Origin: a virus
Virus record (IMG/VR): IMGVR_UViG_3300043444_000221
Coordinates: 16,321 to 80,320 of that record
Length of the DNA stretch: 64,000 nucleotides
Reading direction: 5' to 3' (one strand)
Positions within the stretch are counted from its first letter, which is position 1. Each line of letters opens with the position of its first letter. This document shows positions 1 through 64,000 of this stretch, in pieces. The notes under the pieces are model-generated. The model was not told the origin of the DNA, did no database searches, and saw only the letters and a program-made list of their open reading frames with translations. The position numbers and the translations under genes are program-made.

Positions 1-1
1 T

Positions 2-520
2 GCAACTTCAGGTGCTGCAGGAACCGTATACACTGCAACTGTACGTGGTGTTGACGTTTTTGGTAACACAAAGGGTGGTGCATCAATCAGCCTTCAGGTT
101 GTAACAAACACTGCATCTACCACATATGCACTAACAACTGATACTGCAACTGCAACTCTTGGAACCAAGACTCAGGACATCACGCTTCCTGCTGCTGGAA
201 CTGTTCGACTCATTGCAACTGCAACTGTTGCATCTGCTGTTACTGGCCTAGCAACTCCTGTTGCTGTTCGTGTTGCTGATGTCACAGTTCGTGATCTTGC
301 ATCAGAGCTAACTGCTAAGAACGCTGAACTTGCTGCTGAGAAGGTTGCACATGATGCAACTAAGGCTGAGCTTGCAAAGGTAAAGGCTGAGCTTGCTCTT
401 GAGCAGGCAAAGTCTGTTGCTGAAGCAAAGAACTCAGCATCTGCAAAGGCAAAGTATAACGCACTTGCAAACAAGTGGAACAAGAAGTTCCCAAAGGCTA
501 AGGTAGCCCTACTTAAGTAA
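2..520 (+). CDS. 5'-partial Ala/Thr-rich surface-type protein with coiled-coil and basic C-terminus (missing from ORF track)
   Basis: Open frame from nt 2 to TAA 518-520: ...GVDVFGN...AKYNALANKWNKKFPKAKVALLK; followed by a hairpin. Confidence 0.8.
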   Translation, partial: ATSGAAGTVYTATVRGVDVFGNTKGGASISLQVVTNTASTTYALTTDTATATLGTKTQDITLPAAGTVRLIATATVASAVTGLATPVAVRVADVTVRDLASELTAKNAELAAEKVAHDATKAELAKVKAELALEQAKSVAEAKNSASAKAKYNALANKWNKKFPKAKVALLK

Positions 521-532
521 TAGGTAGAAAAT

Positions 533-566
533 AGTAGGGGGAGGGAGTAAAATCTCTCCCCTTACT
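533..566 (+). terminator. Hairpin terminator
   Basis: AGTAGGGGGAGGGA-GTAAAA-TCTCTCCCCTTACT inverted repeat after the stop. Confidence 0.55.
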
Positions 567-594
567 TGTCTAAAAATATTAGGAGTGAAAGTAG

Positions 595-988
595 ATGACA
601 GTCAAACTGGTTTATTTTTCAAACCATTCTGGTAATACAAAAAGGTTTGTGGGTAAACTAAACTATGACTCAGTACAAATTCCAATAAAATGGAATGAAG
701 AAGAACCCCTAATTGTTGACTTTAAGTATGTATTGTGTGTCCCAACATATGGTGGAGGCAATGACAACACATCAATCCCGAAACAAGTCAAAAAGTTTTT
801 GAATGTTCCAATTAATAGATCAAATTTAGTTGGTATAATAGGTTTTGGAAATACTAATTTTGGAGAGCATTTCTGCAAAGCTGCAGATATGATATCTCAA
901 AAAACTGGGGCACCAGTAATTGCAAGGGTAGAAATTTTTGGCACGTCAGAAGATGTGCAAAGAGTAACAGATAGGTTGGGAAATATAG

Positions 989-996
<8 letters not shown>
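595..996 (+). CDS. nrdI: Class Ib RNR flavodoxin NrdI
   Basis: [26 protein letters not shown] motifs; directly upstream of nrdE. Confidence 0.95.
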
Positions 997-4064
<3,068 letters not shown>

Positions 4065-4079
4065 AAATATATAAGACTA

Positions 4080-4106
4080 GCCCCTCTTCGGAGGGGTTTT
4101 TCTTTT
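4080..4106 (+). terminator. Rho-independent terminator
   Basis: GCCCCTC-TTCG-GAGGGGT followed by T-run. Confidence 0.85.
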
Positions 4107-4165
4107 AGTAAATTGGTGTATAATTATATTACCAAACTTCTAACCCCACAAAGGAGACCCCTACT

Positions 4166-6424
4166 TTGAAGAAGTCCTGGGCGATATTTGCCCTACTTAT
4201 GTTAACTGGAGTAATGACACTCTGGCCACTCTCAGCATACGGCGATGAAGTGGTAAATAGTGCTACCGTAACAGTTGTTCAAGAGGGAGACTTGGCAACA
4301 GTTGTAGTTCAAATAGAAACAGCCAACTCTGATTTAGTAGTAATTTCTCAAAATATGGACTCTGCCTTGCAAAGCTCAAGCTCTGTATCTATAACTGAAG
4401 CAATATCTACAGCAATCAATACAGCAACACAAGCAATTGAGGTTGCTACCAATGCTGTAGACTCTGCAGAAATTGCGGTAGAGCAGGCTAATATTAAGAT
4501 TTCTGTAGTAGATGGTGCTACAGCAACGGTTACTCAGGCAGAGTCTAATCTAAACAATGCACAACAAAACTTGGTGAATGCTACAGCAGACTTAGCTGAG
4601 GCATCTGCAGATGTTGACGCACAAGAAGTTATAGTTGCAACAGATATTCAGGATGTACAGGCTGCACAGGCAGCAGTTGATCAGGCTATAGGTAGTGCTC
4701 CTGGGCTAAAGGCTGAAATATACAATATGGCTGGGTATAATAATGCCCCACCGCTTCCAGAGCAGCTTGGTAAAACTCCAATCCTAACAACAACAGTAAC
4801 TCAGATTAATTTTGATTGGGGAAGTGGAGCAGCATTTAATACGCTGTCTGAAGATTTTATAGTTAAATTTAGTGGCAATATAACTTCCCAATATACTGGC
4901 ACTATTGGTTTGTATGCCCCTGCTGACGATGGAGTTATACTTAAGCTAAATGGACAGACGGTAATTAATGACTGGTATGACAAAGGCGGTGGAGGTACTG
5001 CAATTACATATAATGTTCAAGCAGGACAGTCTATACCACTAACGCTATACTATTACGAAAATGGTGGTGGAGCAAACGTTAAATTAATGTGGACTCAGGG
5101 TGGCAGCTGGGGTATTGTTCCAACAAGTGCATTTACCACTACAACTGGAACCGCAACACAAGAACAACTTGCTGCATTATCAAGTGCACAATCTGATCTG
5201 CAGTCAAGCCAAACTACCTTGACTCAGCTACAGACCATAGAGGCTAATGTCCAGGATAATGTTGCTTCAGCCAATGATGCTGTAGCCTTAGCTGAGCAAG
5301 CAGTCGTAGATGCCCAATCTGCGGAAGATGCAGCAATACAAGATGCCAATGAAGCAATAGCAACTGCTGTAAGTTTATCAGCAATTGCAGTTGAGGCCGT
5401 TATCCAAGCAGATGCATCAGTAGATAATTTGTCAACAGTTATTGCTCAGCAATCTGCAGCAGAAGAAGCTGCTAGACAGGCTGCCATCGCTGCAGAGCAA
5501 GCTAGATTGGCAGCAGAGGCTGCAGCAAGGGCAGAAGCAGAAAGACTTAGGTTAGAAGCTGAAGCTAAGGCAGCTGCAGAAGAGGCAGCACGACTTAAAG
5601 CTGAGGCAGAAGCAAAAGCTGCTGCAGAAGCTGCTGCAAAAGCTGAAGCAGAACGAATTGCTGCAGAACAAGAAAAGCTAAGATTAGAAGCTGAAGCTAA
5701 GGCAGCAGAAGAAGAAAGATTAAGGCTTGAAGAAGAGGCAAGGCTTGCTGCAGAAGCAGAGGCTAAGGCTAAAGCAGAAGCAGAAGCATTGGCTAAAGCT
5801 GAGGAAGAGGCAAGATTAGAAGCAGAAAGATTGGCTGCAGAAGAGGCTGCAAAGCTTGAGGCAGAAAGAATAGAAGCAGAAAAGATTGCAGAAGCAGAAA
5901 GGTTGGCAGAAGAGAAGGCAAGACTAGAAGCTGAGCAGAAAGCTGCAGAAGAAGCTGCAAAGACTGAGAATCTTGTAGAAGATGCTAAGGCAGACGGGGT
6001 AGTTACAGAAGAAGAGAAAGAAGCAATTGTTTCATCTCTAGTAGAAGAGCTAAAGCCAGGAGAAGCATTGTCTAGTGAACAAATACAAGCAGCAGGAATA
6101 TCCTATTCTGATCTTCCACCATCAACACCAGTTGATGTTAGAACAGATGAAAATGGAAATGCTGTAGTTATTACAGCTGCAGTAGCAGCAAATATTGAAT
6201 TGATTTCTGACCCAGCAGCATTCGTAGGAGAATTGCTGTCTAATCCAGTAGCAGCTATTGCTGCCCTTGGTTCTATTGGTGCAGATATGAGCCCTGCTGA
6301 GAGAGAAGAGGCTCAACACATGGTAGTCGCAACAGTAGTTGCTGCAGGTGCAGCGATGAATGCAGTCTCTGTTGCTTCATCAGGTGGTACTACAGGTGGG
6401 TCTAACAATACAAGGAGACAATAA
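4166..6424 (+). CDS. Secreted/surface protein with PA14-like domain and long Ala/Glu coiled coil
   Basis: Signal peptide; INFDWGSG, ADDGV.L..NG..VI..W, YYENGGGA.V.L.W (PA14-like); EAERLRLEAEAKAA repeats. Confidence 0.75.
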   Translation: MKKSWAIFALLMLTGVMTLWPLSAYGDEVVNSATVTVVQEGDLATVVVQIETANSDLVVISQNMDSALQSSSSVSITEAISTAINTATQAIEVATNAVDSAEIAVEQANIKISVVDGATATVTQAESNLNNAQQNLVNATADLAEASADVDAQEVIVATDIQDVQAAQAAVDQAIGSAPGLKAEIYNMAGYNNAPPLPEQLGKTPILTTTVTQINFDWGSGAAFNTLSEDFIVKFSGNITSQYTGTIGLYAPADDGVILKLNGQTVINDWYDKGGGGTAITYNVQAGQSIPLTLYYYENGGGANVKLMWTQGGSWGIVPTSAFTTTTGTATQEQLAALSSAQSDLQSSQTTLTQLQTIEANVQDNVASANDAVALAEQAVVDAQSAEDAAIQDANEAIATAVSLSAIAVEAVIQADASVDNLSTVIAQQSAAEEAARQAAIAAEQARLAAEAAARAEAERLRLEAEAKAAAEEAARLKAEAEAKAAAEAAAKAEAERIAAEQEKLRLEAEAKAAEEERLRLEEEARLAAEAEAKAKAEAEALAKAEEEARLEAERLAAEEAAKLEAERIEAEKIAEAERLAEEKARLEAEQKAAEEAAKTENLVEDAKADGVVTEEEKEAIVSSLVEELKPGEALSSEQIQAAGISYSDLPPSTPVDVRTDENGNAVVITAAVAANIELISDPAAFVGELLSNPVAAIAALGSIGADMSPAEREEAQHMVVATVVAAGAAMNAVSVASSGGTTGGSNNTRRQ

Positions 6425-6426
6425 GA

Positions 6427-6597
6427 ATGGTTAAATTCTTTAAAGATATGGTAGACCAACTTTGGACACTCCTAGGCATGTTTATTGCTTGGGTAGTTCT
6501 TGATGGTAGTGCCAAAACAATCGTTGGGTATGCGATCTTAGGAACCCTATTCGCATGGGTTGTTACCTATCCTATCAGAAACAGAGAGGAAGACTAA
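6427..6597 (+). CDS. Small two-TM membrane protein (not in track)
   Basis: MVKFFKDMVDQLWTLLGMFIAWVVLDGSAKTIVGYAILGTLFAWVVTYPIRNREED; fills the gap and overlaps the next start. Confidence 0.7.
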   Translation: MVKFFKDMVDQLWTLLGMFIAWVVLDGSAKTIVGYAILGTLFAWVVTYPIRNREED

Positions 6598-6887
6598 TGG
6601 CAGCTAAAAAAGAAGCAGGAACAGTGCCAGCAAAACCCCAGGGCCAAAAGGCTCTGTCTAATGTCCTCATGAGAATCGTTGCAGTATTTGCAGCAAACGG
6701 TCTTGGAGTACTTGGTGCAGGAGCTGTTGTGGGTATTGATACCCTACAGGCAGTATTCTTGGCAGGTTTGCTGGGCGTAGCCACAGTCGTAGAGAAGCTT
6801 GCAAGAGCATTTCTTGACGATGGCAAGCTCACAATTGCTGAAATTAATGACGCATTTGCAACAGTTGATAAGAAACAAGTTAAATAG
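6597..6887 (+). CDS. Membrane protein, holin-like
   Basis: Two hydrophobic segments; TAATG coupling to the previous gene. Confidence 0.55.
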   Translation: MAAKKEAGTVPAKPQGQKALSNVLMRIVAVFAANGLGVLGAGAVVGIDTLQAVFLAGLLGVATVVEKLARAFLDDGKLTIAEINDAFATVDKKQVK

Positions 6888-6904
6888 TCATTTTTAAGGG
6901 GTCG

Positions 6905-6933
6905 TTGACAAAGTCCCCTAGCTGGTGTATACT
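6905..6933 (+). promoter_or_regulatory. SigA-type promoter
   Basis: TTGACA-N17-TATACT; similar at 8355-8383, 19139-19167, 32284-32311 and 40633-40661. Confidence 0.75.
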
Positions 6934-6966
6934 TATACGTAGGTATCTAAAGCTAGGGGATTTTCT

Positions 6967-7491
6967 ATGACCTGTATCGTTGCAGCAAGACAGAATGAAA
7001 AAATTTACATGGCAGGTGACCGTGGTGCATCTGAAAGCAACCTTATCATGTCATTAACCAGTCCAAAAGTTTGGAAGCACGGAGAATATATATTTGGTTA
7101 CTGTGGATCAATGGATGGCGATAGAATGAAGTATAACTTTAAGCCACCAGCACCAAAAGGTGAAGATCTAGATAAGTTTATGTATACAGATTTTTTAATT
7201 GCACTTCGTGTATTCTATGAAAATTGGTGGGTAGATGTTTCTAATGATTCTGACTTTGGTCTACTCATTGGTATTCGTGGAAAGATCTATGAACATAACG
7301 CAGTTGATATGTCACTAAATCAATACATGCATGACTATGTTGCAATGGGTTCAGGAGCAGAATATGCATACGGATCAATGTACTCTACTGAAAACTTAAA
7401 GGATACAAGAAAGCGTGTAATGAAAGCAGTCAGTGCTGCTATTAAATTTTCTACATCCTGCCAAGGTCCAGTTGACATTGTCAGTACGTAA
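6967..7491 (+). CDS. HslV/proteasome-beta-like Ntn threonine protease
   Basis: N-terminal MTCIVA (Thr nucleophile), AGD...S, K, AMGSGAEYA.G. Confidence 0.75.
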   Translation: MTCIVAARQNEKIYMAGDRGASESNLIMSLTSPKVWKHGEYIFGYCGSMDGDRMKYNFKPPAPKGEDLDKFMYTDFLIALRVFYENWWVDVSNDSDFGLLIGIRGKIYEHNAVDMSLNQYMHDYVAMGSGAEYAYGSMYSTENLKDTRKRVMKAVSAAIKFSTSCQGPVDIVST

Positions 7492-7500
7492 TGTTATAAT
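7472..7500 (+). promoter_or_regulatory. Consensus promoter with embedded TGTCAG element; leaderless start
   Basis: TTGACA-N17-TATAAT that also reads TGTCAG-N10-TATAAT; ATG 6 nt downstream. Confidence 0.8.
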
Positions 7501-7506
7501 TAACTT

Positions 7507-8358
7507 ATGTACAATACTAGAACTCCAATGTATGAGAATTCAAATTTTAGAACTAATCCTTTTAAGAAAAATCCAAATACTTCTCATACATATAAAACAA
7601 ACATTGTCTTTGGCTCAATGCCAATAGGCAATCCAATGGACATATCTGTGAATGCTCTAGAGCACATTATGGAAGCTGATATTCTATTGGTAGAGTCTCA
7701 CAGAGAGTTTAGCAGATACATCACAATGCTAAATAATCTTGAGGTTAGAACTCATATTGATCTGCAGCCTGGTGCAGTTATATACCAGTACCAGTTTGAA
7801 TCAGAGCCAGGGAAAAATGATGAAATAAATTCAATCCTTATTCACGAGGCAACTGTTAATAATAAAAAAGTATTTGTTGTTTCTGATGAAGGGCAGTCAG
7901 TATTCCTTGAACCAACCCAATCTCTTAAGTATAAGATGATTGAAAGCAATATTCCATATACAGTATTGCCAGGACCATTTTCTGGAATTCAGTCTGTAGT
8001 GTCATCAGACTTTTTTATAAGACAGTTTTTCTTTGGAGAAAGCTTGCCAAGCATAAGTCAGCAGGGCAGAGTTGATACATATAAAAGAATAATTGCTGCT
8101 GGAGTTCCAGCAATCTTTTTGCTTACTGCTGAAGATTCAAAGTGGTGCGTTGAAGAGCTAAAGCAGTTCTTCGGTGCTGACTGGACTGCAGACTTTCAGA
8201 TGAGTCTTACCATGGAAAATGAAACCCATGTGTATGGAACGTTAGATGAAATACTTAACTATATAGATAGTGTTGATTATCTTTTTAAGAATGAAAATCA
8301 GGAAAAGAAATTTGCTATTTTGCTATTTCCTAATAAAAATATTGAACACACATATTGA
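7507..8358 (+). CDS. RsmI-like tetrapyrrole-methylase family methyltransferase
   Basis: PIGNPMDIS..A...I..AD....E, VSDEG, LPGP, FFFG motifs. Confidence 0.7.
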   Translation: MYNTRTPMYENSNFRTNPFKKNPNTSHTYKTNIVFGSMPIGNPMDISVNALEHIMEADILLVESHREFSRYITMLNNLEVRTHIDLQPGAVIYQYQFESEPGKNDEINSILIHEATVNNKKVFVVSDEGQSVFLEPTQSLKYKMIESNIPYTVLPGPFSGIQSVVSSDFFIRQFFFGESLPSISQQGRVDTYKRIIAAGVPAIFLLTAEDSKWCVEELKQFFGADWTADFQMSLTMENETHVYGTLDEILNYIDSVDYLFKNENQEKKFAILLFPNKNIEHTY

Positions 8359-8389
8359 CAAAATCTCAGCTAGGTGGTATATTTAATAC

Positions 8390-8569
8390 ATGACAGATAA
8401 AAACTTTGATGAGCTATACGATTGGCTCCAGCACGGAATTGAAAAAGGTTGGGTAACAGAACCATTCTGCTACACACATGATGGTGATCCATACATGACA
8501 GAAGAAGAAGAGCAAGAGTGGGAAGATGGAGGAGACCCATGTTGTCCCGTAGTAAAACTTATTCAGTAG
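8390..8569 (+). CDS. Small Cys/His acidic protein (not in track)
   Basis: MTDKNFDELYDWLQHGIEKGWVTEPFCYTHDGDP...GGDPCCPVVKLIQ; leaderless after promoter 8355-8383. Confidence 0.7.
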   Translation: MTDKNFDELYDWLQHGIEKGWVTEPFCYTHDGDPYMTEEEEQEWEDGGDPCCPVVKLIQ

Positions 8570-9429
8570 GAATATCTTTATCAGTTGCTGCATCAATATT
8601 TGCTGCAAGTCCTGCACATGCAATCTATGAAGGCTATGATGCAAATGGAGACAAGCTTGTGTCAGCAACATACATGGGGAATGGTTGTTCAGTAGCACCA
8701 ATTGCTAAGCGACTATTGGTTATGGCTCAGCATTGCCCAGCTATCCCAAATCAAACCAAGTATGTATATCCTGGTGAACCTGCAAACTCTAATAATACAG
8801 TAACTGCACTAAAAACTTTTGTTCCACAGGGAGAGTTTAAGGGTGGCCGTGAATACGACATCATGATTGTTGTGGTTGATAAGGATCTTCCATTATCAGA
8901 CAATCTGCTGATTGCAACTGAGCAGGATGTGCAAAGATTTATTGCAAACAATAATGAGATAGTTACATATGGATTTGGTCTGACAGAGTCAAAGTCTTCA
9001 TCTACCACTGCAAAAAAGGCAGTCTTTAAAATGTTTGAGGGCATAGATGGGGCAGTTTCTAGTTCATATAAGTACTCACTCTCTCTGACTCCAGTTAATG
9101 GTAAGCAAGAAGTATGTAATGGAGACTCAGGTGGACCATCATATGTGTTTGACTCTGACAAGATCTACTACATTGGTGCAACTATTGCTTCAAATAAAAT
9201 GAATGGATGTGGATCAGATCAACATCTTGCACCAATTGCAAGAGTACAAACTCTATATCCATTTCTAGATATTTTTAAAAATGCTAGTGATTGGGTGTTG
9301 CAAACTCAGCCGAAATCTGATACAATAGTAGAACCAAAGCAGGAAACAATTACTGCGGTGGCAAAACCTGTAGTTAAAAAGAAGGTTGTAATTAAGAAAC
9401 CTGTCAAGAAAACTACAAAGAAAAAATAG
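8539..9429 (+). CDS. Secreted trypsin-like (S1) serine protease
   Basis: Signal peptide, AQHC, YDI, CNGDSGGP triad motifs; Lys-rich tail. Confidence 0.85.
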   Translation: MLSRSKTYSVGISLSVAASIFAASPAHAIYEGYDANGDKLVSATYMGNGCSVAPIAKRLLVMAQHCPAIPNQTKYVYPGEPANSNNTVTALKTFVPQGEFKGGREYDIMIVVVDKDLPLSDNLLIATEQDVQRFIANNNEIVTYGFGLTESKSSSTTAKKAVFKMFEGIDGAVSSSYKYSLSLTPVNGKQEVCNGDSGGPSYVFDSDKIYYIGATIASNKMNGCGSDQHLAPIARVQTLYPFLDIFKNASDWVLQTQPKSDTIVEPKQETITAVAKPVVKKKVVIKKPVKKTTKKK

Positions 9430-9435
9430 AATAAT

Positions 9436-9508
9436 TGCCCTATAGCTCAGCTGGCAGAGCGTCCGACTGTTAATCGGCAGGTCCCTGGTTCGATCCCAGG
9501 TGGGGCAG
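9436..9508 (+). tRNA. tRNA-Asn(GTT)
   Basis: Cloverleaf, anticodon loop CT-GTT-AA, TTCGATC T-loop. Confidence 0.95.
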
Positions 9509-9534
9509 CAAACACATTGACGACGGTTGATGTG

Positions 9535-9692
9535 GAGTATGACCGAATAATTCCCAAAGTCAAATGGGGGGAATAAGGTACTATCGGATCTTAGCGGATC
9601 GTCTTAGCGGACAAACGGTAGGTGTGCTCAAAAGCGGTACTTGATGAACCGTATTGACTAGGCACTGGTGGTAAAAGGCAATCCACCTACTC
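9535..9692 (+). ncRNA. Putative structured ncRNA in tRNA cluster
   Basis: Terminal GAGTA/TACTC pairing, twin hairpins with identical TTAGCG loops, GGTGG/CCACC hairpin. Confidence 0.45.
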
Positions 9693-9698
9693 ACTCTT

Positions 9699-9772
9699 GG
9701 TCCTGTAGCTCAGTTGGTTAGAGCACTACCCTGTCACGGTAGGGGTCGCCAGTTCAAGTCTGGTCAGGATCG
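9699..9772 (+). tRNA. tRNA-Asp(GTC)
   Basis: Cloverleaf, CT-GTC-AC loop. Confidence 0.95.
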
Positions 9773-9780
9773 CTCAGAAG

Positions 9781-9939
9781 CATAAGTCTGAACAACTTAT
9801 GTGGAGATTGTTATACTGAAATCTGCACCGTGGACGCATCATACGAAGGGGTTCAGCCCGATGGAGATTGCTCTGCTAATCCACTAGGTATAACAGCCAA
9901 TGGGAATAGTTCCTTAACCAAAAGGTGACCACGATTGGC
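9781..9939 (+). ncRNA. Putative structured ncRNA in tRNA cluster
   Basis: Nested pairings CATAAGT/ACTTATG, TGTTATAC/GTATAACA, GTGGA/TCCAC, CATC/GATG, GCCAAT/ATTGGC. Confidence 0.4.
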
Positions 9940-9943
9940 AAAT

Positions 9944-10018
9944 GCCTTCTTAGCTCAGTGGTAGAGCAACGCACTTGTAATGCGTAGGTCGTCAGTTCAA
10001 TCCTGACAGAAGGCTCCA
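9944..10018 (+). tRNA. tRNA-Thr(TGT)
   Basis: Cloverleaf with encoded CCA. Confidence 0.95.
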
Positions 10019-10019
10019 T

Positions 10020-10091
10020 GGCCCCATCGTCTATCGGTTAGGACTTCAGATTTTCAATCTGGCAAGACGGGTTCGATTCCCGTTGGGGCTG
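10020..10091 (+). tRNA. tRNA-Glu(TTC)
   Basis: Cloverleaf, TT-TTC-AA loop. Confidence 0.9.
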
Positions 10092-10112
10092 CTATAATAG
10101 TATTGGAAAGGT

Positions 10113-10805
10113 TTGGATATGGAAAAGCCTCCTATTATAACGCATGACATCAATAATTTTGAGATCTGGTATGAAACCAAAGATCCAAACTTTACTGAAC
10201 TATCAAGACGATCAAACATCCCAATGAATTGGATGTCATATCAAGTGGTCCTATCTGGAGATAACAAGGACTCAATCATTAAGCCTATAAATAGGTATGT
10301 TGAAAGACTAGTTCCGCCACCAAAGCTAATAAGTATTAAAGATAATATTGTTAGACTTCGTCAGGGCAACCACGCAGAAATGTTTTTGCTAGAAAAAGAA
10401 GACGGAGAGTTTTATAATGTTGATCGTCCGTGGCAAAGACAATACTATAATACTGCCCTAGACCTTGAAGCAGAAGACTGCTTTCCTGGAACTTTTAAAT
10501 TCTATGTCCCATGGTTTATTGACGAAAACATTCCAGTGTATTTTCATCCATCAGAAGAAGAAAGCCCATTCTACACGTTTCCAACAATGGCTCCATATCA
10601 CAAAGTACCGTCAGACGTAAGATTTGTTGAGCCACACTTTGTTCCATTTAGATTTAAGAGAGTTGGCTCTCATATGATCAACGATAAGTTTGGTAAAATA
10701 CCAAGACAGTCTGCAATGTATGACATGGTTTTCTATGCAGATGATATAATAATAGAAAGAGTAAAGGAATTCTATGACAAACATAATTCAGTTTTATCCG
10801 CTTAA
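10113..10805 (+). CDS. Hypothetical protein
   Basis: 230-aa ORF heading an operon. Confidence 0.7.
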   Translation: MDMEKPPIITHDINNFEIWYETKDPNFTELSRRSNIPMNWMSYQVVLSGDNKDSIIKPINRYVERLVPPPKLISIKDNIVRLRQGNHAEMFLLEKEDGEFYNVDRPWQRQYYNTALDLEAEDCFPGTFKFYVPWFIDENIPVYFHPSEEESPFYTFPTMAPYHKVPSDVRFVEPHFVPFRFKRVGSHMINDKFGKIPRQSAMYDMVFYADDIIIERVKEFYDKHNSVLSA

Positions 10806-11496
10806 TGAAGACGTGCCTGCATTTGTGCCAGAACCACAGCCTGCATCTAGAAATCTTCCACAGTGGTATAAGGATACACCAGGGTCAATTGACTCAGGAG
10901 AAATGATGGCTCAGATTGGCCAGCCTGCAAGCACGGTAAAGAAGTGTATGCCAATCTTTGATGCAATAACAGCAGGATATATTCTAAGACTACCAATGGA
11001 TGTCTTTGTAGATGCTACTGGAGAAAAGCTGACCTATCAGATTCCACTTGCTATGACAAAGTTCAAGGGTGACATGTTCGCTACACATGAGCGTAGACAG
11101 TATGAAAAGTATCCATATGGGGATAGATGGCACCAAGACCTTCTTCGCATTATGCCATTTTGGATTATCAAAACACCAAAGGGGTTTAGTACACTAATTA
11201 CACAGCCATTCCATGGAGACAACTCTCCGCTATACGCAGTAACTGGATTGGTTGATACAGATGGATTTGGAACTGATGGACACTTCTCATTTTGGGTTGA
11301 GAAGGGTTTCAAGGGTACAATTCCACAGGGCACTCCAATTGCACAACTAATTCCATTCAGACGTGAGGACTGGAAGATGGAGCTAGAAACATATGAAGAA
11401 ACTAAGAAAGATATTCTTCCACAACGCTTTAATCTTCGCAGCACATTCAGTAATGGATACAAGAATAAGTTTAGAAGCCGTAAAGAATATAAGTAA
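10774..11496 (+). CDS. Hypothetical protein, dUTPase-like beta-clip tail; paralog of next gene
   Basis: P.WY, K.CMP.FDAITAGY, TP.G.S.LIT.P, IP.GTPI.Q.IPF.R shared with 11496..12269. Confidence 0.7.
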   Translation: MTNIIQFYPLNEDVPAFVPEPQPASRNLPQWYKDTPGSIDSGEMMAQIGQPASTVKKCMPIFDAITAGYILRLPMDVFVDATGEKLTYQIPLAMTKFKGDMFATHERRQYEKYPYGDRWHQDLLRIMPFWIIKTPKGFSTLITQPFHGDNSPLYAVTGLVDTDGFGTDGHFSFWVEKGFKGTIPQGTPIAQLIPFRREDWKMELETYEETKKDILPQRFNLRSTFSNGYKNKFRSRKEYK

Positions 11497-12269
11497 TGGA
11501 TAATCCGCTAAAGATTACATTCATACCAGCCAACAGAGACGCTGAGCAGAGTGGTGCAATGTCTGCACCTGAGCCAGCAGCAAGACATATACCAGAGTGG
11601 TACAGGTCATTGGCTAGGCATGACCTATCAAATGATGACATTACTCTGAGGCCAGAAAATCATATTGGCACTGATGGTGCTCAGGTTTCAACTAAGATGT
11701 GTATGCCATTCTTTGACGCAATTACGGCAGGGTATCAGTATTGCTTAGAGGATGATCTTTATGTGGATATGGATGAAAATGGTCATCCAATTATGCACTG
11801 GAAGGGCAACGTTATGTTGGTAGATACAAGACCAATATTTGATGTACCACTTCCAGATAATTGTCACCCAATACATTTTGGATGGAGAATGAACTGGTTT
11901 TATGAAACTCCACCTGGATATTCTGTACTGATTACACACCCAATGAACAGGCACGACCTTCCGTTTTATACTCTTTCTGGAATTGTTGATGCTGATATTT
12001 GGGGACTGCCAGTGTTTACAGCTTTCTTCTTGAAACGTAATTTCCGTGGGGTAATTCCAAAGGGCACACCAATCTTCCAGATGATTCCATTTAAAAGAGA
12101 TAACTGGGAGCTTGAGGTTGATAGCCGTCAAGATACGATAGATGAGCATTGGTTCCGTGGAGAAAACAGAAGATCCATGCTATATGGATATTACAAGAAG
12201 ACCGCATGGAGAAAAAAGCTATTTGGGATTTTAGGTAAAAAAGAAAAAGAGGTGAGGCATGATGATTAA
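11496..12269 (+). CDS. Hypothetical protein, paralog of 10774..11496
   Basis: Same motif set as the upstream gene. Confidence 0.7.
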   Translation: MDNPLKITFIPANRDAEQSGAMSAPEPAARHIPEWYRSLARHDLSNDDITLRPENHIGTDGAQVSTKMCMPFFDAITAGYQYCLEDDLYVDMDENGHPIMHWKGNVMLVDTRPIFDVPLPDNCHPIHFGWRMNWFYETPPGYSVLITHPMNRHDLPFYTLSGIVDADIWGLPVFTAFFLKRNFRGVIPKGTPIFQMIPFKRDNWELEVDSRQDTIDEHWFRGENRRSMLYGYYKKTAWRKKLFGILGKKEKEVRHDD

Positions 12270-13125
12270 TGAGCATATCTCTATTATTGTTATTGCCTAC
12301 AAGGATAAAAATCTAGCAGACTTTGTTTCATCTATAAAGAAGAATACAAGGTCTCATCACTCAATAGAAGTTTTTGATCAGCATCCCATTGACCACCGTA
12401 AAGAATTTGAGGGTATCGAAGAATGCTCGTATGATCATAAAATATGGGATGATATTGCTGGACCAACGATTAAGCGTACAGAGAAGATATCAAATAGAAT
12501 GCATAATGCAACACACATATGCGTAGTGACACCAGACTCTGTTCTTGCCCCAGGATGGGATGTTGAGTTATTAAAGCTATCTAGCAAAAATAAAGCTGTG
12601 TTTTCTGGTAATGGCAAGGCCATTGTTTCAAATAAGGACCTATTTTCATTAAACGTAGAATATCTTCCATTTAACGAAAGCATTAAGAATCAATTTGTTA
12701 CCAAGAACTTTATCTTTGCTGAATCACAGGCATTCCGTAATATACGGATGCCAGATTTTTTAAAGTATGCTGGAGAAGATGAGTATTGGACATTAGCTTT
12801 TATGTCTCAGGGATATGACATATACTCTGTTCCCACACATATTTATCATGATACAAAATATCGCTCAATAGAAAATACATACCACACCTTCTCTGCAGAA
12901 CACAACTACAACATTGTGGTAGATCTAATGCATAAGGTTAATCTGGAAGAGTATAAGATTTCAGTGGCAGCAGTGGATAACTTTTTTGAGTTTCACAAAA
13001 TAGATCCAAGCAGTATCAAAAAGCTTCCATATGCTACCAACGATGTATCATACAATCCGTATAACCTACAGATGCACGATGTTGATGCACGAAGGTTTAT
13101 AGCAGGCACAAAAGCAGTCTATTAG
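12259..13125 (+). CDS. GT-A glycosyltransferase (divergent GT60-like)
   Basis: ISIIVIAYKD, DS....GWD, GEDEY....F..GYDIY. Confidence 0.6.
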   Translation: MMINEHISIIVIAYKDKNLADFVSSIKKNTRSHHSIEVFDQHPIDHRKEFEGIEECSYDHKIWDDIAGPTIKRTEKISNRMHNATHICVVTPDSVLAPGWDVELLKLSSKNKAVFSGNGKAIVSNKDLFSLNVEYLPFNESIKNQFVTKNFIFAESQAFRNIRMPDFLKYAGEDEYWTLAFMSQGYDIYSVPTHIYHDTKYRSIENTYHTFSAEHNYNIVVDLMHKVNLEEYKISVAAVDNFFEFHKIDPSSIKKLPYATNDVSYNPYNLQMHDVDARRFIAGTKAVY

Positions 13126-13144
13126 AATAGGGTATAATATAATC

Positions 13145-13744
13145 ATGCACAGTATTAAAGTCATTAATGATTTCGTAGAGCCAGCAGATGCTCAATTGTA
13201 TATGGATGAGGCTAGGACTCCTAGCAATGTAGAGCCGTTCCCAGACTACTATAAAGATCGCTTTGGTGGAACTGCTCTGCCATATAATGAAAACACTAGA
13301 TACCTAAACAAAAAGTATGGCAGAAAAGCTGCTGAACTTGTCCAAGAGCTATACGGATTTGTTAATCCAGTTTATGTTTATAAAGTTTTTATGAATCATA
13401 CAACAAAGCCAGGATACTCTGGACCAATCCATACAGACTCAGTTGACCCTGAGCCATGGATTGAGTGGAGTGCTGTTCTGTATGTTAATGATGACTTTGA
13501 GGGTGCTAAGCTCCACTTTCCAAATCAGGCTTTTGTGTATGACCCAGCACCACGTGACGCTGTATTTTTCCCATCAGCAGGTGCGGAATACATGCACGGC
13601 ATCTCTGAGATGAAGTCTGGTGAAAGATTTTCTATAGTAGTATGCTTGACTAGCAAACCACAGTATGCTGATCCAGACATGCTGGAGCCAGGGGATGATA
13701 TGAATTATAGGGCGACAATGTATGATATGGAGGCAAATAGTTGA
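13145..13744 (+). CDS. 2OG-Fe(II) oxygenase, prolyl-4-hydroxylase-like
   Basis: HTD, SAVLYVNDDFEG..L.F, H, SGERF. Confidence 0.85.
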   Translation: MHSIKVINDFVEPADAQLYMDEARTPSNVEPFPDYYKDRFGGTALPYNENTRYLNKKYGRKAAELVQELYGFVNPVYVYKVFMNHTTKPGYSGPIHTDSVDPEPWIEWSAVLYVNDDFEGAKLHFPNQAFVYDPAPRDAVFFPSAGAEYMHGISEMKSGERFSIVVCLTSKPQYADPDMLEPGDDMNYRATMYDMEANS

Positions 13745-14391
13745 AGCATGAAATATTAGACTTGGGTCTAGTTTATTACACAGATGTTTTTGACAGCCAC
13801 AAAGATCTTGTAGCAAAGATAGAGTCTATGATGGACAGGATTGCTAGGCATGAGCATGGTAGCAATGAGATTCAGGCAGAGGACTGGCAGCCTTGGTGGG
13901 ATGATCACATGGACAAGCCATTCAACTATAAAAGACCAATCTTTAGAAAAGACTCTATTTCTCCAGATGGACACTATGCTAAAGAGCTTTTGGAAATCTC
14001 TGAAATTGTTTATACCGCACTAGATGCAGCATTTGAACACTACGCATCTGAGCTGTATCCATTTGCAAAAAACAATATTAAGTCAGAAGAGTTTGGTGAT
14101 GGCATACTAAAGTACGTTGACAGTGGACACCTGCCAGCTCATCATGACCATGGTGTGAGCAGTCGTGTGCTTTCAGCAGTCATTTATTTAAACGACGACT
14201 ATGATGGTGGCGAGATTGAATTCCAGCAATCAGGAGTAAAAATCAAGCCAAAAGCTGGAAGTATTATATTCTTCCCATCAAACTTTTTATATATCCATGA
14301 GGTTATGCCAGTTTCAAATGGTACAAGGTATGCAATACCACACTGGTATCACAATATGACCAAGCCAATTTTGTCGAATGGAAGCGAATGA
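13741..14391 (+). CDS. 2OG-Fe(II) oxygenase, prolyl-4-hydroxylase-like
   Basis: HHD, SAVIYLNDDYDGGEI.F, HEV.PV..GTRY. Confidence 0.88.
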   Translation: MKHEILDLGLVYYTDVFDSHKDLVAKIESMMDRIARHEHGSNEIQAEDWQPWWDDHMDKPFNYKRPIFRKDSISPDGHYAKELLEISEIVYTALDAAFEHYASELYPFAKNNIKSEEFGDGILKYVDSGHLPAHHDHGVSSRVLSAVIYLNDDYDGGEIEFQQSGVKIKPKAGSIIFFPSNFLYIHEVMPVSNGTRYAIPHWYHNMTKPILSNGSE

Positions 14392-14473
14392 AAAGAATAA
14401 TATTTTTAATTAAGTTTAAGCTTTGGAAGATTAAGAATCGCAAAAAGCTAAAGAAGAAAGAATATATTTATTA

Positions 14474-15376
14474 ATGTCAGTAGATATTGGTAGCAACATT
14501 AATTTTGGACACATCGTAAACGGTAGTGTCATGGAATTCTCAACACAATTTGGATATAGTGGGTGGACAAAGACTGGCCCTGGACCAGGACTTGGTAAGC
14601 ATAACTGGTATGACCAAATTGACTTATATATAAATTCACATGGATTTAGGTGTGATGAATTTGTAGAAAAAGATAAGCATGATGGCATGCACCTTTTGTT
14701 TGCAGGATGTTCTGTAACTTGGGGAGATGCTACAAAGAGCAAAGATCTTTGGGCAAAAAGGGTATATGACAAAATATCTTCAGTTCACAAGACTAGCGGA
14801 TACTTTAATATAGGTTTCCCAGGGATGAGCATTATACAAGAAATATTCTGGATCATAAAGTATTGTAAAGCTTTTGGGAACCCAGACTTTATATTTTTTC
14901 TTATGCCAAATGTTGGCAGATTTGTTAATGTTGGCTACATTGGCGGTGGAGATAGTCCAGTACTTGGAAGCTCATTGATGGATACAGAAAGTAAAGACTT
15001 TGATACAAACTCTTTATTGTTAGCAGCCTACCTAACATTTGAGGCCTACCTAATGCTTGATGAATATTGCAAGGCATCAGGGATAACCCTAATATCCAGT
15101 ACATGGTCTGATCATCCAAATGAAAGAATAAACCACGGTAACTCGTTTATAAACCCAACAGCTAGTTTGCTAAAGGGTAAGTTTGACACATTCTTTGACT
15201 TTATGCAAGATGGTGTTGACAAATTGGAATGGATGTATGAGTATATAGTTAAAAATCCAGAAGCAACATTAAGAGCAATTGATGATATACATCCAGGCTC
15301 AGCAGAACATGCGTACTTTGCTACCAGAATGCTAGACAGATACAGAGAGATAACAAGTGAAGATATTAGGCTTTAA
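14474..15376 (+). CDS. SGNH-like hypothetical protein; paralog of 35714..36646
   Basis: N..GFRCDEF, LFAGCS.T.G, GYFN.G, D..HPG. Confidence 0.6.
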   Translation: MSVDIGSNINFGHIVNGSVMEFSTQFGYSGWTKTGPGPGLGKHNWYDQIDLYINSHGFRCDEFVEKDKHDGMHLLFAGCSVTWGDATKSKDLWAKRVYDKISSVHKTSGYFNIGFPGMSIIQEIFWIIKYCKAFGNPDFIFFLMPNVGRFVNVGYIGGGDSPVLGSSLMDTESKDFDTNSLLLAAYLTFEAYLMLDEYCKASGITLISSTWSDHPNERINHGNSFINPTASLLKGKFDTFFDFMQDGVDKLEWMYEYIVKNPEATLRAIDDIHPGSAEHAYFATRMLDRYREITSEDIRL

Positions 15377-16775
15377 CGAAACTTCTCATGATGCAGCTGT
15401 TGCTGTTGTTAAAAATGGAATGATTCTATTTGCAGGGCATGCAGAACGGTATAGTAAAGAAAAGAATGACTGGTACACAAACGATGATTTGTGGAATGAT
15501 GCACTTAGATGGGGAAAGCCAGACGCAATAGCTTACTACGAAAAGCCATGGCTAAAGAAATTTAGGCTTTGGAAAAATGGTGGGGCAGCGGACTGGAAGC
15601 CCAAACACAGATATGATGTATCATTTAAGCACCACTACTCTCACGCATGTGCTGGATACTACACAAGTACATTTGATAAAGCAGCAATAGTTGTCCTTGA
15701 TGCAATGGGAGAATTTGCAACATCTACCGTCTGGTCTGGTGATGGCGAAGAGATTAAGCTTGTCAAAGAAATAAAGTATCCACTTAGCTTTGGATTATTC
15801 TATACAGCATTTACAAAACTTATCGGACTCAAGCCAAACGAACATGAGTATATCCTTATGGGTATGGCAGGGTATGGAGATCCAGCGAGATACTTTAAAA
15901 AGGTATCTGAGTATTTCCCATACACTGGTAAGCAGAAGTACAACTACCACAAGGGCATTACTGATTGGAATGAGCCAATTGATGAGCAAGCTAAATTTGA
16001 TATAGCTGCTGCAGTTCAGAGAGTTTATGAATATAGGCTGTGGGACTTTATGTCTCAGGTAAGAAATGAATTACTGCCAAATTATGGCAACCTTGTTTTT
16101 ATGGGTGGTTGTGCATTGAATGCATCTGCAAATACAATGTTGTGGAAGATATTTGATAACATTTGGATTATGCCAAATCCAGGGGATGCTGGCAGTTCTT
16201 TGGGGGCTGCCCTTGCACTTCGTGGAAAGCATGTAAGGTGGGAAGGCCCATACCTTGGGTACGATCTTGGTAATGAGTATCCAGTAGACGCAATCTTTAA
16301 TGAAATAATGACAAACAAAGTATGTGCAGTAGCTGCAGGAAGAGCAGAGTTTGGTCCACGTGCACTTGGTAATAGAAGCATCTTGGCAGACCCAAGAGAT
16401 CCAGACATCAAGGATAAGGTTAATAGAATAAAGCAGCGTGAACTCTTTAGGCCATTTGCCCCAGTGGTTATGGCTGAGCATGCATCTGAATGGTTTGATA
16501 TGAATTATGAATCTCCATATATGCAGTACACTCCAAAGTGTCTAAAGCCTGAAATCATTCCATCAGTTGTACACGTAGATGGAACTTCCAGAGTTCAGAC
16601 AGTTACAAGAGAACAGCATCCAGGACTATATGCAGTCCTAGAAAAGTTCTACAATGAAACTGGTGTTCCAGTATTGCTTAATACTAGTCTGAATGTTAAG
16701 GGGCAGCCATTACTTAACGATGAAGATGACATTAAGCTTTGGGAAGAAACCTATAATACTAAGATTGTGAGATAA
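15357..16775 (+). CDS. Carbamoyltransferase (NodU/CmcH family)
   Basis: HDAA, HH.SHA, GGCALN, EFGPRALGNRSILADP, RPFAP, LLNTSLN. Confidence 0.93.
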   Translation: MKILGFNETSHDAAVAVVKNGMILFAGHAERYSKEKNDWYTNDDLWNDALRWGKPDAIAYYEKPWLKKFRLWKNGGAADWKPKHRYDVSFKHHYSHACAGYYTSTFDKAAIVVLDAMGEFATSTVWSGDGEEIKLVKEIKYPLSFGLFYTAFTKLIGLKPNEHEYILMGMAGYGDPARYFKKVSEYFPYTGKQKYNYHKGITDWNEPIDEQAKFDIAAAVQRVYEYRLWDFMSQVRNELLPNYGNLVFMGGCALNASANTMLWKIFDNIWIMPNPGDAGSSLGAALALRGKHVRWEGPYLGYDLGNEYPVDAIFNEIMTNKVCAVAAGRAEFGPRALGNRSILADPRDPDIKDKVNRIKQRELFRPFAPVVMAEHASEWFDMNYESPYMQYTPKCLKPEIIPSVVHVDGTSRVQTVTREQHPGLYAVLEKFYNETGVPVLLNTSLNVKGQPLLNDEDDIKLWEETYNTKIVR

Positions 16776-16778
16776 GTC

Positions 16779-17723
16779 ATGAAAGATAAAACAATTTTTA
16801 TAACAGTTCCTGCCTACAATGATCCAGCACTAATCAGAACTATTGAGGGTGCGTTGGAGAATGCCTTGTTCCCAGAAAGATTATTTTTTTGTATAGGAAT
16901 GCAGTATCATGATGACAGAATGCCAGACATCTCTAAGTATTTGGATAACCCAAACTTTAAGTTTTTATTTTATGATGTAGAGACTCGTCCAGGAGTTTAC
17001 TGGGTAAGACGAGAGATGGCAGAGCAGCATAGCGGACAAGACTATTTCCTAATGATAGATTCTCATATGGTGTTTGCAAAGTATTGGGATGCTACACTAA
17101 TCAATGACTATGATGCACTTGTTAGGTTGCATGGGGAAAAGACAGTATTGTCTAGGCCAACCATGAAACACGTTGGCTCAACCTTTGATAATGGTTTTGT
17201 AACTGATGCTGTTTATTGGGGCATAACACCAAATAATGATTTAAATGTTATTGATAGGACAATTAGTCCAGCAGCAGATAGTGAACCATGGGATGGTACT
17301 AGGTACAGAAGAAGCTTCCAGTCATGCAGCCACTTCTTCTTTACAAATAAGAACTATTTAAAAGATGTTGGATTCTTCCCAATTATAAGATCATACACAG
17401 AAGAATACACCATATCTATAGCAAGCTTCTTGTCTGGATGGGATTATTACTATAACACTGAATATATTCCTATAGGTCACGATGATGAAGAGACTACCAT
17501 GGCAATTTATGGTAAGCCAATGTATACTATGGGTCAGGGAAAGCCTTATCAGGCACTATACGAAAGTCCTGATGAGAGGGTTGAGATGGCAAAGTTTCAA
17601 TTCTTAGACAGCTCTTCTGTCTTTAAGGTTAAGAATCAAAGGCGTACAATAGAAGAGTTCTATGACCTGAACCCTCAACTAAAAGATATAAGGCAGATGT
17701 ACATAGCAATGCTTGGCCTTTAA
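16779..17723 (+). CDS. GT60-like (Skp1-hydroxyproline GlcNAc transferase-like) glycosyltransferase
   Basis: IFITVPAYNDP, A..PERL, YFLMIDSHM.F...WD, EE...S...F..GWD. Confidence 0.75.
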   Translation: MKDKTIFITVPAYNDPALIRTIEGALENALFPERLFFCIGMQYHDDRMPDISKYLDNPNFKFLFYDVETRPGVYWVRREMAEQHSGQDYFLMIDSHMVFAKYWDATLINDYDALVRLHGEKTVLSRPTMKHVGSTFDNGFVTDAVYWGITPNNDLNVIDRTISPAADSEPWDGTRYRRSFQSCSHFFFTNKNYLKDVGFFPIIRSYTEEYTISIASFLSGWDYYYNTEYIPIGHDDEETTMAIYGKPMYTMGQGKPYQALYESPDERVEMAKFQFLDSSSVFKVKNQRRTIEEFYDLNPQLKDIRQMYIAMLGL

Positions 17724-17765
17724 TATTCTGGTATAATTTTGTACTGTCGTATAAGGAGGCCAAAT

Positions 17766-18344
17766 ATGGCAGACAAAAACACAGCAGCCCTATTAGTTGA
17801 GGTTGCAAAAAAGGAACTTGGAACTATTGAGGGTCCAAAGGATAACGAAACCAAATATGGTAAATTTACAAAGGCAAACTTTCAAGCTTGGTGCGGATCA
17901 TTTGTTATGTGGTGTGCAGATCAAGCAGGTGTAAAGGTGCCAAACACTGTCTATACTCCTGCAGGTGCAGAAGGTTTTAAGAAGATGGGTACTTGGGTTG
18001 ATGCTAAGAGCGGAGAAGCTCCACAGCCAGGTGACATTCTTTATTTTGATTTTCCAGAAGACGGTGTCAATAGAATTTCACACGTTGGTATTTGTATTAA
18101 GGCTGGCAAAGATGGACTATGCACAACCATAGAAGGCAACACATCTGGGACTGCAAAGGGAGACCAGAGAAATGGTGGAATGGTTGCAGAAAAGGTTCGT
18201 GGATATGCAAAGAATAAAAAGGGTATTCAGGTGTCTATTGTTGGATGGGGTAGACCAAAGTTTTCTCCTAATACTTCGGTAGCAGAAAAGCCTTTTGACA
18301 CAGACTCAGTCACAGAAATTTATTGTGACTATTTAGAAGCATAA
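17766..18344 (+). CDS. CHAP-domain amidase
   Basis: WCGSFVMW, PGDI..F, SHVGI, TIEGNT. Confidence 0.85.
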   Translation: MADKNTAALLVEVAKKELGTIEGPKDNETKYGKFTKANFQAWCGSFVMWCADQAGVKVPNTVYTPAGAEGFKKMGTWVDAKSGEAPQPGDILYFDFPEDGVNRISHVGICIKAGKDGLCTTIEGNTSGTAKGDQRNGGMVAEKVRGYAKNKKGIQVSIVGWGRPKFSPNTSVAEKPFDTDSVTEIYCDYLEA

Positions 18345-18379
18345 TGTGTTAAAATATATTTATATAGAAGGAGGGCCAC

Positions 18380-19138
18380 ATGGCCAAATATCAATATCCG
18401 ATTGACGGAGGAAAAAACAAAGGCTGGAAAATCAGCAGCAAGATGGGCTGGAGAATTCACCCAGTCCAGAAAACTAAGAAGCACCACAATGGTACTGACA
18501 TCTTTGGACTTGGAAAGAAGCCATGGTACATCGAAGCATTCGCAGATGGAAAGGTTCTAAAGGCACAGAAGTCAACTGCTGCAGGTGGTGGATTTGGATA
18601 CTATGTAGTTCTTTTGCACAAGATTGATGGAGAATTTTATACATCACTATACGCTCACATGGAAGAAGGATCTTTGCAGGTAAAGCCTGGACAGACAGTT
18701 ACCGCTGGTACAGTTCTTGGAAAGATGGGAACTACTGGTATGTCAACTGGTGTTCACCTACACTGGGAGATCTGGAAGGGTAAGGAGCATGGATGGTCTG
18801 CAGACGGCAAGGGCTTTGTTGAGCCAATTGGATTTGTAGAAGCACTCATGGCAGCAGAAAAGGCAAAGGCATCAGCTGATGAGGTAACCCCTTCTGACGC
18901 TCCAGCACAGCCACTGCCAGCTCACTCAACTATGCCAGAGGAAAAGCCAAAGCCAGCACCAAAGCCAGTTGCTAAGCCAGTTGCAAAAGCACCTGCTAAG
19001 GTGTATACTGTTAAGGCAGGGGATACACTGAGTGGTATTGCTACAAAGAACAAAACAACAGTAGCTAATCTAGTAAAGATTAACGGGATCAAGGATGCTA
19101 ATAAGCTATCTGTTGGTCAAAAAATTAAGCTAGCCTAG
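18380..19138 (+). CDS. M23 peptidase with C-terminal LysM
   Basis: HNGTD, YAHM, STGVHLHWE; YTVKAGDTLSGIA. Confidence 0.92.
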   Translation: MAKYQYPIDGGKNKGWKISSKMGWRIHPVQKTKKHHNGTDIFGLGKKPWYIEAFADGKVLKAQKSTAAGGGFGYYVVLLHKIDGEFYTSLYAHMEEGSLQVKPGQTVTAGTVLGKMGTTGMSTGVHLHWEIWKGKEHGWSADGKGFVEPIGFVEALMAAEKAKASADEVTPSDAPAQPLPAHSTMPEEKPKPAPKPVAKPVAKAPAKVYTVKAGDTLSGIATKNKTTVANLVKINGIKDANKLSVGQKIKLA

Positions 19139-19209
19139 TTGACAGATAATCACAGGGGTGGTATACTTTATATAGTATGCCACCCTTTGTGGCCTTTATA
19201 GGAGGAAAT

Positions 19210-19410
19210 ATGGAATCCAATAAAAGAAGTTTGATTAAGACATTGAGCTGGGAAACATTCCATCTCATTGGAGTAGCTGGTGTAATTTATCTTTTCACTG
19301 GCGAATGGGAGTATGCAAGCCTTGGTGCCTTGATTTATATTGCCTGGGAATCTCTAGGGTATTACATCCATGAGCGTCTTTGGGCTAAGTTTGGCAAGAA
19401 GGTAAAGTAA
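19210..19410 (+). CDS. DUF2061-like small membrane protein
   Basis: RSLIKTLSW...YYIHERLW; GGAGG RBS. Confidence 0.75.
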   Translation: MESNKRSLIKTLSWETFHLIGVAGVIYLFTGEWEYASLGALIYIAWESLGYYIHERLWAKFGKKVK

Positions 19411-19586
19411 TGCCAGTATATGAGTATGCATGTACATCATGCGATCATTCATTTAAAGAGACAAGAAGTATCCACGACCCATCACCTGAGCATTTGTGCG
19501 AAAAGTGTGGGTATAGAATGCGTCAAGTAATTGGCACACCTGCTATCCAGTTTAAGGGTAGCGGATTCTATCAAACAGATAAGTAG
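19410..19586 (+). CDS. FmdB-family zinc-ribbon protein (not in track)
   Basis: MPVYEYACTSC...CEKCG...IQFKGSGFY.TD. Confidence 0.85.
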   Translation: MPVYEYACTSCDHSFKETRSIHDPSPEHLCEKCGYRMRQVIGTPAIQFKGSGFYQTDK

Positions 19587-19594
19587 GAGTAGGC

Positions 19595-19831
19595 ATGGAA
19601 ATTGCAATATCTCATGAATGGACATTGACAGCTAATGATCGTTGCGACAGCTGTGGTGCACAGGCATATGTACAGGTAACTGGAGTATCTGGAGACCTAC
19701 TGTTTTGTTCTCACCACTACAATAAGATTGTAGATAATGCTGTTGGATATGACAAAATGATGAAGTTTGCATTCAAGATAGTTGATGAGCGAGAACGTCT
19801 TGAAGAGAATCGGACAAAGGGTGAAGACTAA
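19595..19831 (+). CDS. Actinobacterial-type small Zn-finger protein
   Basis: LTANDRCDSCGAQAY...LLFCSHH. Confidence 0.7.
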   Translation: MEIAISHEWTLTANDRCDSCGAQAYVQVTGVSGDLLFCSHHYNKIVDNAVGYDKMMKFAFKIVDERERLEENRTKGED

Positions 19832-20825
19832 AAGAGTATTGCTTACTGGCGGTGCTGGATTTTTGGGTAGTCACGTCTTAAAGCGTATCCTAGATACAAC
19901 TGATTGGGAAGTTGTCTGCCTAGTTACATTCAAGCATCATGGCATTCAGGATAGACTTGTATTTGCAACTGAAAATTTGCCAGAAAAGCTTGGTAGGGTA
20001 AAGGTTCTGACCTGCGACCTATCTTCGCCAATATCGTCAGTAACATCAAATAAGATTGGCAAGATTGACTATGTTCTAGATTTAGCAAGTGAAAGCCATG
20101 TAAACAGAAGCATTGAAGATCCTGCACCATTTATTATTAATAATGTTCAGGTTATTTGTCATATGCTTGAGTGGGCCAGAGAAGCAAAGCCTGAAAAGTT
20201 TATTCACATATCTACTGATGAAGTGTTTGGTCCATATCAGGGAAGACATTTTACTGAGTGGGACACACACTTGCCAAGCAATCCATATAGTGCATCTAAG
20301 GCTGCACAAGAAGATATTATGTATTCCTATTGGAGAACATACTCTATGCCTTTGGCAATAGTAAACATCATGAATATCGTTGGCGAGTGCCAGAATGTTG
20401 AAAAGTTTACACCAATGATAATTAAAAAAATTATTAATAATGAGACCGTAGACATTCATACATATGACAATGGCAAAATTGGCAAGAGATACTGGCTTTA
20501 TGCTGGCAATATGGCATCAGCACTACTGCACATACTGACAAAAGATTTTGTGCTGCCATCTGATTCTAGCAAACCACTAAGGTTTAATATTGCTGGAGAT
20601 AAAGAGTACTCTAATTTAGAGTGGGCAGAAAAGATCTCGTCAATACTTGACAAAAAATTAAATTATCAGATGGTTGATTCATCAGTTTCACGTCCAGGAT
20701 ATGACTCTAGCTATGCTCTAGACAATAGCAAACTAATAGAGTCTGGTTGGTCTGCACCGTATGATCTTGATCAAGAAGTAAGCAACATAGTTAAATGGTA
20801 TATGGAGAACCCAGAATGGTTATAA
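19821..20825 (+). CDS. dTDP-glucose 4,6-dehydratase-like
   Basis: TGGAGFLG, ASESHVNRSI, STDEVFG, PYSASKAA. Confidence 0.88.
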   Translation: MKTKRVLLTGGAGFLGSHVLKRILDTTDWEVVCLVTFKHHGIQDRLVFATENLPEKLGRVKVLTCDLSSPISSVTSNKIGKIDYVLDLASESHVNRSIEDPAPFIINNVQVICHMLEWAREAKPEKFIHISTDEVFGPYQGRHFTEWDTHLPSNPYSASKAAQEDIMYSYWRTYSMPLAIVNIMNIVGECQNVEKFTPMIIKKIINNETVDIHTYDNGKIGKRYWLYAGNMASALLHILTKDFVLPSDSSKPLRFNIAGDKEYSNLEWAEKISSILDKKLNYQMVDSSVSRPGYDSSYALDNSKLIESGWSAPYDLDQEVSNIVKWYMENPEWL

Positions 20826-22012
20826 GGGATAAGTGTCGTGCATGCAATAGCACAAAACTATTTACAGCGATTGATCTTGGGCTACAGCCTTTGGCAGGTG
20901 GCTTCATAAAAGATAAAGAGCCAGCATACTTGTATCCAAATGCTATGTTGGTTTGTGAGGATTGCGGTCTTGGCCAACTTTCTGTTGATGTCACTCCTAG
21001 TGAGCTGTATAAGAATTATAACTGGAGAACATCAACAAGTAAGTCTTATCTTGACTACATATATGATTTTGCAGATAAGCATATTATTCCAAGAATAAAC
21101 CCAGGGGAATGGGTCCTTGAAATTGCAAGTAATGATGGATATCTATTAAAATATCTAAAATCAAAAGGTATTGATGTTCTGGGGGTAGACCCTGCAGAGA
21201 ATATATCTAGATATGCTATCTGTGATGGTGTACCAGTAATCACAGATTTTTTTGGAACTGCTGTTGCAGAAGACATAGTTAGACTAAAGGGCAAGCCTAA
21301 GTGGATTGTTGCTAATAATGTTATGGCACATACACCAGATATTCAGGACTTTATGGCAGGCATATCAATGCTGTCTGATAGGGATACTATTGTTACGGTA
21401 GAGAATCCAACTATCATGAACATTATTGATCACGATCACTTTGACGTTATTTTCCATGAGCATTATTCCTATTTGTCTGCACATGCAGTTGCAAAACTTG
21501 CTAATCGCATGGGGCTATCACTATTTGATGTTCAGTCAGTGCCACCGCAGGGTGGGTCAAATAGGTACTGGATAAAGCAGGGCGGAGAGCCAACTGAGGG
21601 AGTTAGGGTTGCAGTTAGAGAAGAGTTGGAGTATGGTCTACTAAATAAAGATAAGTGGCAAGCTACTCAAGATAGGATTACACGTAATGCCAAATCTTTT
21701 GCTGGCAAGGTAGAATCTATTTGGCAGTCTGGTGGCACCATTTGTGGAGTTGGAGCATCTGCAAAGTCAACTGTTGTTTTAAATTTTGCAGGAATACAGT
21801 CGCACAGAATCTCTGCAGTTGCAGATGATGTAAAAGAAAAACAGGGATACAATATTCCTGGACCAATTATTCCAATTACAAGCATGGAAGATATGCTAAA
21901 ATTGAATCCAACTGATATAATAGTTTTTGCGTGGAATATTAGAAAAGAACTAGAGAGTAAGCTACGCAACTTGGGATACACAGGAAAAGTCTGGGTATGG
22001 AACGGAGAATAG
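20816..22012 (+). CDS. NDP-sugar C-methyltransferase
   Basis: CRAC..DLG.QPLA, CEDC.L.QL, EIASNDG.LL, HEH.SY, GASAK. Confidence 0.85.
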   Translation: MVIRDKCRACNSTKLFTAIDLGLQPLAGGFIKDKEPAYLYPNAMLVCEDCGLGQLSVDVTPSELYKNYNWRTSTSKSYLDYIYDFADKHIIPRINPGEWVLEIASNDGYLLKYLKSKGIDVLGVDPAENISRYAICDGVPVITDFFGTAVAEDIVRLKGKPKWIVANNVMAHTPDIQDFMAGISMLSDRDTIVTVENPTIMNIIDHDHFDVIFHEHYSYLSAHAVAKLANRMGLSLFDVQSVPPQGGSNRYWIKQGGEPTEGVRVAVREELEYGLLNKDKWQATQDRITRNAKSFAGKVESIWQSGGTICGVGASAKSTVVLNFAGIQSHRISAVADDVKEKQGYNIPGPIIPITSMEDMLKLNPTDIIVFAWNIRKELESKLRNLGYTGKVWVWNGE

Positions 22013-22013
22013 T

Positions 22014-22430
22014 ATGTACGAATATTATGTAAATGAAGTAACTAACGTAGTAGATGGAGACACCATTGACGTTGTAATTGATCTAGGCTTTGATATCCTG
22101 TTCAAGAGTCGTGTTCGTCTGGCTGGTATTGATACCCCAGAGTCACGTACATCTGATAAAGCTGAGAAGGCACTTGGACTTGAGGCAAAGGAATATCTTA
22201 AGAAAAATATCAAGGCTGCCAAAAAGGTTGTTATTCGTACAGAGAAGATGGATTCTTCTGAGAAGTATGGCCGTATCCTTGGTTGGGTCTATCTAGATGG
22301 AGATTCTGAATCTATTAACAACAAGATGATTAACGAAGGCTATGCGTGGGGTTATCTTGGTGAGACTAAGATTAAAGATTTTGATGCACTTGCAAAAGCA
22401 CGTGCTAATGCAGCAACCAAAAATAAGTAA
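22014..22430 (+). CDS. Thermonuclease (SNase-like)
   Basis: VVDGDTID, RVRLAGIDTPE, KYGRILG. Confidence 0.9.
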   Translation: MYEYYVNEVTNVVDGDTIDVVIDLGFDILFKSRVRLAGIDTPESRTSDKAEKALGLEAKEYLKKNIKAAKKVVIRTEKMDSSEKYGRILGWVYLDGDSESINNKMINEGYAWGYLGETKIKDFDALAKARANAATKNK

Positions 22431-22455
22431 TCACTAATAGCAGTATAATATTATC

Positions 22456-22893
22456 ATGGAATATATACTTGGTGCTATTGTGACGCTAGCCACTATTGCC
22501 TTTATTTCTAATAAAATAAACAATAGCAAAACCATGCGTCTTAGGGTCAACATTCAATACAACCAAACACGTGCATTTGAGCTTACTAAGCCATTAGATC
22601 TTTTCAATGCTATGGTTGATATGGTTGCAAATCCCATCATTACTCAGACTACCAAACATCATGACTCTATGCATGTAAAGGTTGTTATTGCAGACAATGA
22701 AGCCTACTGGATTTCAAACAATAAATTTTATGTGGCTGATGTTAGAGATAAAATGGTTATCCAGGAATCAGCAAGAGAAGTTGACACAATGACCATGGAT
22801 GATGTAGAATTGAAAAAGATAAGCGAAATTGTAGAGATACTTAGGAAGGAAGATAAGAATGATCGTGGTAGTTCAGGGAACAAAAAACTTTAA
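22456..22893 (+). CDS. Hypothetical protein with N-terminal TM
   Basis: Leaderless after TATAAT. Confidence 0.65.
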   Translation: MEYILGAIVTLATIAFISNKINNSKTMRLRVNIQYNQTRAFELTKPLDLFNAMVDMVANPIITQTTKHHDSMHVKVVIADNEAYWISNNKFYVADVRDKMVIQESAREVDTMTMDDVELKKISEIVEILRKEDKNDRGSSGNKKL

Positions 22894-23209
22894 TGACTAC
22901 TCAATCTTTTTGTCTGGTATGCGTTCAGCACTCATACGCAAGGACGAGGCTGACAAAGAGTTTATAGTATTTACAGCAGGACCCATAAACATAAACAATA
23001 TGGCTATGGAGTTTCTTAATGTTACAGAACGAAGCCTAAAGGCTAAGGGCATTAAGAGCAAGCTTGTAAAAATTCCACCAAGGTGGATTGAAGATAATCA
23101 TGCCGAAATTGATTACTTCGCCTTCTACTGCCTGCCAAAAGAATCACTTCCAGACTCTGTGCAAACTGCCAGAGCCAAGGATGTTGACGTGCAGGTATAT
23201 AGGCACTAA
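22859..23209 (+). CDS. Hypothetical protein
   Basis: ORF with GGAG RBS in operon. Confidence 0.65.
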   Translation: MIVVVQGTKNFNDYSIFLSGMRSALIRKDEADKEFIVFTAGPININNMAMEFLNVTERSLKAKGIKSKLVKIPPRWIEDNHAEIDYFAFYCLPKESLPDSVQTARAKDVDVQVYRH

Positions 23210-23246
23210 CAAAATAAACAATAATATGTACACAAGGGGTATATAA

Positions 23247-23456
23247 ATGAACATTAAGTCACTAGACAAGATGGAATCAATTGTAAAATCAAACAAGTCA
23301 CTAAGCTGGCGTGGTTGGGACGTGGTCAATATCATTCCTAATCCAACTGCATGGTCAAAGCCAAATGGTGCGTTTGTCCGTGGTCGCTGGTATATTAAGC
23401 AGGTGTTCCCAGTAACCGAAAATGGATGGGATATTCCAGACAGATTTGTGAGGTAG
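23247..23456 (+). CDS. Hypothetical protein
   Basis: ORF directly upstream of whiB. Confidence 0.65.
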   Translation: MNIKSLDKMESIVKSNKSLSWRGWDVVNIIPNPTAWSKPNGAFVRGRWYIKQVFPVTENGWDIPDRFVR

Positions 23457-23459
23457 TCT

Positions 23460-23747
23460 ATGGCAAGAGCTAAAGACGAATGGATAGAAAAAGCTAGATG
23501 CAAAAACTTTGATACTAATCTATTTTTTGATACATATGAGGAAGACCTAGAGATCCGTGAGGATGTTGATACGCTTTGCTCAATGTGTCCAGTTGCACGT
23601 CATTGCTTTGCTGTTGGAGTATCGCAAAAAGGCTGGGGTGTCTGGGGAGGAATCTATCTGGAAGATGGAGAGATCTCTCGTGAGTTTAATAGACACAAGA
23701 ATAAGGCCAAGTGGGCTGCAACCTGGAAGTATTTGACGGTAGATTAA
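23460..23747 (+). CDS. whiB: WhiB-family transcription factor
   Basis: W...A.C, LFF, C..CPV...C, GVWGG. Confidence 0.9.
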   Translation: MARAKDEWIEKARCKNFDTNLFFDTYEEDLEIREDVDTLCSMCPVARHCFAVGVSQKGWGVWGGIYLEDGEISREFNRHKNKAKWAATWKYLTVD

Positions 23748-23748
23748 A

Positions 23749-23991
23749 GTGTATACAGATTCAATGAAGACAGCATTTAGATCGCTGGCACATTATGCAC
23801 CAAAGGGATTTAAGGTAACCATTATAGACAATGACACCTTTATCACTGTAAAGGCAAATGAGCCAGATTTTATGAAACTACTTGACGAAGACAAGCGTCG
23901 TGCTGTAGAATATATGGTAAGGGTCAAGAAGGCCTTAGAAGATAATGGAGCTATCGTACTACTGGTACGAGAGGGTGGAAAGGACATATAG
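23749..23991 (+). CDS. Hypothetical protein
   Basis: Coupled ORF. Confidence 0.65.
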   Translation: MYTDSMKTAFRSLAHYAPKGFKVTIIDNDTFITVKANEPDFMKLLDEDKRRAVEYMVRVKKALEDNGAIVLLVREGGKDI

Positions 23992-24485
23992 TGCAAACTT
24001 TTTTGCCGTCCAAAGATTTTGATACTGCTGCTAACATGCTTGACTCAAAGCGATTGAACAAGCAGATTCTTGAAGCATATCAAATTCTCAAGGTGCTATC
24101 AAACAATGATCCAAAAGCAGCATGGCGTAATCATCCTGCAGTAAAGATGTGGCGTGGACATGAGCATGGGCTGTTTGTCTATGCACTTGCCATGGTTAAG
24201 GAAGCTAAGAGTCGTGGCATCAAAACAGATAAGAACATGGATAATCTGGTATCACTTCGTGTCATGCATCTAAAAAACTGGGGACATGGGATGCCAACAT
24301 GGTATCAAAATTCTGAAGAAATGCATAGGATTACCGTGACGCATCGTGCACGACTAAGTGTTAAAGATCCAATCTATTATGCACATTTCTTCATGTTCCG
24401 CAACCATGCTGACAATACACCATGCTGTGAAACCTGTCAGTACTATTGGCCAACACATGTATCAGATCGAAAGGTTGTAAAATGA
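23991..24485 (+). CDS. Pyrimidine-dimer DNA glycosylase family (MSMEG_6728-like)
   Basis: MQTFLP..DF...A..LD.KRL.KQ..E..QIL, W.NHPAVKMWRG. Confidence 0.85.
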   Translation: MQTFLPSKDFDTAANMLDSKRLNKQILEAYQILKVLSNNDPKAAWRNHPAVKMWRGHEHGLFVYALAMVKEAKSRGIKTDKNMDNLVSLRVMHLKNWGHGMPTWYQNSEEMHRITVTHRARLSVKDPIYYAHFFMFRNHADNTPCCETCQYYWPTHVSDRKVVK

Positions 24486-24901
24486 TTGAAACAATTATAA
24501 TTGCAATTCAGTCTATACTACTTATCGTTGCACTTTATGGATGGATCTTTCTTAAGAAAACTCAGGTAAACTTGGTACTTAAGCTAACTCAGTCACAGCT
24601 TGACCAAAACATGTTGCAGCAAAAGTTGGCACAAATAAATGAAGACAAAAGACTTCTTGAGTCAGAAGAGTTTATGCAATTCTTGACATCAAGCAGAGAA
24701 TATGCTTTTGAGTATATTGAGGCAGTGCAAGAGGCTATTTCAGAATATAACAGTGTGGTTGAGCCAATCCTAAACTATCACAAAAATTATGGTATGGCTT
24801 TTGGAATGGACAGTGTTCCATTCCGAAACCTTGAGGATATCTCAAAGGCACATGAAGCATTGATGGAAATAATGCCATCTGAACCAAATAAACTAAACTA
24901 A
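24482..24901 (+). CDS. Membrane-anchored coiled-coil protein
   Basis: N-terminal TM, FL..SREYAFEYIE. Confidence 0.65.
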   Translation: MIETIIIAIQSILLIVALYGWIFLKKTQVNLVLKLTQSQLDQNMLQQKLAQINEDKRLLESEEFMQFLTSSREYAFEYIEAVQEAISEYNSVVEPILNYHKNYGMAFGMDSVPFRNLEDISKAHEALMEIMPSEPNKLN

Positions 24902-24909
24902 GGAATATA

Positions 24910-25068
24910 ATGAGAGACATTTTCTTTTCAGTTTTAACTGGCTTTATCTGTGGTGTAGCATTTGCTGCATTTAGATTGCCAGTTCCTGCACCACCAGTAT
25001 TTGCTGGGGTAGCAGGCATTATTGGCCTATGGGCTGGTTATGCTATACTAATAAAGGTAATATCCTAG
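24910..25068 (+). CDS. XapX/DUF1427-like small membrane protein (not in track)
   Basis: G...G..FA..RLPVPAPPVFAGVAGIIGLW.GY. Confidence 0.75.
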   Translation: MRDIFFSVLTGFICGVAFAAFRLPVPAPPVFAGVAGIIGLWAGYAILIKVIS

Positions 25069-25077
25069 GAGGAAACC

Positions 25078-25368
25078 ATGAATGAACAACTAAAGGCAAT
25101 GCTTGCATCATACGGACGCTCAGTCCTTGGTGCTGCATCAACACTATATCTTGCTGGCGTAACTGATCCAGCAGATCTTGTTTGGTCACTTGTAGGTGCT
25201 ATTGCACCAGTAGTAATTCGCTACGTCAATCCAAACGACCCAGCATTTGGTCGTGCACCAAAGGTGGAAGAGGTTGAGGTTGCTCTCGCTACAGCAAAGC
25301 CAAAGAAGGCTCCTGTAAAGAAGGCACCTGCTAAGAAGGCTCCAGCAAAGAAGCCAGCTAGCAAGTAA
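25078..25368 (+). CDS. Holin-like membrane protein with KKAPAKK tail
   Basis: LASYGRS, NPNDPAFG, basic repeat tail; GGAGG RBS. Confidence 0.6.
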   Translation: MNEQLKAMLASYGRSVLGAASTLYLAGVTDPADLVWSLVGAIAPVVIRYVNPNDPAFGRAPKVEEVEVALATAKPKKAPVKKAPAKKAPAKKPASK

Positions 25369-25479
25369 ACCTAATATAGATTTGGCAGGCTGCAAATTGT
25401 GGCCTGCCTTTTCTTATGCTATAATTATTATGCCTGCCATTTGGGGGCAATTAACTCGCTTAATAAAGGAGATGATACT

Positions 25480-25866
25480 ATGGTTATTAACACACCATTC
25501 GCAGGACTTGGTCTAGATATTGACAAGTTCTTTGCACTAAATACAACTACCCCAGCATACCCACCATATAACGTTGTCAAGATTCATGACGATAAGGTTG
25601 TACTTGAGTTTGCGGTTGCTGGATTCAAGAAGGACGACATCAGTATTGTAACTGAAAAGAATGTCCTATCAATCAAGGGTGAGAAGCAGGTTGATGAGCG
25701 TACATACCTACACAAGGGTATTGCTGCTCGCAAGTTTGCAAGATCATTCACACTACCAGAATATTTTGAGGTAGAATCGGCAGGATATGAGGATGGCATT
25801 CTTTATATTGATTTGATCCGCAATATCCCAGAAGAAAAGAAACCAAAGCAGATTAGTATTAACTAA
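25480..25866 (+). CDS. Small heat-shock protein Hsp20
   Basis: YPPYNV, AVAGF, YLHKGIA.R.F.RSF.L, A.YEDGIL.I. Confidence 0.92.
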   Translation: MVINTPFAGLGLDIDKFFALNTTTPAYPPYNVVKIHDDKVVLEFAVAGFKKDDISIVTEKNVLSIKGEKQVDERTYLHKGIAARKFARSFTLPEYFEVESAGYEDGILYIDLIRNIPEEKKPKQISIN

Positions 25867-25870
25867 TCAA

Positions 25871-25898
25871 AAGCCCTGGGCATGGCTTAAAACTGCCC
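25871..25898 (+). ncRNA. Post-stop H-type pseudoknot motif, copy 1
   Basis: AAGCC-CTGGGCAT-GGCTT-AAAAC-TGCCC. Confidence 0.65.
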
Positions 25899-25919
25899 AC
25901 ACTATGCTATAATAATCCT

Positions 25920-26201
25920 ATGACTCAGCATGCACTAGTAACCCTTTCAAGCTCTACAGCTACCAGGCTAACCCCTAATGGAATACATTCAGGACTAGAT
26001 ATAACTCTTCAGAATGTAGACGATGTAGCATATGTTTATATTGGAGGAGAGGGAGTTACCAGATTAAATTATGGATATCGTATTGCCCCTGGTCATGCAA
26101 TATCTTGGGAGCTTCCAGGAAATGATTCTCTTTATGCAATCACAGATACTAACCTATCCAAGCTAGCAATTTTAAAAACAAGTCTTGAGAGTGGAAGTTA
26201 A
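25920..26201 (+). CDS. Hypothetical beta-rich protein
   Basis: Leaderless after TATAAT. Confidence 0.65.
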   Translation: MTQHALVTLSSSTATRLTPNGIHSGLDITLQNVDDVAYVYIGGEGVTRLNYGYRIAPGHAISWELPGNDSLYAITDTNLSKLAILKTSLESGS

Positions 26202-26716
26202 TGTCAAGATTTACTAATCATACAGATGGAACACCAGGACCACAGGGCCCTGCTGGCGAACCTGGATACGGAGCACTTACTAGATGGTCACCAAATTTTA
26301 AGGCAACTGGACTTTCTTTTACTGGAACAGGAAGCTCTTACCCAACATACAACTCTTATTATGCTAAAAATGGTCACATAGTTAGTTTTTGGATTGAAAT
26401 TGATCTAGATACTGTTACTAATTTTGGAACTGGTCAGTACATAACAGAGTTGCCCTTTATGCCAATTGCTGGCTCAATGAATCACTTTTCTGGCTGGGCA
26501 CTCGTTGATCCAACACAAAACCCAGATCTCGCAGGGCATATTATTCTTAATGCAGACCACCTTGTAAATACAAAAGACCTTGATCTTCACTACATAAAGC
26601 AAGCAGGCGGATCAAAAACTGCTATTATGGAAGCAATGTTTACCCAAGATAATCCAGTAACTCTAACTACAGATACAACCATTTATATCAATGGAACATA
26701 TCTTACTAATGAATAG
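26201..26716 (+). CDS. Short collagen repeat plus fibre-like domain; paralog of 57902..58615
   Basis: GTPGPQGPAGEPG; shared NFGTG.Y...LPF.P. Confidence 0.65.
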   Translation: MSRFTNHTDGTPGPQGPAGEPGYGALTRWSPNFKATGLSFTGTGSSYPTYNSYYAKNGHIVSFWIEIDLDTVTNFGTGQYITELPFMPIAGSMNHFSGWALVDPTQNPDLAGHIILNADHLVNTKDLDLHYIKQAGGSKTAIMEAMFTQDNPVTLTTDTTIYINGTYLTNE

Positions 26717-26730
26717 GATATAATATAGTT

Positions 26731-27180
26731 ATGAATGAAATAATTAATACACTCAAAAGGCTACTTGCAGACAACATTGCTCTCAAGTTCAAAGCACATG
26801 GATATCATTGGAATGTAGAGGGTGATGACTTCAAACAATTCCATGATTTTTTCGGGGATATTTATGAAAGCTATGATTCTGCAACAGATACATATGCAGA
26901 ATGGCTAAGAATATTTAAAGAATACGCTCCATATAGATTGGCAGATTTCTTTGATGCCTCCTCTATTGGTGAGCCATCTATTGTGGGTGACCCACAGCCC
27001 ATGTTGGCTGACCTTTACTTATCTATTGAAAAGCACATTGCAGACTTAATTGTTGCAGGCAAAGCTGCTACTGCAGCAAATGAGTTTGGATTAGCAAACT
27101 TCTTTGCAGATCGTCAAACTATTTCTCAAAAGTTCTGCTGGCAGATTCGTGCAAGTATCGAAGCTGAGGAGATGGACTAA
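26731..27180 (+). CDS. dps: Dps/ferritin-like protein
   Basis: K.HGYHWNVEG..F...H.FF..IY, D..AE..R. Confidence 0.88.
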   Translation: MNEIINTLKRLLADNIALKFKAHGYHWNVEGDDFKQFHDFFGDIYESYDSATDTYAEWLRIFKEYAPYRLADFFDASSIGEPSIVGDPQPMLADLYLSIEKHIADLIVAGKAATAANEFGLANFFADRQTISQKFCWQIRASIEAEEMD

Positions 27181-27851
27181 TGCCATATCATGTTGGAGAA
27201 AAAGGATCTTACGGTTGTAACGGATACCCTGCACTAAAAGATGACGGAACAGTAATGGGATGTCATGACACCAAAGAACAGGCAGCAGCCCAAATTTATG
27301 CAATTAATCAGTCTGAAGGCAATATAGATAAGCAGTCCCCATGTTGGGATGGATATGTTCAGCGTGGTATGAAGCCAAAGAATGGAAAAATGGTTCCAAA
27401 CTGTGTACCTGCTGCCAAGGCTGATGACCTGTGGGAAGATGACGATGATGTTATTTATGATAATGACTCTATGTCAAAGGCAGATGGCTACTCTCCACCA
27501 GCAGGGGCTAGAGCAGCAGCTCGTAAAGCAATTAAGTTTAAGGAAGATGGCAAAGCAGGTGGTGCAGGCACAGCAGTTGGCTGGACACGTGCACGTCAGC
27601 TGGCAAATGGTGAAAGCCTATCTCTAAGTACTGTAAAGCGTATGTACTCATACTTCTCACGCCATGAAGTAGACAAAAAGGGTAAGGACTGGGCTAACCA
27701 GGCTAATCCATCTAATGGCTACATTATGTGGCTTGCCTGGGGTGGAGATGCAGGATACTCTTGGTCTCGCAGAATTGTAGAGAGCGAAAAGAATAAATCT
27801 TTGTTTGCTGACTTTGGTAAAGATTATACAAAGTCAACAAGAGTGCTATAA
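27180..27851 (+). CDS. Hypothetical phage protein
   Basis: GCH.TK..A..Q, CWDGY....MK, GT.VGW.RA.QL, WGGDAG. Confidence 0.7.
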   Translation: MPYHVGEKGSYGCNGYPALKDDGTVMGCHDTKEQAAAQIYAINQSEGNIDKQSPCWDGYVQRGMKPKNGKMVPNCVPAAKADDLWEDDDDVIYDNDSMSKADGYSPPAGARAAARKAIKFKEDGKAGGAGTAVGWTRARQLANGESLSLSTVKRMYSYFSRHEVDKKGKDWANQANPSNGYIMWLAWGGDAGYSWSRRIVESEKNKSLFADFGKDYTKSTRVL

Positions 27852-27858
27852 TAATATT

Positions 27859-27945
27859 GTCCCTCATACAGGCATCGCTCTTAGGATGGATTAGTTACCT
27901 ATTTTATGACCGTGGCCTATTGCAGGTTGATCCTGTATGGGGGAT
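27859..27945 (+). ncRNA. Putative ~85-nt structured RNA
   Basis: Begins 6 nt after TATAAT; long closing stem CCCTCATACAGG/CCTGTATGGGGG with internal hairpin. Confidence 0.45.
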
Positions 27946-28715
27946 TACTTAATTCCCAAATCACGCTGTCTTTTATCAAATGCCTCCAATGCCTTGGCAT
28001 AGTCATCTTCAAGCTTTGATGTAAGGTGAAACTTCTTGACCATCTCTTTGATTATGTAGTATTCCTCTGGCTTTTCTACTGGAAATGCATTTGCTGCACC
28101 ACTGGAAAAGTTGATATCACTCTTAGCACGTTCAATGTGGTGTGCCAAATGCTGATCAATTTGTTCCTGTGTCTTCAAAATACACTCTCCAGTGCCACCA
28201 GAAAGCCTGTAGAGGTGTGGAAGAACATTTGGCAGGTCTTCTGTTACCTGCTCAAATGTAAATGGCACTATGCGGTCTATAGCAATCATTGAGCCATAGG
28301 TATAGCCCTCCCACATCCTAGATTCCTGATACATGGACTCACGGATATACTCTTCCTTTCTTTCACGGAAGAATGCCATATTGCCATCAACAATCTCTGG
28401 TCTTCCAGCAATCGTTGAGCTTCCAAATCCATACGATGTCTTAAGTATTTGAGATGTAATGGCATCAACTGGGTCTCTAAGTACAGTAGTCATTGTTACA
28501 CCAGGCAATTCTGCACGGAATAGAAGTGGTTCATGACATAGAATAACCCAGTTATCCATCTGACTCCATTCACCTGCCACACGTGGATCTAAATGGTCAC
28601 GTAGGTTATGACCGTACATGTCTCTAATTAGATCAAAAAAGAAAAAGCCACCAGTTCTTGGCATGGTGTTAAGAATAATTTTATACACGAGGTTCCCTTC
28701 TAGTGTGTGGATCAT
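27945..28715 (-). CDS. Sulfotransferase-like P-loop protein
   Basis: PRTGG (5'PSB-like) and LRDPVDAITS (3'PB-like). Confidence 0.55.
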   Translation of the reverse strand: MIHTLEGNLVYKIILNTMPRTGGFFFFDLIRDMYGHNLRDHLDPRVAGEWSQMDNWVILCHEPLLFRAELPGVTMTTVLRDPVDAITSQILKTSYGFGSSTIAGRPEIVDGNMAFFRERKEEYIRESMYQESRMWEGYTYGSMIAIDRIVPFTFEQVTEDLPNVLPHLYRLSGGTGECILKTQEQIDQHLAHHIERAKSDINFSSGAANAFPVEKPEEYYIIKEMVKKFHLTSKLEDDYAKALEAFDKRQRDLGIK

Positions 28716-29775
28716 TAATGATGCTATCTGTATCTGTTATGCCAGTTAGTTGAGTTATAGTTTTACTAAAAATCTCATCAGTTATAATTATAGCATTATC
28801 CATATCTATCTGTGGGTCTCTGGTAATTTCCAGTGTAAATGGGTTATATCCGATAAAGTCTATAAAATCCTCTACAGATCTTTCCCTGAAGGCACCAAAA
28901 TCTTTATTATGCCTTATTTCTGGGTCAGTAAATATCTTTTTAAACTTATCATATGACTCTAAATTTGCTGCCCTAATTCTAGCCTGTTGCTCTGGCCTAT
29001 CCCACCTAATATGTCTAACAAACTTATCACTTCTTTCACTTGGATTCCAGTAGTTAAAGTTATTGGTATATAGGTGTATTGGGGACACTACTTCATATCC
29101 TGCAGTCCAAGCACGAAGCATAGAAAGCTGTTGCTCAAAGCACTGTGCCATATTTTTCGCAAATGGGACTTCCCTGATATAGTCTGAATATGAAAATACC
29201 ATATTTCCGTTATAAAAGTTTTCTTTGATCATTAGGTTGTTTGGTTTTGCAACCACCAAGCCATTAAGAGCGATTGGCTCTGGGAAGTCTAGAGTCTTTC
29301 CAATTACCTCCCACTCACCCATGTCTGGGTATGAAGTTAGTGGGTCAGCAATCAGCTCATCCTTCCAGCTATCAAAATAAATAGTTTGAGAATTTATTAT
29401 GCTCTTGCCAAAAACTATGTTGGCTATCAAAAGCTCTGCCTCAAGCATTACGTCCCAATTTTTTCTAAACTTTGTGTGACAGTCTACTTGCATATAGTAA
29501 GCTTCGTCAGTCATAAACTCATCAATGATCATCTGCTTAATGTCGCATAAATAGTCTGGTGCATCATCTCCATGCACCTTCTTAATGTTGATATTAGCAT
29601 CTGGAAGTTTATCTTGAATAGAGTCAACCATCCAGTCATCTTCTGGGTAGCCTTGGAACAACACACCAAATACAAGTCTATCTTTATTATAGGCTTGATC
29701 ATATGCTGACTTTATTGTTTCATAAACAAATGGATCTCTCCAGCTTGGCATTGATACAAAAATCTTATTAGTCAT
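28681..29775 (-). CDS. GT60-like glycosyltransferase
   Basis: KIFVSMPSWRDP, YYMQVDCHTKF.KNWD, EQ....LRAWTAGYE. Confidence 0.75.
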   Translation of the reverse strand: MTNKIFVSMPSWRDPFVYETIKSAYDQAYNKDRLVFGVLFQGYPEDDWMVDSIQDKLPDANINIKKVHGDDAPDYLCDIKQMIIDEFMTDEAYYMQVDCHTKFRKNWDVMLEAELLIANIVFGKSIINSQTIYFDSWKDELIADPLTSYPDMGEWEVIGKTLDFPEPIALNGLVVAKPNNLMIKENFYNGNMVFSYSDYIREVPFAKNMAQCFEQQLSMLRAWTAGYEVVSPIHLYTNNFNYWNPSERSDKFVRHIRWDRPEQQARIRAANLESYDKFKKIFTDPEIRHNKDFGAFRERSVEDFIDFIGYNPFTLEITRDPQIDMDNAIIITDEIFSKTITQLTGITDTDSIINDPHTRREPRV

Positions 29776-30010
29776 TATTGTTTCTTTCATATTCACGTTG
29801 CTTGTGGCAATTTGCACAGACAACATCACACTTCTTTACCTCTTTCCAGGCTGCATCTTTTCCATATTTTCGAAGAACACGATAAACTAAGTCTATCTTC
29901 TTTGCTCCTGGACGATGGTCAAACTCAAGTATGTAGTGAGGGTAGTGGACCTTGCAATCCTTGCACCCCATCTTCTCTTTATACGCCTGAAATTGAGAGT
30001 ATTGATTCAT
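29768..30010 (-). CDS. Small HNH-type protein
   Basis: CKDC, LEFDH, KCDVVCANCH. Confidence 0.75.
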   Translation of the reverse strand: MNQYSQFQAYKEKMGCKDCKVHYPHYILEFDHRPGAKKIDLVYRVLRKYGKDAAWKEVKKCDVVCANCHKQREYERNNND

Positions 30011-30046
30011 TACATATATTATAGCAAATAGAGGTATAATATTATT

Positions 30047-30271
30047 ATGAATCTTGAAGCTTTCGACTATGATTTAGACGAAAGGCATGCCCTGCTTTTA
30101 CAAAGAATTGATGACATTACATCAGAGATCTATTCTATTGGGGCATATGAAGAAAGAAAAGCCATCTTTGACCACATGCGTAAACTTATTCAAGATAAAG
30201 ATGTTGCTGGCGATATGATTGCTGTAGAAGTTCTTTGCTGGACACTTGACCAGCTTGCCTCAGAAGGCTAA
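30047..30271 (+). CDS. Hypothetical protein
   Basis: Leaderless after TATAAT. Confidence 0.6.
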   Translation: MNLEAFDYDLDERHALLLQRIDDITSEIYSIGAYEERKAIFDHMRKLIQDKDVAGDMIAVEVLCWTLDQLASEG

Positions 30272-30315
30272 ATCTGGTATAATTAAATTCTTAATCATAA
30301 GAAAAGAGAAACTTA

Positions 30316-31209
30316 GTGATACTAGTAACAGGTGGTGCAGGCTTCGTTGGCTCCCACCTAGTTGATAAGTTAATTGATCTTGGTTATCATGTTCGTGTAA
30401 TTGATGATGAATCTGCAACAGAAAACAAAAAGTTCTATTGGAATCCGAAGGCAGAAAATTACAAGCTTGATATTTTAGACTATGAATCTACACGAAAACT
30501 ATATGATAATGTTAAAATAGTTTATCATTTTGCAGCTAGATCAAGAATTCAGCCATCAGTTATAAATCCAGGCAATACTCTCAATACAAATGTTTTAGGA
30601 ACATTCAATGTTCTAAAATGTGCATCAGAGGCTGGGGTAGATAGACTAATATTTTCTTCATCGTCATCTGTTTATGGAAATAACCCTCCACCAAACATAG
30701 AGACTCAAAGCCCAGATTGTCTCACAGTGTATTCTGCAAGCAAGTTGGTTGGTGAAAACCTTTGTTTTAGCTTCAATATGATGTCTAAAATTAAGACACT
30801 ATCCCTGAGATTTTTTAATGTCTATGGAGATAGACAGCCAACGGTTGGGGAATATGCAACAGTGATTGGTAAGTTTATTGAACAGAAAAATGCTGGCAAT
30901 CCATTAACAATTGTTGGTGATGGAGAACAGCTGAGAAGCTTTACAAATATATCTGACATTGTAGAGGCATGTCTACTAGCTGGAATGCTTGATGTTGAGG
31001 GTCATAATTTTGGAAAGTCATACAATGTTGGTTTTGAAAAAGAGTACAAAATAAAAGATATTGCAGGTATGATATCTGATAATTACATTCACATACCAAA
31101 AAGGGTTGGTGAATCTAATGCGACGATAGCAGACTCTTCTAGGTTCAAACATGTATTCGGCTGGAAACCTACAGTATATCTAGAAGACTGGATACGAAAT
31201 AATGTCTAA
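30316..31209 (+). CDS. NAD-dependent sugar epimerase/dehydratase
   Basis: TGGAGFVG, SSSSVYG, YSASK, RFFNVYG. Confidence 0.9.
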   Translation: MILVTGGAGFVGSHLVDKLIDLGYHVRVIDDESATENKKFYWNPKAENYKLDILDYESTRKLYDNVKIVYHFAARSRIQPSVINPGNTLNTNVLGTFNVLKCASEAGVDRLIFSSSSSVYGNNPPPNIETQSPDCLTVYSASKLVGENLCFSFNMMSKIKTLSLRFFNVYGDRQPTVGEYATVIGKFIEQKNAGNPLTIVGDGEQLRSFTNISDIVEACLLAGMLDVEGHNFGKSYNVGFEKEYKIKDIAGMISDNYIHIPKRVGESNATIADSSRFKHVFGWKPTVYLEDWIRNNV

Positions 31210-31954
31210 CATTCTTATCATTGGTAGGGGAAATGTGGGGCTAGCAACTGAGCGTAGCATGCCACTGTTAAATGCAGACTTTCATGATCCATACAAAGGT
31301 TTTATCGCAAACAATCCAAATACATATGAGTATGCAATAGTCTGCGTTGACACACTTCAGTCTGGACCAGATGATTACAAAGACTTAGACAGTGTGATTG
31401 AGTATCTAAACAATTACTCTGGCACTGTGGTAATTAGAAGCACAATATCTCCAGATAAAGCATTGGAAATTAACTCTAAGCTTTCTGGCCCTCTTGTTAT
31501 GTTTCCTGAATTTATGGACCATAAGGATTTTAAAAATGGTACTGACTCATCTTCCAGAATTGTGTTAGGTGGTAGTCACGATACAACAAAAGACTTCTTT
31601 AAAACAATATCTAATTATGGCTATGATACAAATAAAGAAAAATTCTTTGTATCTATTGAAGAGGCATGCATAATTAAACTTTCTTCTAATGCAGCACTTG
31701 CTACCAAAGTTATTTTGTTTAACTCTATATATAAAATTTGTCAGGGGTATGGGGTATCATATGATGAAGTCAGAAAAGCAATTGGCATAGATAGTAGAAT
31801 TGGTATTGGTCACACTCTTGCTCCAAGTCCAGATGATGGAATGCTTGGCTTTGGTGGTCATTGCTTACCCAAAGACATAAAAGCTATTGCAAAAATGGAC
31901 AAATTGGGACTTTTTGAACATATAGAAAAAATTAACCACGATCTTGGCAGGTAG
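31202..31954 (+). CDS. UDP-glucose/GDP-mannose dehydrogenase family
   Basis: G.G.VG, RST..P, PEF, K...N..LA.K, GFGGHCLPKD. Confidence 0.85.
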   Translation: MSNILIIGRGNVGLATERSMPLLNADFHDPYKGFIANNPNTYEYAIVCVDTLQSGPDDYKDLDSVIEYLNNYSGTVVIRSTISPDKALEINSKLSGPLVMFPEFMDHKDFKNGTDSSSRIVLGGSHDTTKDFFKTISNYGYDTNKEKFFVSIEEACIIKLSSNAALATKVILFNSIYKICQGYGVSYDEVRKAIGIDSRIGIGHTLAPSPDDGMLGFGGHCLPKDIKAIAKMDKLGLFEHIEKINHDLGR

Positions 31955-32064
31955 TCCAAATTGTGGTACAATATATAAACTTTGTTACAAAAACGTAATA
32001 ATTCAAACAAGAAATCGTCTAATACAATTGTATAATTGTATTTATACAACTAAAGGAGATATTT

Positions 32065-32286
32065 ATGACTACGGTTTATTCAAAACCAGCTTGTGTCCAG
32101 TGTGACATGACAAAGAAAATGCTAGATAAGAATGGTATTGAATATACTGTGATAGATATCACAGAGGATGTCCAGGCCTATGACAAGATTGTTTCTATGG
32201 GATTCATGTCTGTGCCTGTTGTTATTTCTGGCGACCAGGCATGGGCAGGTTTTCAGCCAGACAAAATTAATGCTCTTGCAGCTTGA
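32065..32286 (+). CDS. nrdH: Glutaredoxin-like NrdH
   Basis: YSKPACVQC..TK, PVV, W.GF.PDKI. Confidence 0.92.
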   Translation: MTTVYSKPACVQCDMTKKMLDKNGIEYTVIDITEDVQAYDKIVSMGFMSVPVVISGDQAWAGFQPDKINALAA

Positions 32287-32337
32287 CTTATAAAGCCATC
32301 GTTGGTATAATTTATAACATAGAGAAATGGGTATGCT

Positions 32338-32499
32338 ATGAATTGGCATTTAATTTGGGAAATGCTTTCTGATCCAAACCATATTATTGTAGACTTTTTT
32401 TGGAATACAATATATGAGTTGACAGTTGCAGTTATTTCATATAAAGTTATAGTTAAGAAATTGGAAAAGAGATTTAAAAATAATGACAGACAAAATTAA
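32338..32499 (+). CDS. Small membrane protein (not in track)
   Basis: MNWHLIWEMLSDPNHIIVDFFWN...; resembles 33476..33643. Confidence 0.55.
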   Translation: MNWHLIWEMLSDPNHIIVDFFWNTIYELTVAVISYKVIVKKLEKRFKNNDRQN

Positions 32500-33193
32500 G
32501 GTATTGGATGAAGGTTACGTCAGACTGGTTGATACTCTTGGAGATGACCTTAGCATTGTTAACGCTGCTCGTGTTAGTTATGATAAGGAAAGTGACGAAT
32601 TCTCTCAACGAGATACAAGACTTATTGAATTCCTTATTAGAGAAGGACACACAAGCCCATTTAGGCACACAGCCCTCACCATGGAGATTTACGCACCGCT
32701 CTTTGTCGCAAGACAGTGGTGGAAATATGCAGTAGCTTCAACACATGTTGATGATCAAAATGGTTGGAACGAATCTTCTAGACGATACATCACAGAAGAT
32801 GAGCAGTTTTATATTCCACTATCAGATGAGTGGCGTAGCAAGCCAGAGAATAGCAAGCAGGGTAGCGGAGAACCAATTGATGAGGAAAAGGGTGCTTGGT
32901 ATTTTGAAAAGCTTGTGCAAACAGTAGCTTCTGGTACTAGCCTATACCATCAAGCAATGGATGACAATATCGCACCAGAGCTTGCTAGACTGTTTTTGCC
33001 AGCGTATGGAATGTACGTGCGTTGGCGTTGGACAGCCTCTCTACAGGCCGTCATGACCTTCCTAGACCAGCGTCTAGAGCATGACGCACAATGGGAAATT
33101 CAGCAGTATGCAAAAGCAGTACGTGACTTGACAAATGGAGCATTTCCACGTACAATGGAACTATACACAAATTTTAAGGAGAATAATGATTAA
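32483..33193 (+). CDS. thyX: Flavin-dependent thymidylate synthase
   Basis: NAARVSY, H.SPF, PLFVARQW, NESSRRY, ELARLFLP, AQWEI. Confidence 0.93.
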   Translation: MTDKIKVLDEGYVRLVDTLGDDLSIVNAARVSYDKESDEFSQRDTRLIEFLIREGHTSPFRHTALTMEIYAPLFVARQWWKYAVASTHVDDQNGWNESSRRYITEDEQFYIPLSDEWRSKPENSKQGSGEPIDEEKGAWYFEKLVQTVASGTSLYHQAMDDNIAPELARLFLPAYGMYVRWRWTASLQAVMTFLDQRLEHDAQWEIQQYAKAVRDLTNGAFPRTMELYTNFKENND

Positions 33194-33476
33194 GCCACTA
33201 GAAGATAAGGTAGTAGTAAAACCAATTGAGGAGTCTGAAAAGACAAGTGCAGGCGGTTTGATTATTGCAAATGTAAACAGCGAGAAGCCAACTGAGGCTA
33301 TCGTAATTGCAGTTGGTCCAGGATTCACTGCTGCAAATGGAGACAAGGTTACTATTGACCTAAAGCCAGGGGATAAGGTTATTTATTCTAAGTATGCTGG
33401 TACAGAGATTGAGCATAACTATGAGAAGCTAATTATCCTGCCATACCGTGATATCTTTGCTGTAGTAGAGGGATAA
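33186..33476 (+). CDS. groES: Co-chaperonin GroES
   Basis: IKPLEDKVVV, T.GG.II, AVGPG, GDKV.YSKYAGTEI. Confidence 0.92.
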   Translation: MIKPLEDKVVVKPIEESEKTSAGGLIIANVNSEKPTEAIVIAVGPGFTAANGDKVTIDLKPGDKVIYSKYAGTEIEHNYEKLIILPYRDIFAVVEG

Positions 33477-33643
33477 TGCACGATCTATTTGATGTAATGT
33501 TTGGCATTGAACATGTCATTGCCGAGTTTTTCTGGAATGCTGTATTTGCTCTAGCAGTATTTGCATTTTCTAAATCACGTATTCTAAGCAGAATTCACAA
33601 GTACATTGATGATAGGCATGAGGTTAAGCATGACAAGTACTGA
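33476..33643 (+). CDS. Small membrane protein (not in track)
   Basis: MHDLFDVMFGIEHVIAEFFWNAVFALAVFAF... Confidence 0.6.
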   Translation: MHDLFDVMFGIEHVIAEFFWNAVFALAVFAFSKSRILSRIHKYIDDRHEVKHDKY

Positions 33644-33842
33644 GCTAAGGTGTAACTGGCCACATGGCTACCTGCATGTTACACAACAGTTACTGGATGA
33701 TCAAAAGAAACACCAAAGACTAAATGTTTACAATGAAATAATTAGTGAACTAGAGTCTGAGTTGTTTGCAAATAAAGAAGAAGATCCGTACTATGGATAT
33801 TATCTAAAGGCAGTAATCGAACGAATACAGTCCAAGATATAA
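33606..33842 (+). CDS. Hypothetical protein
   Basis: ORF before the tRNA pair. Confidence 0.55.
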   Translation: MMIGMRLSMTSTELRCNWPHGYLHVTQQLLDDQKKHQRLNVYNEIISELESELFANKEEDPYYGYYLKAVIERIQSKI

Positions 33843-33848
33843 ATTCTT

Positions 33849-33925
33849 GGGGCAGTAGTTCAGAAGGTTAGAGCGTCACTCTTATAAGGTGAAAGTCGTG
33901 GGTTCAAGTCCCACCTGCCCTACCA
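33849..33925 (+). tRNA. tRNA-Ile(TAT)
   Basis: Cloverleaf, loop CT-TAT-AA, A discriminator, encoded CCA. Confidence 0.9.
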
Positions 33926-33926
33926 T

Positions 33927-34000
<74 letters not shown>

Positions 34001-34011
34001 CAAATGATATA

Positions 34012-34578
34012 ATGAATAATATGGACGATGTAAAAGTAATAAATAATTTCATCACAGAAGATGATGCACAAACAATAATTGATTTTATTGAAGATAAGCT
34101 ATCTCTATTTGTCTATAATAAAGATCGTAAGCGATACATGCTTAGGTTTGGCTATGACGAAGAGTTGCCAGAACAAGCTATCCACTCTATGTTTATAGTA
34201 AAGCCAATCAAAGATTTGCTAATACAAATATTTGACAAAACAAATGATGTGGTTGGCAAAGACCTATTCCTAACATCTTGGTTCATATCAAAGCAAATTC
34301 CTGGTGCCAAGTTGCTACCACACAAAGACGGAACAAGGGGCATGAACGATCATCTTGAATATACAGCCATGCTATATCTAAATAATCTAGATAATAATGG
34401 AACAATATCATTCCCAGATTTAAATCTTGACATTACTCCACAACTTGGAGACTTGGTAGTCTTTAGGTCGCTTGATCATGAGCATATGGTTTCTGATGTA
34501 ACTCAAGATAGATACTCACTTCCAATGTGGTTTACAAAAGATGAAAGCCTAAAGTTTAATGGACAAAATATTTATTAA
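34012..34578 (+). CDS. 2OG-Fe(II) oxygenase, prolyl-4-hydroxylase-like
   Basis: HKD, TAMLYLN, G.I.F, H.V..V...RY. Confidence 0.82.
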   Translation: MNNMDDVKVINNFITEDDAQTIIDFIEDKLSLFVYNKDRKRYMLRFGYDEELPEQAIHSMFIVKPIKDLLIQIFDKTNDVVGKDLFLTSWFISKQIPGAKLLPHKDGTRGMNDHLEYTAMLYLNNLDNNGTISFPDLNLDITPQLGDLVVFRSLDHEHMVSDVTQDRYSLPMWFTKDESLKFNGQNIY

Positions 34579-35497
34579 CATTGCAGCGTATCGTGATCCA
34601 CTTTTGGTTAGGACACTTACGCAGGCTTATCAGAAGGCTGACCATCCAGAAAATTTAGTGTTTGCACTAGCAATGCAGTATGAGCCAGAGATATATCCAG
34701 ACCTATCCTTCATTCCAAAAGATCAAATACGTATACTGAATTATGACTTGGCTAGCAGGCCTGGCATCACTAGAATTAGATATGAGCTAAGTAGGTCAGC
34801 ATACATAGACGAGGATTATTTCCTAATGATTGACTCTCACATGAAGTTTCAAGATGGTTGGGACACATGGCTTAAGGTGTCACTAAATAACCTTGGTCCT
34901 AAAACAGTCATAACTGGTCTTGGAGAAATTCATAATGATCAGCTTAGATTAAAGACTTGTGAGATTATTCAGGGGCACATGGACTTAGTCTTTCAGGGTA
35001 AAGAATACTATGTTCCAATGGACTATGAAAATGCAGGACGATTCTATAAAGCACCATATATATCTTGTGGGTTTATGTTTACATATGGCTCTTTTGTAAA
35101 TGATGTAGGATTTGATGAATATAGTCAATTTGATTCAGAAGAGCCCTATCTAAGTTGGAGAACCTTTATGTCTGGTTGGGACATATATCAAACATCCTAT
35201 TGGCCAATTACACATTCTCCAGATAATTATTATGACGATGCTTGGGGTGGCTTTGAAAATAGAAAATTCCTTCGTGATGGGCTTGAGAGCGTATTTAGAA
35301 GCAACCTAGTAATGTTAAAATCATTAGCATATGTATACAATGACTATTCAATATACGCAATTAAGAATTCCCCCAGAAAGCCAGTGGAATGGTTCTTGGA
35401 GTGTGGATATACTATTAGTGATTATAAAAAAATTCTTTTACATTTTGACAAAATGATACGCAATAACGTATCAGGAGATGATATAATAATTCTATGA
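34559..35497 (+). CDS. GT60-like glycosyltransferase
   Basis: KIFINIAAYRDP, A.HPENL, EDYFLMIDSHMKF..GWD, EE...S.R.F..GWDIY. Confidence 0.8.
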   Translation: MDKIFINIAAYRDPLLVRTLTQAYQKADHPENLVFALAMQYEPEIYPDLSFIPKDQIRILNYDLASRPGITRIRYELSRSAYIDEDYFLMIDSHMKFQDGWDTWLKVSLNNLGPKTVITGLGEIHNDQLRLKTCEIIQGHMDLVFQGKEYYVPMDYENAGRFYKAPYISCGFMFTYGSFVNDVGFDEYSQFDSEEPYLSWRTFMSGWDIYQTSYWPITHSPDNYYDDAWGGFENRKFLRDGLESVFRSNLVMLKSLAYVYNDYSIYAIKNSPRKPVEWFLECGYTISDYKKILLHFDKMIRNNVSGDDIIIL

Positions 35498-35697
35498 CTA
35501 ATACGATTAAGTGTGCCTTTTGTGCCAATGAAAACATGGCTGAGGTTAAGTATGGCTTTCCAACACCAACGATGATTGAACGTGCCAAGCAAGAGCTAAT
35601 TGCTCTTGGTGGTCTATATGATCATGGAATCACCCACTACTGCTACTCATGCAATGAAACATTTCCACCAACCGAATGGCCTGGTTCTGTAGAATAA
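35494..35697 (+). CDS. Small Zn-ribbon protein
   Basis: CAFC, YG.P, LGG, C..C. Confidence 0.6.
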   Translation: MTNTIKCAFCANENMAEVKYGFPTPTMIERAKQELIALGGLYDHGITHYCYSCNETFPPTEWPGSVE

Positions 35698-35713
35698 AAG
35701 AAAAGAGTTTATA

Positions 35714-36646
35714 GTGATTGGCCCTATAAGAGCTCATGAACTTGATAACGTTGCTGCTGAGATAACATCTAAAATTAAACAGTACAACATGGGCAACTTT
35801 TTGGTACCTGCAGCTAAACCATTCCTTCAGCAACGCAGTGAAGGAAATTATTCTAAAATTTTTGGAACTGATGATGGATATAAAGTTCTTGGTAAATTCA
35901 ATGACTTCGGGTGCAGGTGCGACGATTTTAAAAAAGATCATGGCGGTAAGCTGCATGTACTTTTTGCTGGCTGCTCAATGACATATGGCGAAGGATTGCC
36001 AATAGAAGATGTCTGGAGCTATTTGGTTCATCAATACATTAATAGTATTACAGAAACTAGTGGGTACTTCAATGTTGGTAAAACTGGAATTAACTTCCAC
36101 GAAATGTTAAATCAAATTATGGGATATATGAAGTATGCTGGAAAACCAGATGTAATATTTTTAATGCTTCCTGAGATTGGTAGAGAATTCTTAGAATACC
36201 CAACGCAGATGTGGCCAATGAATGTTGATGCTTTAAATACTCCAGGTAAAGATGAAATACCAACAACAATCAAAAACTTCCGTGAAAGATTAATTAACTT
36301 TAAGATCATGTGCGATCTATTGGGTATTAAGTTAGTAATTGGATGCTGGGCAATGAACATGCGTAACCATGGATTAATTGTGTCTCAGTATTCGGACCCA
36401 TTTAGAGATATTGAGGTTGTAAATGTTGCAGGAAAAACTCATTGGCTGCAAGATTTTAGAGAACACGACCTTGGTCATCCAGAAATTGAAAAAGAAATTT
36501 TAGATAGTTTAGATATAAAAGATCCAAGAAGAAAGATGGTTTATCTAGCATTAGATGACGCTCATCCTGGCTTGCTTGGTCAAAAGATCATGGCTCATTA
36601 TATTATTGAGCATTTAAAGAAAAGTGATATATTTCACAAAAATTGA
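35714..36646 (+). CDS. SGNH-like hypothetical protein; paralog of 14474..15376
   Basis: N.FG.RCDDF, LFAGCS.T.G, D..HPG. Confidence 0.6.
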   Translation: MIGPIRAHELDNVAAEITSKIKQYNMGNFLVPAAKPFLQQRSEGNYSKIFGTDDGYKVLGKFNDFGCRCDDFKKDHGGKLHVLFAGCSMTYGEGLPIEDVWSYLVHQYINSITETSGYFNVGKTGINFHEMLNQIMGYMKYAGKPDVIFLMLPEIGREFLEYPTQMWPMNVDALNTPGKDEIPTTIKNFRERLINFKIMCDLLGIKLVIGCWAMNMRNHGLIVSQYSDPFRDIEVVNVAGKTHWLQDFREHDLGHPEIEKEILDSLDIKDPRRKMVYLALDDAHPGLLGQKIMAHYIIEHLKKSDIFHKN

Positions 36647-36741
36647 TTGCTGCTTGACAAGCACTCATTTACCATGATATACTAGTTAGTAAGTAGAGAC
36701 ACCCTTTAAAAAGGTGTCTTTATGTTTCTAAAGGAGGAAGC

Positions 36742-37347
36742 ATGATACAACCAGAAAATAATGGCAAAATCGGCTTAGCTGGTATTGCTATTGTCGTTAT
36801 GTTGGCAGTTGCTTCAAGTGCAAACGCTAACGCTGATACCGTTTCCCCCCGTCCAGGAGCTAACGCAATCTCTACGAGAGAAGAGGCTGTGAAGTTCATG
36901 AACGTTTCGGTATCACCTACGCCAAGCCCGTTAGAACAGGCTACGCAAGTAGCAAAAACCGTTTCTAAAACTAAGTATGACACTAATGACATGCTTACGG
37001 CAAAGGAGCTCAAGGCTGTGCTATACAGTGTTGGCTTCCGTGGCAACAATCTAAAAGAAGCATGGGCAATTGCGATGCGTGAGTCAAATGGAAGACCTAT
37101 GGCTCATAATCGTAATTCCAGCACAGGAGACAATTCATATGGAATCTTCCAGATTAATATGATTGGCTCACTTGGTCCAGATAGATTAGAGAAGTTTAAC
37201 CTAAAGTCTAACTCTGATTTGTTTGACCCAGTAACTAGTGCAGAGATTGCATTCTTTATGTCTAATGGAGGCCAAGACTGGTCTGCATGGCATGGGATTA
37301 CCTCAAGAGCTAAAGAGTTCATGAAAGATTTCCCTAGTGATTCATAA
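36742..37347 (+). CDS. Secreted lytic transglycosylase (SLT/lysozyme-like)
   Basis: Signal peptide; AIAMRES.G, SYGIFQINM, W..W. Confidence 0.82.
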   Translation: MIQPENNGKIGLAGIAIVVMLAVASSANANADTVSPRPGANAISTREEAVKFMNVSVSPTPSPLEQATQVAKTVSKTKYDTNDMLTAKELKAVLYSVGFRGNNLKEAWAIAMRESNGRPMAHNRNSSTGDNSYGIFQINMIGSLGPDRLEKFNLKSNSDLFDPVTSAEIAFFMSNGGQDWSAWHGITSRAKEFMKDFPSDS

Positions 37348-37753
37348 TCTAATAATAGGTATTTCGCCTCATCCAGAAAAATTTTGGATCAACCTTGAAA
37401 CTCAGAATCTTCTGGGTGGGGCGAAGTTCCTTGGAGACGTTAACCAAACTATAGAAATAAAGTTTGAGAATTTATTAAGAAACCCTTTTGACTATGATGA
37501 CCCTGAAACAGTTTTACATGTTAAAACATTAAGGTATGTTGTTGACTCTAGATTGCCAGAAATGGTGAACATAGATGATATTGATAAGTTAGTTATTCAT
37601 AGGGTTTGTGATCCATCTACATTTGAAATGCCATATGAAAAATATTGGCTATATTTTCCAGCAACAAATGCATTGGCAACTGAGCGTCATCTGCCAGCAG
37701 ACAAAAAGATTTTTGAAACTAGTCCAATATTCTTAGCTATTGTATTTAAATAG
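37337..37753 (+). CDS. Hypothetical protein
   Basis: Coupled ORF. Confidence 0.55.
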   Translation: MIHNLIIGISPHPEKFWINLETQNLLGGAKFLGDVNQTIEIKFENLLRNPFDYDDPETVLHVKTLRYVVDSRLPEMVNIDDIDKLVIHRVCDPSTFEMPYEKYWLYFPATNALATERHLPADKKIFETSPIFLAIVFK

Positions 37754-38189
37754 TTGCCCATTTAATAATGTTACACTGTCCATGAGATGGACGTACATTT
37801 TCAATTGTGTCAAGTCCACCTTTAGACAATGGGAATACATGGTCAATATGTAAAGACTTTTCCCATCCTGGCTTTCCACACTGTCTGGGAGCATCAAGAT
37901 CAATTGGACCAAGACAAATGTGACATCTAGCACCATACATCTGTACAACCTCAATGTCAGAGTATAGCCCAACATCACCCTTGTACCGTCTACCACGTCT
38001 ATTTCCACCTGGTGTACGCTGTCTCCAGGCTCTTCTAAGGACATTTATCTCTTGATTGCGTTCTACACGCATAAGTTTCCAGTGGGCTCTCATAGCCTCT
38101 CTACAGGGCTCACAAGGCTCTTCTCGTAGCTTTCTGGTGTGTTTATTGTAGCCACTCATAGTGCCACAGTTGGGTAGTTGAGATGTCAT
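37746..38189 (-). CDS. HNH endonuclease
   Basis: CHIC, HIDHV.PLSKGG, N....H..CN..K. Confidence 0.85.
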   Translation of the reverse strand: MTSQLPNCGTMSGYNKHTRKLREEPCEPCREAMRAHWKLMRVERNQEINVLRRAWRQRTPGGNRRGRRYKGDVGLYSDIEVVQMYGARCHICLGPIDLDAPRQCGKPGWEKSLHIDHVFPLSKGGLDTIENVRPSHGQCNIIKWATI

Positions 38190-38190
38190 A

Positions 38191-38406
38191 TTATTTTGGT
38201 GTACATACATTGCAGGAATCGCTTGAGCAATCCTGACAACTGTCCATAATCTTTCTAATTGTATTTGGGTTACGATAATCAAAATTAAATGTGATGCAGG
38301 CCACATATTCTCCACGCATGCCAAGAAGCCAAGCGACTGCGTTTAGCACTTTAGCTTTCCACTCTGGCATATTTAAAACTGTCATTGATGTTGGAGTTTT
38401 ATCCAT
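38191..38406 (-). CDS. Hypothetical protein
   Basis: ORF between GT8 and HNH. Confidence 0.55.
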   Translation of the reverse strand: MDKTPTSMTVLNMPEWKAKVLNAVAWLLGMRGEYVACITFNFDYRNPNTIRKIMDSCQDCSSDSCNVCTPK

Positions 38407-39238
38407 TTAGATTAACCTTCTTTATATTTTCTACGTCAAGCATGTGTCCAAAGATAGAGCCATAGTGCATATGCCACAGCTTTTCCCATTGCGTACCGTG
38501 CTGCCATTCAGTTCCGTTGCCATGCCATGGTTTGTGTGGCCCAACAAAGTGAACAATCATTGGCTCAGGATTGTTGTGTGCAAAATGTTCCATGCTGGCC
38601 ATCCACCAATAAAAACTGTTGAATGAAAATGGTAGTGGTGACCACACATCAATGAATGCATGGTTCATGGCATCCTGTTCGGGGCACATGGTAGGACCAT
38701 TCTCTCTCACAAACTCTAACATTTTTTCTTCTGCATTGGAGTCTCGCCAATAGTTAAGATCAGCAATGAATACCCCATTGTTGAAGTATGGCCTATCTCT
38801 ATCATTAAAACTTATGACATTCATAGAGTTATATTCAACCATAGCCATAAGCTTATTTCTCATTGGAAAATCTAGCAACTTATTAATATCACGACATACA
38901 ACAACATCTGAGTCAATATAAATTGCCTTATCGTAATCACTCAAAACTGATCCAAGAAATATTCTGTGGTTGCAGTGGCTAGTGACGTGGTTAAATGGAT
39001 GAGCATGACCGCTGTCAAGCATCTCTAAAAATTTGGGGGAACACCTAAACTCTATATCTAGATTAGGAGTGTTAAGCTTATTAATATACTCTTGCTCTTC
39101 ATTAAGAATATCTGGAGAAACAAGACATATAACCTTTAGTCTTTCTGGTCTTGAGTAATTGTATGATAAAGACTTTAGTGCTACCTGAGATGGCATAATG
39201 TAGTTCTTGTCAAATGAGGTCACGATGGCAGTCTTCAT
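38399..39238 (-). CDS. Glycosyltransferase family 8
   Basis: KAIYIDSDVV, YFNNGV...DL..WR, EQDAMN, HF.G..KPW. Confidence 0.88.
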   Translation of the reverse strand: MKTAIVTSFDKNYIMPSQVALKSLSYNYSRPERLKVICLVSPDILNEEQEYINKLNTPNLDIEFRCSPKFLEMLDSGHAHPFNHVTSHCNHRIFLGSVLSDYDKAIYIDSDVVVCRDINKLLDFPMRNKLMAMVEYNSMNVISFNDRDRPYFNNGVFIADLNYWRDSNAEEKMLEFVRENGPTMCPEQDAMNHAFIDVWSPLPFSFNSFYWWMASMEHFAHNNPEPMIVHFVGPHKPWHGNGTEWQHGTQWEKLWHMHYGSIFGHMLDVENIKKVNLNG

Positions 39239-39290
39239 GTATCTATTATCGCACATAATTTATTTGTTGTCAAGGTGATATAATAGTATA

Positions 39291-39455
39291 ATGGATCTTC
39301 ACGAGGAAATTGGCAAGGTACTGTTCAGGATAGGACAGGATGTAAAGATACATAGAATGCCAGATGGACACCTAATAGTAGACATAGACTATGAAGATTA
39401 CATTGAGGAAATCGTATGTCTTTTTGATGATTTTCTAGATACGATTTCGGAATGA
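39291..39455 (+). CDS. Small hypothetical protein (not in track)
   Basis: MDLHEEIGKVLFRIGQDVKIH...; leaderless after TATAAT. Confidence 0.6.
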   Translation: MDLHEEIGKVLFRIGQDVKIHRMPDGHLIVDIDYEDYIEEIVCLFDDFLDTISE

Positions 39456-39461
39456 GTATAC

Positions 39462-39740
39462 TTGAATAGATTATCTGATATAGCAAGACCCTATATCAAT
39501 CAGTTTAAAAGGTCACCACTTTGGGTAAAAATCATAGCATTTATTTGTCTGATGTGGCTAACAATGCCAATTGATCCATGGGATATCTTATTCCCCTGGC
39601 TGGCGTTTCATGATGATTTGTTTGTTGCTACAATACTCCTAAAGCTTTTACATAAATATGGTGGTTTACCAGACGAAGACCAGACTACCCCAAAAGATAT
39701 AATAAATAAGTTAGTTAAGAAAAAGCATAAGCACAAGTGA
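39462..39740 (+). CDS. DUF1232/YkvA-like membrane protein
   Basis: PID..D...P.L...DDL. Confidence 0.65.
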   Translation: MNRLSDIARPYINQFKRSPLWVKIIAFICLMWLTMPIDPWDILFPWLAFHDDLFVATILLKLLHKYGGLPDEDQTTPKDIINKLVKKKHKHK

Positions 39741-39762
39741 TAGAATTGTTTATGGAGGTATT

Positions 39763-40593
39763 ATGAAGATTAGCTGGATGCAAAGATTTGGTTGGGAGAA
39801 CAACACCAAGGGTCTGATGGAAATGGCAAAGACACTTGATGACGCTGGAGTGTACTCAGTTTTACTACCATATGGATCTACTAGCCCAGATTACTTTGCT
39901 TGGCTACCAGACCTAATTCATAGCACATCAAACCTAAAGTTTATGATGGCATTAAGACCATATACCTTTAGTCCAGAATACGCCTCAAGAGTATTTAGAA
40001 CAGCGTACGAAGTATATCGTGACAGAGTTACATTTAACGTAGTTGCAGGGGCACTGTCTCCAGAAGAACAAGAGTATAGTCTGAAGTATTATGCTGGAGA
40101 CCCTGAAGACATTAACACTATAGATAAGAGAATTGCATTTACAGACAAGTGGACAGAACTGTTTTGTAGAATATTTGATGAGCAATTTGGTCCTATTAAG
40201 CCAGAGATGTACACAATAGCAAACTCCCCAATTACCCTAGAGCTTGCAAACAAGTACATGGACTGTGCAATTTACCACCACCACAGACTTGAGCACAACA
40301 TGGAGCATGGCAGAAAGGGCCTCAGACACGTTATTGTGATTGATCCACTTATAACTAATGACGATGGCACATGCGACGTTGAGTACCTATGGCAGCCAAC
40401 CTCCCTGGAAAAAGCAAACAATAATAAGCTTACTAGAGATCAGATTCATCCAATCAACGGTACGTACGAGGAAGTGAAGCAGCAGCTTATAAACATGTCT
40501 CTCCAGCATGGGATTACAGAGTTTTTGGTGCACACTGACCAGAAAGATATAAGTAAGATTCTTCGTTTAGTTAAAGAACTATCTACGCTGTAA
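39763..40593 (+). CDS. Luciferase-like monooxygenase family protein
   Basis: A..LD..G..SVLLP, L.FM.ALRP...SP.Y, R...NVVAG. Confidence 0.7.
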   Translation: MKISWMQRFGWENNTKGLMEMAKTLDDAGVYSVLLPYGSTSPDYFAWLPDLIHSTSNLKFMMALRPYTFSPEYASRVFRTAYEVYRDRVTFNVVAGALSPEEQEYSLKYYAGDPEDINTIDKRIAFTDKWTELFCRIFDEQFGPIKPEMYTIANSPITLELANKYMDCAIYHHHRLEHNMEHGRKGLRHVIVIDPLITNDDGTCDVEYLWQPTSLEKANNNKLTRDQIHPINGTYEEVKQQLINMSLQHGITEFLVHTDQKDISKILRLVKELSTL

Positions 40594-40667
40594 AGCTCGG
40601 CGGTAAATAAGAAGACAGTCCAAGCCAAAGGCTTGACAAATTCTCCCATCCGTGACATAATAGATAC

Positions 40668-42053
40668 ATGTTAGAAGATGATCCTATTATTACCCTAGAG
40701 CATACCTCTAAGTTCTTTAGAGTAATGCATGCTGCAGATAAGTGTGCAGGAGAATACTGTACTATCCATAATCGTTCTGACCACAAGATGAGAAGTTATC
40801 CACAATCATGGCGTGGTGATAGGAGAATTATGGAAAGGATTTGTCCACATGGTGTTGGACATCCTGACCCTGATGAAATTAACCAAGACAAAACACACGG
40901 ATGCGATGGATGTTGCTATGAATGATATTGAAAAACTACAAGAGATTAGCCGTTTGCTAGACGAAGCCTATAAGCACTACTTCTCCTATGAGGGACACTG
41001 TAAGTCCTCTGAAGGCTGGATTAGCGTAAACTATGGTAACTACTGGGATCGCTCTGACAATCCATCTGAGCTGCCAATTAAGGGTGTAGAAATCTATTCC
41101 TATGTCTTCTGTGAACAAGGTCGCAGTCAGGATTTTGATAGCCTAGATGAGGCACTAGAGACTGTACGTGATTGGCATGCTAAAGAGATGGCATATGACT
41201 ACAATGCACCTGAAGAGGTAGCAGCACGTGAAGAAATGGACCAATTTGCTGCTGAATGGTTGCAGGAAATGCAGGCTAGTGGTAAACTAGAGATACACAT
41301 AATTGGAAGCGAAGATGATTAAGTATAGACACTATGGACCAAACAGATTTGAGTCTAGCAAATACTATGGATTCTGCATTGATGTACATCCAAAGTACAA
41401 GGGCATAGATATTTATTTTGGTAGGCATGTATTTGTGTTTTGGAGAGGGTATAAGAGGTAATGGATAAAGCAGAACTAATTCTACAGCACCTAGAGCGTA
41501 ATCTAGGTATTGATCTTAAGAAGAGTAGCAATATGCCACAAGAGTGGTGTTTCCAATTTGCTAGAAAATACACGCAGTACCTTCGTAATGCGTTTGACGT
41601 AAAGGAATAATATGGATATCAATAGCCTAGCTAACATGAGGTTGGAAGACTTCAGCAAAATCGGGGAACAGGAATACAATAAGGGATTCAGAGCAGCCCT
41701 AGAGACAGTAATTAAAATCCTAGACAAGAAGCCTTGTGATGACTTTCAAGCTGACAACGTATGTGAGCATGGTGAGTGTGCCTATGCTGCAGAACTAGCT
41801 GAAGGGCTAATGGGTGTCAAGAATAACATTCAGTAAGTCATGGATTGGCTCATGGCACATTAATCTATTTGATAAGATAGAGCTAATTATCGGAGTCAAA
41901 GATGGCTGGGGTATTGGATTCGATTTCAGTTGGTATGACAGAGCAATAACCTTTGACCTAATTAAGATTTATATTATTATTGAGAAGCATTGGCCTCTAT
42001 TTGATTCGTCTGATTTGGCGGTAGATGGATCTCAGTCCAAGGATGAAGAATAA
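40668..42053 (+). CDS. Run of small hypothetical genes (40668..40925, 40918..41322, 41612..41836, 41814..42053 and short ORFs between)
   Basis: Closely packed ORFs after promoter 40633-40661; first has ER.CPHGVGHPDPD. Confidence 0.6.
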
Positions 42054-42215
42054 TCCATATAGTAGAATAAGCTCCATTAAGAAGAAGCTTCCATGTTGAG
42101 GTGGCATCTGCATACATCAACATAGCCAAAGGTATCGTCTTCAACCTCTGCTATATCCCAGAACGCTGCTGGCTTGTCACAGTACACACATTTATCCATA
42201 GGTACAGTATAGCAC

Positions 42216-42563
42216 ATGACGTATAATGGTAATATGGACCAAACAATCTTGTATGTTTTATATCACAAGGAATTCCATGCTATCAAAATTGGGATAGCTG
42301 GAATAGGTAATACACGCTACAAGGCTCTCAAGACCAAGGGATGGAAGGTAGTAGCCTATTGGCCATTTTCCGAACGGGATAAAGCAAGACACGTAGAATC
42401 CCTAGTACTAACTACACTAAGAATAAAACATGGTCATTATCTAACTAAAGAACAAATGCCCTATGGTGGATACACTGAGACATTTGATGCTGATAAGGTA
42501 AGTAAGACTAGGTTGATCCGATTGGTCAACAAAGCCATAAAGCTAGCAAATAAGAGATCGTAA
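42216..42563 (+). CDS. GIY-YIG/T5orf172-like protein
   Basis: LYVL...KIGI....R, A...E, GGYTETF. Confidence 0.6.
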   Translation: MTYNGNMDQTILYVLYHKEFHAIKIGIAGIGNTRYKALKTKGWKVVAYWPFSERDKARHVESLVLTTLRIKHGHYLTKEQMPYGGYTETFDADKVSKTRLIRLVNKAIKLANKRS

Positions 42564-42574
42564 TACCCCCAAAT

Positions 42575-42650
42575 TTGTTAGGTTTAGATACCCCATTTTG
42601 TTAGGTTTTATCTTGAGTTGTTAGGTTTGATATCTCAATTTGTTAAGTTT
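42575..42650 (+). repeat. Iteron-like direct repeats
   Basis: TTGTTAGGTTT at 42575, 42598, 42618 and TTGTTAAGTTT at 42640. Confidence 0.8.
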
Positions 42651-42724
42651 ATACACATAGTTATCCACAGAGTTATACACAATTTGATGTCTGATTTTGA
42701 TAGTTATCCACAGGTTTATCCACA
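42649..42724 (+). promoter_or_regulatory. Five co-oriented DnaA boxes
   Basis: TTAT(C/A)CACA at 42649, 42661, 42673, 42704, 42716. Confidence 0.85.
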
Positions 42725-43073
42725 AGTAGATGTTACTGTCTTATTTCTCATATAGGGTTAGAGTGGATGGAAGTGGAGAGATATGGAGAATGGTACGCCT
42801 TTAATCGTAGGCCATCGTAATCCTACCACAAATTAGCCCTTTTGTCAAATCGGACATATCCAAATTGTTACCAAATTGTGACATTTATCATAGTTATCAA
42901 ATTGTTACATTTGACAAATTGGGATATGTGTGCTATAAGGGCATAAAAAAATATGTCCAAATTTGGGAAAAATTTATTGTTATCGTAATGTTATTTTATT
43001 AAACATTATCCCAATTTGGACAAACTTCAAGAAACAGAATGTGTTTTATATACTGTAGTTATTGTATATAGTA

Positions 43074-43283
43074 CTAGGGGATTTGGGTATCTTTCGTAAT
43101 ACCCTGGCCCTTGGCCTGGTCCCCTTCGGGGAACGGTAGCACGGTAAATGAGAAGATCTTCTGAAGCCCAGTATACTTAGTAAAGGCATGCCATACAAAT
43201 AGAGACATTTCATTGTGATCATCTCTCTGCTGTTGAGCAGCTTTAGGATATGACACTTGGAAGAAATGGTTTCTAGGACTCAT
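43074..43283 (-). CDS. Small hypothetical protein
   Basis: Leaderless ATG 6 nt after TATAAT on the - strand; shorter than the track ORF. Confidence 0.5.
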   Translation of the reverse strand: MSPRNHFFQVSYPKAAQQQRDDHNEMSLFVWHAFTKYTGLQKIFSFTVLPFPEGDQAKGQGITKDTQIP

Positions 43284-43415
43284 AATATTATTATACACCA
43301 ATTTGACAATTTGACAATGATCTGCTATGATCTGGGAAAATTTTTGATCCTTCGTAATCTGGGAATTTTTTAGGTCCTTCGTAAAGGAGCTATTTGGATC
43401 GACGGCGAATTTGGG

Positions 43416-43441
43416 TAAAAGAAAAGCCCCCGTAGGGGCTA
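43416..43441 (-). terminator. Terminator closing the - strand block
   Basis: Reverse complement AGCCCC-TACG-GGGGCT-TTTCTTTT. Confidence 0.75.
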
Positions 43442-43566
43442 ATCTCAAATAGGACAATCAGAATAGGGGAAGTATTCCTTTTCCTCGCAGGTGCAGAATC
43501 CAAACTCTTCTACCTGTGTAACGTGTGTCAAGTCTGCCAAATCAGACCAGTAATATACTTTATCCA

Positions 43567-46500
43567 TTATGCTCCTACCTTCCATTCCATAGTATCAAAT
43601 ATGGTATCCATTGTCAAGTGCAAATTGCAGTCACATTCTCCACCATTCATATTCTCCATGAATTCAAAATGAGATAAATTGTCTTCATATATCTTGGTTA
43701 CTAGTTCATCTACTGTATATGGTGTGCTCATGAATTTGCCATTACCCATTCTTCATCTACCTCGTCGTCATAGCAGCCACAGCATTCAACACAGATAATC
43801 TCATTATCCTTGCTGCAGTTTGGACACAGATATTGGTCCATTGTCATCTCAGGGTTTTCACAGAACTCACAGATGGTTGCTGCAAGTTGTTCAATAGTAT
43901 AATCTCTAATGTGGTCTGCCTTGAACATATGTTCCATACTCCTTGTCTGCCGTCCATTTTGCAATCTCTTCTGAATCCATATCAGCGATATCAATCATTA
44001 GATTATTAGTGAACATCCAGTCCCTTACCCATTCGTATAGGTGTTCAGTTCCATACTCTAGGGTAAAGGCAGGGGTATCAGTATTGAGAGCATCCCATAC
44101 GATATCCTGTGTACGAATATATAGTTCTTCATCTTGGTAGAACTGGTCAATGATGTCCCACACCCATAGCCACACAAGGCTAGGGAAATGGGTCTCATTT
44201 AGTTTAGTTAGTTTATCTAGAATCTCGTCTAGTTCTTGTCTTGGGGTTGTCATAGTATCCATTCTACTACTTGTCAAGGATTTCGTCAAGTGTTGTAAAG
44301 CCTGTGTCTTGTACCTCTACCCCAGCCAGCAGCAAATCAAATGTCTCATTGATGAATGCCTTTGCCTGGTCTGACTTAGCCTCCACTACCCCACTATCAA
44401 TTAGATAGGCAAGTGGTAGTCCAAGATCGTTATAGACAATAAAGTCTTCAAAGATCTCATCGTCACGATAGTTCAACCAAATGTCAGCAAGTATGCTGCA
44501 CTTATCTTGAAACTCTGTAGTTGATTGTGGTGAATCCATTGTTATCTCTTTCCTCTTGAGCAGACTCTGTCATTATCTCTAATCTGTGAAATGTGGTGCT
44601 AGGTCTCATTCGTGCTAGATAAATACCAACACGCTCAATGTCTAGTCTTAGGTCACAAATCATATTAGAAATCTTGACAGCGACTTTTTCTTCTTCTGTC
44701 ATTCCTCTATGTATCATTGTCACCTCACTCGTTCATTATAGCAAAAATATGGGGAGAGGGCAAGTAGTGAAAGTAGGAAATGTCTACTCACCCCCTCCCT
44801 GGTGGTACAGCCGTCAACCCCTTAACAGCTGTACTATCCTAGGAGCTAAGCTCAACTAGGAAGCTTTGTCATACCAGACCATGGGCTCTCCAGATGGATT
44901 AAGCTCACGTACATCTACAAGACTGTTTAGCCAATCAAGAATAGATTGTGGGCATGCCTTAGACTCTTCTAGGAATGCATCTACACCTGTCCAGAAATCA
45001 GTCCCATACTCATCTATAGGGAAGTCAGGAGCAATGGCCCTAGTCTCTGCTAGCGTAAGCTTTCTGATATCACCTTCATATGTACGTGAACCAAGATGGT
45101 CATTAATATAAAGATATACCTGCATGGTTAGTAGCTCGTCCCAAGTGGTACCCAGCTCTTCATCCCATTGCTCTGCATAGAAGATGTTAAGGTCATAGGC
45201 CTTGGTCTCTTCGTAGGTAAACTTACTTGACGATGTCTGCATTGTCTTCTCCATAAATCTGCTTGAGGTCTTCTACGGTATCGCAAGGAATGTCAATTGA
45301 ACCTTCTTCACACTCTTCGCAGTTAGGGTCATAGTCACCGTCTTCTGTGGTGTCATAGCAGTCACATTGGCGGTAGGTCCAAGTAGGAATCTCTGTCCAT
45401 TCGTCTTCCCATGGATTCTCAGTAATGTAGTAATGAATGCGATTTACAAAATGCCAACCTGCCACAATGTAAGTGCCCTCGTCACCATCTACTTCAGTCC
45501 AGATGTGCTTAGGGTCTTGAGCCTTGACAAAATCTACCTCTTCACCATAAGTTTCAAAATGAATAAGGCTCTCGTCAGGATACTTACTAATAGTATTTTT
45601 GATTGGCTTGAATGTTTCTTCCCACCCACCATAGGTATAAAACTTAGACATCTAGGGTTACCTTCTTTCCATACTCTCTGATTACGTCTTCGAACTTATC
45701 TCCCTCAAGTTCTCCAACTTCTTCCATAATAGCATCAAACTCACCCTGTGTCAAGTTCTTGGTATCTAATACATATAGGGGAAAGTTGCTCTGGTGCTCC
45801 CACCAGTCTCCATTAACATTAGCAATATAAACAGTCATTAGCAGTCTCCGTTACTAGGAATCTTGTCTTCTGGTACACCCATCATAGATAGGATAGCTTG
45901 GCTTCTTCCAATGATGCCCTCAAGGAAATCACCATATGGGTCATTGATATCCAAAGCCTCTCGTTCTGGAATCAGTTCAGTGATATCAGCAATAAGATAA
46001 TCAATAATCTCCTGATTACTCGCCATCTTCATCCTCCTCATCAGACTCAAACTCTGCTACCTCAATGCTGTGGACAATGCCTGTGTGCGACCAGTCCTCA
46101 TACTCCCAGCCTTGCTTTTCTGCTTCCTCAACGCTATCAGCTTCAACCTCATAGCAATACTCAACAGTTACAGTTACTTCATAAGAACCCATTTATTTAT
46201 CCTAACTTTCTCTTAGAAATGGAAGTCTACAGGAACAAGATACCACTTTTTGGAACCCTTGTCAAGTTCTTCCAGCATATATTTCGGGGTAGTGGTGTAG
46301 TTATCCAAATCATAGAAATATGAATCTTGATTCCAATAACCATTTAGCATAGAGGCAGCAGACCTAACATAGTATGCTGTCATATCAAATCTATCCTCAT
46401 CTGATAGATTGCCATTGTTTTCAATAAAGGTATCAACAAGACTACTAAACTTATCTAGTTCTAGTCTTTCTCTGATACGCCCCATTTCTTCGCTACGAGC

Positions 46501-46749
46501 AGATAGAGAGCCTTGAAGAGTTTCCATAAACTTATCAGGATTATCAGCAAGTGAAACCACATCGTTGTGATTATCTTGGTATTGATTATTAGGATTACTA
46601 TTCCAACGCCCACCACCAACGACATACCAATCAGACCAGCCACCTAGTCCCTCACTTTCGGAATACATAGATTCAAACTTGTCTTTTACTTTATTGAAAG
46701 CCTCTTCTGCAGAATCAGCCTTTATTGCTATTTGTTGTAATACGTGCAT
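43567..46749 (-). CDS. Operon of small acidic hypothetical proteins (43567, 43728, 43906, 44267, 44502, 44856, 45223, 45644, 45838, 46016..46192, 46213..46749)
   Basis: Overlapping start/stop ORFs behind the promoter at 46780-46808. Confidence 0.7.
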
Positions 46750-46985
46750 TTGGGGTTGCCTTTCTACTTTGATACCTCAATTTTACACGCTGCCACTGAC
46801 ATTGTCAAATTGGGAAAAGAATCAGCGTGTCGTAATTACTTTTATATAGTTATTTATATAAGCTCAGATCCAGAATTTGGGAAATTTGTTACACAAACGT
46901 AATACAAAATACTTGACTAATAGTATAAAGTGTGGTCGACCACATTGCGATCAGTTTGTCAAGCTCAACACGATCCCTGGAGGGA

Positions 46986-47013
46986 GGGCAGTTTTACGTG
47001 TTGCCCAGCACGT
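46986..47013 (-). ncRNA. Post-stop pseudoknot, copy 2
   Basis: ACGTG-CTGGGCAA-CACGT-AAAAC-TGCCC. Confidence 0.65.
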
Positions 47014-47017
47014 TTTA

Positions 47018-48031
47018 TTATGCGTTAGCCATTACGCCTTGCACAACTTTTAGCAGGCGATTCTTCTCTGCATTTATCATTGGGTCAAACCCACTTGCAC
47101 TTGCAAGAATTGATTCGTTAGAACCGCCACGAGCAGAACGATACCAATCCAAACGCTCAGTAAGTGCATTGAACGCACCCCAAGCAGTGCCAGCAATCAT
47201 GCCATTGTAAGTGCCAGTGTAAATGTCATTGATAACATCTACCTTGTTTTCCCACTTCTTGACAGCACCCTTAGTGTCCTTGTCAGGCTTAGGGTATGCA
47301 GACAGAATGATGTCATTGAACTGTTGTGCAGTTACTTCTTGCTGAATCATGGCGTGTGCCATCTTGTCGAATTCGTCCATGTATTTGTTAGCAAGACCAA
47401 GAGTCTCACGAGCAACCGCAATCTTACCCTCTGCAGTCTGAGTGTGACGAATCTTGAAACTTTGCTTAGGGCCTTTGCCACGAGAACCTAGAGCAAGGTT
47501 TAGAGTGTTAGCACATACAACACGAACAGGTGTGATAGACGCTTGAATAGCAATCGAACCGTCGTGTGATGTATTGATAAGAAGATAAGTCTTTACCTTA
47601 TCTGAAACGCCGTTAGGGTCAAGAACGGTTTCACGCTCAAGAGCAAGAGAACCGAAGACAACACGTCCGCCCTTGATAGAGCCAGCAGTCTCCCAACGTC
47701 CGCCACCGTCCAAGATGTTGTCACCGAATGAGAACAAATCTTCATTCTGCAAAACCTTGTAACGCTCACCAACAACGCCAAGAACGTCATTCTGTGAATT
47801 GTCAAATGGGTTAGTGCGAGTAACGAAGAAATAGTTCTTGTCACTTGCGAATGTGTCAGGAATCGAAACGTCCTCAAGACGAACATTCCAGTTGTCAAGG
47901 TGTGCCTTCTGCAACATTTCTGCAGTGGTTACTTCTTCAGTGAAGACCTCACCAAGACCATGCCAAGCAGGCTCACGAAGAGAAGCAAAAGCAGTCTCGC
48001 CGTTTGCACCTTGTTCTAGTAGATGTGCCAT
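47018..48031 (-). CDS. DUF932 family phage/plasmid-like protein
   Basis: AWHGLG, VG.RY...QN, ETAGS..GG, YLL...SHDGS, TPVRVVCANTL, GTAWG..NA..E..D. Confidence 0.85.
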   Translation of the reverse strand: MAHLLEQGANGETAFASLREPAWHGLGEVFTEEVTTAEMLQKAHLDNWNVRLEDVSIPDTFASDKNYFFVTRTNPFDNSQNDVLGVVGERYKVLQNEDLFSFGDNILDGGGRWETAGSIKGGRVVFGSLALERETVLDPNGVSDKVKTYLLINTSHDGSIAIQASITPVRVVCANTLNLALGSRGKGPKQSFKIRHTQTAEGKIAVARETLGLANKYMDEFDKMAHAMIQQEVTAQQFNDIILSAYPKPDKDTKGAVKKWENKVDVINDIYTGTYNGMIAGTAWGAFNALTERLDWYRSARGGSNESILASASGFDPMINAEKNRLLKVVQGVMANA

Positions 48032-48210
48032 GTGTGTATCCTTTCGTAGGGGTTTTTCTGATAAGACTATTATGGCAGATACCTCTGACAATGTCAAGTT
48101 ATATTGGGGAAAATGTTTGGGCGTGTCGTAACGTTTTCGTAACAAAGTTATCCACAAAGTTATCCACAGGGGGTCGACACATTTTCGATCAGATGTCAAA
48201 TATGGGGAAT

Positions 48211-48239
48211 GAGCAGTTTACATGGACGTGCTCAGGTCC
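48211..48239 (-). ncRNA. Post-stop pseudoknot, copy 3
   Basis: GGAC-CTGAGCAC-GTCC-ATGTAAAC-TGCTC. Confidence 0.65.
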
Positions 48240-48284
48240 CTTAGCATGCAGGCAGAAAGAAAGGATAAAAGCCTGCAGTACCTC

Positions 48285-49191
48285 TTACTCTACGTTAACC
48301 CATTTCATTGCGGTACGTAGAAGATTGTCATAGTCCCCAGACATAGACTCATTCATATACTGTTCGACCTCGTCAGCTGAGGCTCCAGCTTTTCGAAGGG
48401 CCTTAGATACAGCTCCCATGATAGCGAATGCATTACCGTCAGTGCCAGTAAGTTTTACAGTTACAGTCTCATATTTACTCATTAGATTATCTCCGTTAGG
48501 GTTTCGTTGTATTCTACATCATCAGGGTTAGAGAAGTCAAATCCCGAATCCTTATAGTCTTCCTCATCCTCGTATCCTTGAAGGACAAAGAACTTAGCCA
48601 TTGCTTCATCTTCACTAGTGGCCATAACGCTGTATGATTCACCTGTTAGGATTGTGTATTCCTGCTTTTCCATTACGCCATTACCTCTTCCTTTGAGAAC
48701 TCATTCAAGTATAGTTCAGGGGTAGGGAGTTTGTCAAGCGAGAACACAACCTTTTTACCACCATACTGTGAGATAAATAGTCTAGTTTGAAAATCAATTG
48801 TATAGACACCCTCGCACATCAAATCATCTTCAATAAAGTCAATCTGATTAGATAGGGGCACACGACCAGTTGAATAGGTTACCACCTTAAGAATGTCTGA
48901 ACCTGTATTTCTAGTTAGACTAGGATACATTACAGCAAACTTATCGCTGTTATCCATTGTCATCATTCCGTCAGGGGTAACGAATGGCTTGTACATCTCT
49001 TCCAACTCTGATTCAGTAGCGAAGTAGCATTTGAATAGTGCCTTCTCCAACTGTTCTACAACATTGTAGCCAGATAGGAATGATAGAATGTTTAGGCCCT
49101 GACCATCTGGATAGTGGTCCCATTGTCCATACTGTGCAACAACAGTCTGGCCGTTTGAATCAATTACCTGTGTAATACCTCTTGTACCCAT
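48285..49191 (-). CDS. Three small hypothetical genes (48285..48482, 48482..48673, 48673..49191)
   Basis: G.DGNAF.IMG...SGDYD.LL; MGTR...QY..WD.YP.GQG; AAGGA RBS. Confidence 0.75.
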
Positions 49192-49384
49192 TTCTTTCCT
49201 TCTTTCTCTTGATACCTACAATTATAGTATGAGGGTCTGACATTTGTCAAGTTATTCCTGGCGTGTCGTAAGCTTTTTCTTAAATGTTATCAATTTGTTA
49301 CATTTGGTCGACCCCATTTTTCACCAGATGTCAAGCTTGGTTCTGATCTTTTCCGAAGATCATTTTGACATTGGTGAAAGTGGT

Positions 49385-49412
49385 GAGCAGTTTCAACACT
49401 TGCTCAGGTGTT
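49385..49412 (-). ncRNA. Post-stop pseudoknot, copy 4
   Basis: AACAC-CTGAGCAA-GTGTT-GAAAC-TGCTC. Confidence 0.65.
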
Positions 49413-49417
49413 TCCCG

Positions 49418-49597
49418 TTACTTCCCAACAAGGAAGAAACTTGATGCTGACTTTCGCTTCTGCTTTACGGGAATGTTCTTGGTCTGATTGGTAGCACCAA
49501 TAAACTTTCCATCTGCCGTGCGAACAACAGCCTTGTAGATTTCACCAGACTTGGTGTTCCACTTCTCAGTTGCGATTACAATCTTCTTTCGTGCCAT
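49418..49597 (-). CDS. Small basic protein (not in track)
   Basis: MARKKIVIATEKWNTKSGEIYKAVVRTADGKFIGATNQT...; AAAGGA RBS. Confidence 0.7.
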   Translation of the reverse strand: MARKKIVIATEKWNTKSGEIYKAVVRTADGKFIGATNQTKNIPVKQKRKSASSFFLVGK

Positions 49598-49632
49598 TTC
49601 TTTTTCCTTTTCGTTGTTGGGTTTATTAGGGT

Positions 49633-49666
49633 GAGCAGTTTAGCCTTGACTTACTCAGGTCAGGGT
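49633..49666 (-). ncRNA. Post-stop pseudoknot, copy 5
   Basis: CCTGAC-CTGAGTAA-GTCAAGG-CTAAAC-TGCTC. Confidence 0.6.
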
Positions 49667-49671
49667 TCTCG

Positions 49672-50118
49672 TTAGAGAAGTTCCATTACGGAGTTGTAAG
49701 TGGAAGCATTTACTTCCTCTTGCTGTGTCATCTTTAGAACCTTTAGGTTCTTCTTGAGCAAGTCCAACTTGGTGGTGTAGTCCCTACCAAAGTAAGTCTT
49801 CTCATTTGGTCGCTGTGGTTCTTCAGGTCGCTTAGGGAAACCAAGTGCCTCAGTATCAAACTCAACAGACACGCCATTGTAGCGGTAGTTGCCTGTTACA
49901 CGAACAAGTGAGCCGTTCTCAGTTCCAATGTTGCTTGGGTCAGATAGTGCCTTGATAGCGTGAGCAATAACATCTTTCTCATACTGCTTTACATCAAGTT
50001 CATACTGCTTGCGAAGTCCAGAGTAGTTCTCAATGTCCTGCTCTACCTTTGCGATTTGTGCCTCAACCTCTGCGATTAGTGAAGCGGTTGGGATTTTGAC
50101 GGATAGCGATTTTGCCAT
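49672..50118 (-). CDS. Hypothetical protein
   Basis: Own promoter and RBS. Confidence 0.75.
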   Translation of the reverse strand: MAKSLSVKIPTASLIAEVEAQIAKVEQDIENYSGLRKQYELDVKQYEKDVIAHAIKALSDPSNIGTENGSLVRVTGNYRYNGVSVEFDTEALGFPKRPEEPQRPNEKTYFGRDYTTKLDLLKKNLKVLKMTQQEEVNASTYNSVMELL

Positions 50119-50189
50119 TTTTTCTTCCTTCTTTCTTTTGGGTTGTATCTATTATGCCATTGGGGTCTGACATTTTACACCTTGCGGTG

Positions 50190-50215
50190 GGGTAGTTTAG
50201 AGTGATACCCAGCAC
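50190..50215 (-). ncRNA. Post-stop pseudoknot, copy 6
   Basis: GTG-CTGGGTAT-CAC-TCTAAAC-TACCC. Confidence 0.55.
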
Positions 50216-50222
50216 ATTGTCA

Positions 50223-50375
50223 TTACGCCTTGTAAGTAGTCCAGCGAGGCTGTCCATTTACATTGAGGCGAACACGCACCGAGCCAGATGCGTTAGGCAC
50301 GATTTCCTCAATCACGCCTGTAACCTTGCTCTTGAGAGTAGTGAAAGTGTCACCAATCTTGTAAGTTGCGGTCAT
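50223..50375 (-). CDS. Small beta-barrel-type protein
   Basis: MTATYKIGDTFTT.KSKVTGVI.EI; GGAAG RBS. Confidence 0.65.
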   Translation of the reverse strand: MTATYKIGDTFTTLKSKVTGVIEEIVPNASGSVRVRLNVNGQPRWTTYKA

Positions 50376-50676
50376 TTTGCTTCCTTTCCATTTTGTCTTC
50401 ATACCAACTTTTGTTGATAATACTATTGTAGTGGATACCTCTGACATTTGTCAAGTCTATTTGATAACATTTCGGTAACAACTATTTACTTTTTGTCTGC
50501 TGATTTCCAACTGATACTATTATGGCATAGCCTACTGACAAAAGCAAATCCGACACGCCGTAAAATCTGGGAAATTTATAACGAAATCATAACGACACGC
50601 CGTAATTTGACAAATCACAAAAAATGTGTCGACCACAGATCGTGCCAGTTGTCAAGCTGACACGCCGTGGTTTTAT

Positions 50677-51393
50677 TTATTTCTTAGTTGCACTGAACAG
50701 AATGTCATTGCGATTAAATACACATTGCGAACAGGCAACACATGCACTACCCTTTTCACTAATTAGTTTAATCTTCTTAGCATTTTCGGGGCATGGAATT
50801 GCAGCCTTCTCTTGAATGTTTGCAAAGTCTAACTTACCTTCTGCAAAAGTCTTAGCAAGGTATGCAAGTTTTACATCATGCTTCTTCTTGAGTTGAATAC
50901 CTAGTGAGCGGTTTGCACTATCAGTACTAAAATAAAGTGATAGGTTAGTAATTCCCATTAGTGGTTCAACAGCGAATTCTGAACGGGTATAAGCCCAGAA
51001 TTGAGTATCTGCATGATTAAGAATTACATCCTTCCATGCCAATACATAAGTCTCATTAAAGAAATCACCATCCCAGTGGATACGGAATAGTTTTTCTGCA
51101 TTACGCTTTTCACAGTCCTTCTTGAATGAAACGATCATCTCATCCAATAGGTTATACATTGTTAGATAATCAGCGTCTTTGAGTTGTTCCCAATTGGATA
51201 GCAATACATTCTTTACGCCTTTATAGACTTTTTCGAGTTTTCCTGCATAACAGACGCTCTCACATACAGTGGTCGCACCAGGGCACGAGTAAGCCTTTCC
51301 ACTAGGTAATCCAAAAGTGTTTGCGATTGTTGGGGTTTTTCCATTTGGGGAGACTGCATTAGTGACTTTCCTATCTTTGCTACGGGTTAGCAT
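50677..51393 (-). CDS. Gp88-like Cys-cluster phage protein
   Basis: CPGAT..C...CYA, RIHWDGDF, W.YTR, CPE...C..C..C. Confidence 0.7.
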   Translation of the reverse strand: MLTRSKDRKVTNAVSPNGKTPTIANTFGLPSGKAYSCPGATTVCESVCYAGKLEKVYKGVKNVLLSNWEQLKDADYLTMYNLLDEMIVSFKKDCEKRNAEKLFRIHWDGDFFNETYVLAWKDVILNHADTQFWAYTRSEFAVEPLMGITNLSLYFSTDSANRSLGIQLKKKHDVKLAYLAKTFAEGKLDFANIQEKAAIPCPENAKKIKLISEKGSACVACSQCVFNRNDILFSATKK

Positions 51394-51423
51394 AGTTGTC
51401 CTTTCTTTCTTTAAACTATTTTA

Positions 51424-54400
51424 TCAGTAATCTTCATCTATGTCAAGCCATGCGTCAAGGTGGTGAGCCTCAATAATTGCATAGGCAGGTGCCTCAAGGC
51501 TGCCACGCCATGATACGCCTTCGGGCAGGGGAATCATACGGGAGCCTTCATCTTCATTGTAAGCGTTAATAGCTTCAATACATACAGGTACCATAGATAG
51601 CGGTACAGGTGGATAGTGGTTGCCTCTAAGGTGCATACCAATTGCATCTTCTAGTGTTAGATTAGGGAATAGGTCTGAATCAGCCAATTCCATTGCCATG
51701 TTGCTTCCCATTAGTTTCCTTCTTTCATTTGTTCAATAATAGCATGGTGGATAGCACTTTGTCTAGTCCTTTGACGGCGTGTCCTTTTATCAAGGTGAGT
51801 GCCACTAGCATTAGACTTTCTAATCTCTCGCATACCCTCAGCATAGGCAGGGTTAGCGGTTGGCTTATACTTATTAGTCCTATCTTTCTTCATACCCTAA
51901 TGCTAGCACAATTTGGGGGAAGTGTCAAGCCCATCTTAATTAAGATACGTAAATGTTACCAAAATGTTACATTTGTCGGCACCTGTGGATAACTCTGTGG
52001 ATAAGTACAGAGCATCCCAGGCGATCCGCTTACAGTTTGTTTTTTAGTTTGTTTATTTCGTTAGCTTGCATCACGTTAAGAGTTACAGACATTGCAAACA
52101 GTACAGAAAGAGTTAGCATCATTTATTTTCCTCCACTCTTTCCGTCACGAGAGAACCATCTAGTGTGCATCTTTCCACTTGGCTCCATTAGATTATAAGT
52201 TGCGAACTCTTTCGCATCTCCAACATCAACACACTTCTGAAAAGTCTCTACTGCAGAGAGTGCATCTGAAAAATTATGTGATGACATTAGTTTTCCGTCA
52301 TATGAAATAGTTAGTTGGTACATTACTCTTCACCTCCGATTTCTGCGAATACTGCGTCAATAAACTTCTGGTAGTTGAAATTAGGATTGTCTGCCTCAAA
52401 CATTTCAGCAAACTCATCAGCAATTTCTGACAAGACAAGAAAGTCAATTTCATCTACATAGTTGTTTAGGATTTGTGCGGTTGCTACATAGTCTTTACGG
52501 GTCATCATTTTATTTTCTATCCTTTTCGTTTGTTTGTATTATTAGTTTAGTGTATTGGTCTGACATTTACAAGCATTGACTATCAGCGTGTCGCCAAGCT
52601 TCTCAACACTTGCGAGGGTATTGCATGAATCACAGATAAAAATTTCCATGTTAGTTAGTCCTAACTGCGATAGTGCGATACTTGTAACCAATTCCATAGT
52701 TTGGACGGATAGTTACAAGATACGCCTCTGCGTCTGAGTAGAAAACATCATCACGCTTTTCTGCGTATTCAATAGTGCCCTCAAGAGTGCGAGAGCGGTA
52801 GTAGGTTCCCTTTAGGGCTTCTTCGATTGTATAGACATTTGCTGACATTAGTTGTCACCTTTCTTTAGTAGTTTAATTATACAACAGGGGTCTGACATTT
52901 ACATCATTGAGTAAGTGTCTTGGTGAGCAACACACTCACCAATTTCACCATTTAGGTGATAGTGGGTATCTAAGCCCATTTCAATTTCTTTTCCGTTATC
53001 AAAAGTGATACGGACAGCGTGGGCATTGTGCCCGTGAATCTTAGTTACAACACCACTAGCAATTGGCTTAGTGTAGAACATCTTACGGGCTAGAAAAGAA
53101 CCATTAGGCTTTTCTGAACCTTCAATTTTCTTGCTACCTGCACGATTGTAGATAGCGATTGTTGAACCTAGTTCAATAGTGCGAAACTTTTTCATTTTTA
53201 GTTCTCCTTTCAAGAGACTTTCTTTAACTTTCTAGGATAAATCCTAGCATAGGGGTCTGACATTTTGCAACTCACAAAACGGACATTTGCCACATTTGTG
53301 ATTGTGATTTAGGTCTCATTTATTCGCTAGGCTCACCCGTTTTTCGGTTTATTTGCTAGGCTCATTTTGACCTAAATCTCTCTATTTATTTATAGGATAA
53401 GACTAGCAGACATATCTCAAAAAGTCAAGGCGACACGCCGTGTTTCTTATAACATTCTTATAACGACACGCCCGACTGCGTCGACCAGATCCAGGAGCTT
53501 TTGTCAAGTCCTGTTCTGGCGTGTCTTAGAATGGAGGCTTGTTGTCCTCTTCGCCTTGGCGGTATCCAACAGACTTACCAATTCGGTAAGCAACATAGAC
53601 GAACACAATGTCAAGCAATAGGTTGAAGCCGTTATAGAAAATCATTTGTTATCCTTTCTTTGTTATTAGTATAGACTAGACTAGGTATTCTGTCAAGTCT
53701 TCACCTAGATACTCTTCAGCGTCTAGGATAGGCATTAGCCCGTCATACTCGTGACAAGCAGGGCATACATAAGCGTAGGTTACGCCGTAGCAGTATACAC
53801 AGATTCTAAGGTCTGAATCAATCTTTCTAGTTTCGTTCATTTTGAACTTCCTTTCTTTTACTAAGATAAACCTATCACAGGGGTACGACATTGTCAAGCT
53901 TTTTTATGGCGTGTCGTAGTTTTAATTATAACAATTTGATAACGGGTCGACAGATTTTGATCACTTTGTCAAGCTTTCAAATCTGCGTGTTGCGTTTAGA
54001 TTTTGGCTTTACCAACCAAAGTACCTGAAATAGAAAGTGCGTCACACGCAACTTTTACTGCAATACCAGCAGGGAGTTTTGCAGGGTACTCATTTAAGAA
54101 TTGAGCAACTGCACCCTTGCTAGGGAGAGAGATTACAGAGACATTACCATTGAAGGTTTCTAGTTTTACTTTATACATTAGTTTTCCTTTCATTAGCCGA
54201 AATAAACGGCACCTTTTACATTCTGATGATTAACACATACATTACCACGAGGGATAGGTGTATGACACTTGAAGCATAGCATTTGCATTGGAGCATTTGT
54301 TACTATTGCTAATTCTAAATCTAGTTTTTCTGAGGTAGTAGCCTCATCAAGGGATACCCAACCAGCACCCTGTTCATTCATTCTAAAAATTTCTAGTGAC

Positions 54401-55117
54401 ATTTTTATGTCCTTTCTTTAACTTCTAATAAGACTATCCTATCAGAGGGGTCTGACAAATAAGGGCTTTATTTGCTTAGGCTCACTGTGATACTAGTCAC
54501 ATTTATTTGCTAAGGCTCATTTCCTTATTTATCCTTATTTAATTTTGATACGAGTATCCTAACATAGAAAAGCCAAAAAGTCAAGGGACAAAACGGACAT
54601 TCTTATGTGTTTTAGGTCACATTTTGGTCGACACGGATCGCAGCTTTTGTCAACTGCGACACGCCCTTTTTTTACATTTTTCTTAGCATCTCATTGAAGT
54701 CATCTAGTGCTTGCTTGTATAGTTCGGGGTACTGTTCAGCAATACCCTTTAGACGCTCATCACTAGCCTTCATTTCAGCATAGGTACCACCCCAATGCTC
54801 AGAGTGATTAGCACTAATTTCTTTTAGCATTTCATCATAGGTCATTATTATTCACCTACCTTTGGGCAGTAGGTTACATTTCTGCTACTGTGGAATGTTG
54901 CTCCACCTTCTAGCACTTTGTGTTCAAGAACAATCTCGTGTTCCCAACCCCTACCTGCTATGGCAGAGTTAGTTACACGCTCTCCACATTCGGAGCAAGT
55001 TCCAAACCATAGGCGGTTATCCTTGCGGTAACCATCTTCTGGGTTGATTACCTTGAAATTGAAACCAATTCCGTTCTCACGGATTTCTTTGAAGTTTTCT
55101 TTAGTGATTACTAGCAT
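51424..55117 (-). CDS. Series of short, separately promoted hypothetical genes (51424, 51711, 52123, 52323, 52651, 52899, 53676, 53996, 54193, 54848 and others)
   Basis: Each ORF or pair has an AAAGGA-type RBS and an upstream promoter. Confidence 0.7.
54486..54501. promoter_or_regulatory. CRP/GlxR-type box
   Basis: Perfect TGTGA-TACTAG-TCACA; 1-mismatch copies at 53303, 54606, 55203. Confidence 0.65.
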
Positions 55118-55365
55118 TTCTAGTTATCCTTTCTTTTTATTACTATCTTTTCTTTATGTATTAAGATTAGCAGACAGGTCTGACAAAGTCAAGTCTATTT
55201 GGTGTGATTTATGTAACAATTTGATAACGGGGTAGGGGTGCATCCACACTATATTTTGTTACCTATTTGTTATAAAACATGTATCGTACACTTATTAAAA
55301 ATATTCAGATTTTCTCCAAATCCAAAATTTAAAATTTTTCAGATTTTGCCAGGTATAATAAACAT

Positions 55366-55494
55366 ATGGAAATTAAACGTGATGGAGACACTCCAGTTAA
55401 TGATAGCTGGACTATGAAAATTTTTTCAGATTCTTGCTGCAACGGATGTTCTTGCAAGTCGTCTGATGATCATAAAAAAGAAGACCAAGCCTAA
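55366..55494 (+). CDS. Small Cys-rich peptide (not in track)
   Basis: ...SCCNGCSCKS...; leaderless after TATAAT. Confidence 0.5.
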   Translation: MEIKRDGDTPVNDSWTMKIFSDSCCNGCSCKSSDDHKKEDQA

Positions 55495-55524
55495 ATAGCC
55501 TGGTCTCTTTATTTGAGCGGTATA

Positions 55525-55731
55525 TTAACGATTAGTATTAATATAACCATGCTCTACAAGCAAATCAAATAGCATGCCATTAACATACAGTAGTTGAGGT
55601 CTTTGCTGAGAAAGAGCCTGTTCAACTTGATCGCTTGGAGCATTTTGCTGAATAGCCATTTGACGATTCATATTGTCAATAGCATCTGTCATGAGCTGTA
55701 CAACTTCATCACGTAGCATATCTGTCTCCAT
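55525..55731 (-). CDS. Hypothetical protein
   Basis: 68-aa ORF. Confidence 0.6.
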   Translation of the reverse strand: METDMLRDEVVQLMTDAIDNMNRQMAIQQNAPSDQVEQALSQQRPQLLYVNGMLFDLLVEHGYINTNR

Positions 55732-55823
55732 TTCTACTAGTAGTTTATAAATGATATCACAATTTGGAAGTTAGTGCAATTTGGGACGGTACATAATCAG
55801 CGTAGCTGATCTCAAAATAAGAC

Positions 55824-56033
55824 TTACCAATTACCTACAGGACATTTCGCTTGAAGTAACGTAGTCTTTAAATGCATAAAGCATCCACACTTAGCACATC
55901 TAGCTGACTTAGGTCGAAAGAACTCACATGTCTTGCATATGTCCAAACGTTTCTCTATAAGGTCTTTATCTGAGCGTGGTTTATTAGGGTCAAATAGATC
56001 AGTAAATTTGACATCCCCTGGATTTTCTGCCAT
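55824..56033 (-). CDS. Small Cys-rich protein
   Basis: R..IC..C, C.KCGCFM..K..L..A.CP.G.W. Confidence 0.7.
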   Translation of the reverse strand: MAENPGDVKFTDLFDPNKPRSDKDLIEKRLDICKTCEFFRPKSARCAKCGCFMHLKTTLLQAKCPVGNW

Positions 56034-56072
56034 AATGGTCTATTTTATCATAAAACATGCTATAATTTCAGT

Positions 56073-56765
56073 ATGACAATTCCTAACAGTTCCGTACGCC
56101 AGCTAGCAACTAGCAATGGTGTCACAATTTCTCTAACTTCTGGACCAGACGTTTATCAGCCACTTGCAGAGACAACTCCTGCATGGCCAATTATGAAAAA
56201 TCTAATTGATGCTGCTCCTTCACAAGATGGCCTTGTATTTGGAGACTTTGGAACTGGTACTGGTCAATTTGCTATTTTTGCTAAGTGGACATTCCCTGGA
56301 ATGACTGTTAAGGCATACGACAACGATCCTGCTGTACAGAAGTACGTAGAAGAAAATCTTGTCACACATGCAGAGCTTGCAGCAGATGCTGTAGAACTCA
56401 ATATCATGGATGTTGCAGATATCGATCCAAACACAGAATTCGACTTTATCATCTCAACACCACCATACTATGCAGATGTTATCAAGACACTTCCAAGCAT
56501 TTCACACCCACACATGGAAGATCCAGAGTCTGCAGTATTTGGTGGTTTCAAGGGATTGGAAGTCCAAGCTGTATTTTTGGATAAGGCTGCACAAACTCTT
56601 AAGTCAGGTGGAGCAATTCTAGTTGTTCACGCACGTACTGCTAAGGATGATATTGCAGATATGCTAACACAGCGTGGATTTACAAATCTTTCATACCACC
56701 AGGATGCAAATCCTTCAGAACTTATGCCAATTGTAGATGCTGGTTTCACAGTAGCATACAAGTAA
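56073..56765 (+). CDS. HemK/PrmC-like SAM methyltransferase
   Basis: DFGTGTG..AI, FD.IISTPPY (NPPY-like), DP..A.FGG..GL, L..GG. Confidence 0.7.
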   Translation: MTIPNSSVRQLATSNGVTISLTSGPDVYQPLAETTPAWPIMKNLIDAAPSQDGLVFGDFGTGTGQFAIFAKWTFPGMTVKAYDNDPAVQKYVEENLVTHAELAADAVELNIMDVADIDPNTEFDFIISTPPYYADVIKTLPSISHPHMEDPESAVFGGFKGLEVQAVFLDKAAQTLKSGGAILVVHARTAKDDIADMLTQRGFTNLSYHQDANPSELMPIVDAGFTVAYK

Positions 56766-56937
56766 CCCATAAGTTAGCAATTGCTCACAAGTTATCTTGT
56801 GGGCTTTTTGCTTATTTGGGGATGGTATCTCTATATCACGCCGAACTTGTCCGCTGGACTTAAAAACTATTTTATCGCTTCGCTTTTATCCACAGATTGT
56901 GAATAAGTGTTAAAAAATAAAGTATAATTATACTATC

Positions 56938-57234
56938 ATGACAACCCTTCAAATAACAGAGATGATTATTGCGATTATGGTTTCTATTGGAACCTTTATT
57001 GGATTGTCAGCTGCAGGTGTCCGCTGGCTTGTCAAACATTACTTCAATGATATAAAGCATGAGCTAAAGCCAAATGGTGGATCAAGCTTAAAAGATCAAG
57101 TAAATCGAATGGAAAAGCAGCATCAGGAATTTAAAAACAGACTAGATGAAGCTGACTTGATGCGTAGAGATATGAATAAAAAAGTAGACAAGATGTATGA
57201 TCTACTTTTGGACTATATTGCTAATAAGAAGTAA
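56938..57234 (+). CDS. Membrane protein with coiled coil
   Basis: TM segment, ELKPNGGSSLKDQVNR. Confidence 0.7.
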   Translation: MTTLQITEMIIAIMVSIGTFIGLSAAGVRWLVKHYFNDIKHELKPNGGSSLKDQVNRMEKQHQEFKNRLDEADLMRRDMNKKVDKMYDLLLDYIANKK

Positions 57235-57320
57235 TATATAATATATATAATATATATAAATATAAAGATATAAGATATATTCTACTTAGAGATATTATTT
57301 AATATTTAATATATATAATA
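57232..57320. repeat. Extremely AT-rich low-complexity tract
   Basis: TAATATATA repeats, non-coding. Confidence 0.75.
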
Positions 57321-57430
57321 GTCTACCACAGAGTTCTATTCTTTGAGGCCAAAATTGATAAAATCTTTATAACATTTTTATAACTCTTTTTCAAAAAGTC
57401 CTTTTTGTACAATTATGATATAATTTATAT

Positions 57431-57488
57431 GGCTAGTATCCAGGTCTGTCTCTCATACCCACCATGCCTGGATACTAGTCCTTTTTTT
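57431..57488 (+). ncRNA. Putative small hairpin RNA
   Basis: TATAAT at 57419, 14-bp stem, pyrimidine-rich loop, T7 tail. Confidence 0.4.
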
Positions 57489-57515
57489 CATTTTATGATG
57501 TATAATTGTTATACT

Positions 57516-57905
57516 ATGGCATCACTTTATGAACCCTCAACCTTTGGCTCAGACCCAGCCATTATTAAGTGGCAGGTCGTCCGTGGCGATACCGCCCAAG
57601 TTCGCATAGAATTTGTAGAAGTGGATGAGACCACTCCAATAGACACTTCTACTTGGACATATATTGCCAGTGCATATGATCCAAGGCTTGATACAATAGA
57701 TGAGCTTGATGTCACGCCAGGCAATGGTTTTGTGGTTGTTACAGCACCTGCAAATACTACAAAGCTATGGGGTGCAGGATACGGTTCTGTTATTGCCGAA
57801 CTTTTGTTCGATCTTCAGGTAACAAAACAGGACGGAACCATTTGGACACCAGTACTTGGAAACATTGTGGTTCTTGGTGATGTCACATACGGAGGAAGTT
57901 TATGA
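57516..57905 (+). CDS. Virion baseplate/adaptor-like protein
   Basis: W.VVRGDT, FDLQV; paralogous to 58615..58986 and 62505..62906. Confidence 0.6.
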   Translation: MASLYEPSTFGSDPAIIKWQVVRGDTAQVRIEFVEVDETTPIDTSTWTYIASAYDPRLDTIDELDVTPGNGFVVVTAPANTTKLWGAGYGSVIAELLFDLQVTKQDGTIWTPVLGNIVVLGDVTYGGSL

Positions 57906-58615
57906 CAGTAATTAAGATTGTCCCTATGCCAGGAAGTCCAGGGCCACAGGGAGTACGTGGAGAACGTGGTTTGCAAGGCGAACCAGGCCCTAATGGACTT
58001 GCAGGTGCATCTGCATATCAGATAGCTGTTGGTAATGGCTATTCTGGCTCAGAGGCTCAGTGGTTGGCATCTCTTGTTGGCCCAAAGGGTGATAAAGGAG
58101 ATACTGGAACTCCTGGACAAAATGGACAAAACGGATTAACTGGTGCATCAGCGTATCAGGTAGCGATTTCAAATGGATTCTCTGGATCAGAGCAGCAGTG
58201 GCTTGACTCACTTAAAGCAAGCCAAACATCTGGAACATATACACCAGTTCTGTCTGGTACTGGACTAACCATTACAAATAATCAGGCAACTGGTCATTAC
58301 ACAGTAATCAATAACATTGTTTTCTTTAGAATAAGAGTTCCACTAACATATGCCTCTAATTTTGGAACTGGTTCTTACAGCCTCACTCTTCCATTTGCTC
58401 CAGCAGCAGACTTCATTGTCCGTGATGGAGTTATTAATGATGCTTCAGCAGCTGTTAAATATACCCTCAGCCTACATGGAACCGCATCTAGCACAACCGC
58501 AAGCTTGAAATATACAGCAGGAAGCCAGTTCTTTGATGTTGACTACAACTCACCATTTGTCTTGGCTACAGCAGATAGTTTTGTTATTAGTGGCACATAC
58601 GAGAGGCAGGCATAA
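57902..58615 (+). CDS. Collagen-like fibre protein
   Basis: Gly-X-Y runs alternating with SAYQ.A...G..GSE.QWL.SL repeats. Confidence 0.8.
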   Translation: MTVIKIVPMPGSPGPQGVRGERGLQGEPGPNGLAGASAYQIAVGNGYSGSEAQWLASLVGPKGDKGDTGTPGQNGQNGLTGASAYQVAISNGFSGSEQQWLDSLKASQTSGTYTPVLSGTGLTITNNQATGHYTVINNIVFFRIRVPLTYASNFGTGSYSLTLPFAPAADFIVRDGVINDASAAVKYTLSLHGTASSTTASLKYTAGSQFFDVDYNSPFVLATADSFVISGTYERQA

Positions 58616-60692
58616 TGGCATATCCAGCAACATACGACATTAAATACTATAGAGGAGACACGCTAGAATTTCGTGTATTTCCTAAAAATGCATCAGGAGC
58701 AGCTTTTGATTTGAGCACATTCAATAATGCAAAGTTTACAATTGCAGATGCAAGAGGAGATGGGGCAACAAGACTGAATGGTTTTGCAGAAATTAGAACT
58801 GACTCTGTAAATAACCTGTCTTATATTGTTTGTGCCATTCTTCCAGGTCTTGGAACGCAACTAGATCCTAATGTTCAGTATGTTTATGATGTTGAGGTAA
58901 GCAAGAATGCAACGCCTTATCCATATGTTTATACTTTGGTTACTGGAACTATATCGGTAACAGATCATGTAAGCGGTGCAATCTAGTATGACTGATATCG
59001 TTAGCACAATCTCTTCAATTGACCTAAACGTACTTGGTGGTCCAACTACAATAGAATTGGCAGTTGATTATGGACAGCGTGGAGATCGTGGAAGTTTGAT
59101 TCTTTATGGTCAGGGGAAGCCAGCTTTGGTGTCTTTACCAACTGCCCCAGCAGTTTATGACATGTATGTAAATCTGCTACCATCTGACGATGAATATCAG
59201 TGGGTATATCAGTACATCTCTCAGCCATCTGGCTATGGATGGAAGGCTCTTTTTAAGCTAAACCCAAACACATATAGTGGCAATAAAACACTCACTTTTA
59301 TAAACGGATCAACAGAGGTATGGATTCCAATTGTTTCTATTACTGGCGGAGATATCGTTACATCAAGCATTACATCTGGTAGCTTTAATGTTCAGCACAG
59401 TGTAATTGCACAAAATCCAGTAGCTTCATCAGTTTCTGTTGGAGATATAGCATTGTCGCCAGATGAGATTCTGGCACTGCCAATAACAATTAAGGCAGCA
59501 GAGTTTGTGAGTGGCGAATGGGCACTACTCTCTGGAGAAAAGCAAGTACACCTATTCATTACTATGGTATAATTTTGAGAGGGTGAAAAATGGCTGCACA
59601 AAATATTGACGGTACCGCTAATGGTACTGGTATCTATAATACAAAAGTTCCAGGATACGAAGATCCTGCAGATATTCAGGCTGCTCTAAAGCTATTCCTT
59701 TATGGAGATGCTAACTTTAACGCAACTGATCCTGCAAATGCAGTAAACCTTCCAACACACTCTATAGCTAGATATATGAAGGCTATGCAGGATGAGATTG
59801 ATGCACTTCAGTCAATTGGAATTGGGTCGTATTATGGATCTGAACCATCTTCACCACTACTTGGACATGTCTGGATGTCTTCAGAAAACGTAACGCTTGT
59901 TCCAACTGCAGCTGTTGCAATCTACCAGGGAACAGAACCAACATCTGGACTTACTAATGGACTGCTATGGATTGACTCTAGTGGTGCAACGCCTACACTA
60001 AAGGTCTATGATGGATCTACACATACATGGAAGGTGGTTGGATAATGGCAGATATTAATTCAGAAGCAAAAGTAGCTTATATTTTTGATGGAACAACTTG
60101 GAGACCAATTGCTGGTGCTGGAACGGTTAATCCATCTGCAGATTATCAGTGGACTGGAGATCATTCATATTCTTCATCTTCCACTGTAACATTTGAAACT
60201 GTTGTAAAGAATAAAGCAGGTATTAATAATTTTTCAAATCCATCAGCTAGAGATGCTGCACTACCAAATCCAGTTACTGGGCTTGTAGCTTTTGTTGCAC
60301 AGGCTGCAGATGGCTCAACAATCAACGACATTCAGTTTTATGATGGTACAAGATGGAGATCATCTAATGACTCTGCAATTTTGACTGTGCCAAATGTATC
60401 AGCTAATGGATATACACTTGTTCCAGCAGATGCTGGCAACAGCCTTAGAGTTTCTGAATCAACTGGAACAACTATTTATATCCCAGAAAATGCATCAAAC
60501 TCATTCAAGATTGGCCAAAAGGTTGAAATTTTAAGAATGGGAACTGGTGATGTTCTTATTGCACCACTAACTGGAAATGTAACTCTTAATAGTAAGAATG
60601 GCAATAGAAAGATTGCATCACAGTATTCTGGTGCTGTTCTTACAAAAATTGATACAAATTCTTGGCTACTTATTGGTGATTTGACGGCTTAG
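58615..60692 (+). CDS. Four putative virion structural genes (58615..58986, 58988..59572, 59590..60045, 60045..60692)
   Basis: Beta-rich, coupled ORFs; fibre-type motifs such as YDGT.W and W.L.GDL. Confidence 0.65.
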
Positions 60693-60700
60693 GGGTATAG

Positions 60701-61183
60701 ATGCTAGGTTCATTTGGTTTATGGGCATCTTCCAAGGGTATGAAAACAGTTTCAAACCTTGTTGGGATGACTCGTACCGCTGCTAAAGCACAGATTGTAG
60801 CAGATGGACTTGTAGTAGGAACAGAAACTCCTCAGCAATTTACAAACTCTGCAGATGAATCAAAACACGACAAGATTGTTGATCAAACACCTGATGCAGG
60901 AGTGCAGGCTCAGTATGAATCTCCAGTAGATATCGTTTATGGAGTATTCAGCTTTAGCGTATTCGGTGTTTTTGGATTTGTTCCAGCATTCGGTGTTTTT
61001 GGATTTACACCAACATTTAACGTATTCAGCTTTACTGTATTTAACGTATTCAGCTTCGTTCCATTTTCAGTATTTGGCTTTTCATTCTCTGTATTTACAT
61101 TTACGCCAACATTTGCTGTGTTTGGATTCTCATTTAGCGTATTTAGCTTTACCCCAACATTTGCTGTATTTGGTTTTAGATAG
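60701..61183 (+). CDS. PASTA-like domain plus Phe-rich repeat tail
   Basis: V.NLVGMT...A...I...GL.VG, I..Q.P.AG; then about 12 FxVFxF units. Confidence 0.7.
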   Translation: MLGSFGLWASSKGMKTVSNLVGMTRTAAKAQIVADGLVVGTETPQQFTNSADESKHDKIVDQTPDAGVQAQYESPVDIVYGVFSFSVFGVFGFVPAFGVFGFTPTFNVFSFTVFNVFSFVPFSVFGFSFSVFTFTPTFAVFGFSFSVFSFTPTFAVFGFR

Positions 61184-61736
61184 AATCAATATACCTAACA
61201 TAAGATATTTCGCTATATGATCCGCCAAATCTTTTAATGTCATCAATTGACGTTCTTTTGCCAGGTGCAGGAGAATGAATCATTTTACCATCACCAATGT
61301 AAATTCCAACATGGTAAGCCTTTTTACTATTTTCATAGTGGAATGCAACTATGTCTCCAATATTTGGCTCAGAAACTTTTTGACCACCCAAAGCTTGTGC
61401 TGTGGCACTATGTTCTAGGCTTACTCCTAGCTGTTCATAAAACCACATTGTAAGTCCAGAACAGTCCCACCCAGATGGTGTATGTCCAGAAAAAACATAC
61501 CAAGTTTTATTGACATGGTTTCTTAGCTTAGATAGTGCAGCCTCAACTTCCTTTGACTTTTGAAGTTTTTTGTATTGCTCAATGCTATGCTCTAGTAGAA
61601 GTTGTGCTTTTACAGAATCATAGTTGCTGTTGTATTGGAAGGTGACCTGATCTTCAGCATTTGCTGGGGTAACTGAAGTTGTCAATATAAGTAATGTGGA
61701 TGTGGCAAAGCCAACAATTTTAATAGCCTTTTTCAT
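61176..61736 (-). CDS. Secreted NlpC/P60 peptidase
   Basis: Signal peptide, GWDCSGL, GD.V.F, HVGIYIGDGKMIHSP; AAGGAGG RBS. Confidence 0.9.
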   Translation of the reverse strand: MKKAIKIVGFATSTLLILTTSVTPANAEDQVTFQYNSNYDSVKAQLLLEHSIEQYKKLQKSKEVEAALSKLRNHVNKTWYVFSGHTPSGWDCSGLTMWFYEQLGVSLEHSATAQALGGQKVSEPNIGDIVAFHYENSKKAYHVGIYIGDGKMIHSPAPGKRTSIDDIKRFGGSYSEISYVRYIDSI

Positions 61737-61972
61737 AAGACTACCTCCTTATTTTTTATGTTGTTACGACCTCTGTCACAGGTCCTGGCAGACAGTATTC
61801 TTTACAGCGATAGCCTTGAATATCATTGTCTATAGTCTCTCACGATTTTCACTTTGTTGTCACTCTGTTTGATCATTTTTGCCTATATGAACAAAAAGTA
61901 CCCCGAAAGGTACCATTTGATTATAACATGTTTTTGACCTTTTTTCAACAACAAGTCTGGTATACTATTCTT

Positions 61973-63642
61973 ATGGCAACTGGAAGATCCACAAACTATA
62001 ACCTACCTTTCCCATTAGCAGTAGACGCTGTGAATGTTCACGGAGATATAAAGAGTCTAACTGAAAGGCTAGATGCTGTATTGCCACAGGCATCATATGT
62101 GGATATCCCAGTCACTAACGTCTCATCTGAGGCAATTCCTGCAGGATATCCAGTTACAATTACTGGACATGATGGCACAAATGTCTTGGTAGCTAAAGCT
62201 ACAGCATCTACCACAACATCAATTCTTGGTCTTGCCAGAAATGATATAGCTATTTCTTCAAATGGCGTTGTAGTGGTTGCTGGTGTAATTAATGGAATCA
62301 ACACAACATCTTATTCACCAGGGGCTATTCTTTATGTTGCTCAAAATGGTGGTTTGACCGCAAACGTAGATGGAACACAGGGCACCGCAATTGCAACTGT
62401 TGTTTCTCCAGCAGTCAATGGAATAATCATTGTTGGATCTAAGTCAAATGCTACATGGGGATCACTTAAAGCTGGTCTTTCATAATTAATGATATAATAA
62501 AACTATGGCCGTTCTTCGTACAACAACTACTACTTCAACTCAGGCAGTAAATGATGCTGGTGAGATTGAGGTAGGTGCTACCCCACCAGTTATTAGATGG
62601 ACGGTAGTAAAGGGTGACTATGCATCTTTTAGGTGCTATGTAGAAGATGATAGCGGAACACCGATTGTTCCAGGTGACTATGTTATTAAGGCAGACTTTA
62701 GACGTGGTACAGAAAAGCTATTTCATGTAACCCCAACACAAACAGAGTTTGATAATGCTGGAGAGTTCACAGTAGTTCTTTTGCCAGCTCAGTGCAAGCA
62801 ACTGCAGACTGGTGATGTTTTTGACGTTCAGCTCTCCGATGCTGTCGTAGTTTGGACGGTATGCCGTGGAATTATGACTGTAATCGCAGAGGTAACTGAT
62901 CGATAATGGCAAAAACAACAATATCTGAATATCAGTCAAACCTATTTCTTATACAAAAAACAATAAACCCCATTGCAGAGGTAGATGGAATATATCCTGC
63001 TAATTTTGTTAATGCTAAAAATGTAAACTATGTATCAAGAATAGATGTTGTAGAACATCTTCCATTTAGGATTAGATTTTCTGCAATTGGGCTTGATACA
63101 TACGATAGAGGAAATCCTGCAGCGATTGGTATTGCTGTCATTGGATACAGTAACTACATTCTTTAAAATGCTTAAATATACTGTATAATATAAGCATGGC
63201 TAGAACTACAATCCCTGCACTTAAAACACTTTTTGAGACTGGAGATCGTCCATCTCAGAGTGACTATGAAGCATTAATTGATACCGCCAGCTCACAGGCA
63301 ACCGATCTTGGCTCATTTGGAAACAATGAGAACACGATCACTGGAATCGAAAGCTCAACCGTTGTTGATACTTTTGATGCAACTGCATGGAGAATGGTAA
63401 AGTATCTTGTTTCAATTTCTAAGGTAACAAATGGGGATAATAAGTTCTATGCAACAGAGTTGACCGTTCTTTGTGATGCTGATAATATCAGTGTTACAGA
63501 ATACGGAACAATTGACAATGATGGGAATATGGGCACCGTTAGCGTCTCTCGCACTGGAAGTACAGTTAGTTTAGTTGTAACTCCAGATGCAATAATTCGA
63601 CCTGTGACTGTACGTTTCGCACGTATGGGTCTTAAGGCGTAA
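61973..63642 (+). CDS. Putative virion proteins (61973..62485, 62505..62906, 62906..63166, 63196..63642)
   Basis: Leaderless or coupled ORFs; LK..FETGDRP...D...LID motif. Confidence 0.65.
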
Positions 63643-63660
63643 TATACAAGGAGATAAAAC

Positions 63661-64000
63661 ATGGCAACAGTCACAAAAGACTTTAAGGTAAAAGCTGGTC
63701 TGATTGTTGAAGGTGCAACCGCAACCGTCAATAACCACGACATTCTTACCAAGAAGCAAGACGACCAAGACTACATTGTCAACCTTATTGGTGGTACAGC
63801 AACCTCAGCAAATACTCCAAATACCGTTGTAAAGCGTGATGGAAGTGGAGATTTTTCAGCAGGAACTGTAACCGCAGATTTGGTTGGTGACGTAACTGGT
63901 AACGTAGTAGGAAACGTAACTGGTGATGTAACTGGTACAGTTTCAAGCTTGGCAAATCACGATACAGATGATCTTGCAGAGGGTGCAAACCTTTACTTCA
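63661..64000 (+). CDS. 3'-partial tail-fibre-like protein (not in track)
   Basis: GGAG RBS; MATVTKDFKVKAGL...VKRD.SG.FSAG, GNVTG repeats, TDDLAEG.NLYF; open to window end. Confidence 0.75.
   Translation, partial: MATVTKDFKVKAGLIVEGATATVNNHDILTKKQDDQDYIVNLIGGTATSANTPNTVVKRDGSGDFSAGTVTADLVGDVTGNVVGNVTGDVTGTVSSLANHDTDDLAEGANLYF

Follow-up and report, generated by a model that had tools for sequence, protein, structure and literature searches.

The window, a stretch of 64,000 nucleotides of viral DNA, contains six copies of a compact H-type RNA pseudoknot. All six lie on the sense strand, and the fold is confirmed to be under selection for RNA structure. The knot is linked to the gene upstream of it rather than to the downstream one, and it adjoins sites of 3'-end formation. 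We put at roughly 40% the probability that it is a nuclease-resistant cap protecting the upstream cistron at its 3' end. An exonuclease block, one of the functions originally listed as possible, remains the foremost candidate; we infer both the stalling of such an enzyme and the side from which it would approach.

Each knot is 26-30 bases long. The first stem (S1) has 3-5 bp and is closed by a C-G pair, the first loop (L1) consists of the two bases CU, and the second stem (S2) is a 5-bp helix of the form GRGYA/URCYC. The fold is completed by a single-base junction and by a last loop (L3) that is rich in A and ends in AAAC. By analogy with luteovirus-type knots, this last loop should occupy the minor groove of S1.

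A covariance model (R1), whose alignment combines 110 outside copies with window copies 1, 2, 5 and 6, retrieves exactly six copies from the window, with scores of 23.6-45.2 bits and E values of 3e-6 to 8e-14; the next match scores 14 bits. These are the same six copies, at the same positions and on the same strand, as in the original prediction. Copies 3 and 4, which are absent from the R1 alignment, still score 27.3 and 23.6 bits. In the 80-kb contig, pattern matches number six, versus none in the reversed control.

Both helices covary within the window, in the related contig L052 and among 235 non-redundant copies taken from contigs of viral metagenomes. Over 112 distinct sequences, pairing holds in 92.9% of cells, versus 72.5% after shuffling and about 30-42% when the partners are slid. 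The closing pair of S1 is C-G in 101 cases and G-C in 10, and its second pair is U-A in 64 and A-U in 43. S2 is paired in 99.8% of cells, and at its R-Y pair (A-U 66, G-C 45) the pairing is largely imposed by the two scan patterns. Its Y-R pair, which the search pattern does not force, is C-G in 67, U-G in 28 and U-A in 16, with a single mismatch. Orthologous copies in the window and L052 differ by compensatory changes. Since such changes occur in both helices, and since the opposite strand would have A.C in place of the U.G wobbles, it is the sense-strand RNA structure that is under selection, as had been claimed.

Copy 1 (25871..25898, plus strand, 45.2 bits) pairs AAGCC (25871-25875) with GGCTT (25884-25888) in S1 and GGGCA (25878-25882) with TGCCC (25894-25898) in S2; L1 is CT and L3 is AAAAC. 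It begins 4 nt past the TAA at 25864-25866 (ORF 25399-25866) and ends 21 nt ahead of the ATG of ORF 25920-26201. The other copies are on the minus strand. Copy 2 (46986..47013, 42.3 bits; S1 ACGTG/CACGT, S2 GGGCA/TGCCC) starts 4 nt beyond the TAA (47020-47018) of a DUF932 gene at 47018-48199, and its ortholog in L052 has ACATG/CATGT as S1. Immediately 3' of it lies the hairpin hp2 (46974..46985, minus strand; TCCC-TCCA-GGGA), which is TCACC-TCT-GGTGA in L052, a compensatory change. Copy 3 (48211..48239, 27.3 bits; S1 GGAC/GTCC, S2 GAGCA/TGCTC) has a longer L3, ATGTAAAC, and shows no difference in L052. The stop of its upstream ORF (48285-48482, phrog_1933) is 45 nt away, and a hairpin, TGCAGGC...GCCTGCA (48277-48247), lies between the two. 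Copy 4 (49633..49662, 23.6 bits; S1 TGAC/GTCA, L3 AGGCTAAAC) is 9 nt past the TAA of ORF 49672-50118 and ends 35 nt ahead of the ATG of ORF 49418-49597; its S2, GAGTA/TGCTC, contains one U.G pair and is GAGCA/TGCTC in L052. Copy 5 (49385..49412, 43.2 bits; S1 AACAC/GTGTT, S2 GAGCA/TGCTC) starts 5 nt past the TAA of that same 59-aa ORF, 49418-49597, and its L052 ortholog carries the stem TAAC/GTTG. Copy 6 (50190..50215, 31.2 bits; S1 GTG/CAC, S2 GGGTA/TACCC) starts 7 nt beyond the TAA (50225-50223) of ORF 50223-50447. Its orthologs have CTG/CAG or GAC/GTC stems, and its hp2 (50178..50189, minus strand; CACC-GCAA-GGTG, with a GNRA loop) is also kept in two other contigs, L114 and L058.

It was thus correctly foreseen that S1 would differ in every copy and yet pair, and that CUG and AAAC would be invariant in all six. 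The S2 pairs listed for copies 1 and 2, 3 and 5, and 6 are as described; the U.G pair of copy 4 had gone unmentioned. Gaps from the stop had been given as about 4-8 nt with one of about 45 nt, which fits the values of 4, 4, 5, 7 and 45 nt (last stop base to first paired base); the gap of 9 nt lies outside that range.

The motif extends well beyond this genome: it forms a very large family, found in phages, in mobile elements within bacterial genomes and in at least one RNA virus, and spans Saccharibacteria to that virus. A covariance model with searches of Rfam and of phages, the check proposed originally, yields the motif in many phages and no match to the six copies at gathering score in Rfam 15, known xrRNA models included. 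With E values up to 10, the region 46900-50300 gives four chance-level Rfam matches, none on a knot's own strand; one of them is ES003 (E 1.6), antisense to copy 4. It had not been recognised as a named family, which holds for Rfam, although it has a close named relative in coremin (see below).

Thirteen bases of the knot are invariant or nearly so (C, CUG, G, A, G, AAACU, C, C), more than pairing needs. This, together with a size and topology resembling preQ1-I, might point to a small-ligand site of the mini-riboswitch kind, to binding of a conserved protein or to a small ribozyme that cleaves itself. We hold this to be very improbable. The Rfam search is negative to E 10 with the preQ1 and ribozyme models included, and an expression platform is absent. 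The genes before and after the motif are unrelated, so that no regulon logic emerges, and the taxonomic range of the knot argues against a lineage-specific protein. Indeed, we found no support for self-cleavage, ligand sensing, readthrough or antitermination. The preQ1-I riboswitch (RF00522) is likewise an H-type pseudoknot of about 30 nt with an A-rich tail ending in AAAC-U. The knot differs from it in having an L2 of 1 nt versus about 6, in lacking a link to queuosine genes and in lying 3' of genes. Identity with preQ1-I was rejected, its covariance model giving no match.

Among 184 family copies with an upstream ORF, all but four start S1 at least 4 nt past the stop, with a mode at 5-6 nt. 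The real placement constraint is this 4-nt floor, which is the edge of the terminating ribosome's footprint. Five window copies indeed follow a stop by 4-9 nt, as predicted; the position just after the stop is in part a packing effect, since tight spacing to the next start codon is about as frequent. The latter also counts against a role as a 3' cap. The floor places S1 at about +11 from the P site, where the ribosomal helicase is located. The knot, at the mRNA channel mouth of a terminating ribosome, might therefore stop post-termination or readthrough ribosomes from sliding into the spacer, a promoter region or a tRNA, and so uncouple cistrons. The ribosome is the sole 5'-to-3' machine common to the bacterial and eukaryotic hosts of the motif, and coremin not only stalls Xrn1 but also halts ribosomes that are scanning and promotes frameshifting (PMC10520033, PMC10321173). 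A ribosome barrier nevertheless appears unlikely. In half of the family the knot is over 12 nt away from a stop, in many cases by 30-170 nt; a slippery site and an in-frame extension are absent, and a double stop precedes copy 2. Moreover, such a barrier would leave the association with tRNAs and U-runs, and the host range, unexplained.

The link to the upstream gene is best seen with DUF932. Nineteen DUF932 genes, 26-93% identical to that of the window, each have a knot 4-20 nt past the stop. The next ORF is at a distance of 58-265 nt and falls into 11 unrelated clusters among 16. Because the knot is constant behind the DUF932 genes while the downstream genes are unrelated, it belongs to the upstream gene. 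In the family as a whole there is no dominant downstream gene family (56 families, with at most three members apiece). The median spacer is 109 nt with a knot versus 9 nt without.

Several observations place the knot beside sites where 3' ends form. Among first-of-cluster tRNAs in knot loci, 20 of 85 have a knot ending 0-15 nt before the tRNA 5' end, and knots often precede a tRNA by 2-13 nt. In Arthrobacter phage Amigo, the knot follows the SSB stop and is separated from a tRNA-Gly by about 2 nt (from BLAST match coordinates). A U-rich 9-mer immediately follows the knot in 24 of 234 copies, versus 3 at +40 nt and 5 at +80 nt. This 5- to 8-fold enrichment, in about 10% of the family, would suit a nascent knot that terminates or pauses transcription, with S2 serving as the terminator hairpin that halts RNA polymerase at the gene end. 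So would the early region of the window, where promoters are many and terminator-like sites do not exceed the level of shuffled sequence (6 versus 4.1 expected), none of the six being placed to end a minus-strand gene. We consider termination or pausing quite unlikely. The U-run is missing from 90% of the family and from all six window copies, and contigs from a run labelled metatranscriptomic continue through copies 4 and 6. To our knowledge, there is no pseudoknot-type terminator for bacterial RNA polymerase. Identity with an intrinsic terminator was rejected for the window copies, a terminator scan of the window having detected no sense-strand terminator at any of them.

A promoter-like element, TTGACA-N17-TCGACC, lies on the minus strand 23 nt 3' of copy 2 (46934..46962), and the same element recurs behind copies 3 (48199-48172) and 5 (49334-49306). 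With it the next transcription unit begins directly behind the knot, and no terminator was found between the two at these three copies.

As a 3' cap, the knot would be transcribed as the tail of the upstream message and, lying just beyond the terminating ribosome's footprint, would never be melted by translation. Long early transcripts would either stop at a U-run or be cleaved beyond the knot, whether by RNase P acting on a neighbouring tRNA or by an endonuclease acting within the spacer. The 3'-to-5' exonucleases would then trim back from the new end and stall at the knot, so that the upstream cistron could persist as a stable message with no need for a classical terminator hairpin. Bacteria and phages have other 3' stabilising stem-loops, namely intercistronic hairpins, REP elements and terminator hairpins. 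The knot resembles them in its end-of-cistron location and in the proposed stalling of 3'-to-5' exonucleases with segment-specific mRNA stability. They are, however, long, simple, GC-rich hairpins without conserved sequence, whereas the knot has 26-30 nt with about 13 conserved bases kept across phyla. Other points weigh against the cap. The isolated helices are weak (each -0.5 to -6 kcal/mol), and knots are not enriched ahead of convergent genes (21 convergent versus 125 tandem arrangements). A further point against it is the position in three Firmicute phages, 37-170 nt past the upstream stop and directly before the scaffold and capsid genes. Because 3'-to-5' exonucleases are universal, the cap also leaves unexplained the bias of the phage hosts towards RNase J-bearing lineages, with no gamma-proteobacterial phage among the matches. 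Finally, coremin, the closest characterised relative, blocks a 5'-to-3' enzyme.

Coremin (xrRNA-C) occurs in RNA viruses of plants and fungi (beny-, cucumo-, umbra-, hypo- and chrysoviruses) and has a Watson-Crick variant, xrRNA-WCC (Dilweg, Olsthoorn et al.; PMC6546385, PMC10520033, PMC10321173). Judged by sequence, the phage knot looks like a close relative of both. Coremin, with the formula GUC-YGAD-GAC-GUUAAACUAC, matches it in architecture and sequence: a short first hairpin, often GUC/GAC or GAC/GUC (S1 is G-W-C/G-W-C in most of 173 knot copies), C as the first loop base, and a loop that pairs just past a spacer ending in UAAAC. A tested coremin heptaloop, CGAGUAA, nearly equals the phage loop CUGAGUAA, and coremin is likewise intergenic and beside stop codons. 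The RNA-virus contig L164 bridges the two, combining a phage-type loop with the coremin spacer. Its knot, GAC-CUGAGUAU-GUC-GUUAAACUAC-UC, lies 12 nt past the RdRp stop, and its tail is identical to the Xrn1-resistant motif. The spacer GUUAAACUAC is exact in L164 and in none of the six window copies, the family consensus being NN-AAAC-U-R-C-Y-C, of which AAAC-U-x-C is invariant and the remainder variable. There are also differences. The coremin loop is YGAD or YGNNAD, with Y first and G second, whereas the knot loop is C-U-G-R-G-Y-A-N, with U second; L1 is CU in the knot versus one base followed by G. S2 is a full, covarying 5-bp helix in the knot, and non-canonical or of 3 bp in coremin. Like xrRNA-WCC, the knot has a covarying antiparallel Watson-Crick S2 between loop and spacer; xrRNA-WCC, however, requires a single G as L1 and a 3-bp S2. 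The knot resides in bacterial DNA phages and mobile elements, and bacteria lack Xrn1.

The likeness to the Xrn1-stalling element, and the L164 knot behind its RdRp stop, raise the possibility of a bacterial xrRNA counterpart, which would stall a 5'-to-3' enzyme arriving from the upstream cistron, chiefly RNase J, and protect the downstream gene or tRNA as a firebreak; 5'-end-dependent RNase E scanning is possibly a further target. Flaviviral xrRNAs reportedly block bacterial RNase J1 as well. The host range is in keeping with such a role: cultured carriers are phages of Firmicutes, Actinobacteria, cyanobacteria and Rhodobacterales and crAss-like phages (Bacteroidota), among them Arthrobacter phage Amigo, Bacillus phage Page, Staphylococcus phage StB12 and roseophage SIO1. 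Matches occur in 20 of 350 Bacillota genomes versus 7 of 350 from Gammaproteobacteria, the latter mostly of atypical length, and RNase J is present in four of five carrier genomes tested. The enzyme is absent from a Polynucleobacter bin with two knot copies, which counts against such a role, although the contig in question may be phage DNA that was binned wrongly. In 86% of cases the genes on either side of the knot run in the same direction, and in three Firmicute phages (StB12, Lj771 and Page) the knot is 37-170 nt past the upstream stop, just before the scaffold and capsid genes. Still, an RNase J block, the main rival of the cap, seems rather doubtful to us. The knot tracks the upstream gene and not the downstream one, the window promoters between knot and next gene would yield knot-free transcripts, and the U-run behind the knot is given no role. 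Furthermore, coremin requires hp2 for Xrn1 resistance, and this hairpin accompanies only two of the six knots in the window and 33 of 226 in the family.

Tentatively, we propose that bacterial DNA phages and mobile elements may share the coremin-type mini-pseudoknot of eukaryotic RNA viruses as a protein-free stop for RNA-degrading enzymes, with RNase J, and perhaps 3' exonucleases, in place of Xrn1. It would divide polycistronic transcripts into messages that are each stable on their own, and would set the ends of mRNAs without terminators. If so, it would be the first exoribonuclease-resistant RNA class of the bacterial world and a module common to several domains, through descent or convergence.

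The luteovirus-type frameshift knots of BWYV, PEMV-1 and ScYLV are of the same size and topology as the phage knot. They lie within an ORF, 5-9 nt past a slippery heptamer, and their target is the elongating ribosome. A luteoviral -1 frameshift knot was rejected because all six copies are past stops, copy 2 following TAATAA, with no slippery site or overlapping frame. These compact knots (discussed in PMC10321173) share with the phage knot an S1 of about 5 bp, a two-base L1 starting with C, a short GC-rich S2 and a junction of one base. The last loop is A-rich in both, being AACAAA in the luteovirus type and NNAAAC in the phage knot.

The knot motif, an H-type RNA pseudoknot of 26-30 bases, is real, strongly selected, widespread and uncatalogued. 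Its six copies in the window lie at 25871-25898 on the plus strand (copy 1) and, on the minus strand, at 47013-46986 (copy 2), 48239-48211 (copy 3), 49662-49633 (copy 4), 49412-49385 (copy 5) and 50215-50190 (copy 6). The plan is a stem 1 of 3-5 bp, a CU loop, the 5' half of stem 2 (GRGYA) and one junction base, followed by the 3' half of stem 1, 1-5 variable bases, AAAC and the 3' half of stem 2 (URCYC). Site reading and a regular-expression scan reproduced the coordinates, stems and invariant blocks of the original prediction, whose only slip lies in the stem-2 pairing of copy 4, GAGUA/UGCUC with one U.G wobble. All six copies are indeed on the coding strand of the preceding gene. The distances between stop codon and stem 1, put at 4-8 nt and about 45 nt, measure 4, 4, 5, 7, 9 and 45 nt. 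The last belongs to copy 3, which stands so far from its stop because a 7-bp hairpin (TGCAGGC-N17-GCCTGCA, 48277-48247, minus strand) intervenes between the stop of the ORF at 48285-48482 and the knot; this hairpin is kept in L052, a relative of the window's contig. A small ORF with a TAA 1 nt before copy 3 was rejected, since it would violate the 4-nt floor described below. No seventh copy is present in the whole 80-kb viral contig, where a reversed control pattern gave 0 matches. R1, a covariance model built from 110 outside copies plus copies 1, 2, 5 and 6, gives the six copies 23.6-45.2 bits and the next-best window match 14 bits. Copies 3 and 4, left out of its alignment, still score 27.3 and 23.6 bits, respectively.

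The proposed selection on RNA structure is borne out by covariation in both helices, by the asymmetry of U.G pairs and by the orthologs in L052. A search of IMG/VR with two patterns gave at least 306 matches; counts from it refer to the matches listed and are lower bounds. An in-register stem 1 of at least 3 bp is found in 270 of the listed 306, chance being roughly one in six. Among the non-redundant copies in the matches listed, stem 1 has 3-5 bp in 217 of 235 (the remainder up to 7 bp) and the junction is a single base in 215 of 235. The base preceding CUG is C in 156 of the 173 equal-length copies among the matches listed and becomes G exactly where its partner goes from G to C. In an alignment of 112 distinct sequences, 92.9% of the paired cells are complementary, versus 72.5% after shuffling and 30-42% with slid partners, and double changes are present at all five stem-1 pairs. 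The Y-R pair of stem 2, which the search patterns left unforced, is C-G in 67 of these 112 sequences, U-G in 28, U-A in 16 and mismatched in 1. Read on the opposite strand, the frequent U.G pairs would turn into A.C, so the selected molecule is the sense-strand RNA. A DNA-level hairpin or protein site was rejected because U.G wobble is tolerated on one strand alone.

L052 holds orthologs of five of the window copies. Stem 1 changes from ACGUG/CACGU to ACAUG/CAUGU in copy 2, as does the hairpin that follows it (UCCC/GGGA to UCACC/GGUGA), and from ACAC/GUGU to UAAC/GUUG in copy 5; orthologs of copy 6 in other contigs have CUG/CAG or GAC/GUC stems. Single helices are weak (-0.5 to -6 kcal/mol each), indicating that the fold must depend on both helices together with tertiary contacts. 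A C+ triple and an A-minor triplex are predicted in it. That this fold serves as a ligand site, protein site or ribozyme is the least probable of the roles considered, below both the 3'-end and the exonuclease models discussed later.

Placement relative to genes was assessed on the 184 copies, among the matches listed, that follow an ORF of 50 codons or more. In all but four of them stem 1 starts at least 4 nt past the stop, with a sharp mode at 5-6 nt; counted as far as the C of CUG, these values become 8 nt for the floor and 9-10 nt for the mode. Location just after stop codons thus stands as to floor and mode, but not as anchoring to the stop alone, since copies stand close to the next start about as often: among the matches listed, 101 are within 40 nt of the start codon that follows and 117 within 12 nt of the stop. 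The tight spacing is partly a matter of compaction. Spacers that hold a knot are long (median 109 nt versus 9 nt). By crude gene calls, knots lie between tandem genes in 125 cases versus 21 between convergent ones, and convergent pairs are not enriched. When the stop codon occupies the A site, stem 1 would sit around +11 relative to the P site, at the mRNA channel entrance; a terminating ribosome would therefore contact the knot without needing to unwind it. A role as a ribosome barrier is unlikely; it ranks above the ligand-site reading but below the 3'-end and exonuclease models.

Among the upstream genes, DUF932 dominates (18 of 148), followed by Hsp20, capsid, SSB and RecT, while the downstream genes fall into 56 families of at most three members each. 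Among 19 DUF932 genes 26-93% identical to that of the window, in which copy 2 is one such case, the knot lies 4-20 nt after the stop in all 19. The next ORF at these loci is 58-265 nt away and forms 11 clusters among 16. It follows that the 3' end of DUF932 keeps its knot across deep divergence while the neighbour is replaced. Streptomyces phage Jay2Jay, which has the best DUF932 homolog, carries no knot copy. At knot loci, the knot ends 0-15 nt before the 5' end (the RNase P site) of 20 out of 85 first-of-cluster tRNAs; in Arthrobacter phage Amigo, the SSB stop is followed by the knot and, after about 2 nt, by tRNA-Gly. A U-rich 9-mer directly follows the knot in 24 of 234 copies, versus 3 and 5 at control offsets. 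The adjacency of tRNAs and U-runs points to RNA 3'-end formation directly behind the knot.

Next-unit promoters also lie close by. The promoter-like element TTGACA-N16/17-TCGACC is conserved within about 12-51 nt 3' of copies 2, 3 and 5, at 46962-46934, 48199-48172 and 49334-49306 (minus strand). It recurs at 53972-53945 and 54653-54626 (minus) and 50607-50634 (plus), with a partial version at 50176-50164 (minus). The six-copy element has a palindromic core, GGTCGACC/TGTCGACC, and resembles an early promoter or an operator specific to the phage. Strong sigma-70-type promoters follow behind these elements as well. On the minus strand of 45700-51450, 26 sigma-70-type promoters are found versus 12.7 expected, several matching 11-12 of 12 positions (for example, the perfect one at 49250-49221). 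The region is an early-gene array made up of numerous short transcription units. Terminator-like sites in this region are not above shuffled sequence (6 found, 4.1 expected). A function of the knot itself as terminator or pause signal seems quite improbable, less likely than the 3'-end and exonuclease models. The sole expression run, X1 (source METATRANSCRIPTOMIC), is flagged 'probably DNA', consists of contigs from one sample that leave the region partly uncovered, and was given no weight. Its contigs span copies 4 and 6, and one stops at 49407, within copy 5, the next starting at 49204, just past the perfect promoter at 49250-49221.

Our preferred reading, held tentatively at a probability of roughly 0.4, is that the knot acts as a putative 3' cap for the upstream cistron. 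It is favoured because the link to the upstream gene and the adjacency to tRNA 5' ends, U-runs and next-unit promoters are left unexplained by the main rival, in which the knot would stall the 5'-to-3' enzyme RNase J as a firebreak. That rival, possible but less probable, draws on the likeness of the knot to an Xrn1-resistant RNA, on the host range of the carriers and on three Firmicute phages in which the knot precedes the genes for scaffold and capsid. The two models are compatible, as enzymes arriving from both sides could be stalled by a rigid knot.

The likeness is to coremin (xrRNA-C), found in plant and fungal RNA viruses. Coremin consists of GUC-CGAA-GAC-GUUAAACUAC and a second hairpin; loops of 6-8 bases are functional if they conform to YG..AD, the heptaloop CGAGUAA is Xrn1-resistant, and a Watson-Crick variant has a stem 2 of 3 bp (PMC6546385, PMC10520033, PMC10321173). 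It also stalls scanning ribosomes and promotes frameshifting (PMC10520033, PMC10321173). The phage knot is a close variant. It departs from coremin in three defining traits: in the second loop base, which is G in coremin only, in having an L1 of two bases rather than one, and in usually lacking the second hairpin. Two IMG/VR matches are 4.6-4.8 kb contigs with RNA-dependent RNA polymerase (RdRp) genes, picorna-like and tombus-like, with the motif at the RdRp stop, before the next ORF. In the first (L164, IMGVR_UViG_3300037737_000478), the knot GAC-CUGAGUAU-GUC-GUUAAACUAC-UC, at 2082-2108 on the minus strand, lies 12 nt past the RdRp stop in the spacer ahead of a 602-aa ORF and joins a phage-type loop to the exact coremin spacer. 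The motif of the second (L189, IMGVR_UViG_3300030593_000001; 3353-3378, plus strand) overlaps the RdRp stop and is possibly due to chance, as its stem 1 has just 3 bp and its stem 2 contains a C.A mismatch. A match to AAACUGCUC in a tombusvirus preprint proved to be an unrelated 3' end, and the class 3 plant-virus xrRNAs (PMC12397905) are different from the knot. Rfam 15 has no family at the knots (gathering scan of the whole window, E-value scan of the knot cluster), megablast of the knot cluster against named phages gave no match, and a literature search found no description of the knot in phages or bacteria. The knot is a mini-pseudoknot of the coremin type, carried by DNA phages and by mobile elements of bacteria.

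Short BLAST queries, matching in intergenic DNA, located it in named phages. Carriers include Arthrobacter phage Amigo and relatives and Microbacterium phage Count among Actinobacteria phages; Bacillus megaterium phages Page and Pony; Staphylococcus phage StB12; Lactobacillus phages Lj771, KC5a and phig1e; Moorella phage MTATph1; Christensenellales and Acutalibacteraceae phages; roseophage SIO1, Lentibacter phages ICBM1-3 and Paracoccus phage ParKuw1; cyanophages S-RIM4, S-EIVl and ACG-2014j; and crAss-like cr7_1 and cr124_1. The window's phage is probably an actinophage, because, among named phages, those of Streptomyces, Arthrobacter and Microbacterium supply the best matches to its DUF932 and NrdE proteins. 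Among bacterial genomes, the knot is common in Saccharibacteria, Aminicenantes, Calothrix and Lacticaseibacillus, where it follows mobile-element genes such as ArdA, DUF3768, DUF2958 and DUF7249, the first three typical of conjugative or mobile elements. Large bacterial contigs with the knot include three from Saccharimonadales (L255, L305, L357) and one from Calothrix (L265) with three copies inside 1.3 kb; in Saccharibacteria it lies 3' of a conserved ORF of about 113-124 codons.

Carriers are seen in RNase J-bearing lineages, and none of the named ones is a gamma-proteobacterial phage, although these make up a large share of the collection searched. Matches were found in 20 of 350 sampled Bacillota genomes (reversed control, 1), mostly of the canonical 23-24 nt length, and in 7 of 350 gammaproteobacterial genomes (control, 2), mostly of atypical length. 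RNase J passes its curated threshold in four of the five carrier genomes examined (Alistipes, Microsaccharimonas, Calothrix and Lacticaseibacillus) and is missing from the fifth, a Polynucleobacter bin; E. coli lacks the enzyme. With such a host range, the RNase J question is open to a direct test. Should the knot block exonucleases of bacteria, phages would follow a new and very common rule in expressing their genes, whereby a 28-base element sets message ends and lifetimes without protein, and the xrRNA concept would reach from eukaryotic RNA viruses into bacteria. The knot would then aid the annotation of thousands of phage genomes, showing where genes end, where transcription units meet and where tRNA clusters begin, and would serve synthetic biology as a portable RNA stabiliser of minimal size in Gram-positive hosts and others that have RNase J.

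Other elements of the window deserve mention. The DnaA-box consensus TGTGGATAA has nine exact matches versus about 0.5 expected by chance, with several tandem pairs 12 nt apart, at 48168-48148, 42724-42661, 40804-40796 and 56894-56886 (minus) and 51984-52004 (plus); the pair behind knot 3 is conserved in L052. A manA RNA motif (RF01745, 64.8 bits) lies at 9515-9697 (plus) between tRNA-Asn and tRNA-Asp of a four-tRNA cluster (9436-10092), and a second tRNA pair is at 33849-34001. The window also encodes a class Ib-type ribonucleotide reductase (NrdE-like with an RNR_N domain, plus small chain), a carbamoyltransferase, a C-methyltransferase, a GDP-mannose dehydratase-like enzyme and two GlcNAc-type glycosyltransferases (989-4064, 15357-22012 and 34559-35497, plus; 28681-29829, minus), together a putative sugar-modification set.

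Follow-up and report, generated by a model that had tools for sequence, protein, structure and literature searches.

A freshwater actinophage early gene block with stacked promoter cassettes that resemble sites of host regulators

Organisation of the early block

On balance, the early block of the freshwater actinophage considered here appears to be a host-takeover-type module composed of about a dozen stacked cassettes, the control regions of which look as if they were built from host-regulator sites; judging from these motifs, the phage probably makes its start-up depend on the condition of its host. The phage (genome size roughly 110 kb, 40% GC; an 80-kb fragment was analysed) encodes a WhiB-like (Wbl) protein, and its Wbl, GP88 and DUF932 proteins point to an actinobacterial host. 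Coordinates refer to the window, the whole 64-kb stretch of this record that was analysed. The block (43445..56033, minus strand) comprises small ORFs, about 36 in all, that have strong SD sites; they include genes of DUF6171 (55824-56033), GP88 (50677-51393) and DUF932 (47018-48031), all on the minus strand; 33 of the 36 ORFs have no family assignment, and searches for known DNA-binding domains among the 36 found none. Only two canonical terminators are present in this block, at 55481-55507 and at the block end (43425-43440). The spacers of at least 40 nt number 14 and total 2815 nt (38.6% GC). The phage looks lytic, and a repressor gene was not recognised. The initial annotation had described an array covering 42575-57384; this stands for the block from 43.4 to 56.0 kb, but 42575-43445 is origin-like, and the genes at 56.07-57.4 kb, one of them for a methyltransferase, are on the plus strand and outside the cassette array.

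Half of the 14 spacers open with TTGACA-N15/16-GTCGAC (the class-1 element), and GTCGAC occurs seven times in the whole window, always inside these spacers. In six of the seven, read in the transcription direction, the element is followed by DnaA-box pairs and/or the direct repeat GTWAY-N6-GTWAY, then by GACACGCC, the promoter TGTCAG-N10-TAnnnT, a strong SD of the AAAGGA type and a small ORF; the earlier observation that the spacers reuse one set of parts in similar order is borne out, all of the parts being present. Two of its details need narrowing. GACACGCC does follow the class-1 element, but a WhiA-type box also precedes it in four spacers, in three of them as GGCGTGTC (GACACGCC reversed) and in the fourth in forward orientation; DnaA or N6 direct-repeat boxes are indeed present, but only two cassette spacers, those at 48.15 and 52.0 kb, have DnaA pairs, besides a separate cluster at 42.65-42.72 kb. 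The exception to the order is the spacer 54671-54403, where CRP-type boxes and a GAGCCTA repeat replace the DnaA boxes and the GTWAY repeat; in the 47.0-kb spacer, the WhiA-type box is GACACGCT, with one mismatch.

Compared with dinucleotide shuffles of the whole 64-kb window, GACACGCC was observed 12 times against 0.41 expected, TGTCRG-N10-YANNNT 14 times against 2.6 (12 being on the minus strand within the block), TTATCCACA in nine exact copies against 0.99 and GTTAY-N6-GTTAY 13 times against 0.52; the window-wide excess of CRP-type sites is only marginal (10 versus 3.85). The AT-matched background consisted of 500 shuffles restricted to the 14 spacers. There, GACACGCC (10 copies), TTATCCACA (4), GTTAY-N6-GTTAY (9), TGTCRG-N10-YANNNT (10) and TTGACA-N15/16-GTCGAC (7) each stand against at most 0.03 expected, and CRP-like sites (4) against 0.13; not one of the 500 shuffles reached the observed count of any motif.

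Promoters with PafBC-type geometry

PafBC is a WYL regulator activated by single-stranded DNA, a sensor of the DNA-damage and phage-alarm type; its consensus is tGTCgg(N10)tA(N3)T (PMC8635444). The phage element TGTCAG-N10-TAnnnT, with TGTCAG at -28..-23, has the same spacing and is present in 12-13 intergenic sense-strand copies in the window. Following the motif definition of PMC8635444, promoters of the form TGTC(A/G)(G/T)-N10-(T/C)AnnnT extend over 46780..55192 (minus strand). TTGACA/T stands two nt upstream in six of about 12 of them (55164-55192, 53869-53897, 50425-50454, 49221-49250, 48069-48097 and 46780-46808), and a -35 is lacking in those at 54436-54457, 53241-53262, 52876-52897, 50519-50540, 50151-50172 and possibly 52544-52565. 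In 80 related loci, TGTC promoters number 903 in sense and 123 in antisense orientation, with the consensus aaAATGTCaGa..c...TG.TA.AaT, and TTGACA is missing from 736 of 790 unique TGTC promoters in relatives; the related locus L002 carries TTGTCGGTGG.

PafBC-dependent (RecA-NDp) promoters (PMC8635444; PMC11804915), which are read by 'sigma adaptation', share with the phage the GTC element at -28..-23, exactly ten bp ahead of TAnnnT. A -35 is absent from them, as it is from the majority of the promoters in the phage group. The phage promoters differ in having TGTCAG in place of TGTCGG and in the -35 added to six of them in the window, and both features count against the PafBC reading, as does the extended -10 (TGn) of most phage TGTC promoters, which might suffice alone. 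In addition, PafBC promoters front repair genes, whereas in the phage a dozen promoters of putative PafBC dependence lie ahead of small ORFs without assigned function. Canonical sigma-A-type promoters occur in the block as well (minus strand): TTGACT-N17-TAGGAT at 54556-54584 and TTGACT-N17-TAGTCT at 53400-53428. Behind each come two GAGCCTA(A)GCRAATAAA repeats (54502-54518/54467-54483 and 53348-53363/53319-53334) and then a -35-less TGTCAG promoter.

The boxes may instead be read by unrecognised phage proteins, small early ones or ones delivered with the virion, for example a sigma-appropriation factor reading TGTCAG at -26, the likeness to host motifs being coincidence or mimicry; we consider this rather unlikely. 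T4 AsiA and MotA are phage factors that re-programme sigma. The T4 case is also alluded to in PMC8635444, and a new DNA-binding fold could hide among the 33 ORFs without a family. The TGTC element at -26 is common to Streptomyces BE phages with GP88/DUF932-type early genes, and its retention in phages sharing these early genes makes a conserved phage factor an equally simple reader; the lineage-specific sequences of the GC palindrome and of the direct repeats are what co-evolving phage factors would be expected to produce. On the other hand, early promoters must act before any phage protein exists, and chance would hardly produce an exact match of 8-10 bp to the WhiA motif and one of 9 bp to the DnaA box. 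Homologues of the relevant domains (WYL, Sigma70_r2, DnaA_C, HTH_WhiA, Trans_reg_C, HTH_Crp_2) were sought in five records, that of the phage and those of four relatives (99-100% complete), and none was found. The boxes also remain invariant despite protein divergence to 64% identity, which fits a deeply conserved ligand specificity.

WhiA-type boxes and the phage Wbl protein

The 12 exact GACACGCC boxes (48120..54665, both orientations) are all situated inside 6.5 kb, 10 of them in spacers, with zero elsewhere in the 80-kb record. ChIP-seq and IDAP-seq in M. tuberculosis gave an 8-bp WhiA/WhiB2 motif that GACACGCC matches at every letter (PMC13473873; Minch form CGACACGCCGn). The WhiA motif has a GACAC core and takes the form GACACGCC in mycobacteria; the extended CGACACGCC(G) is also identical to the experimentally defined WhiA/WhiB2 motif, and the extended consensus of the phage boxes is taCGACACGCC / tacGGCGTGTCG. 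In three of the four complete relatives, GACACGCC is likewise gathered in one block of roughly 4.5-10 kb, the fourth being without it; the reversed pattern, used as a control in these genomes, gave zero.

Host WhiA motifs lie upstream of the -35 on either strand (PMC10243135; PMC13473873). In the related loci, reverse boxes keep a gap of 3 to TTGACA (43 cases), and forward boxes lie 25 or 36 nt ahead of TGTC. About 150 WhiA ChIP peaks have been reported in M. tuberculosis, and the damage-inducible recA P1 has one of them 42 bp upstream (PMC13473873), so a host shows this pairing of parts as well. Counting against the host-regulator reading, homologous promoters vary in whether they have a WhiA box.

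The phage does encode a WhiB-like protein, as the initial annotation had it (23460..23747, plus strand; four Cys and GVWGG). Of its solved relatives, WhiB7 and WhiB1 come nearest (E 3e-7 to 6e-6), the comparison with S. venezuelae WhiB giving only E 0.007. The protein is not clearly of the WhiB2 class, the partner of WhiA that bridges it to sigma-A region 4, and this counts against the favoured reading; the WhiB2 role could fall to the host WhiB2 in its place. Promoters of the sigma-A type co-activated by WhiA/WhiB (S. venezuelae sepX, PMC10243135; M. tuberculosis, PMC13473873) resemble those of the phage in the 8-bp GACACGCC, in the box upstream of the -35 on either strand, in the availability of a Wbl protein, here phage-encoded, and in an adjoining damage-type promoter, as at recA P1. 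They differ in that the phage sites lie on phage DNA and are far more rigidly spaced than reported for hosts, and the phage Wbl has its nearer kin in WhiB7/WhiB1, not in WhiB/WhiB2.

With 12 WhiA and nine DnaA boxes per genome, 50-100 phage copies would outnumber the host WhiA sites, and the array could act as a decoy that titrates host WhiA, DnaA, PafBC and Crp off host promoters and oriC, halting division and replication, with control of phage genes being secondary. The class-1 element, combining a WhiA box and a -35 with no -10, could hold RNAP/WhiA unproductively, and the WhiB protein of phage TM4 has been reported as an antagonist of host WhiB2. Nevertheless, this explanation, which the initial annotation had offered as a sponge, seems quite improbable: a decoy has no need of fixed, helically phased gaps tied to promoters, and, the origin-like stretch excepted, there are few boxes per spacer and no packed arrays. 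Titration and regulation are compatible, and a sponge effect may be a by-product. We favour a sensor because the boxes are coupled to promoters and the search of this phage and four complete relatives found no genes for the matching DNA-binding domains.

DnaA, direct-repeat and CRP-type boxes

TTATCCACA is the canonical 9-mer DnaA box. One pair belongs to the class-1 spacer at 48.15 kb described below; the other, again two copies of TTATCCACA at a 12-bp phase, lies at 51984..52004 (minus strand) and is followed by GTTAC-N6-GTTAC (51955-51970) and the canonical promoter TTGACA-N17-TAGCAT (51900-51928). Pairs at the 12-bp phase occur 61 times in relatives; a fixed phase of DnaA boxes to promoters was looked for in the related loci and none was seen, which counts against the host-regulator reading.

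The direct repeats, of the general form GTnAYC-N5-GTnAY, fit the Streptomyces MtrA site (GtnAcC-n5-GTnAcn), of the MtrA/GlnR type in the OmpR family, in form, the phage copies reading GTTACC-N5-GTTAC. In the related loci they peak 33, 43 and 53-54 nt ahead of TGTC, in helical phase, but their sequence drifts by lineage (e.g., GTTAACCTAAT twice in L025), which counts against a host-regulator reading. Four CRP-type palindromes, TGTGA-N6-TCACA with at most one mismatch and matching the class I CRP/GlxR pattern, are found at 55203-55218, 54606-54621, 54486-54501 (perfect) and 53303-53318; from their centres to the inferred starts downstream the distances are about 53.5, 64.5, 64.5 and 76.5 bp. In all, 215 such sites in relatives, also helically phased, peak 25, 36, 46-48 and 57 nt ahead of TGTC.

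Across the 80 related loci, the distances of WhiA boxes, CRP-type sites and direct repeats from about 800 TGTC promoters are fixed, with a phasing of about 10.5-11 bp. The host-type boxes persist among relatives in which GP88 is only 64-80% identical, forming conserved islands within diverged flanking spacer sequence. The earlier assignment of parts to DnaA, MtrA, WhiA, CRP and PafBC proves better than guesswork, given the identity of GACACGCC, the PafBC spacing, the fit in form to the MtrA site and the CRP palindrome, and the canonical TTATCCACA.

Where the block ends convergently, 42564..43445 is non-coding and rich in repeats; it looks like an origin and is no cassette. DnaA-type boxes, five in number and all in one orientation, lie at 42649-42724. 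The stretch also has CCCAAATTTGTTAGGTTT iterons and GTTAY repeats and, on the minus strand, a TTGACA-N17-TAGGAT promoter at 42820-42848.

The class-1 element and cassette exchange

All seven class-1 copies are on the minus strand. Copy 1 (54627..54653, N15) has GGCGTGTC ahead of it (54658-54665) and a hairpin with a TCGCAG/CTGCGA stem around TTGACA. Copy 2 (53946..53972) is followed by GTTATCAAATTGTTAT (53928-53943) and GACACGCC (53908-53915). Copy 3 (53480..53507) lies between GACACGCC (53518-53525) and a pair of GGCGTGTC boxes (53465-53472 and 53432-53439) that bracket GTTAT-N6-GTTAT at 53449-53464. Copy 4 (50628..50655) has GGCGTGTC three nt upstream (50659-50666), and its spacer contains further GGCGTGTC boxes (50594-50601, 50552-50559) and repeats (50578-50593, 50464-50479). 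Copy 5 (49307..49334) precedes a repeat (49286-49301) and GACACGCC (49260-49267); copy 6 (48173..48199) directly precedes DnaA boxes 12 bp apart (48148-48156 and 48160-48168), then GTTAC-N6-GTTAC (48128-48143) and GACACGCC (48120-48127). In copy 7 (46935..46962), the palindrome is extended to TGTGGTCGACCACA. A hairpin or pseudoknot-like motif, CTGAGCA...AAACTGCTC (49633-49658, 49385-49407, 48211-48235 and 46986-47008, minus strand), stands just past four stop codons and is the first item in three class-1 spacers.

A sigma-A promoter was rejected as the identity of the class-1 element, since, where a TAnnnT would be expected 16-19 bp past the -35, a GC palindrome takes the -10 position in all seven copies and in 113 copies of relatives. 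An intrinsic terminator was rejected as well: the sense-strand hairpin enclosing TTGACA is present (z -1.72; 11 G.T versus 0 A.C) but is followed by no T-run, and true L-shaped terminators are found elsewhere in the block. With its sense-strand hairpin, no -10 and a GC palindrome that varies by phage lineage, one GC box being common to all copies per genome, the element is no host-regulator site with a fixed sequence.

The proposal that shared motifs could drive cassette shuffling has one clean case: one element of L002 combines two window cassettes as a chimera, with the join at the class-1 GC box and copy 2 as the crossover point. Comparison across relatives shows that the cassette order differs in L002 and L008, and break points of alignments are about twofold enriched in spacers and near class-1 elements. 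The whole array might be seen mainly as mobile cassettes of promoter and terminator, together with RNA elements, that recombination and gene conversion maintain in the manner of the T4 PeSL, with sigma-A as the only transcription-factor input; besides the junction inside a class-1 element, the single GC box per genome suggests concerted evolution, and the hairpin signals point the same way. Recombination accounts for the spread of the boxes, but not for their agreement with host-regulator consensus sequences, and it leaves unexplained both the conserved islands amid diverging spacers and the helical phase of boxes with promoters; we regard this explanation as very improbable. T4-type PeSL cassettes (PMC2839356; PMC4122927) are similar in that small variable ORFs lie between composites of a stem-loop and an early promoter, and recombination at these composites shuffles the cassettes. 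They differ in phage family, host and sequence; the phage cassettes have extra regulator boxes, and their stem-loop encloses TTGACA and is followed by the lineage-specific GC palindrome, with no U-tract terminator. Membership of the class-1 cassettes in the PeSL was rejected, the likeness being functional only, without kinship of sequence or phage family.

Proposed scheme and comparison with other phages

Under the favoured sensor reading, a spacer would start with RNA elements that end the preceding unit, namely the AAACTGC motif and the class-1 element, the latter usually with a WhiA box ahead, a hairpin with TTGACA in the loop and the lineage-specific GC palindrome. Phased activator-type boxes would come next (CRP-type palindrome, MtrA-type direct repeat, WhiA box and sometimes DnaA pairs), then the promoter, with TGTCAG at -28..-23 and ten bp ahead of TAnnnT, a strong SD and a small ORF. 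The host sigma-A RNA polymerase would fire the promoters with a TTGACA -35 at once; the -35-less ones would need 'sigma adaptation' by host PafBC, for which single-stranded DNA is the trigger. Individual cassettes may be tuned by host WhiA, partnered by either the host's WhiB2 or the phage's Wbl, and by MtrA, DnaA and a protein of the Crp/GlxR type, and the output of early genes would then follow the DNA-damage, cell-cycle and nutritional state of the host. The class-1 elements may serve both as unit boundaries and as homology patches for cassette swaps between phages. A bolder version is put forward only tentatively: PafBC would be the 'go' signal for dozens of early promoters in this freshwater (perhaps also Streptomyces) actinophage group, the phased WhiA and Wbl, Crp, MtrA and DnaA sites would form a combinatorial read-out of cell cycle and damage, and the -10-less class-1 element would be a new boundary or insulator docking RNAP/WhiA without DNA opening.

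In the usual view, phage early regions use plain host-sigma promoters or factors made by the phage. In the present group, by contrast, each genome has about a dozen cassettes, and the relatives together about 800 promoters, that resemble sites of the host master regulators of DNA damage, division, replication and cAMP signalling. A full-text literature search found no report of phage promoters of the PafBC type or with WhiA boxes. If host proteins do bind, abundant lake phages would time their takeover by host physiology, PafBC 'sigma adaptation' and WhiA/Wbl co-activation would gain natural viral clients, the many phage-encoded Wbl proteins would be given a purpose, and compact modular promoters would become available as parts and probes for actinobacterial regulation.

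The host-takeover module of Bacillus phage SPO1, located in the terminal redundancy, and the pre-early region of T5 have plain sigma-A/sigma-70 promoters and are not known to carry arrays of host-regulator sites; they share with the present block the dense, very small genes, set apart and all or nearly all provided with a strong host-type promoter and SD. The stoperators of cluster A mycobacteriophages (the L5 gp71 sites, in which CTTGACA also occurs) are bound by the phage repressor and are co-oriented with transcription. They are likewise many short asymmetric sites in early-arm spacers, but the WhiA-type boxes lie in both orientations, and no repressor gene is recognised in the phage.

Streptomyces BE phage NootNoot (NC_042009) has a left-end block of small genes with a DUF932 homologue, an ORF at the GP88 position (likened by size and position alone) and spacers of 100-250 bp with the order hairpin, conserved box, promoter and SD. 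Its early promoters read TGTCCY-N10-TAGACT (7 versus 0.26 expected). NootNoot differs in having GACACGCC only once in 50 kb, no DnaA or CRP boxes of the kind described here and a boundary element composed of a GC hairpin and GTCGGGCCCGGACAA. The presence of the TGTC element in cultured Streptomyces BE phages opens the idea to bench testing. In the records of these phages DUF932 is found at two places, which is the sole hint of a terminal redundancy in the present phage.

The phage, its relatives and its probable host

The record, of which the window covers bases 16321–80320, comprises 80,320 bp with a GC content of 40% and has an estimated completeness of 73% (CheckV); a megablast search with the region returned zero matches among 50,697 phage records. 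The block of small early genes encodes GP88, DUF932 and DUF6171 proteins, the relatives of which come almost all from actinobacteriophages, and a GP88 relative is encoded on about 600 IMG/VR contigs, 80 loci of which were retained for comparison. They include the same phage (L001, 99.4% identity), a colinear locus (L003, about 85–89% identity), the close relatives L002 and L004–L008 and the more distant L009–L080, with protein identities of 64–80%; complete relatives have genomes of 103–117 kb. The one sequencing run containing part of the stretch (probably DNA) is labelled as a freshwater metagenome, with a share (0.25) too low to count as habitat evidence; it yielded only short contigs, from which no transcript starts or ends could be taken. 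We infer that the host is a low-GC actinobacterium, probably a freshwater one. Phage–host pairs of 'Ca. Nanopelagicales' have been isolated (PMC10202952).

Architecture of the early block and its ends

About 36 small ORFs, nearly all preceded by an AAAGGA-type SD, occupy the minus strand from 56033 down to 43445, and canonical hairpin-plus-U terminators are found only 3′ of the second gene (55481–55507) and at the end of the block (43425–43440). The intergenic spacers of at least 40 nt number 14 and total 2815 nt. Pfam and PHROGs searches with all 36 block ORFs revealed only DUF6171, GP88, DUF932 and a sub-threshold DUF7129, and no DNA-binding domain; Rfam searches of 42–58 kb, both at the gathering threshold and with E up to 1, gave nothing except a chance snoRNA match.

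The initial annotation treated the block together with both of its flanks as one array of cassettes, which holds for the block and fails for the two ends. The 56.07–57.4 kb end carries plus-strand genes, including a methyltransferase gene (56073–56765), and the 42564–43445 end is a non-coding, repeat-rich stretch where the plus- and minus-strand gene blocks converge. The latter contains five co-oriented DnaA-type boxes (42649–42724), three to four CCCAAATTTGTTAGGTTT iterons, ATCTGGGAA(A/T)TTTT...CCTTCGTA repeats, GTTAY repeats and a minus-strand TTGACA-N17-TAGGAT promoter (42820–42848), which would transcribe across the DnaA boxes; the stretch looks like an origin.

A hairpin- or pseudoknot-like motif, CTGAGCA...AAACTGCTC, lies directly 3′ of four stop codons on the minus strand (46986–47008, 48211–48235, 49385–49407 and 49633–49658) and is kept in relatives as (C)CTGAGCA-N-TAAACTGC; the motif probably serves in forming or processing mRNA 3′ ends.

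Order and enrichment of the spacer elements

The window has seven GTCGAC sites, all inside minus-strand TTGACA-N15/16-GTCGAC elements (class 1), and each of these elements comes first or second among the parts of a long spacer. Downstream of them come DnaA-box pairs (in two spacers), GTWAY-N6-GTWAY repeats, the WhiA-type box GACACGCC, a TGTCAG promoter, the SD and the ORF, and this order, as originally claimed, is borne out in six of the seven class-1 spacers. The spacer at 54671–54403 has neither DnaA boxes nor the repeat and contains CRP-type boxes and a GAGCCTA repeat instead; the WhiA-type box of the 47.0-kb spacer has one mismatch (GACACGCT).

The background for the spacers consisted of 500 dinucleotide shuffles of the 14 spacers. 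GACACGCC occurs 12 times in the window (shuffle mean 0.41) and 10 times in the spacers (0.03), TGTCRG-N10-YANNNT 14 times (2.6) and 10 times (0.03), TTATCCACA nine times (0.99) and four times (0.03), and GTTAY-N6-GTTAY 13 times (0.52) and nine times (0.02), respectively; all seven copies of TTGACA-N15/16-GTCGAC in the window are in spacers (shuffle mean 0.00). CRP-type palindromes with at most one mismatch are only marginally enriched window-wide (10 versus 3.85) and clearly enriched in the spacers (four versus 0.13). Since the observed spacer counts were reached by none of the 500 spacer-only shuffles for any motif, the enrichment over an AT-matched background, the absence of which had been named as grounds for rejecting the proposal, is present.

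An alignment of the spacer upstream of the DUF932 gene from 15 phages indicated that the boxes are conserved islands amid diverged sequence, with single WhiA and DnaA boxes that some lineages keep and others replace. The cassette system recurs in the phage group and is not peculiar to this contig.

Paired GAGCCTA(A)GCRAATAAA repeats are located on the minus strand at 54467–54518 and 53319–53363, in both cases downstream of a canonical TTGACT promoter and upstream of the TGTCAG promoter that follows it; the pair in the first of these spacers flanks a perfect CRP palindrome. With an ATG or GTG at its start, every GAGCCTA copy could encode a mini-ORF of 5–10 codons, e.g., MSLSK.

The TGTC promoters

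The pattern TGTC(A/G)(G/T)-N10-(T/C)AnnnT is found on the sense strand at twelve or thirteen intergenic sites; in six window promoters, TTGACA/T stands two nt 5′ of TGTC, and the remainder have no −35 element. A slightly relaxed pattern gave 903 sense versus 123 antisense matches in the 80 loci, with the consensus aaAATGTCaGa..c...TG.TA.AaT, where TTGACA is missing from 736 of the 790 unique copies; L002 carries a mycobacterial-looking version, TTGTCGGTGG. PafBC-dependent promoters have the consensus tGTCgg(N10)tA(N3)T and no −35 element, and the GTC triplet at −28 to −23 (the "−26 element") is read by PafB (PMC8635444). The geometry of these hybrid promoters is identical to that of the phage TGTC promoters. 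Searches for a WYL domain or sigma-70 region 2 in the record and in five relatives that are 95–100% complete, including L025, revealed none. The chances that host PafBC reads the element appear to be about even.

The cultured Streptomyces phage NootNoot, which has a DUF932-type small-gene block in common with this phage, contains seven early TGTCCY-N10-TAGACT promoters versus 0.26 expected, with no antisense copy and one to three in the other 34 kb. The element in NootNoot is as compatible with a phage factor common to both phage groups as with a host reader that is conserved universally, such as PafBC. Full-text literature searches turned up no account of PafBC-type elements or WhiA boxes in phage promoters.

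Every spacer in the minus-strand small-gene block of NootNoot (L082, 1–10 kb) has a parallel boundary-plus-promoter cassette, composed, in this order, of a GC hairpin of the GGGCCCTTCGGGGCCC type, a conserved GTCGGGCCCGGACAA box and the TGTCCY-N10-TAGACT promoter; its sequences differ from those of this phage. Many promoters of this phage have another conserved box, (A)TTTTCCC(C)A(A/G)A, 10–30 nt 5′ of the −35/TGTC region (48102–48112, 46875–46884, 46808–46817 and 42961–42970, and also in relatives); in the DUF932 spacer alignment it reads aaTTATTTTtCCCCAGA. In the minus-strand GTTAT-N6-GTTAT repeats at 53924–53943, 53445–53464 and 57365–57384, the second unit runs into AAT, AAG or AAA, forming an extended −10-like sequence (TGTTATAAT, TGTTATAAG or TGTTATAAA), and the repeat may overlap a weak promoter.

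Regulator-type boxes and their spacing to the promoters

The commonest box of the cassettes is the WhiA motif. In Mycobacterium tuberculosis, GACACGCC is the 8-bp motif of WhiA and WhiB2, obtained by ChIP-seq and in-vitro IDAP-seq, an earlier data set having yielded CGACACGCCGn (PMC13473873); the phage consensus from 218 + 114 unique copies is tacGGCGTGTCG / taCGACACGCC. Of four complete relatives, three contain 7–15 copies of GACACGCC, nearly all in one block of about 4.5–10 kb, and one contains no copy; a control search with the reversed sequence gave zero. WhiA sites lie upstream of the −35 element on either strand, where WhiB bridges WhiA and region 4 of sigma-A (PMC10243135). The phage box in reverse orientation precedes TTGACA by 3 nt in 43 cases and by 2–4 nt in 55, and in forward orientation it starts 25 or 36 nt before TGTC. 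In M. tuberculosis, the recA P1 promoter, which is damage-inducible, has a WhiA peak 42 bp upstream (PMC13473873); this is a host precedent for the pairing of WhiA boxes with damage-type promoters. No phage gene carries a WhiA HTH, and host WhiA is a probable reader of the box.

The centres of CRP-type palindromes in the relatives peak sharply at 25, 36, 46–48 and 57 nt before TGTC, about 11 bp apart (10–11.5), positions that may be called class-I-like; a Crp-type host factor can be suggested tentatively as their reader. The direct repeat GTnAYC-N5-GTnAY, with peaks 33, 43 and 53–54 nt before TGTC, fits in form the Streptomyces MtrA site GtnAcC-n5-GTnAcn (PMC13189361), and its sequence drifts by lineage (e.g., GTTAACCTAAT, twice in L025); an MtrA-type reader seems rather unlikely. 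DnaA boxes are mostly co-oriented pairs 12 bp apart, with 61 such pairs in the relatives, and they often lie directly 3′ of the class-1 element (+29 to +31 in 17 of 113 elements) and show no fixed phase relative to the promoters. Host DnaA is a fairly likely reader of these boxes. DnaA C-terminal, OmpR-type and Crp-type DNA-binding domains are absent from the phage genes.

The region had been proposed to read the state of the host or to titrate host regulators as a sponge. Titration is numerically possible after genome amplification, given 12 WhiA boxes per genome versus about 150 host peaks in M. tuberculosis (PMC13473873), but the WhiA, CRP-type and direct-repeat boxes are set at fixed gaps and in helical phase to promoters; activator or repressor sites need both and a passive decoy neither. 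A sponge as the primary function of the array is rated as improbable, and titration could be a by-product. We slightly favour the reading that the promoter cassettes use host regulators to control early genes; overall, the observation of cassettes was confirmed and their interpretation through host regulators is supported in part. Architecturally, the block presumably functions in the manner of the SPO1 host-takeover module or the T5 pre-early region.

The class-1 element

A plain promoter reading of TTGACA-N15/16-GTCGAC did not stand: a GC palindrome, centred 18–19 bp after TTGACA, replaces the −10 element, which rules out a sigma-A promoter. An intrinsic terminator was ruled out by the absence of a U-tract and an antisense promoter by eye. 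An ECF-type promoter was rejected as well (TTGACA-N17-CGAC resembles the ECF −10 CGAC/CGTC), the box varying among close relatives and a sigma gene being absent; there was no support for the GC box as a site of the adjoining methyltransferase (56073–56765).

The GC palindrome is uniform within a genome and differs among lineages, being GGTCGACC in this phage, GGCTCGCC/GGCGAGCC in L002, L003 and L006, GGTCGCCCC in L004, L005 and L008, GAGCGCTC in L009–L012, GTCGATCC in L021 and GGGCCC in L025; L013 and L045–L078 have a real GC hairpin in its place. The box keeps clear of the tetranucleotides that its own genome avoids, a set that differs among relatives (L009 tolerates GCGC and lacks GGCC, and L025 shows the reverse), which suggests a need for structure or palindromy rather than for one fixed protein site. 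Folding of 40 nt around the class-1 TTGACA against shuffles gave a mean z of −1.72, with 43% below −2, versus a mean z of −0.2 to −0.26 for TTGACA in real promoters or elsewhere. In a perfect-stem test, at least five contiguous stem pairs were present in 33% of TTGACA hairpins versus 8–13% of controls; hence, the hairpin is enriched and not universal. Stem sequences differ among the copies, and loop and stem lengths are highly variable. Since the non-Watson–Crick stem pairs comprise 11 G.T and no A.C, the pairing points to a hairpin that would act on the sense strand, i.e., in read-through RNA.

The class-1 element marks a recombination junction. The L002 element at 7520 is chimeric: its left half and the upstream gene correspond to the 53972 cassette of the window and its right half to the sequence downstream of the 53507 element, the join being the GC box, and the cassette order of L002 is altered accordingly; alignment break points are enriched no more than about two-fold at class-1 elements. 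The element might thus be a unit boundary, combining an RNA 3′-end or processing hairpin with a WhiA-marked −35, and might double as a homology patch for cassette exchange, a role likened to that of the PeSLs of T4-type phages (PMC2839356, PMC4122927), the cassettes of which are mobile in a similar way.

In the whole 80-kb record (G000), CCGG, CGCG and GCGC are wholly absent (about 127 of each expected), TCGA is depleted five-fold (53 versus 289) and sixteen GC-containing palindromic hexamers are also absent, which looks like strong, lineage-specific restriction-site avoidance. GATC is scarce in 44456–55468 (12 sites versus about 33 at the window-average density); all but one of these sites are in spacers, six of them in the part of class-1 elements that separates TTGACA from the GC box. 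That GATC pairs with the GTCG terminus of the WhiA box accounts for some of this pattern, but the class-1 sites are commoner than such pairing requires.

The WhiB-like protein

The phage encodes a WhiB-like (Wbl) protein at 23460–23747 of the window. It is closer to WhiB7/WhiB1 than to WhiB/WhiB2, so a partnership with WhiA is only possible. About 240 nt 3′ of this gene, with one small ORF between, a plus-strand gene (23991–24485) encodes a pyrimidine-dimer DNA glycosylase (Pyr_excise, E 3e-20). A scan of genome contigs with the phage Wbl returned only L081 (CAYQOJ010000004.1), a phage-like contig of 55 kb with a Wbl protein 67% identical to that of the phage. The contig belongs to a MAG labelled uncultured Methylococcus, and a binning error that placed an actinophage contig in a gammaproteobacterial MAG is the probable explanation.

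Follow-up and report, generated by a model that had tools for sequence, protein, structure and literature searches.

Promoters resembling those of PafBC in a small-gene block of an uncultured freshwater actinophage and its relatives

The PafBC (RecA-NDp, recA P1-type) promoters of actinobacteria follow the consensus tGTCgg(N10)tA(N3)T, in which the GTC is read by PafB R46/R50 at positions -23 to -28 (PMC8635444), and they lack a canonical -35 element. PafBC binds only when it forms a complex with both single-stranded DNA and promoter-bound polymerase (PMC11804915), and other sigma-adaptation factors have been suggested to be possible in actinobacteria (PMC8635444). A comparable class is that of the middle promoters of T4 (MotA box at -30, AsiA; sigma appropriation), in which the -10 is normal, an upstream element stands in for the -35, and the protein reading this element sits between DNA and sigma region 4. 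In T4 the phage itself supplies the proteins, which remodel sigma. Phage genes are also tied to host DNA damage by SOS (LexA) boxes, as found in promoters of phages and prophages, LexA being a repressor that is removed by RecA and that serves mostly the induction of temperate phages. A search of the literature returned no paper describing phage promoters of the PafBC type such as those reported here. To our knowledge, PafBC promoters have been described for bacterial DNA-damage genes and for no others.

The DNA analyzed here, called the window, is a stretch of 64,000 nucleotides from contig IMGVR_UViG_3300043444_000221, which derives from an uncultured freshwater virus with a GC content of 40%. 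WhiB is regarded as confined to Actinobacteriota and the phages that infect them (PMC10202952), and because a WhiB-like protein is encoded in the window the virus is, judged by its genes, an actinophage despite its GC content. The best relatives of its DUF932 protein are also found in actinophages, and these two genes lead us to infer an actinobacterial host. The phage, in which no integrase was detected, is apparently lytic; a near-identity DNA search of known phages with 10 kb of its sequence gave no match. Streptomyces phages of the BE cluster (Jay2Jay, Stanwilliamsviridae) have a DUF932 gene, glycosyltransferases and ribonucleotide reductase in common with the lake phage, as well as a similar layout, a block of small genes on one strand near a genome end, with a sigma-A-type promoter each. 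The promoters of Jay2Jay have the form TTGnnn...TG-TAGACT and no conserved hexamer at -26, TGTC being present there in about four of 22 TAGA[C/G]T sites.

Regarding the search for the host by means of WhiB, a MAG labelled Methylococcus was rejected: it contains no WYL domain and is mis-binned, its WhiB contigs being of low GC content (two of them, whose ORFs were examined, proved to be pieces of phage) and the only true recA in it having 58% GC. The best 120 WhiB homologues are all located on contigs no longer than 113 kb and resemble phage copies, and they therefore offered no route to host genomes. A pattern scan of viral contigs matched nothing, and the lowest-GC match of a metagenome scan, on a Bacteroidota contig (SusD), was discarded as a chance match.

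The motif TGTCAG-N10-TAnnnT has 11 exact matches in the window, compared with a mean of 1.18 and a largest value of 6 in 100 shuffles. The minus strand accounts for nine of these (46780 to 55185), and its total rises to 13 when one copy with TGTCGT and three copies with CATAAT as the -10 hexamer are added. Two matches are probably due to chance and were not counted, because one (52826-52847, minus strand) overlaps the ATG of an ORF and the other (31739-31760, plus strand) lies within an ORF. After this, 12 promoters on the minus strand remain credible (46.8-55.2 kb), together with a single copy on the plus strand (at 7479), which is the count given in the preliminary description, and the four example promoters quoted there are present exactly as quoted. 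The box occupies positions -28 to -23, strictly 10 nt from the -10 hexamer. The predicted promoters (listed 5' to 3' on their own strand, with TGn denoting the extended -10) and the genes that accompany them are as follows.

23460..23747, plus strand: WhiB-like gene (95 aa), an actinophage marker
7479..7500, plus strand: lone plus-strand promoter, TTGACA, 1 nt, TGTCAG-N10-TATAAT, before a 283-aa ORF (7507-8358)
43906..56033, minus strand: block of about 30 mostly small ORFs, with box promoters and interleaved box-less promoters
55164..55185, minus strand: box promoter, TTGACT, 1 nt, TGTCAG-N10-TAATCT, TGn, before an 89-aa ORF (54848-55117)
54436..54457, minus strand: box promoter, TGTCAGACCCC...TGA-TAGGAT, -35 absent, before a 69-aa ORF (54193-54402)
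53869..53890, minus strand: variant, TTGACA, 1 nt, TGTCGT-N10-TAGGTT, TGn, before a small ORF ending at 53676
53241..53262, minus strand: box promoter, TGTCAGACCCC...TGC-TAGGAT, weak -35 TTGCAA, before an ORF ending at 52899
52876..52897, minus strand: box promoter, TGTCAGACCCC-N-TATAAT, without a good -35, before a 65-aa ORF (52651-52848)
52544..52565, minus strand: box promoter, TGTCAG-N10-TAAACT, weak -35 TTGTAA, before a 61-aa ORF (52323-52508)
50519..50540, minus strand: variant, TGTCAG-N10-CATAAT, TGn, in tandem 94 nt upstream of the promoter at 50425..50446
50425..50446, minus strand: box promoter, TTGACA, 2 nt, TGTCAG-N10-TACAAT, before a small ORF (frame 50223-50447)
50151..50172, minus strand: variant, TGTCAGACCCC-N-CATAAT, without a good -35, before a 148-aa ORF (49672-50118)
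49221..49242, minus strand: box promoter, TTGACA, 2 nt, TGTCAG-N10-TATAAT, before a 172-aa ORF (48673-49191)
48069..48090, minus strand: variant, TTGACA, 1 nt, TGTCAG-N10-CATAAT, TGn, before the DUF932 gene
46780..46801, minus strand: box promoter, TTGACA, 1 nt, TGTCAGTGG-N-TAAAAT, before a 178-aa ORF (46213-46749)

TTGACA or TTGACT stands 1-2 nt before the box in seven of the 13 promoters; in the remaining six the -35 is weak (TTGCAA, TTGTAA, ATGTAA, GTGTAA) or missing. Many copies have the extended -10 and some a perfect -35, and nearly every box in the window precedes a ribosome-binding site and an ORF at a distance suited to a promoter. At the lone plus-strand promoter the ATG of the 283-aa ORF follows only 7 nt after the -10, so that the transcript may be leaderless.

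Box-less promoters of the form TTGACA-17-TGnTAnnnT are interleaved with the box promoters in the same block, and the box is therefore not simply the signature of an early promoter. The genes behind the boxes are phage ORFans and not repair genes; the only Pfam matches in the block are DUF932, GP88 and DUF6171, together with a sub-threshold DUF7129. Repeats within the block measure only 20-40 nt, with copies 62-88% alike, and are thus promoter-sized motifs and not duplicated cassettes, which rules out a recent duplication of long cassettes. DnaA boxes and GGCGTGTCG repeats, which resemble sites of host regulators, also crowd the block, and three of the GGCGTGTCG repeats are located in the stretch surrounding the promoter at 50519..50540. 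The preliminary description had proposed a check for a phage WYL protein. None was detected in the phage, its complete relatives or the 30 block ORFs, nor was a sigma factor (sigma-70 region 2) or a Pfam DNA-binding domain, with the small ORFans as possible exceptions.

Conservation was assessed in 80 related contigs (1.3 Mb). The box was found at N10 on the gene strand at 358 sites, compared with 4-25 sites at the other spacings between N7 and N13 and with 40 sites on the opposite strand. When the scan of the relatives was seeded only from TGnTAnnAT, TGTCAG was recovered 95 times at N10 and 0-1 times at any other offset. Among 37 one-mismatch variants of the box, 25 change position 5, at which the phage boxes strongly favor A, and only five touch the GTC. 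Conservation extends over the hexamer and 3-4 flanking bases, with the other spacer positions carrying near-zero information, and a G at -14 (extended -10) is present in 73% of the family sites. A -35 matching at least five of the six bases of TTGACA is absent from 78% of the family box promoters and from 70% of the other candidates; this difference (present in 22% with and 30% without the box) is weak (p = 0.04, rank test p = 0.2). At the counterpart of the DUF932 promoter (48069..48090) the box is kept in 56 of 77 relatives while spacer and flanks drift, and the DUF932 proteins of the box-bearing relatives are only 68-80% identical. Complete genomes among the relatives have 5-15 boxes each, within about 10 kb.

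For comparison with host sequences, 99 unique actinobacterial recA promoters were collected from metagenomes. Position +6 is W in 89% of these and in 35% of the controls, and in the phage boxes the flank +6 to +8 reads W-S-S in 63%, compared with 10% at the remaining places where TGTCRG occurs (odds ratio 15, p = 5e-54). The commonest flank triplets are the same two in both sets, TGG (22) and ACC (16) in the recA promoters, ACC (79) and TGG (71) in the phages. Directly upstream of the box both sets are A/T-rich, the recA promoters at -3 and -2. One of the collected promoters comes from an actinobacterial contig with 44% GC, which has an SOS box followed by TGTCAG-N10-TATCTT ahead of recA and offers indirect evidence that the phage's host may encode PafB and PafC; the gene is part of a recA-recX pair with cinA and pgsA upstream, and its RecA is 81-86% identical to those of high-GC actinobacterial contigs.

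The preliminary description had likened the promoters of the window to the PafBC (RecA-NDp) promoter, and this likeness held: the phage family has the same TGTCRG at -28 to -23, N10 and TAnnnT (PMC8635444, PMC11804915). It also extends further than described there, to the base pattern and the flanks, in that the invariant GTC, the variable base 5, W-S-S downstream and A/T upstream are common to both. With regard to the -35, most phage family members (78%) are without a good one, as are 70% of the other candidates, and seven of the 13 promoters in the window have a TTGACA-like hexamer. The inference of the preliminary description, that the early genes are wired to the host damage response, is thus supported only in part. 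The phage copies differ from PafBC promoters in being carried by an apparently lytic phage, in driving ORFans and in preferring A at position 5, and also in that most of them add TGn and some a perfect -35, with up to 15 copies in 10 kb.

From these features it seems that the phage probably borrows the PafBC switch of its host, and we lean, with guarded confidence, towards reading the box promoters as sigma-A promoters boosted by host PafBC at TGTCAG. In this reading, about a dozen promoters would be recognized by host RNA polymerase with sigma-A and would drive the small genes of the block, all on one strand. PafBC carrying single-stranded DNA would dock on TGTCAG through the helix-turn-helix of PafB, and PafC would bridge to sigma-A region 4 (sigma adaptation), so that initiation at the phage promoters would rise whenever single-stranded DNA is present, e.g., from damage, from the processing of phage DNA ends or from the start of replication. 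We infer the presence of pafBC in the host, PafBC binding, activation, early timing and this source of single-stranded DNA from the motif and its surroundings. The box promoters are probably also active at a basal level, given the extended -10 in many copies and the -35 in some; because these elements are absent from host PafBC promoters, PafBC may modulate the predicted promoters without being required, acting as a booster or second mode over basal activity. The box promoters could even be strong without an activator, and a protein at -26 could equally repress them.

It is rather unlikely that the box is read by another protein, i.e., a small phage DNA-binding protein that shuts genes off or turns them on, or a different host factor docking the polymerase at -26. 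Such a reader would suit the many copies with extended -10 and -35, for which an activator is unnecessary, and shut-off repressors often act at spacer sites; moreover, any of the approximately 30 block ORFans without a recognizable family could bind DNA, and further sigma-adaptation factors have been suggested as possible in actinobacteria (PMC8635444). However, core, spacing, variable position and both flanks are those of host recA boxes, which would otherwise be coincidence, and searches of the phage revealed neither a helix-turn-helix nor a WYL or sigma domain. The site is also asymmetric, and its distance to the -10 does not vary (0 nt), which fits an element of a polymerase complex better than a free-standing operator. 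A palindromic operator, TGACA-NN-TGTCA, which the preliminary description had named as the alternative, was rejected: its upstream half-site is not conserved in the relatives (the C of TGACA is present in 12% of 297 family sites) and its distance to the box varies, the TGACA-like half in the window being separated by 1 or 2 nt and missing from about half of the copies.

The number of boxes in complete genomes (5-15 within about 10 kb) could also be taken to mean that the boxes titrate PafBC, which would be bound there with polymerase and pulled off host repair and defense genes, transcription of the small genes being secondary. The crowding of the block by DnaA boxes and GGCGTGTCG repeats points the same way, as does a link between PafBC and mycobacteriophage resistance (Rafique et al. 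2025, as far as it is relayed in PMC12848934). We nevertheless regard titration as very unlikely, given that the boxes are at working distance before ribosome-binding site and ORF and on the gene strand (358 vs 40), as a decoy need not be, and that PafBC binds only with polymerase, promoter DNA and single-stranded DNA (PMC11804915), so that binding implies transcription. There is, finally, a slim chance that no protein reads the box, and that the spacer has been retained because the promoters share an ancestor, or because its DNA shape directly aids the sigma-A polymerase. Promoter strength can depend on spacer sequence, and several spacers in the window have ACCCCT or AGGTATC in common, hinting at the copying of promoter modules. 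Against this, conservation is limited to the hexamer and its 3-4 flanking bases, the box persists where the DUF932 proteins have diverged to 68-80% identity, the base pattern mirrors the PafB contacts, and the repeats are merely promoter-sized.

If the promoters are indeed boosted by host PafBC, the layout would be that of T4 middle promoters, with a protein between the DNA and sigma region 4, but the presumed reader would come from the host and would not unfold sigma region 4. Compared with the LexA boxes, PafBC is presumed to act as an activator, in a phage in which no integrase was found. A more far-reaching version, which we put forward only tentatively and consider doubtful, is that in widespread lytic lake phages PafBC starts the gene block, having been loaded by single-stranded DNA from the entering or replicating phage genome, and that the array also draws PafBC and polymerase off host repair and defense genes. 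If true, the phage would take over through sigma adaptation and a factor borrowed from its host, as a counterpart to sigma appropriation by T4 with factors of its own. A gene block built on PafBC promoters in a family of lytic phages would mean that phages can plug into the single-stranded-DNA alarm of their hosts. The family offers hundreds of diverged boxes as a natural set for what PafBC reads. Such a use of PafBC might also help to explain why pafBC reportedly affects resistance to mycobacteriophages. The boxes also suggest how genes may be timed in phages of the very abundant freshwater actinobacteria.

The promoters considered here carry a TGTCAG (TGTCRG) hexamer, the box, exactly 10 nt before a -10 element of the form TAnnnT. 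TGTCAG-N10-TAnnnT has 11 exact matches in the 64-kb window, as compared with a mean of 1.18 and a maximum of 6 in 100 dinucleotide-preserving shuffles; relaxing the hexamer to TGTCRG yields no extra matches. The minus strand at 46780-55185, within a block of about 30 mostly small ORFs (43906-56033), holds nine of the 11. Two exact matches were set aside as probable chance occurrences, namely 52826-52847, which overlaps an ORF's start codon, and one on the plus strand at 31739, which is internal to an ORF. Variant copies were found by reading all TGTC-containing sites of the window and are given here with the lone plus-strand promoter:

53869-53890, minus strand, box promoter with the TGTCGT variant
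48069-48090, minus strand, box promoter with a CATAAT -10
50151-50172, minus strand, box promoter with a CATAAT -10
50519-50540, minus strand, box promoter with a CATAAT -10
7479-7500, plus strand, lone box promoter with a TATAAT -10, ahead of a 283-aa ORF

With the variants added and the chance matches dropped, the count agrees with that of the preliminary description (12 minus-strand promoters and one plus-strand copy at 7479), whose single TGTCGT copy and four example sequences are likewise present. The copies are motifs the size of a promoter rather than duplicated cassettes, since repeats in the block measure just 20-40 nt and are 62-88% alike. At 7495-7509, the TATAAT of the plus-strand promoter is followed at 7 nt by the start codon (ATG, 7507) of the 283-aa ORF, and the transcript may therefore be leaderless; leaderless transcripts are common in actinobacteria.

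The in vivo PafBC consensus is tGTCgg(N10)tA(N3)T, with the upstream part at -23 to -28 and no -35; the GTC is read by arginines 46 and 50 of PafB and is nearly absolutely conserved across actinobacteria, and PafBC is located between the DNA and region 4 of sigma-A (PMC8635444). PafBC enters the polymerase-promoter complex only while holding single-stranded DNA (PMC11804915). The phage box is like this promoter in its position, N10 spacing, invariant GTC and variable fifth base, and the flanks also agree, which bears out the likeness to the actinobacterial PafBC (RecA-NDp) promoter drawn in the preliminary description.

Related viral contigs (80 contigs, 34-42% GC, 1.3 Mb) were gathered via the DUF932 protein of the block. 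Their gene strands contain 358 occurrences of TGTCRG-N10-TAnnnT and the opposite strands 40, whereas spacings of 7-9 and 11-13 nt yield just 4-25 sites each. Five complete relatives have 3-15 boxes on one strand, clustered in about 3-9 kb, and the cluster lies at most about 20 kb from a contig end in four of the five. A logo of 297 unique family sites places the information in the box, the two to four A/T positions before it, the W-S-S after it, the TGn and the -10, with the remaining spacer and flanks near zero. When 1020 unique TGnTAnnAT sites were taken, the box not being required, TGTCAG far outnumbered every other hexamer at the N10 offset (95 occurrences, versus 0-1 at any other offset). 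Regarding 37 one-mismatch variants of the box, 25 alter position 5 (to G or T) and just 5 touch the GTC. At the promoter of the DUF932 gene, the box is kept in 56 of 77 relatives, with drift in the spacer, -10 and upstream flank.

The recA comparison set consisted of metagenome contigs with a PafBC box 71-131 nt before the RecA motif GKGS(I/V)M(R/K)LG and comprised at least 120 loci, all but a few of 50-74% GC and with very similar promoter layouts; one contig, L159, is from Bacteroidota and was dropped as a chance match. In about 100 unique recA promoters among the matches listed, the box is followed by A or T in 89% (other TGTCRG in these contigs, 35%), the second and third bases are G or C, the commonest post-box triplets are TGG (22) and ACC (16), and A/T prevails at positions -3 and -2 despite a background of 68% GC. 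At the phage sites, W-S-S follows the box in 63%, versus 10% of other TGTCRG (odds ratio 15, p = 5e-54), the leading triplets are the same two (ACC, 79; TGG, 71), and A/T stands just before the box in 93-94%. Phage and host flank patterns are thus alike though their GC backgrounds are opposite, and some relatives carry TGTCGGTGG, the classical host form, in DNA of 36% GC. Because the flanks lie outside both search patterns, their agreement is independent evidence, which suggests that one kind of protein reads the phage and the recA boxes.

A low-GC counterpart is provided by L206 (metagenome contig Ga0194118_10001503, 44% GC), which carries in order a gene with UPF0004, Radical_SAM and TRAM domains, predicted from these to be of the radical-SAM methylthiotransferase type, then pgsA, cinA, recA and recX. 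Its RecA is 81-86% identical to those of the high-GC contigs, versus 68% to the Bacteroidota one. Upstream of recA stands TCGAACACTTGTTCGA, the actinobacterial LexA (SOS) box, followed about 50 nt downstream by TGTCAG-N10-TATCTT. Because both an SOS box and a PafBC-type box precede recA here, the mycobacterial two-promoter recA arrangement, with the A form of the box, is indicated to exist in low-GC actinobacteria.

The source record is an 80.3-kb IMG/VR virus (window, bases 16321-80320) of 40% GC and an estimated completeness of 73%, and several studies have yielded freshwater and aquatic metagenomes with near-identical DNA. A WhiB-like protein of 95 aa is encoded at 23460-23747; WhiB is held to be exclusive to Actinobacteriota and a marker of actinophages (PMC10202952; PMC10914622). 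For the DUF932 protein (393 aa), the best relatives in the database come from phages of Streptomyces, Mycobacterium, Microbacterium and Arthrobacter, and Streptomyces phage Jay2Jay, like this phage, has small one-strand genes close to a genome end. The host is therefore very probably a low-GC actinobacterium. Neither a tyrosine or serine integrase nor sigma-70 region 2 nor a WYL domain, the last considered in the preliminary description, was found in the record or in four to five complete relatives (111-120 kb), so the phage looks lytic and reliant on the host polymerase. Six tRNA genes (Asn, Asp, Thr, Glu, Ile-TAT and Arg-TCT) form two clusters, at 9436-10092 and 33849-34001. A 3.6-Mb MAG labelled 'uncultured Methylococcus sp.' (G001) includes five WhiB-bearing contigs of 36-46% GC (within L086-L094), whereas the only genuine recA contig in it has 58% GC. 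ORFs were read on two of the five, L087 and L088, and both resemble phage DNA, WhiB being accompanied by an exonuclease and a lysin-like peptidase. This MAG appears to be contaminated with actinophage contigs.

The phage promoters also differ from those of the host. An extended -10 is common in the phage copies (T at -15 in 69%, G at -14 in 73%), whereas host recA promoters lack it. As noted in the preliminary description, TTGACA lies upstream in about half of the window's copies: a TTGACA-like hexamer stands 1 or 2 nt before the box in 7 of 13, the rest having a weak one or none. A good -35 is found in about half (49221-49242 has a -35, 54436-54457 has none), whereas PafBC promoters have none. 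Across the family, a -35 matching at least 5/6 is absent in 78% of box promoters versus 70% of other candidates, a weak difference (p = 0.04; rank test p = 0.2). The genes served by box promoters are small ORFans; Pfam hits among the 30 block ORFs are solely DUF932, GP88 and DUF6171 plus a sub-threshold DUF7129 match, with no DNA-binding family among them. Box-less promoters (TTGACA-17-TGnTAnnnT) are interleaved with box promoters in the block. As cTTGACA-17-TGnTAnnnT, this class extends over 43589-54584 (minus strand) and 56008-56036 (plus strand); examples, given by the end of the -10, are the following:

54556, 53668, 51900, 51418 (promoter 51418-51446), 48708, 46237, 44735 and 43589, box-less promoters

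Jay2Jay (L095, 1-11000), a related phage in culture, has a dense promoter array in its terminal region. About 20 early promoters there have a common TTGnnn...cTG-TAGACT, and words such as ACACTTTC or GGACAT recur upstream of them. Because this array, unlike the phage box promoters, has no conserved hexamer at -26, the box is judged to be a trait of the low-GC family and not of all related phages.

Other repeats occur in and near the block. At 46824-54665 the motif GGCGTGTCG recurs 14 times when up to one mismatch is allowed (1.8 expected), all copies being inside the block, many of them 9-22 nt upstream of the -35 position of a box promoter and read on the opposite strand; it is followed by GTTAY or GTAAC repeats with an 11-nt period (e.g., 48120, 49260, 53908). 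It resembles a binding site for a further regulator, perhaps of the response-regulator type. Consensus DnaA boxes (TTATCCACA) with a 12-nt period stand five in a row at 42649-42724, and pairs occur within the block at 48148-48168 and 51984-52004. A 31-nt repeat, GTCGACC-N17-TTGTCAAGCT, has five copies (46935-46965, 49307-49337, 50628-50658, 53480-53510 and 53945-53975); on the minus strand it reads as a TTGACA hexamer with GGTCGAC about 17 nt on.

Somewhat favored among the possible readings is that host PafBC reads the phage boxes by sigma adaptation. A palindromic operator (TGACA-NN-TGTCA), named in the preliminary description, is rejected, since conservation does not extend to the upstream half and this half stands at differing distances from the box. 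Binding of the box by some other protein, phage- or host-encoded, is unlikely. It is more doubtful still that PafBC binds the boxes chiefly so as to be titrated off host genes, and that no protein reads the box at all is the least probable reading.

Under sigma adaptation by host PafBC, the phage promoters would gain a single-stranded-DNA-responsive mode on top of a probable basal activity. Judging from the size and layout of the genes and from the ligand known for PafBC, the block may be early in timing and entering phage DNA may supply the signal. No paper on PafBC-type promoters in a phage came up in full-text searches on PafBC together with phage, mycobacteriophage or Nanopelagicales; pafBC has been linked to mycobacteriophage resistance (Rafique et al. 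2025, as cited in PMC12848934). The promoter class is a known one, here on a new kind of carrier, packed into dense arrays and combined with an extended -10.
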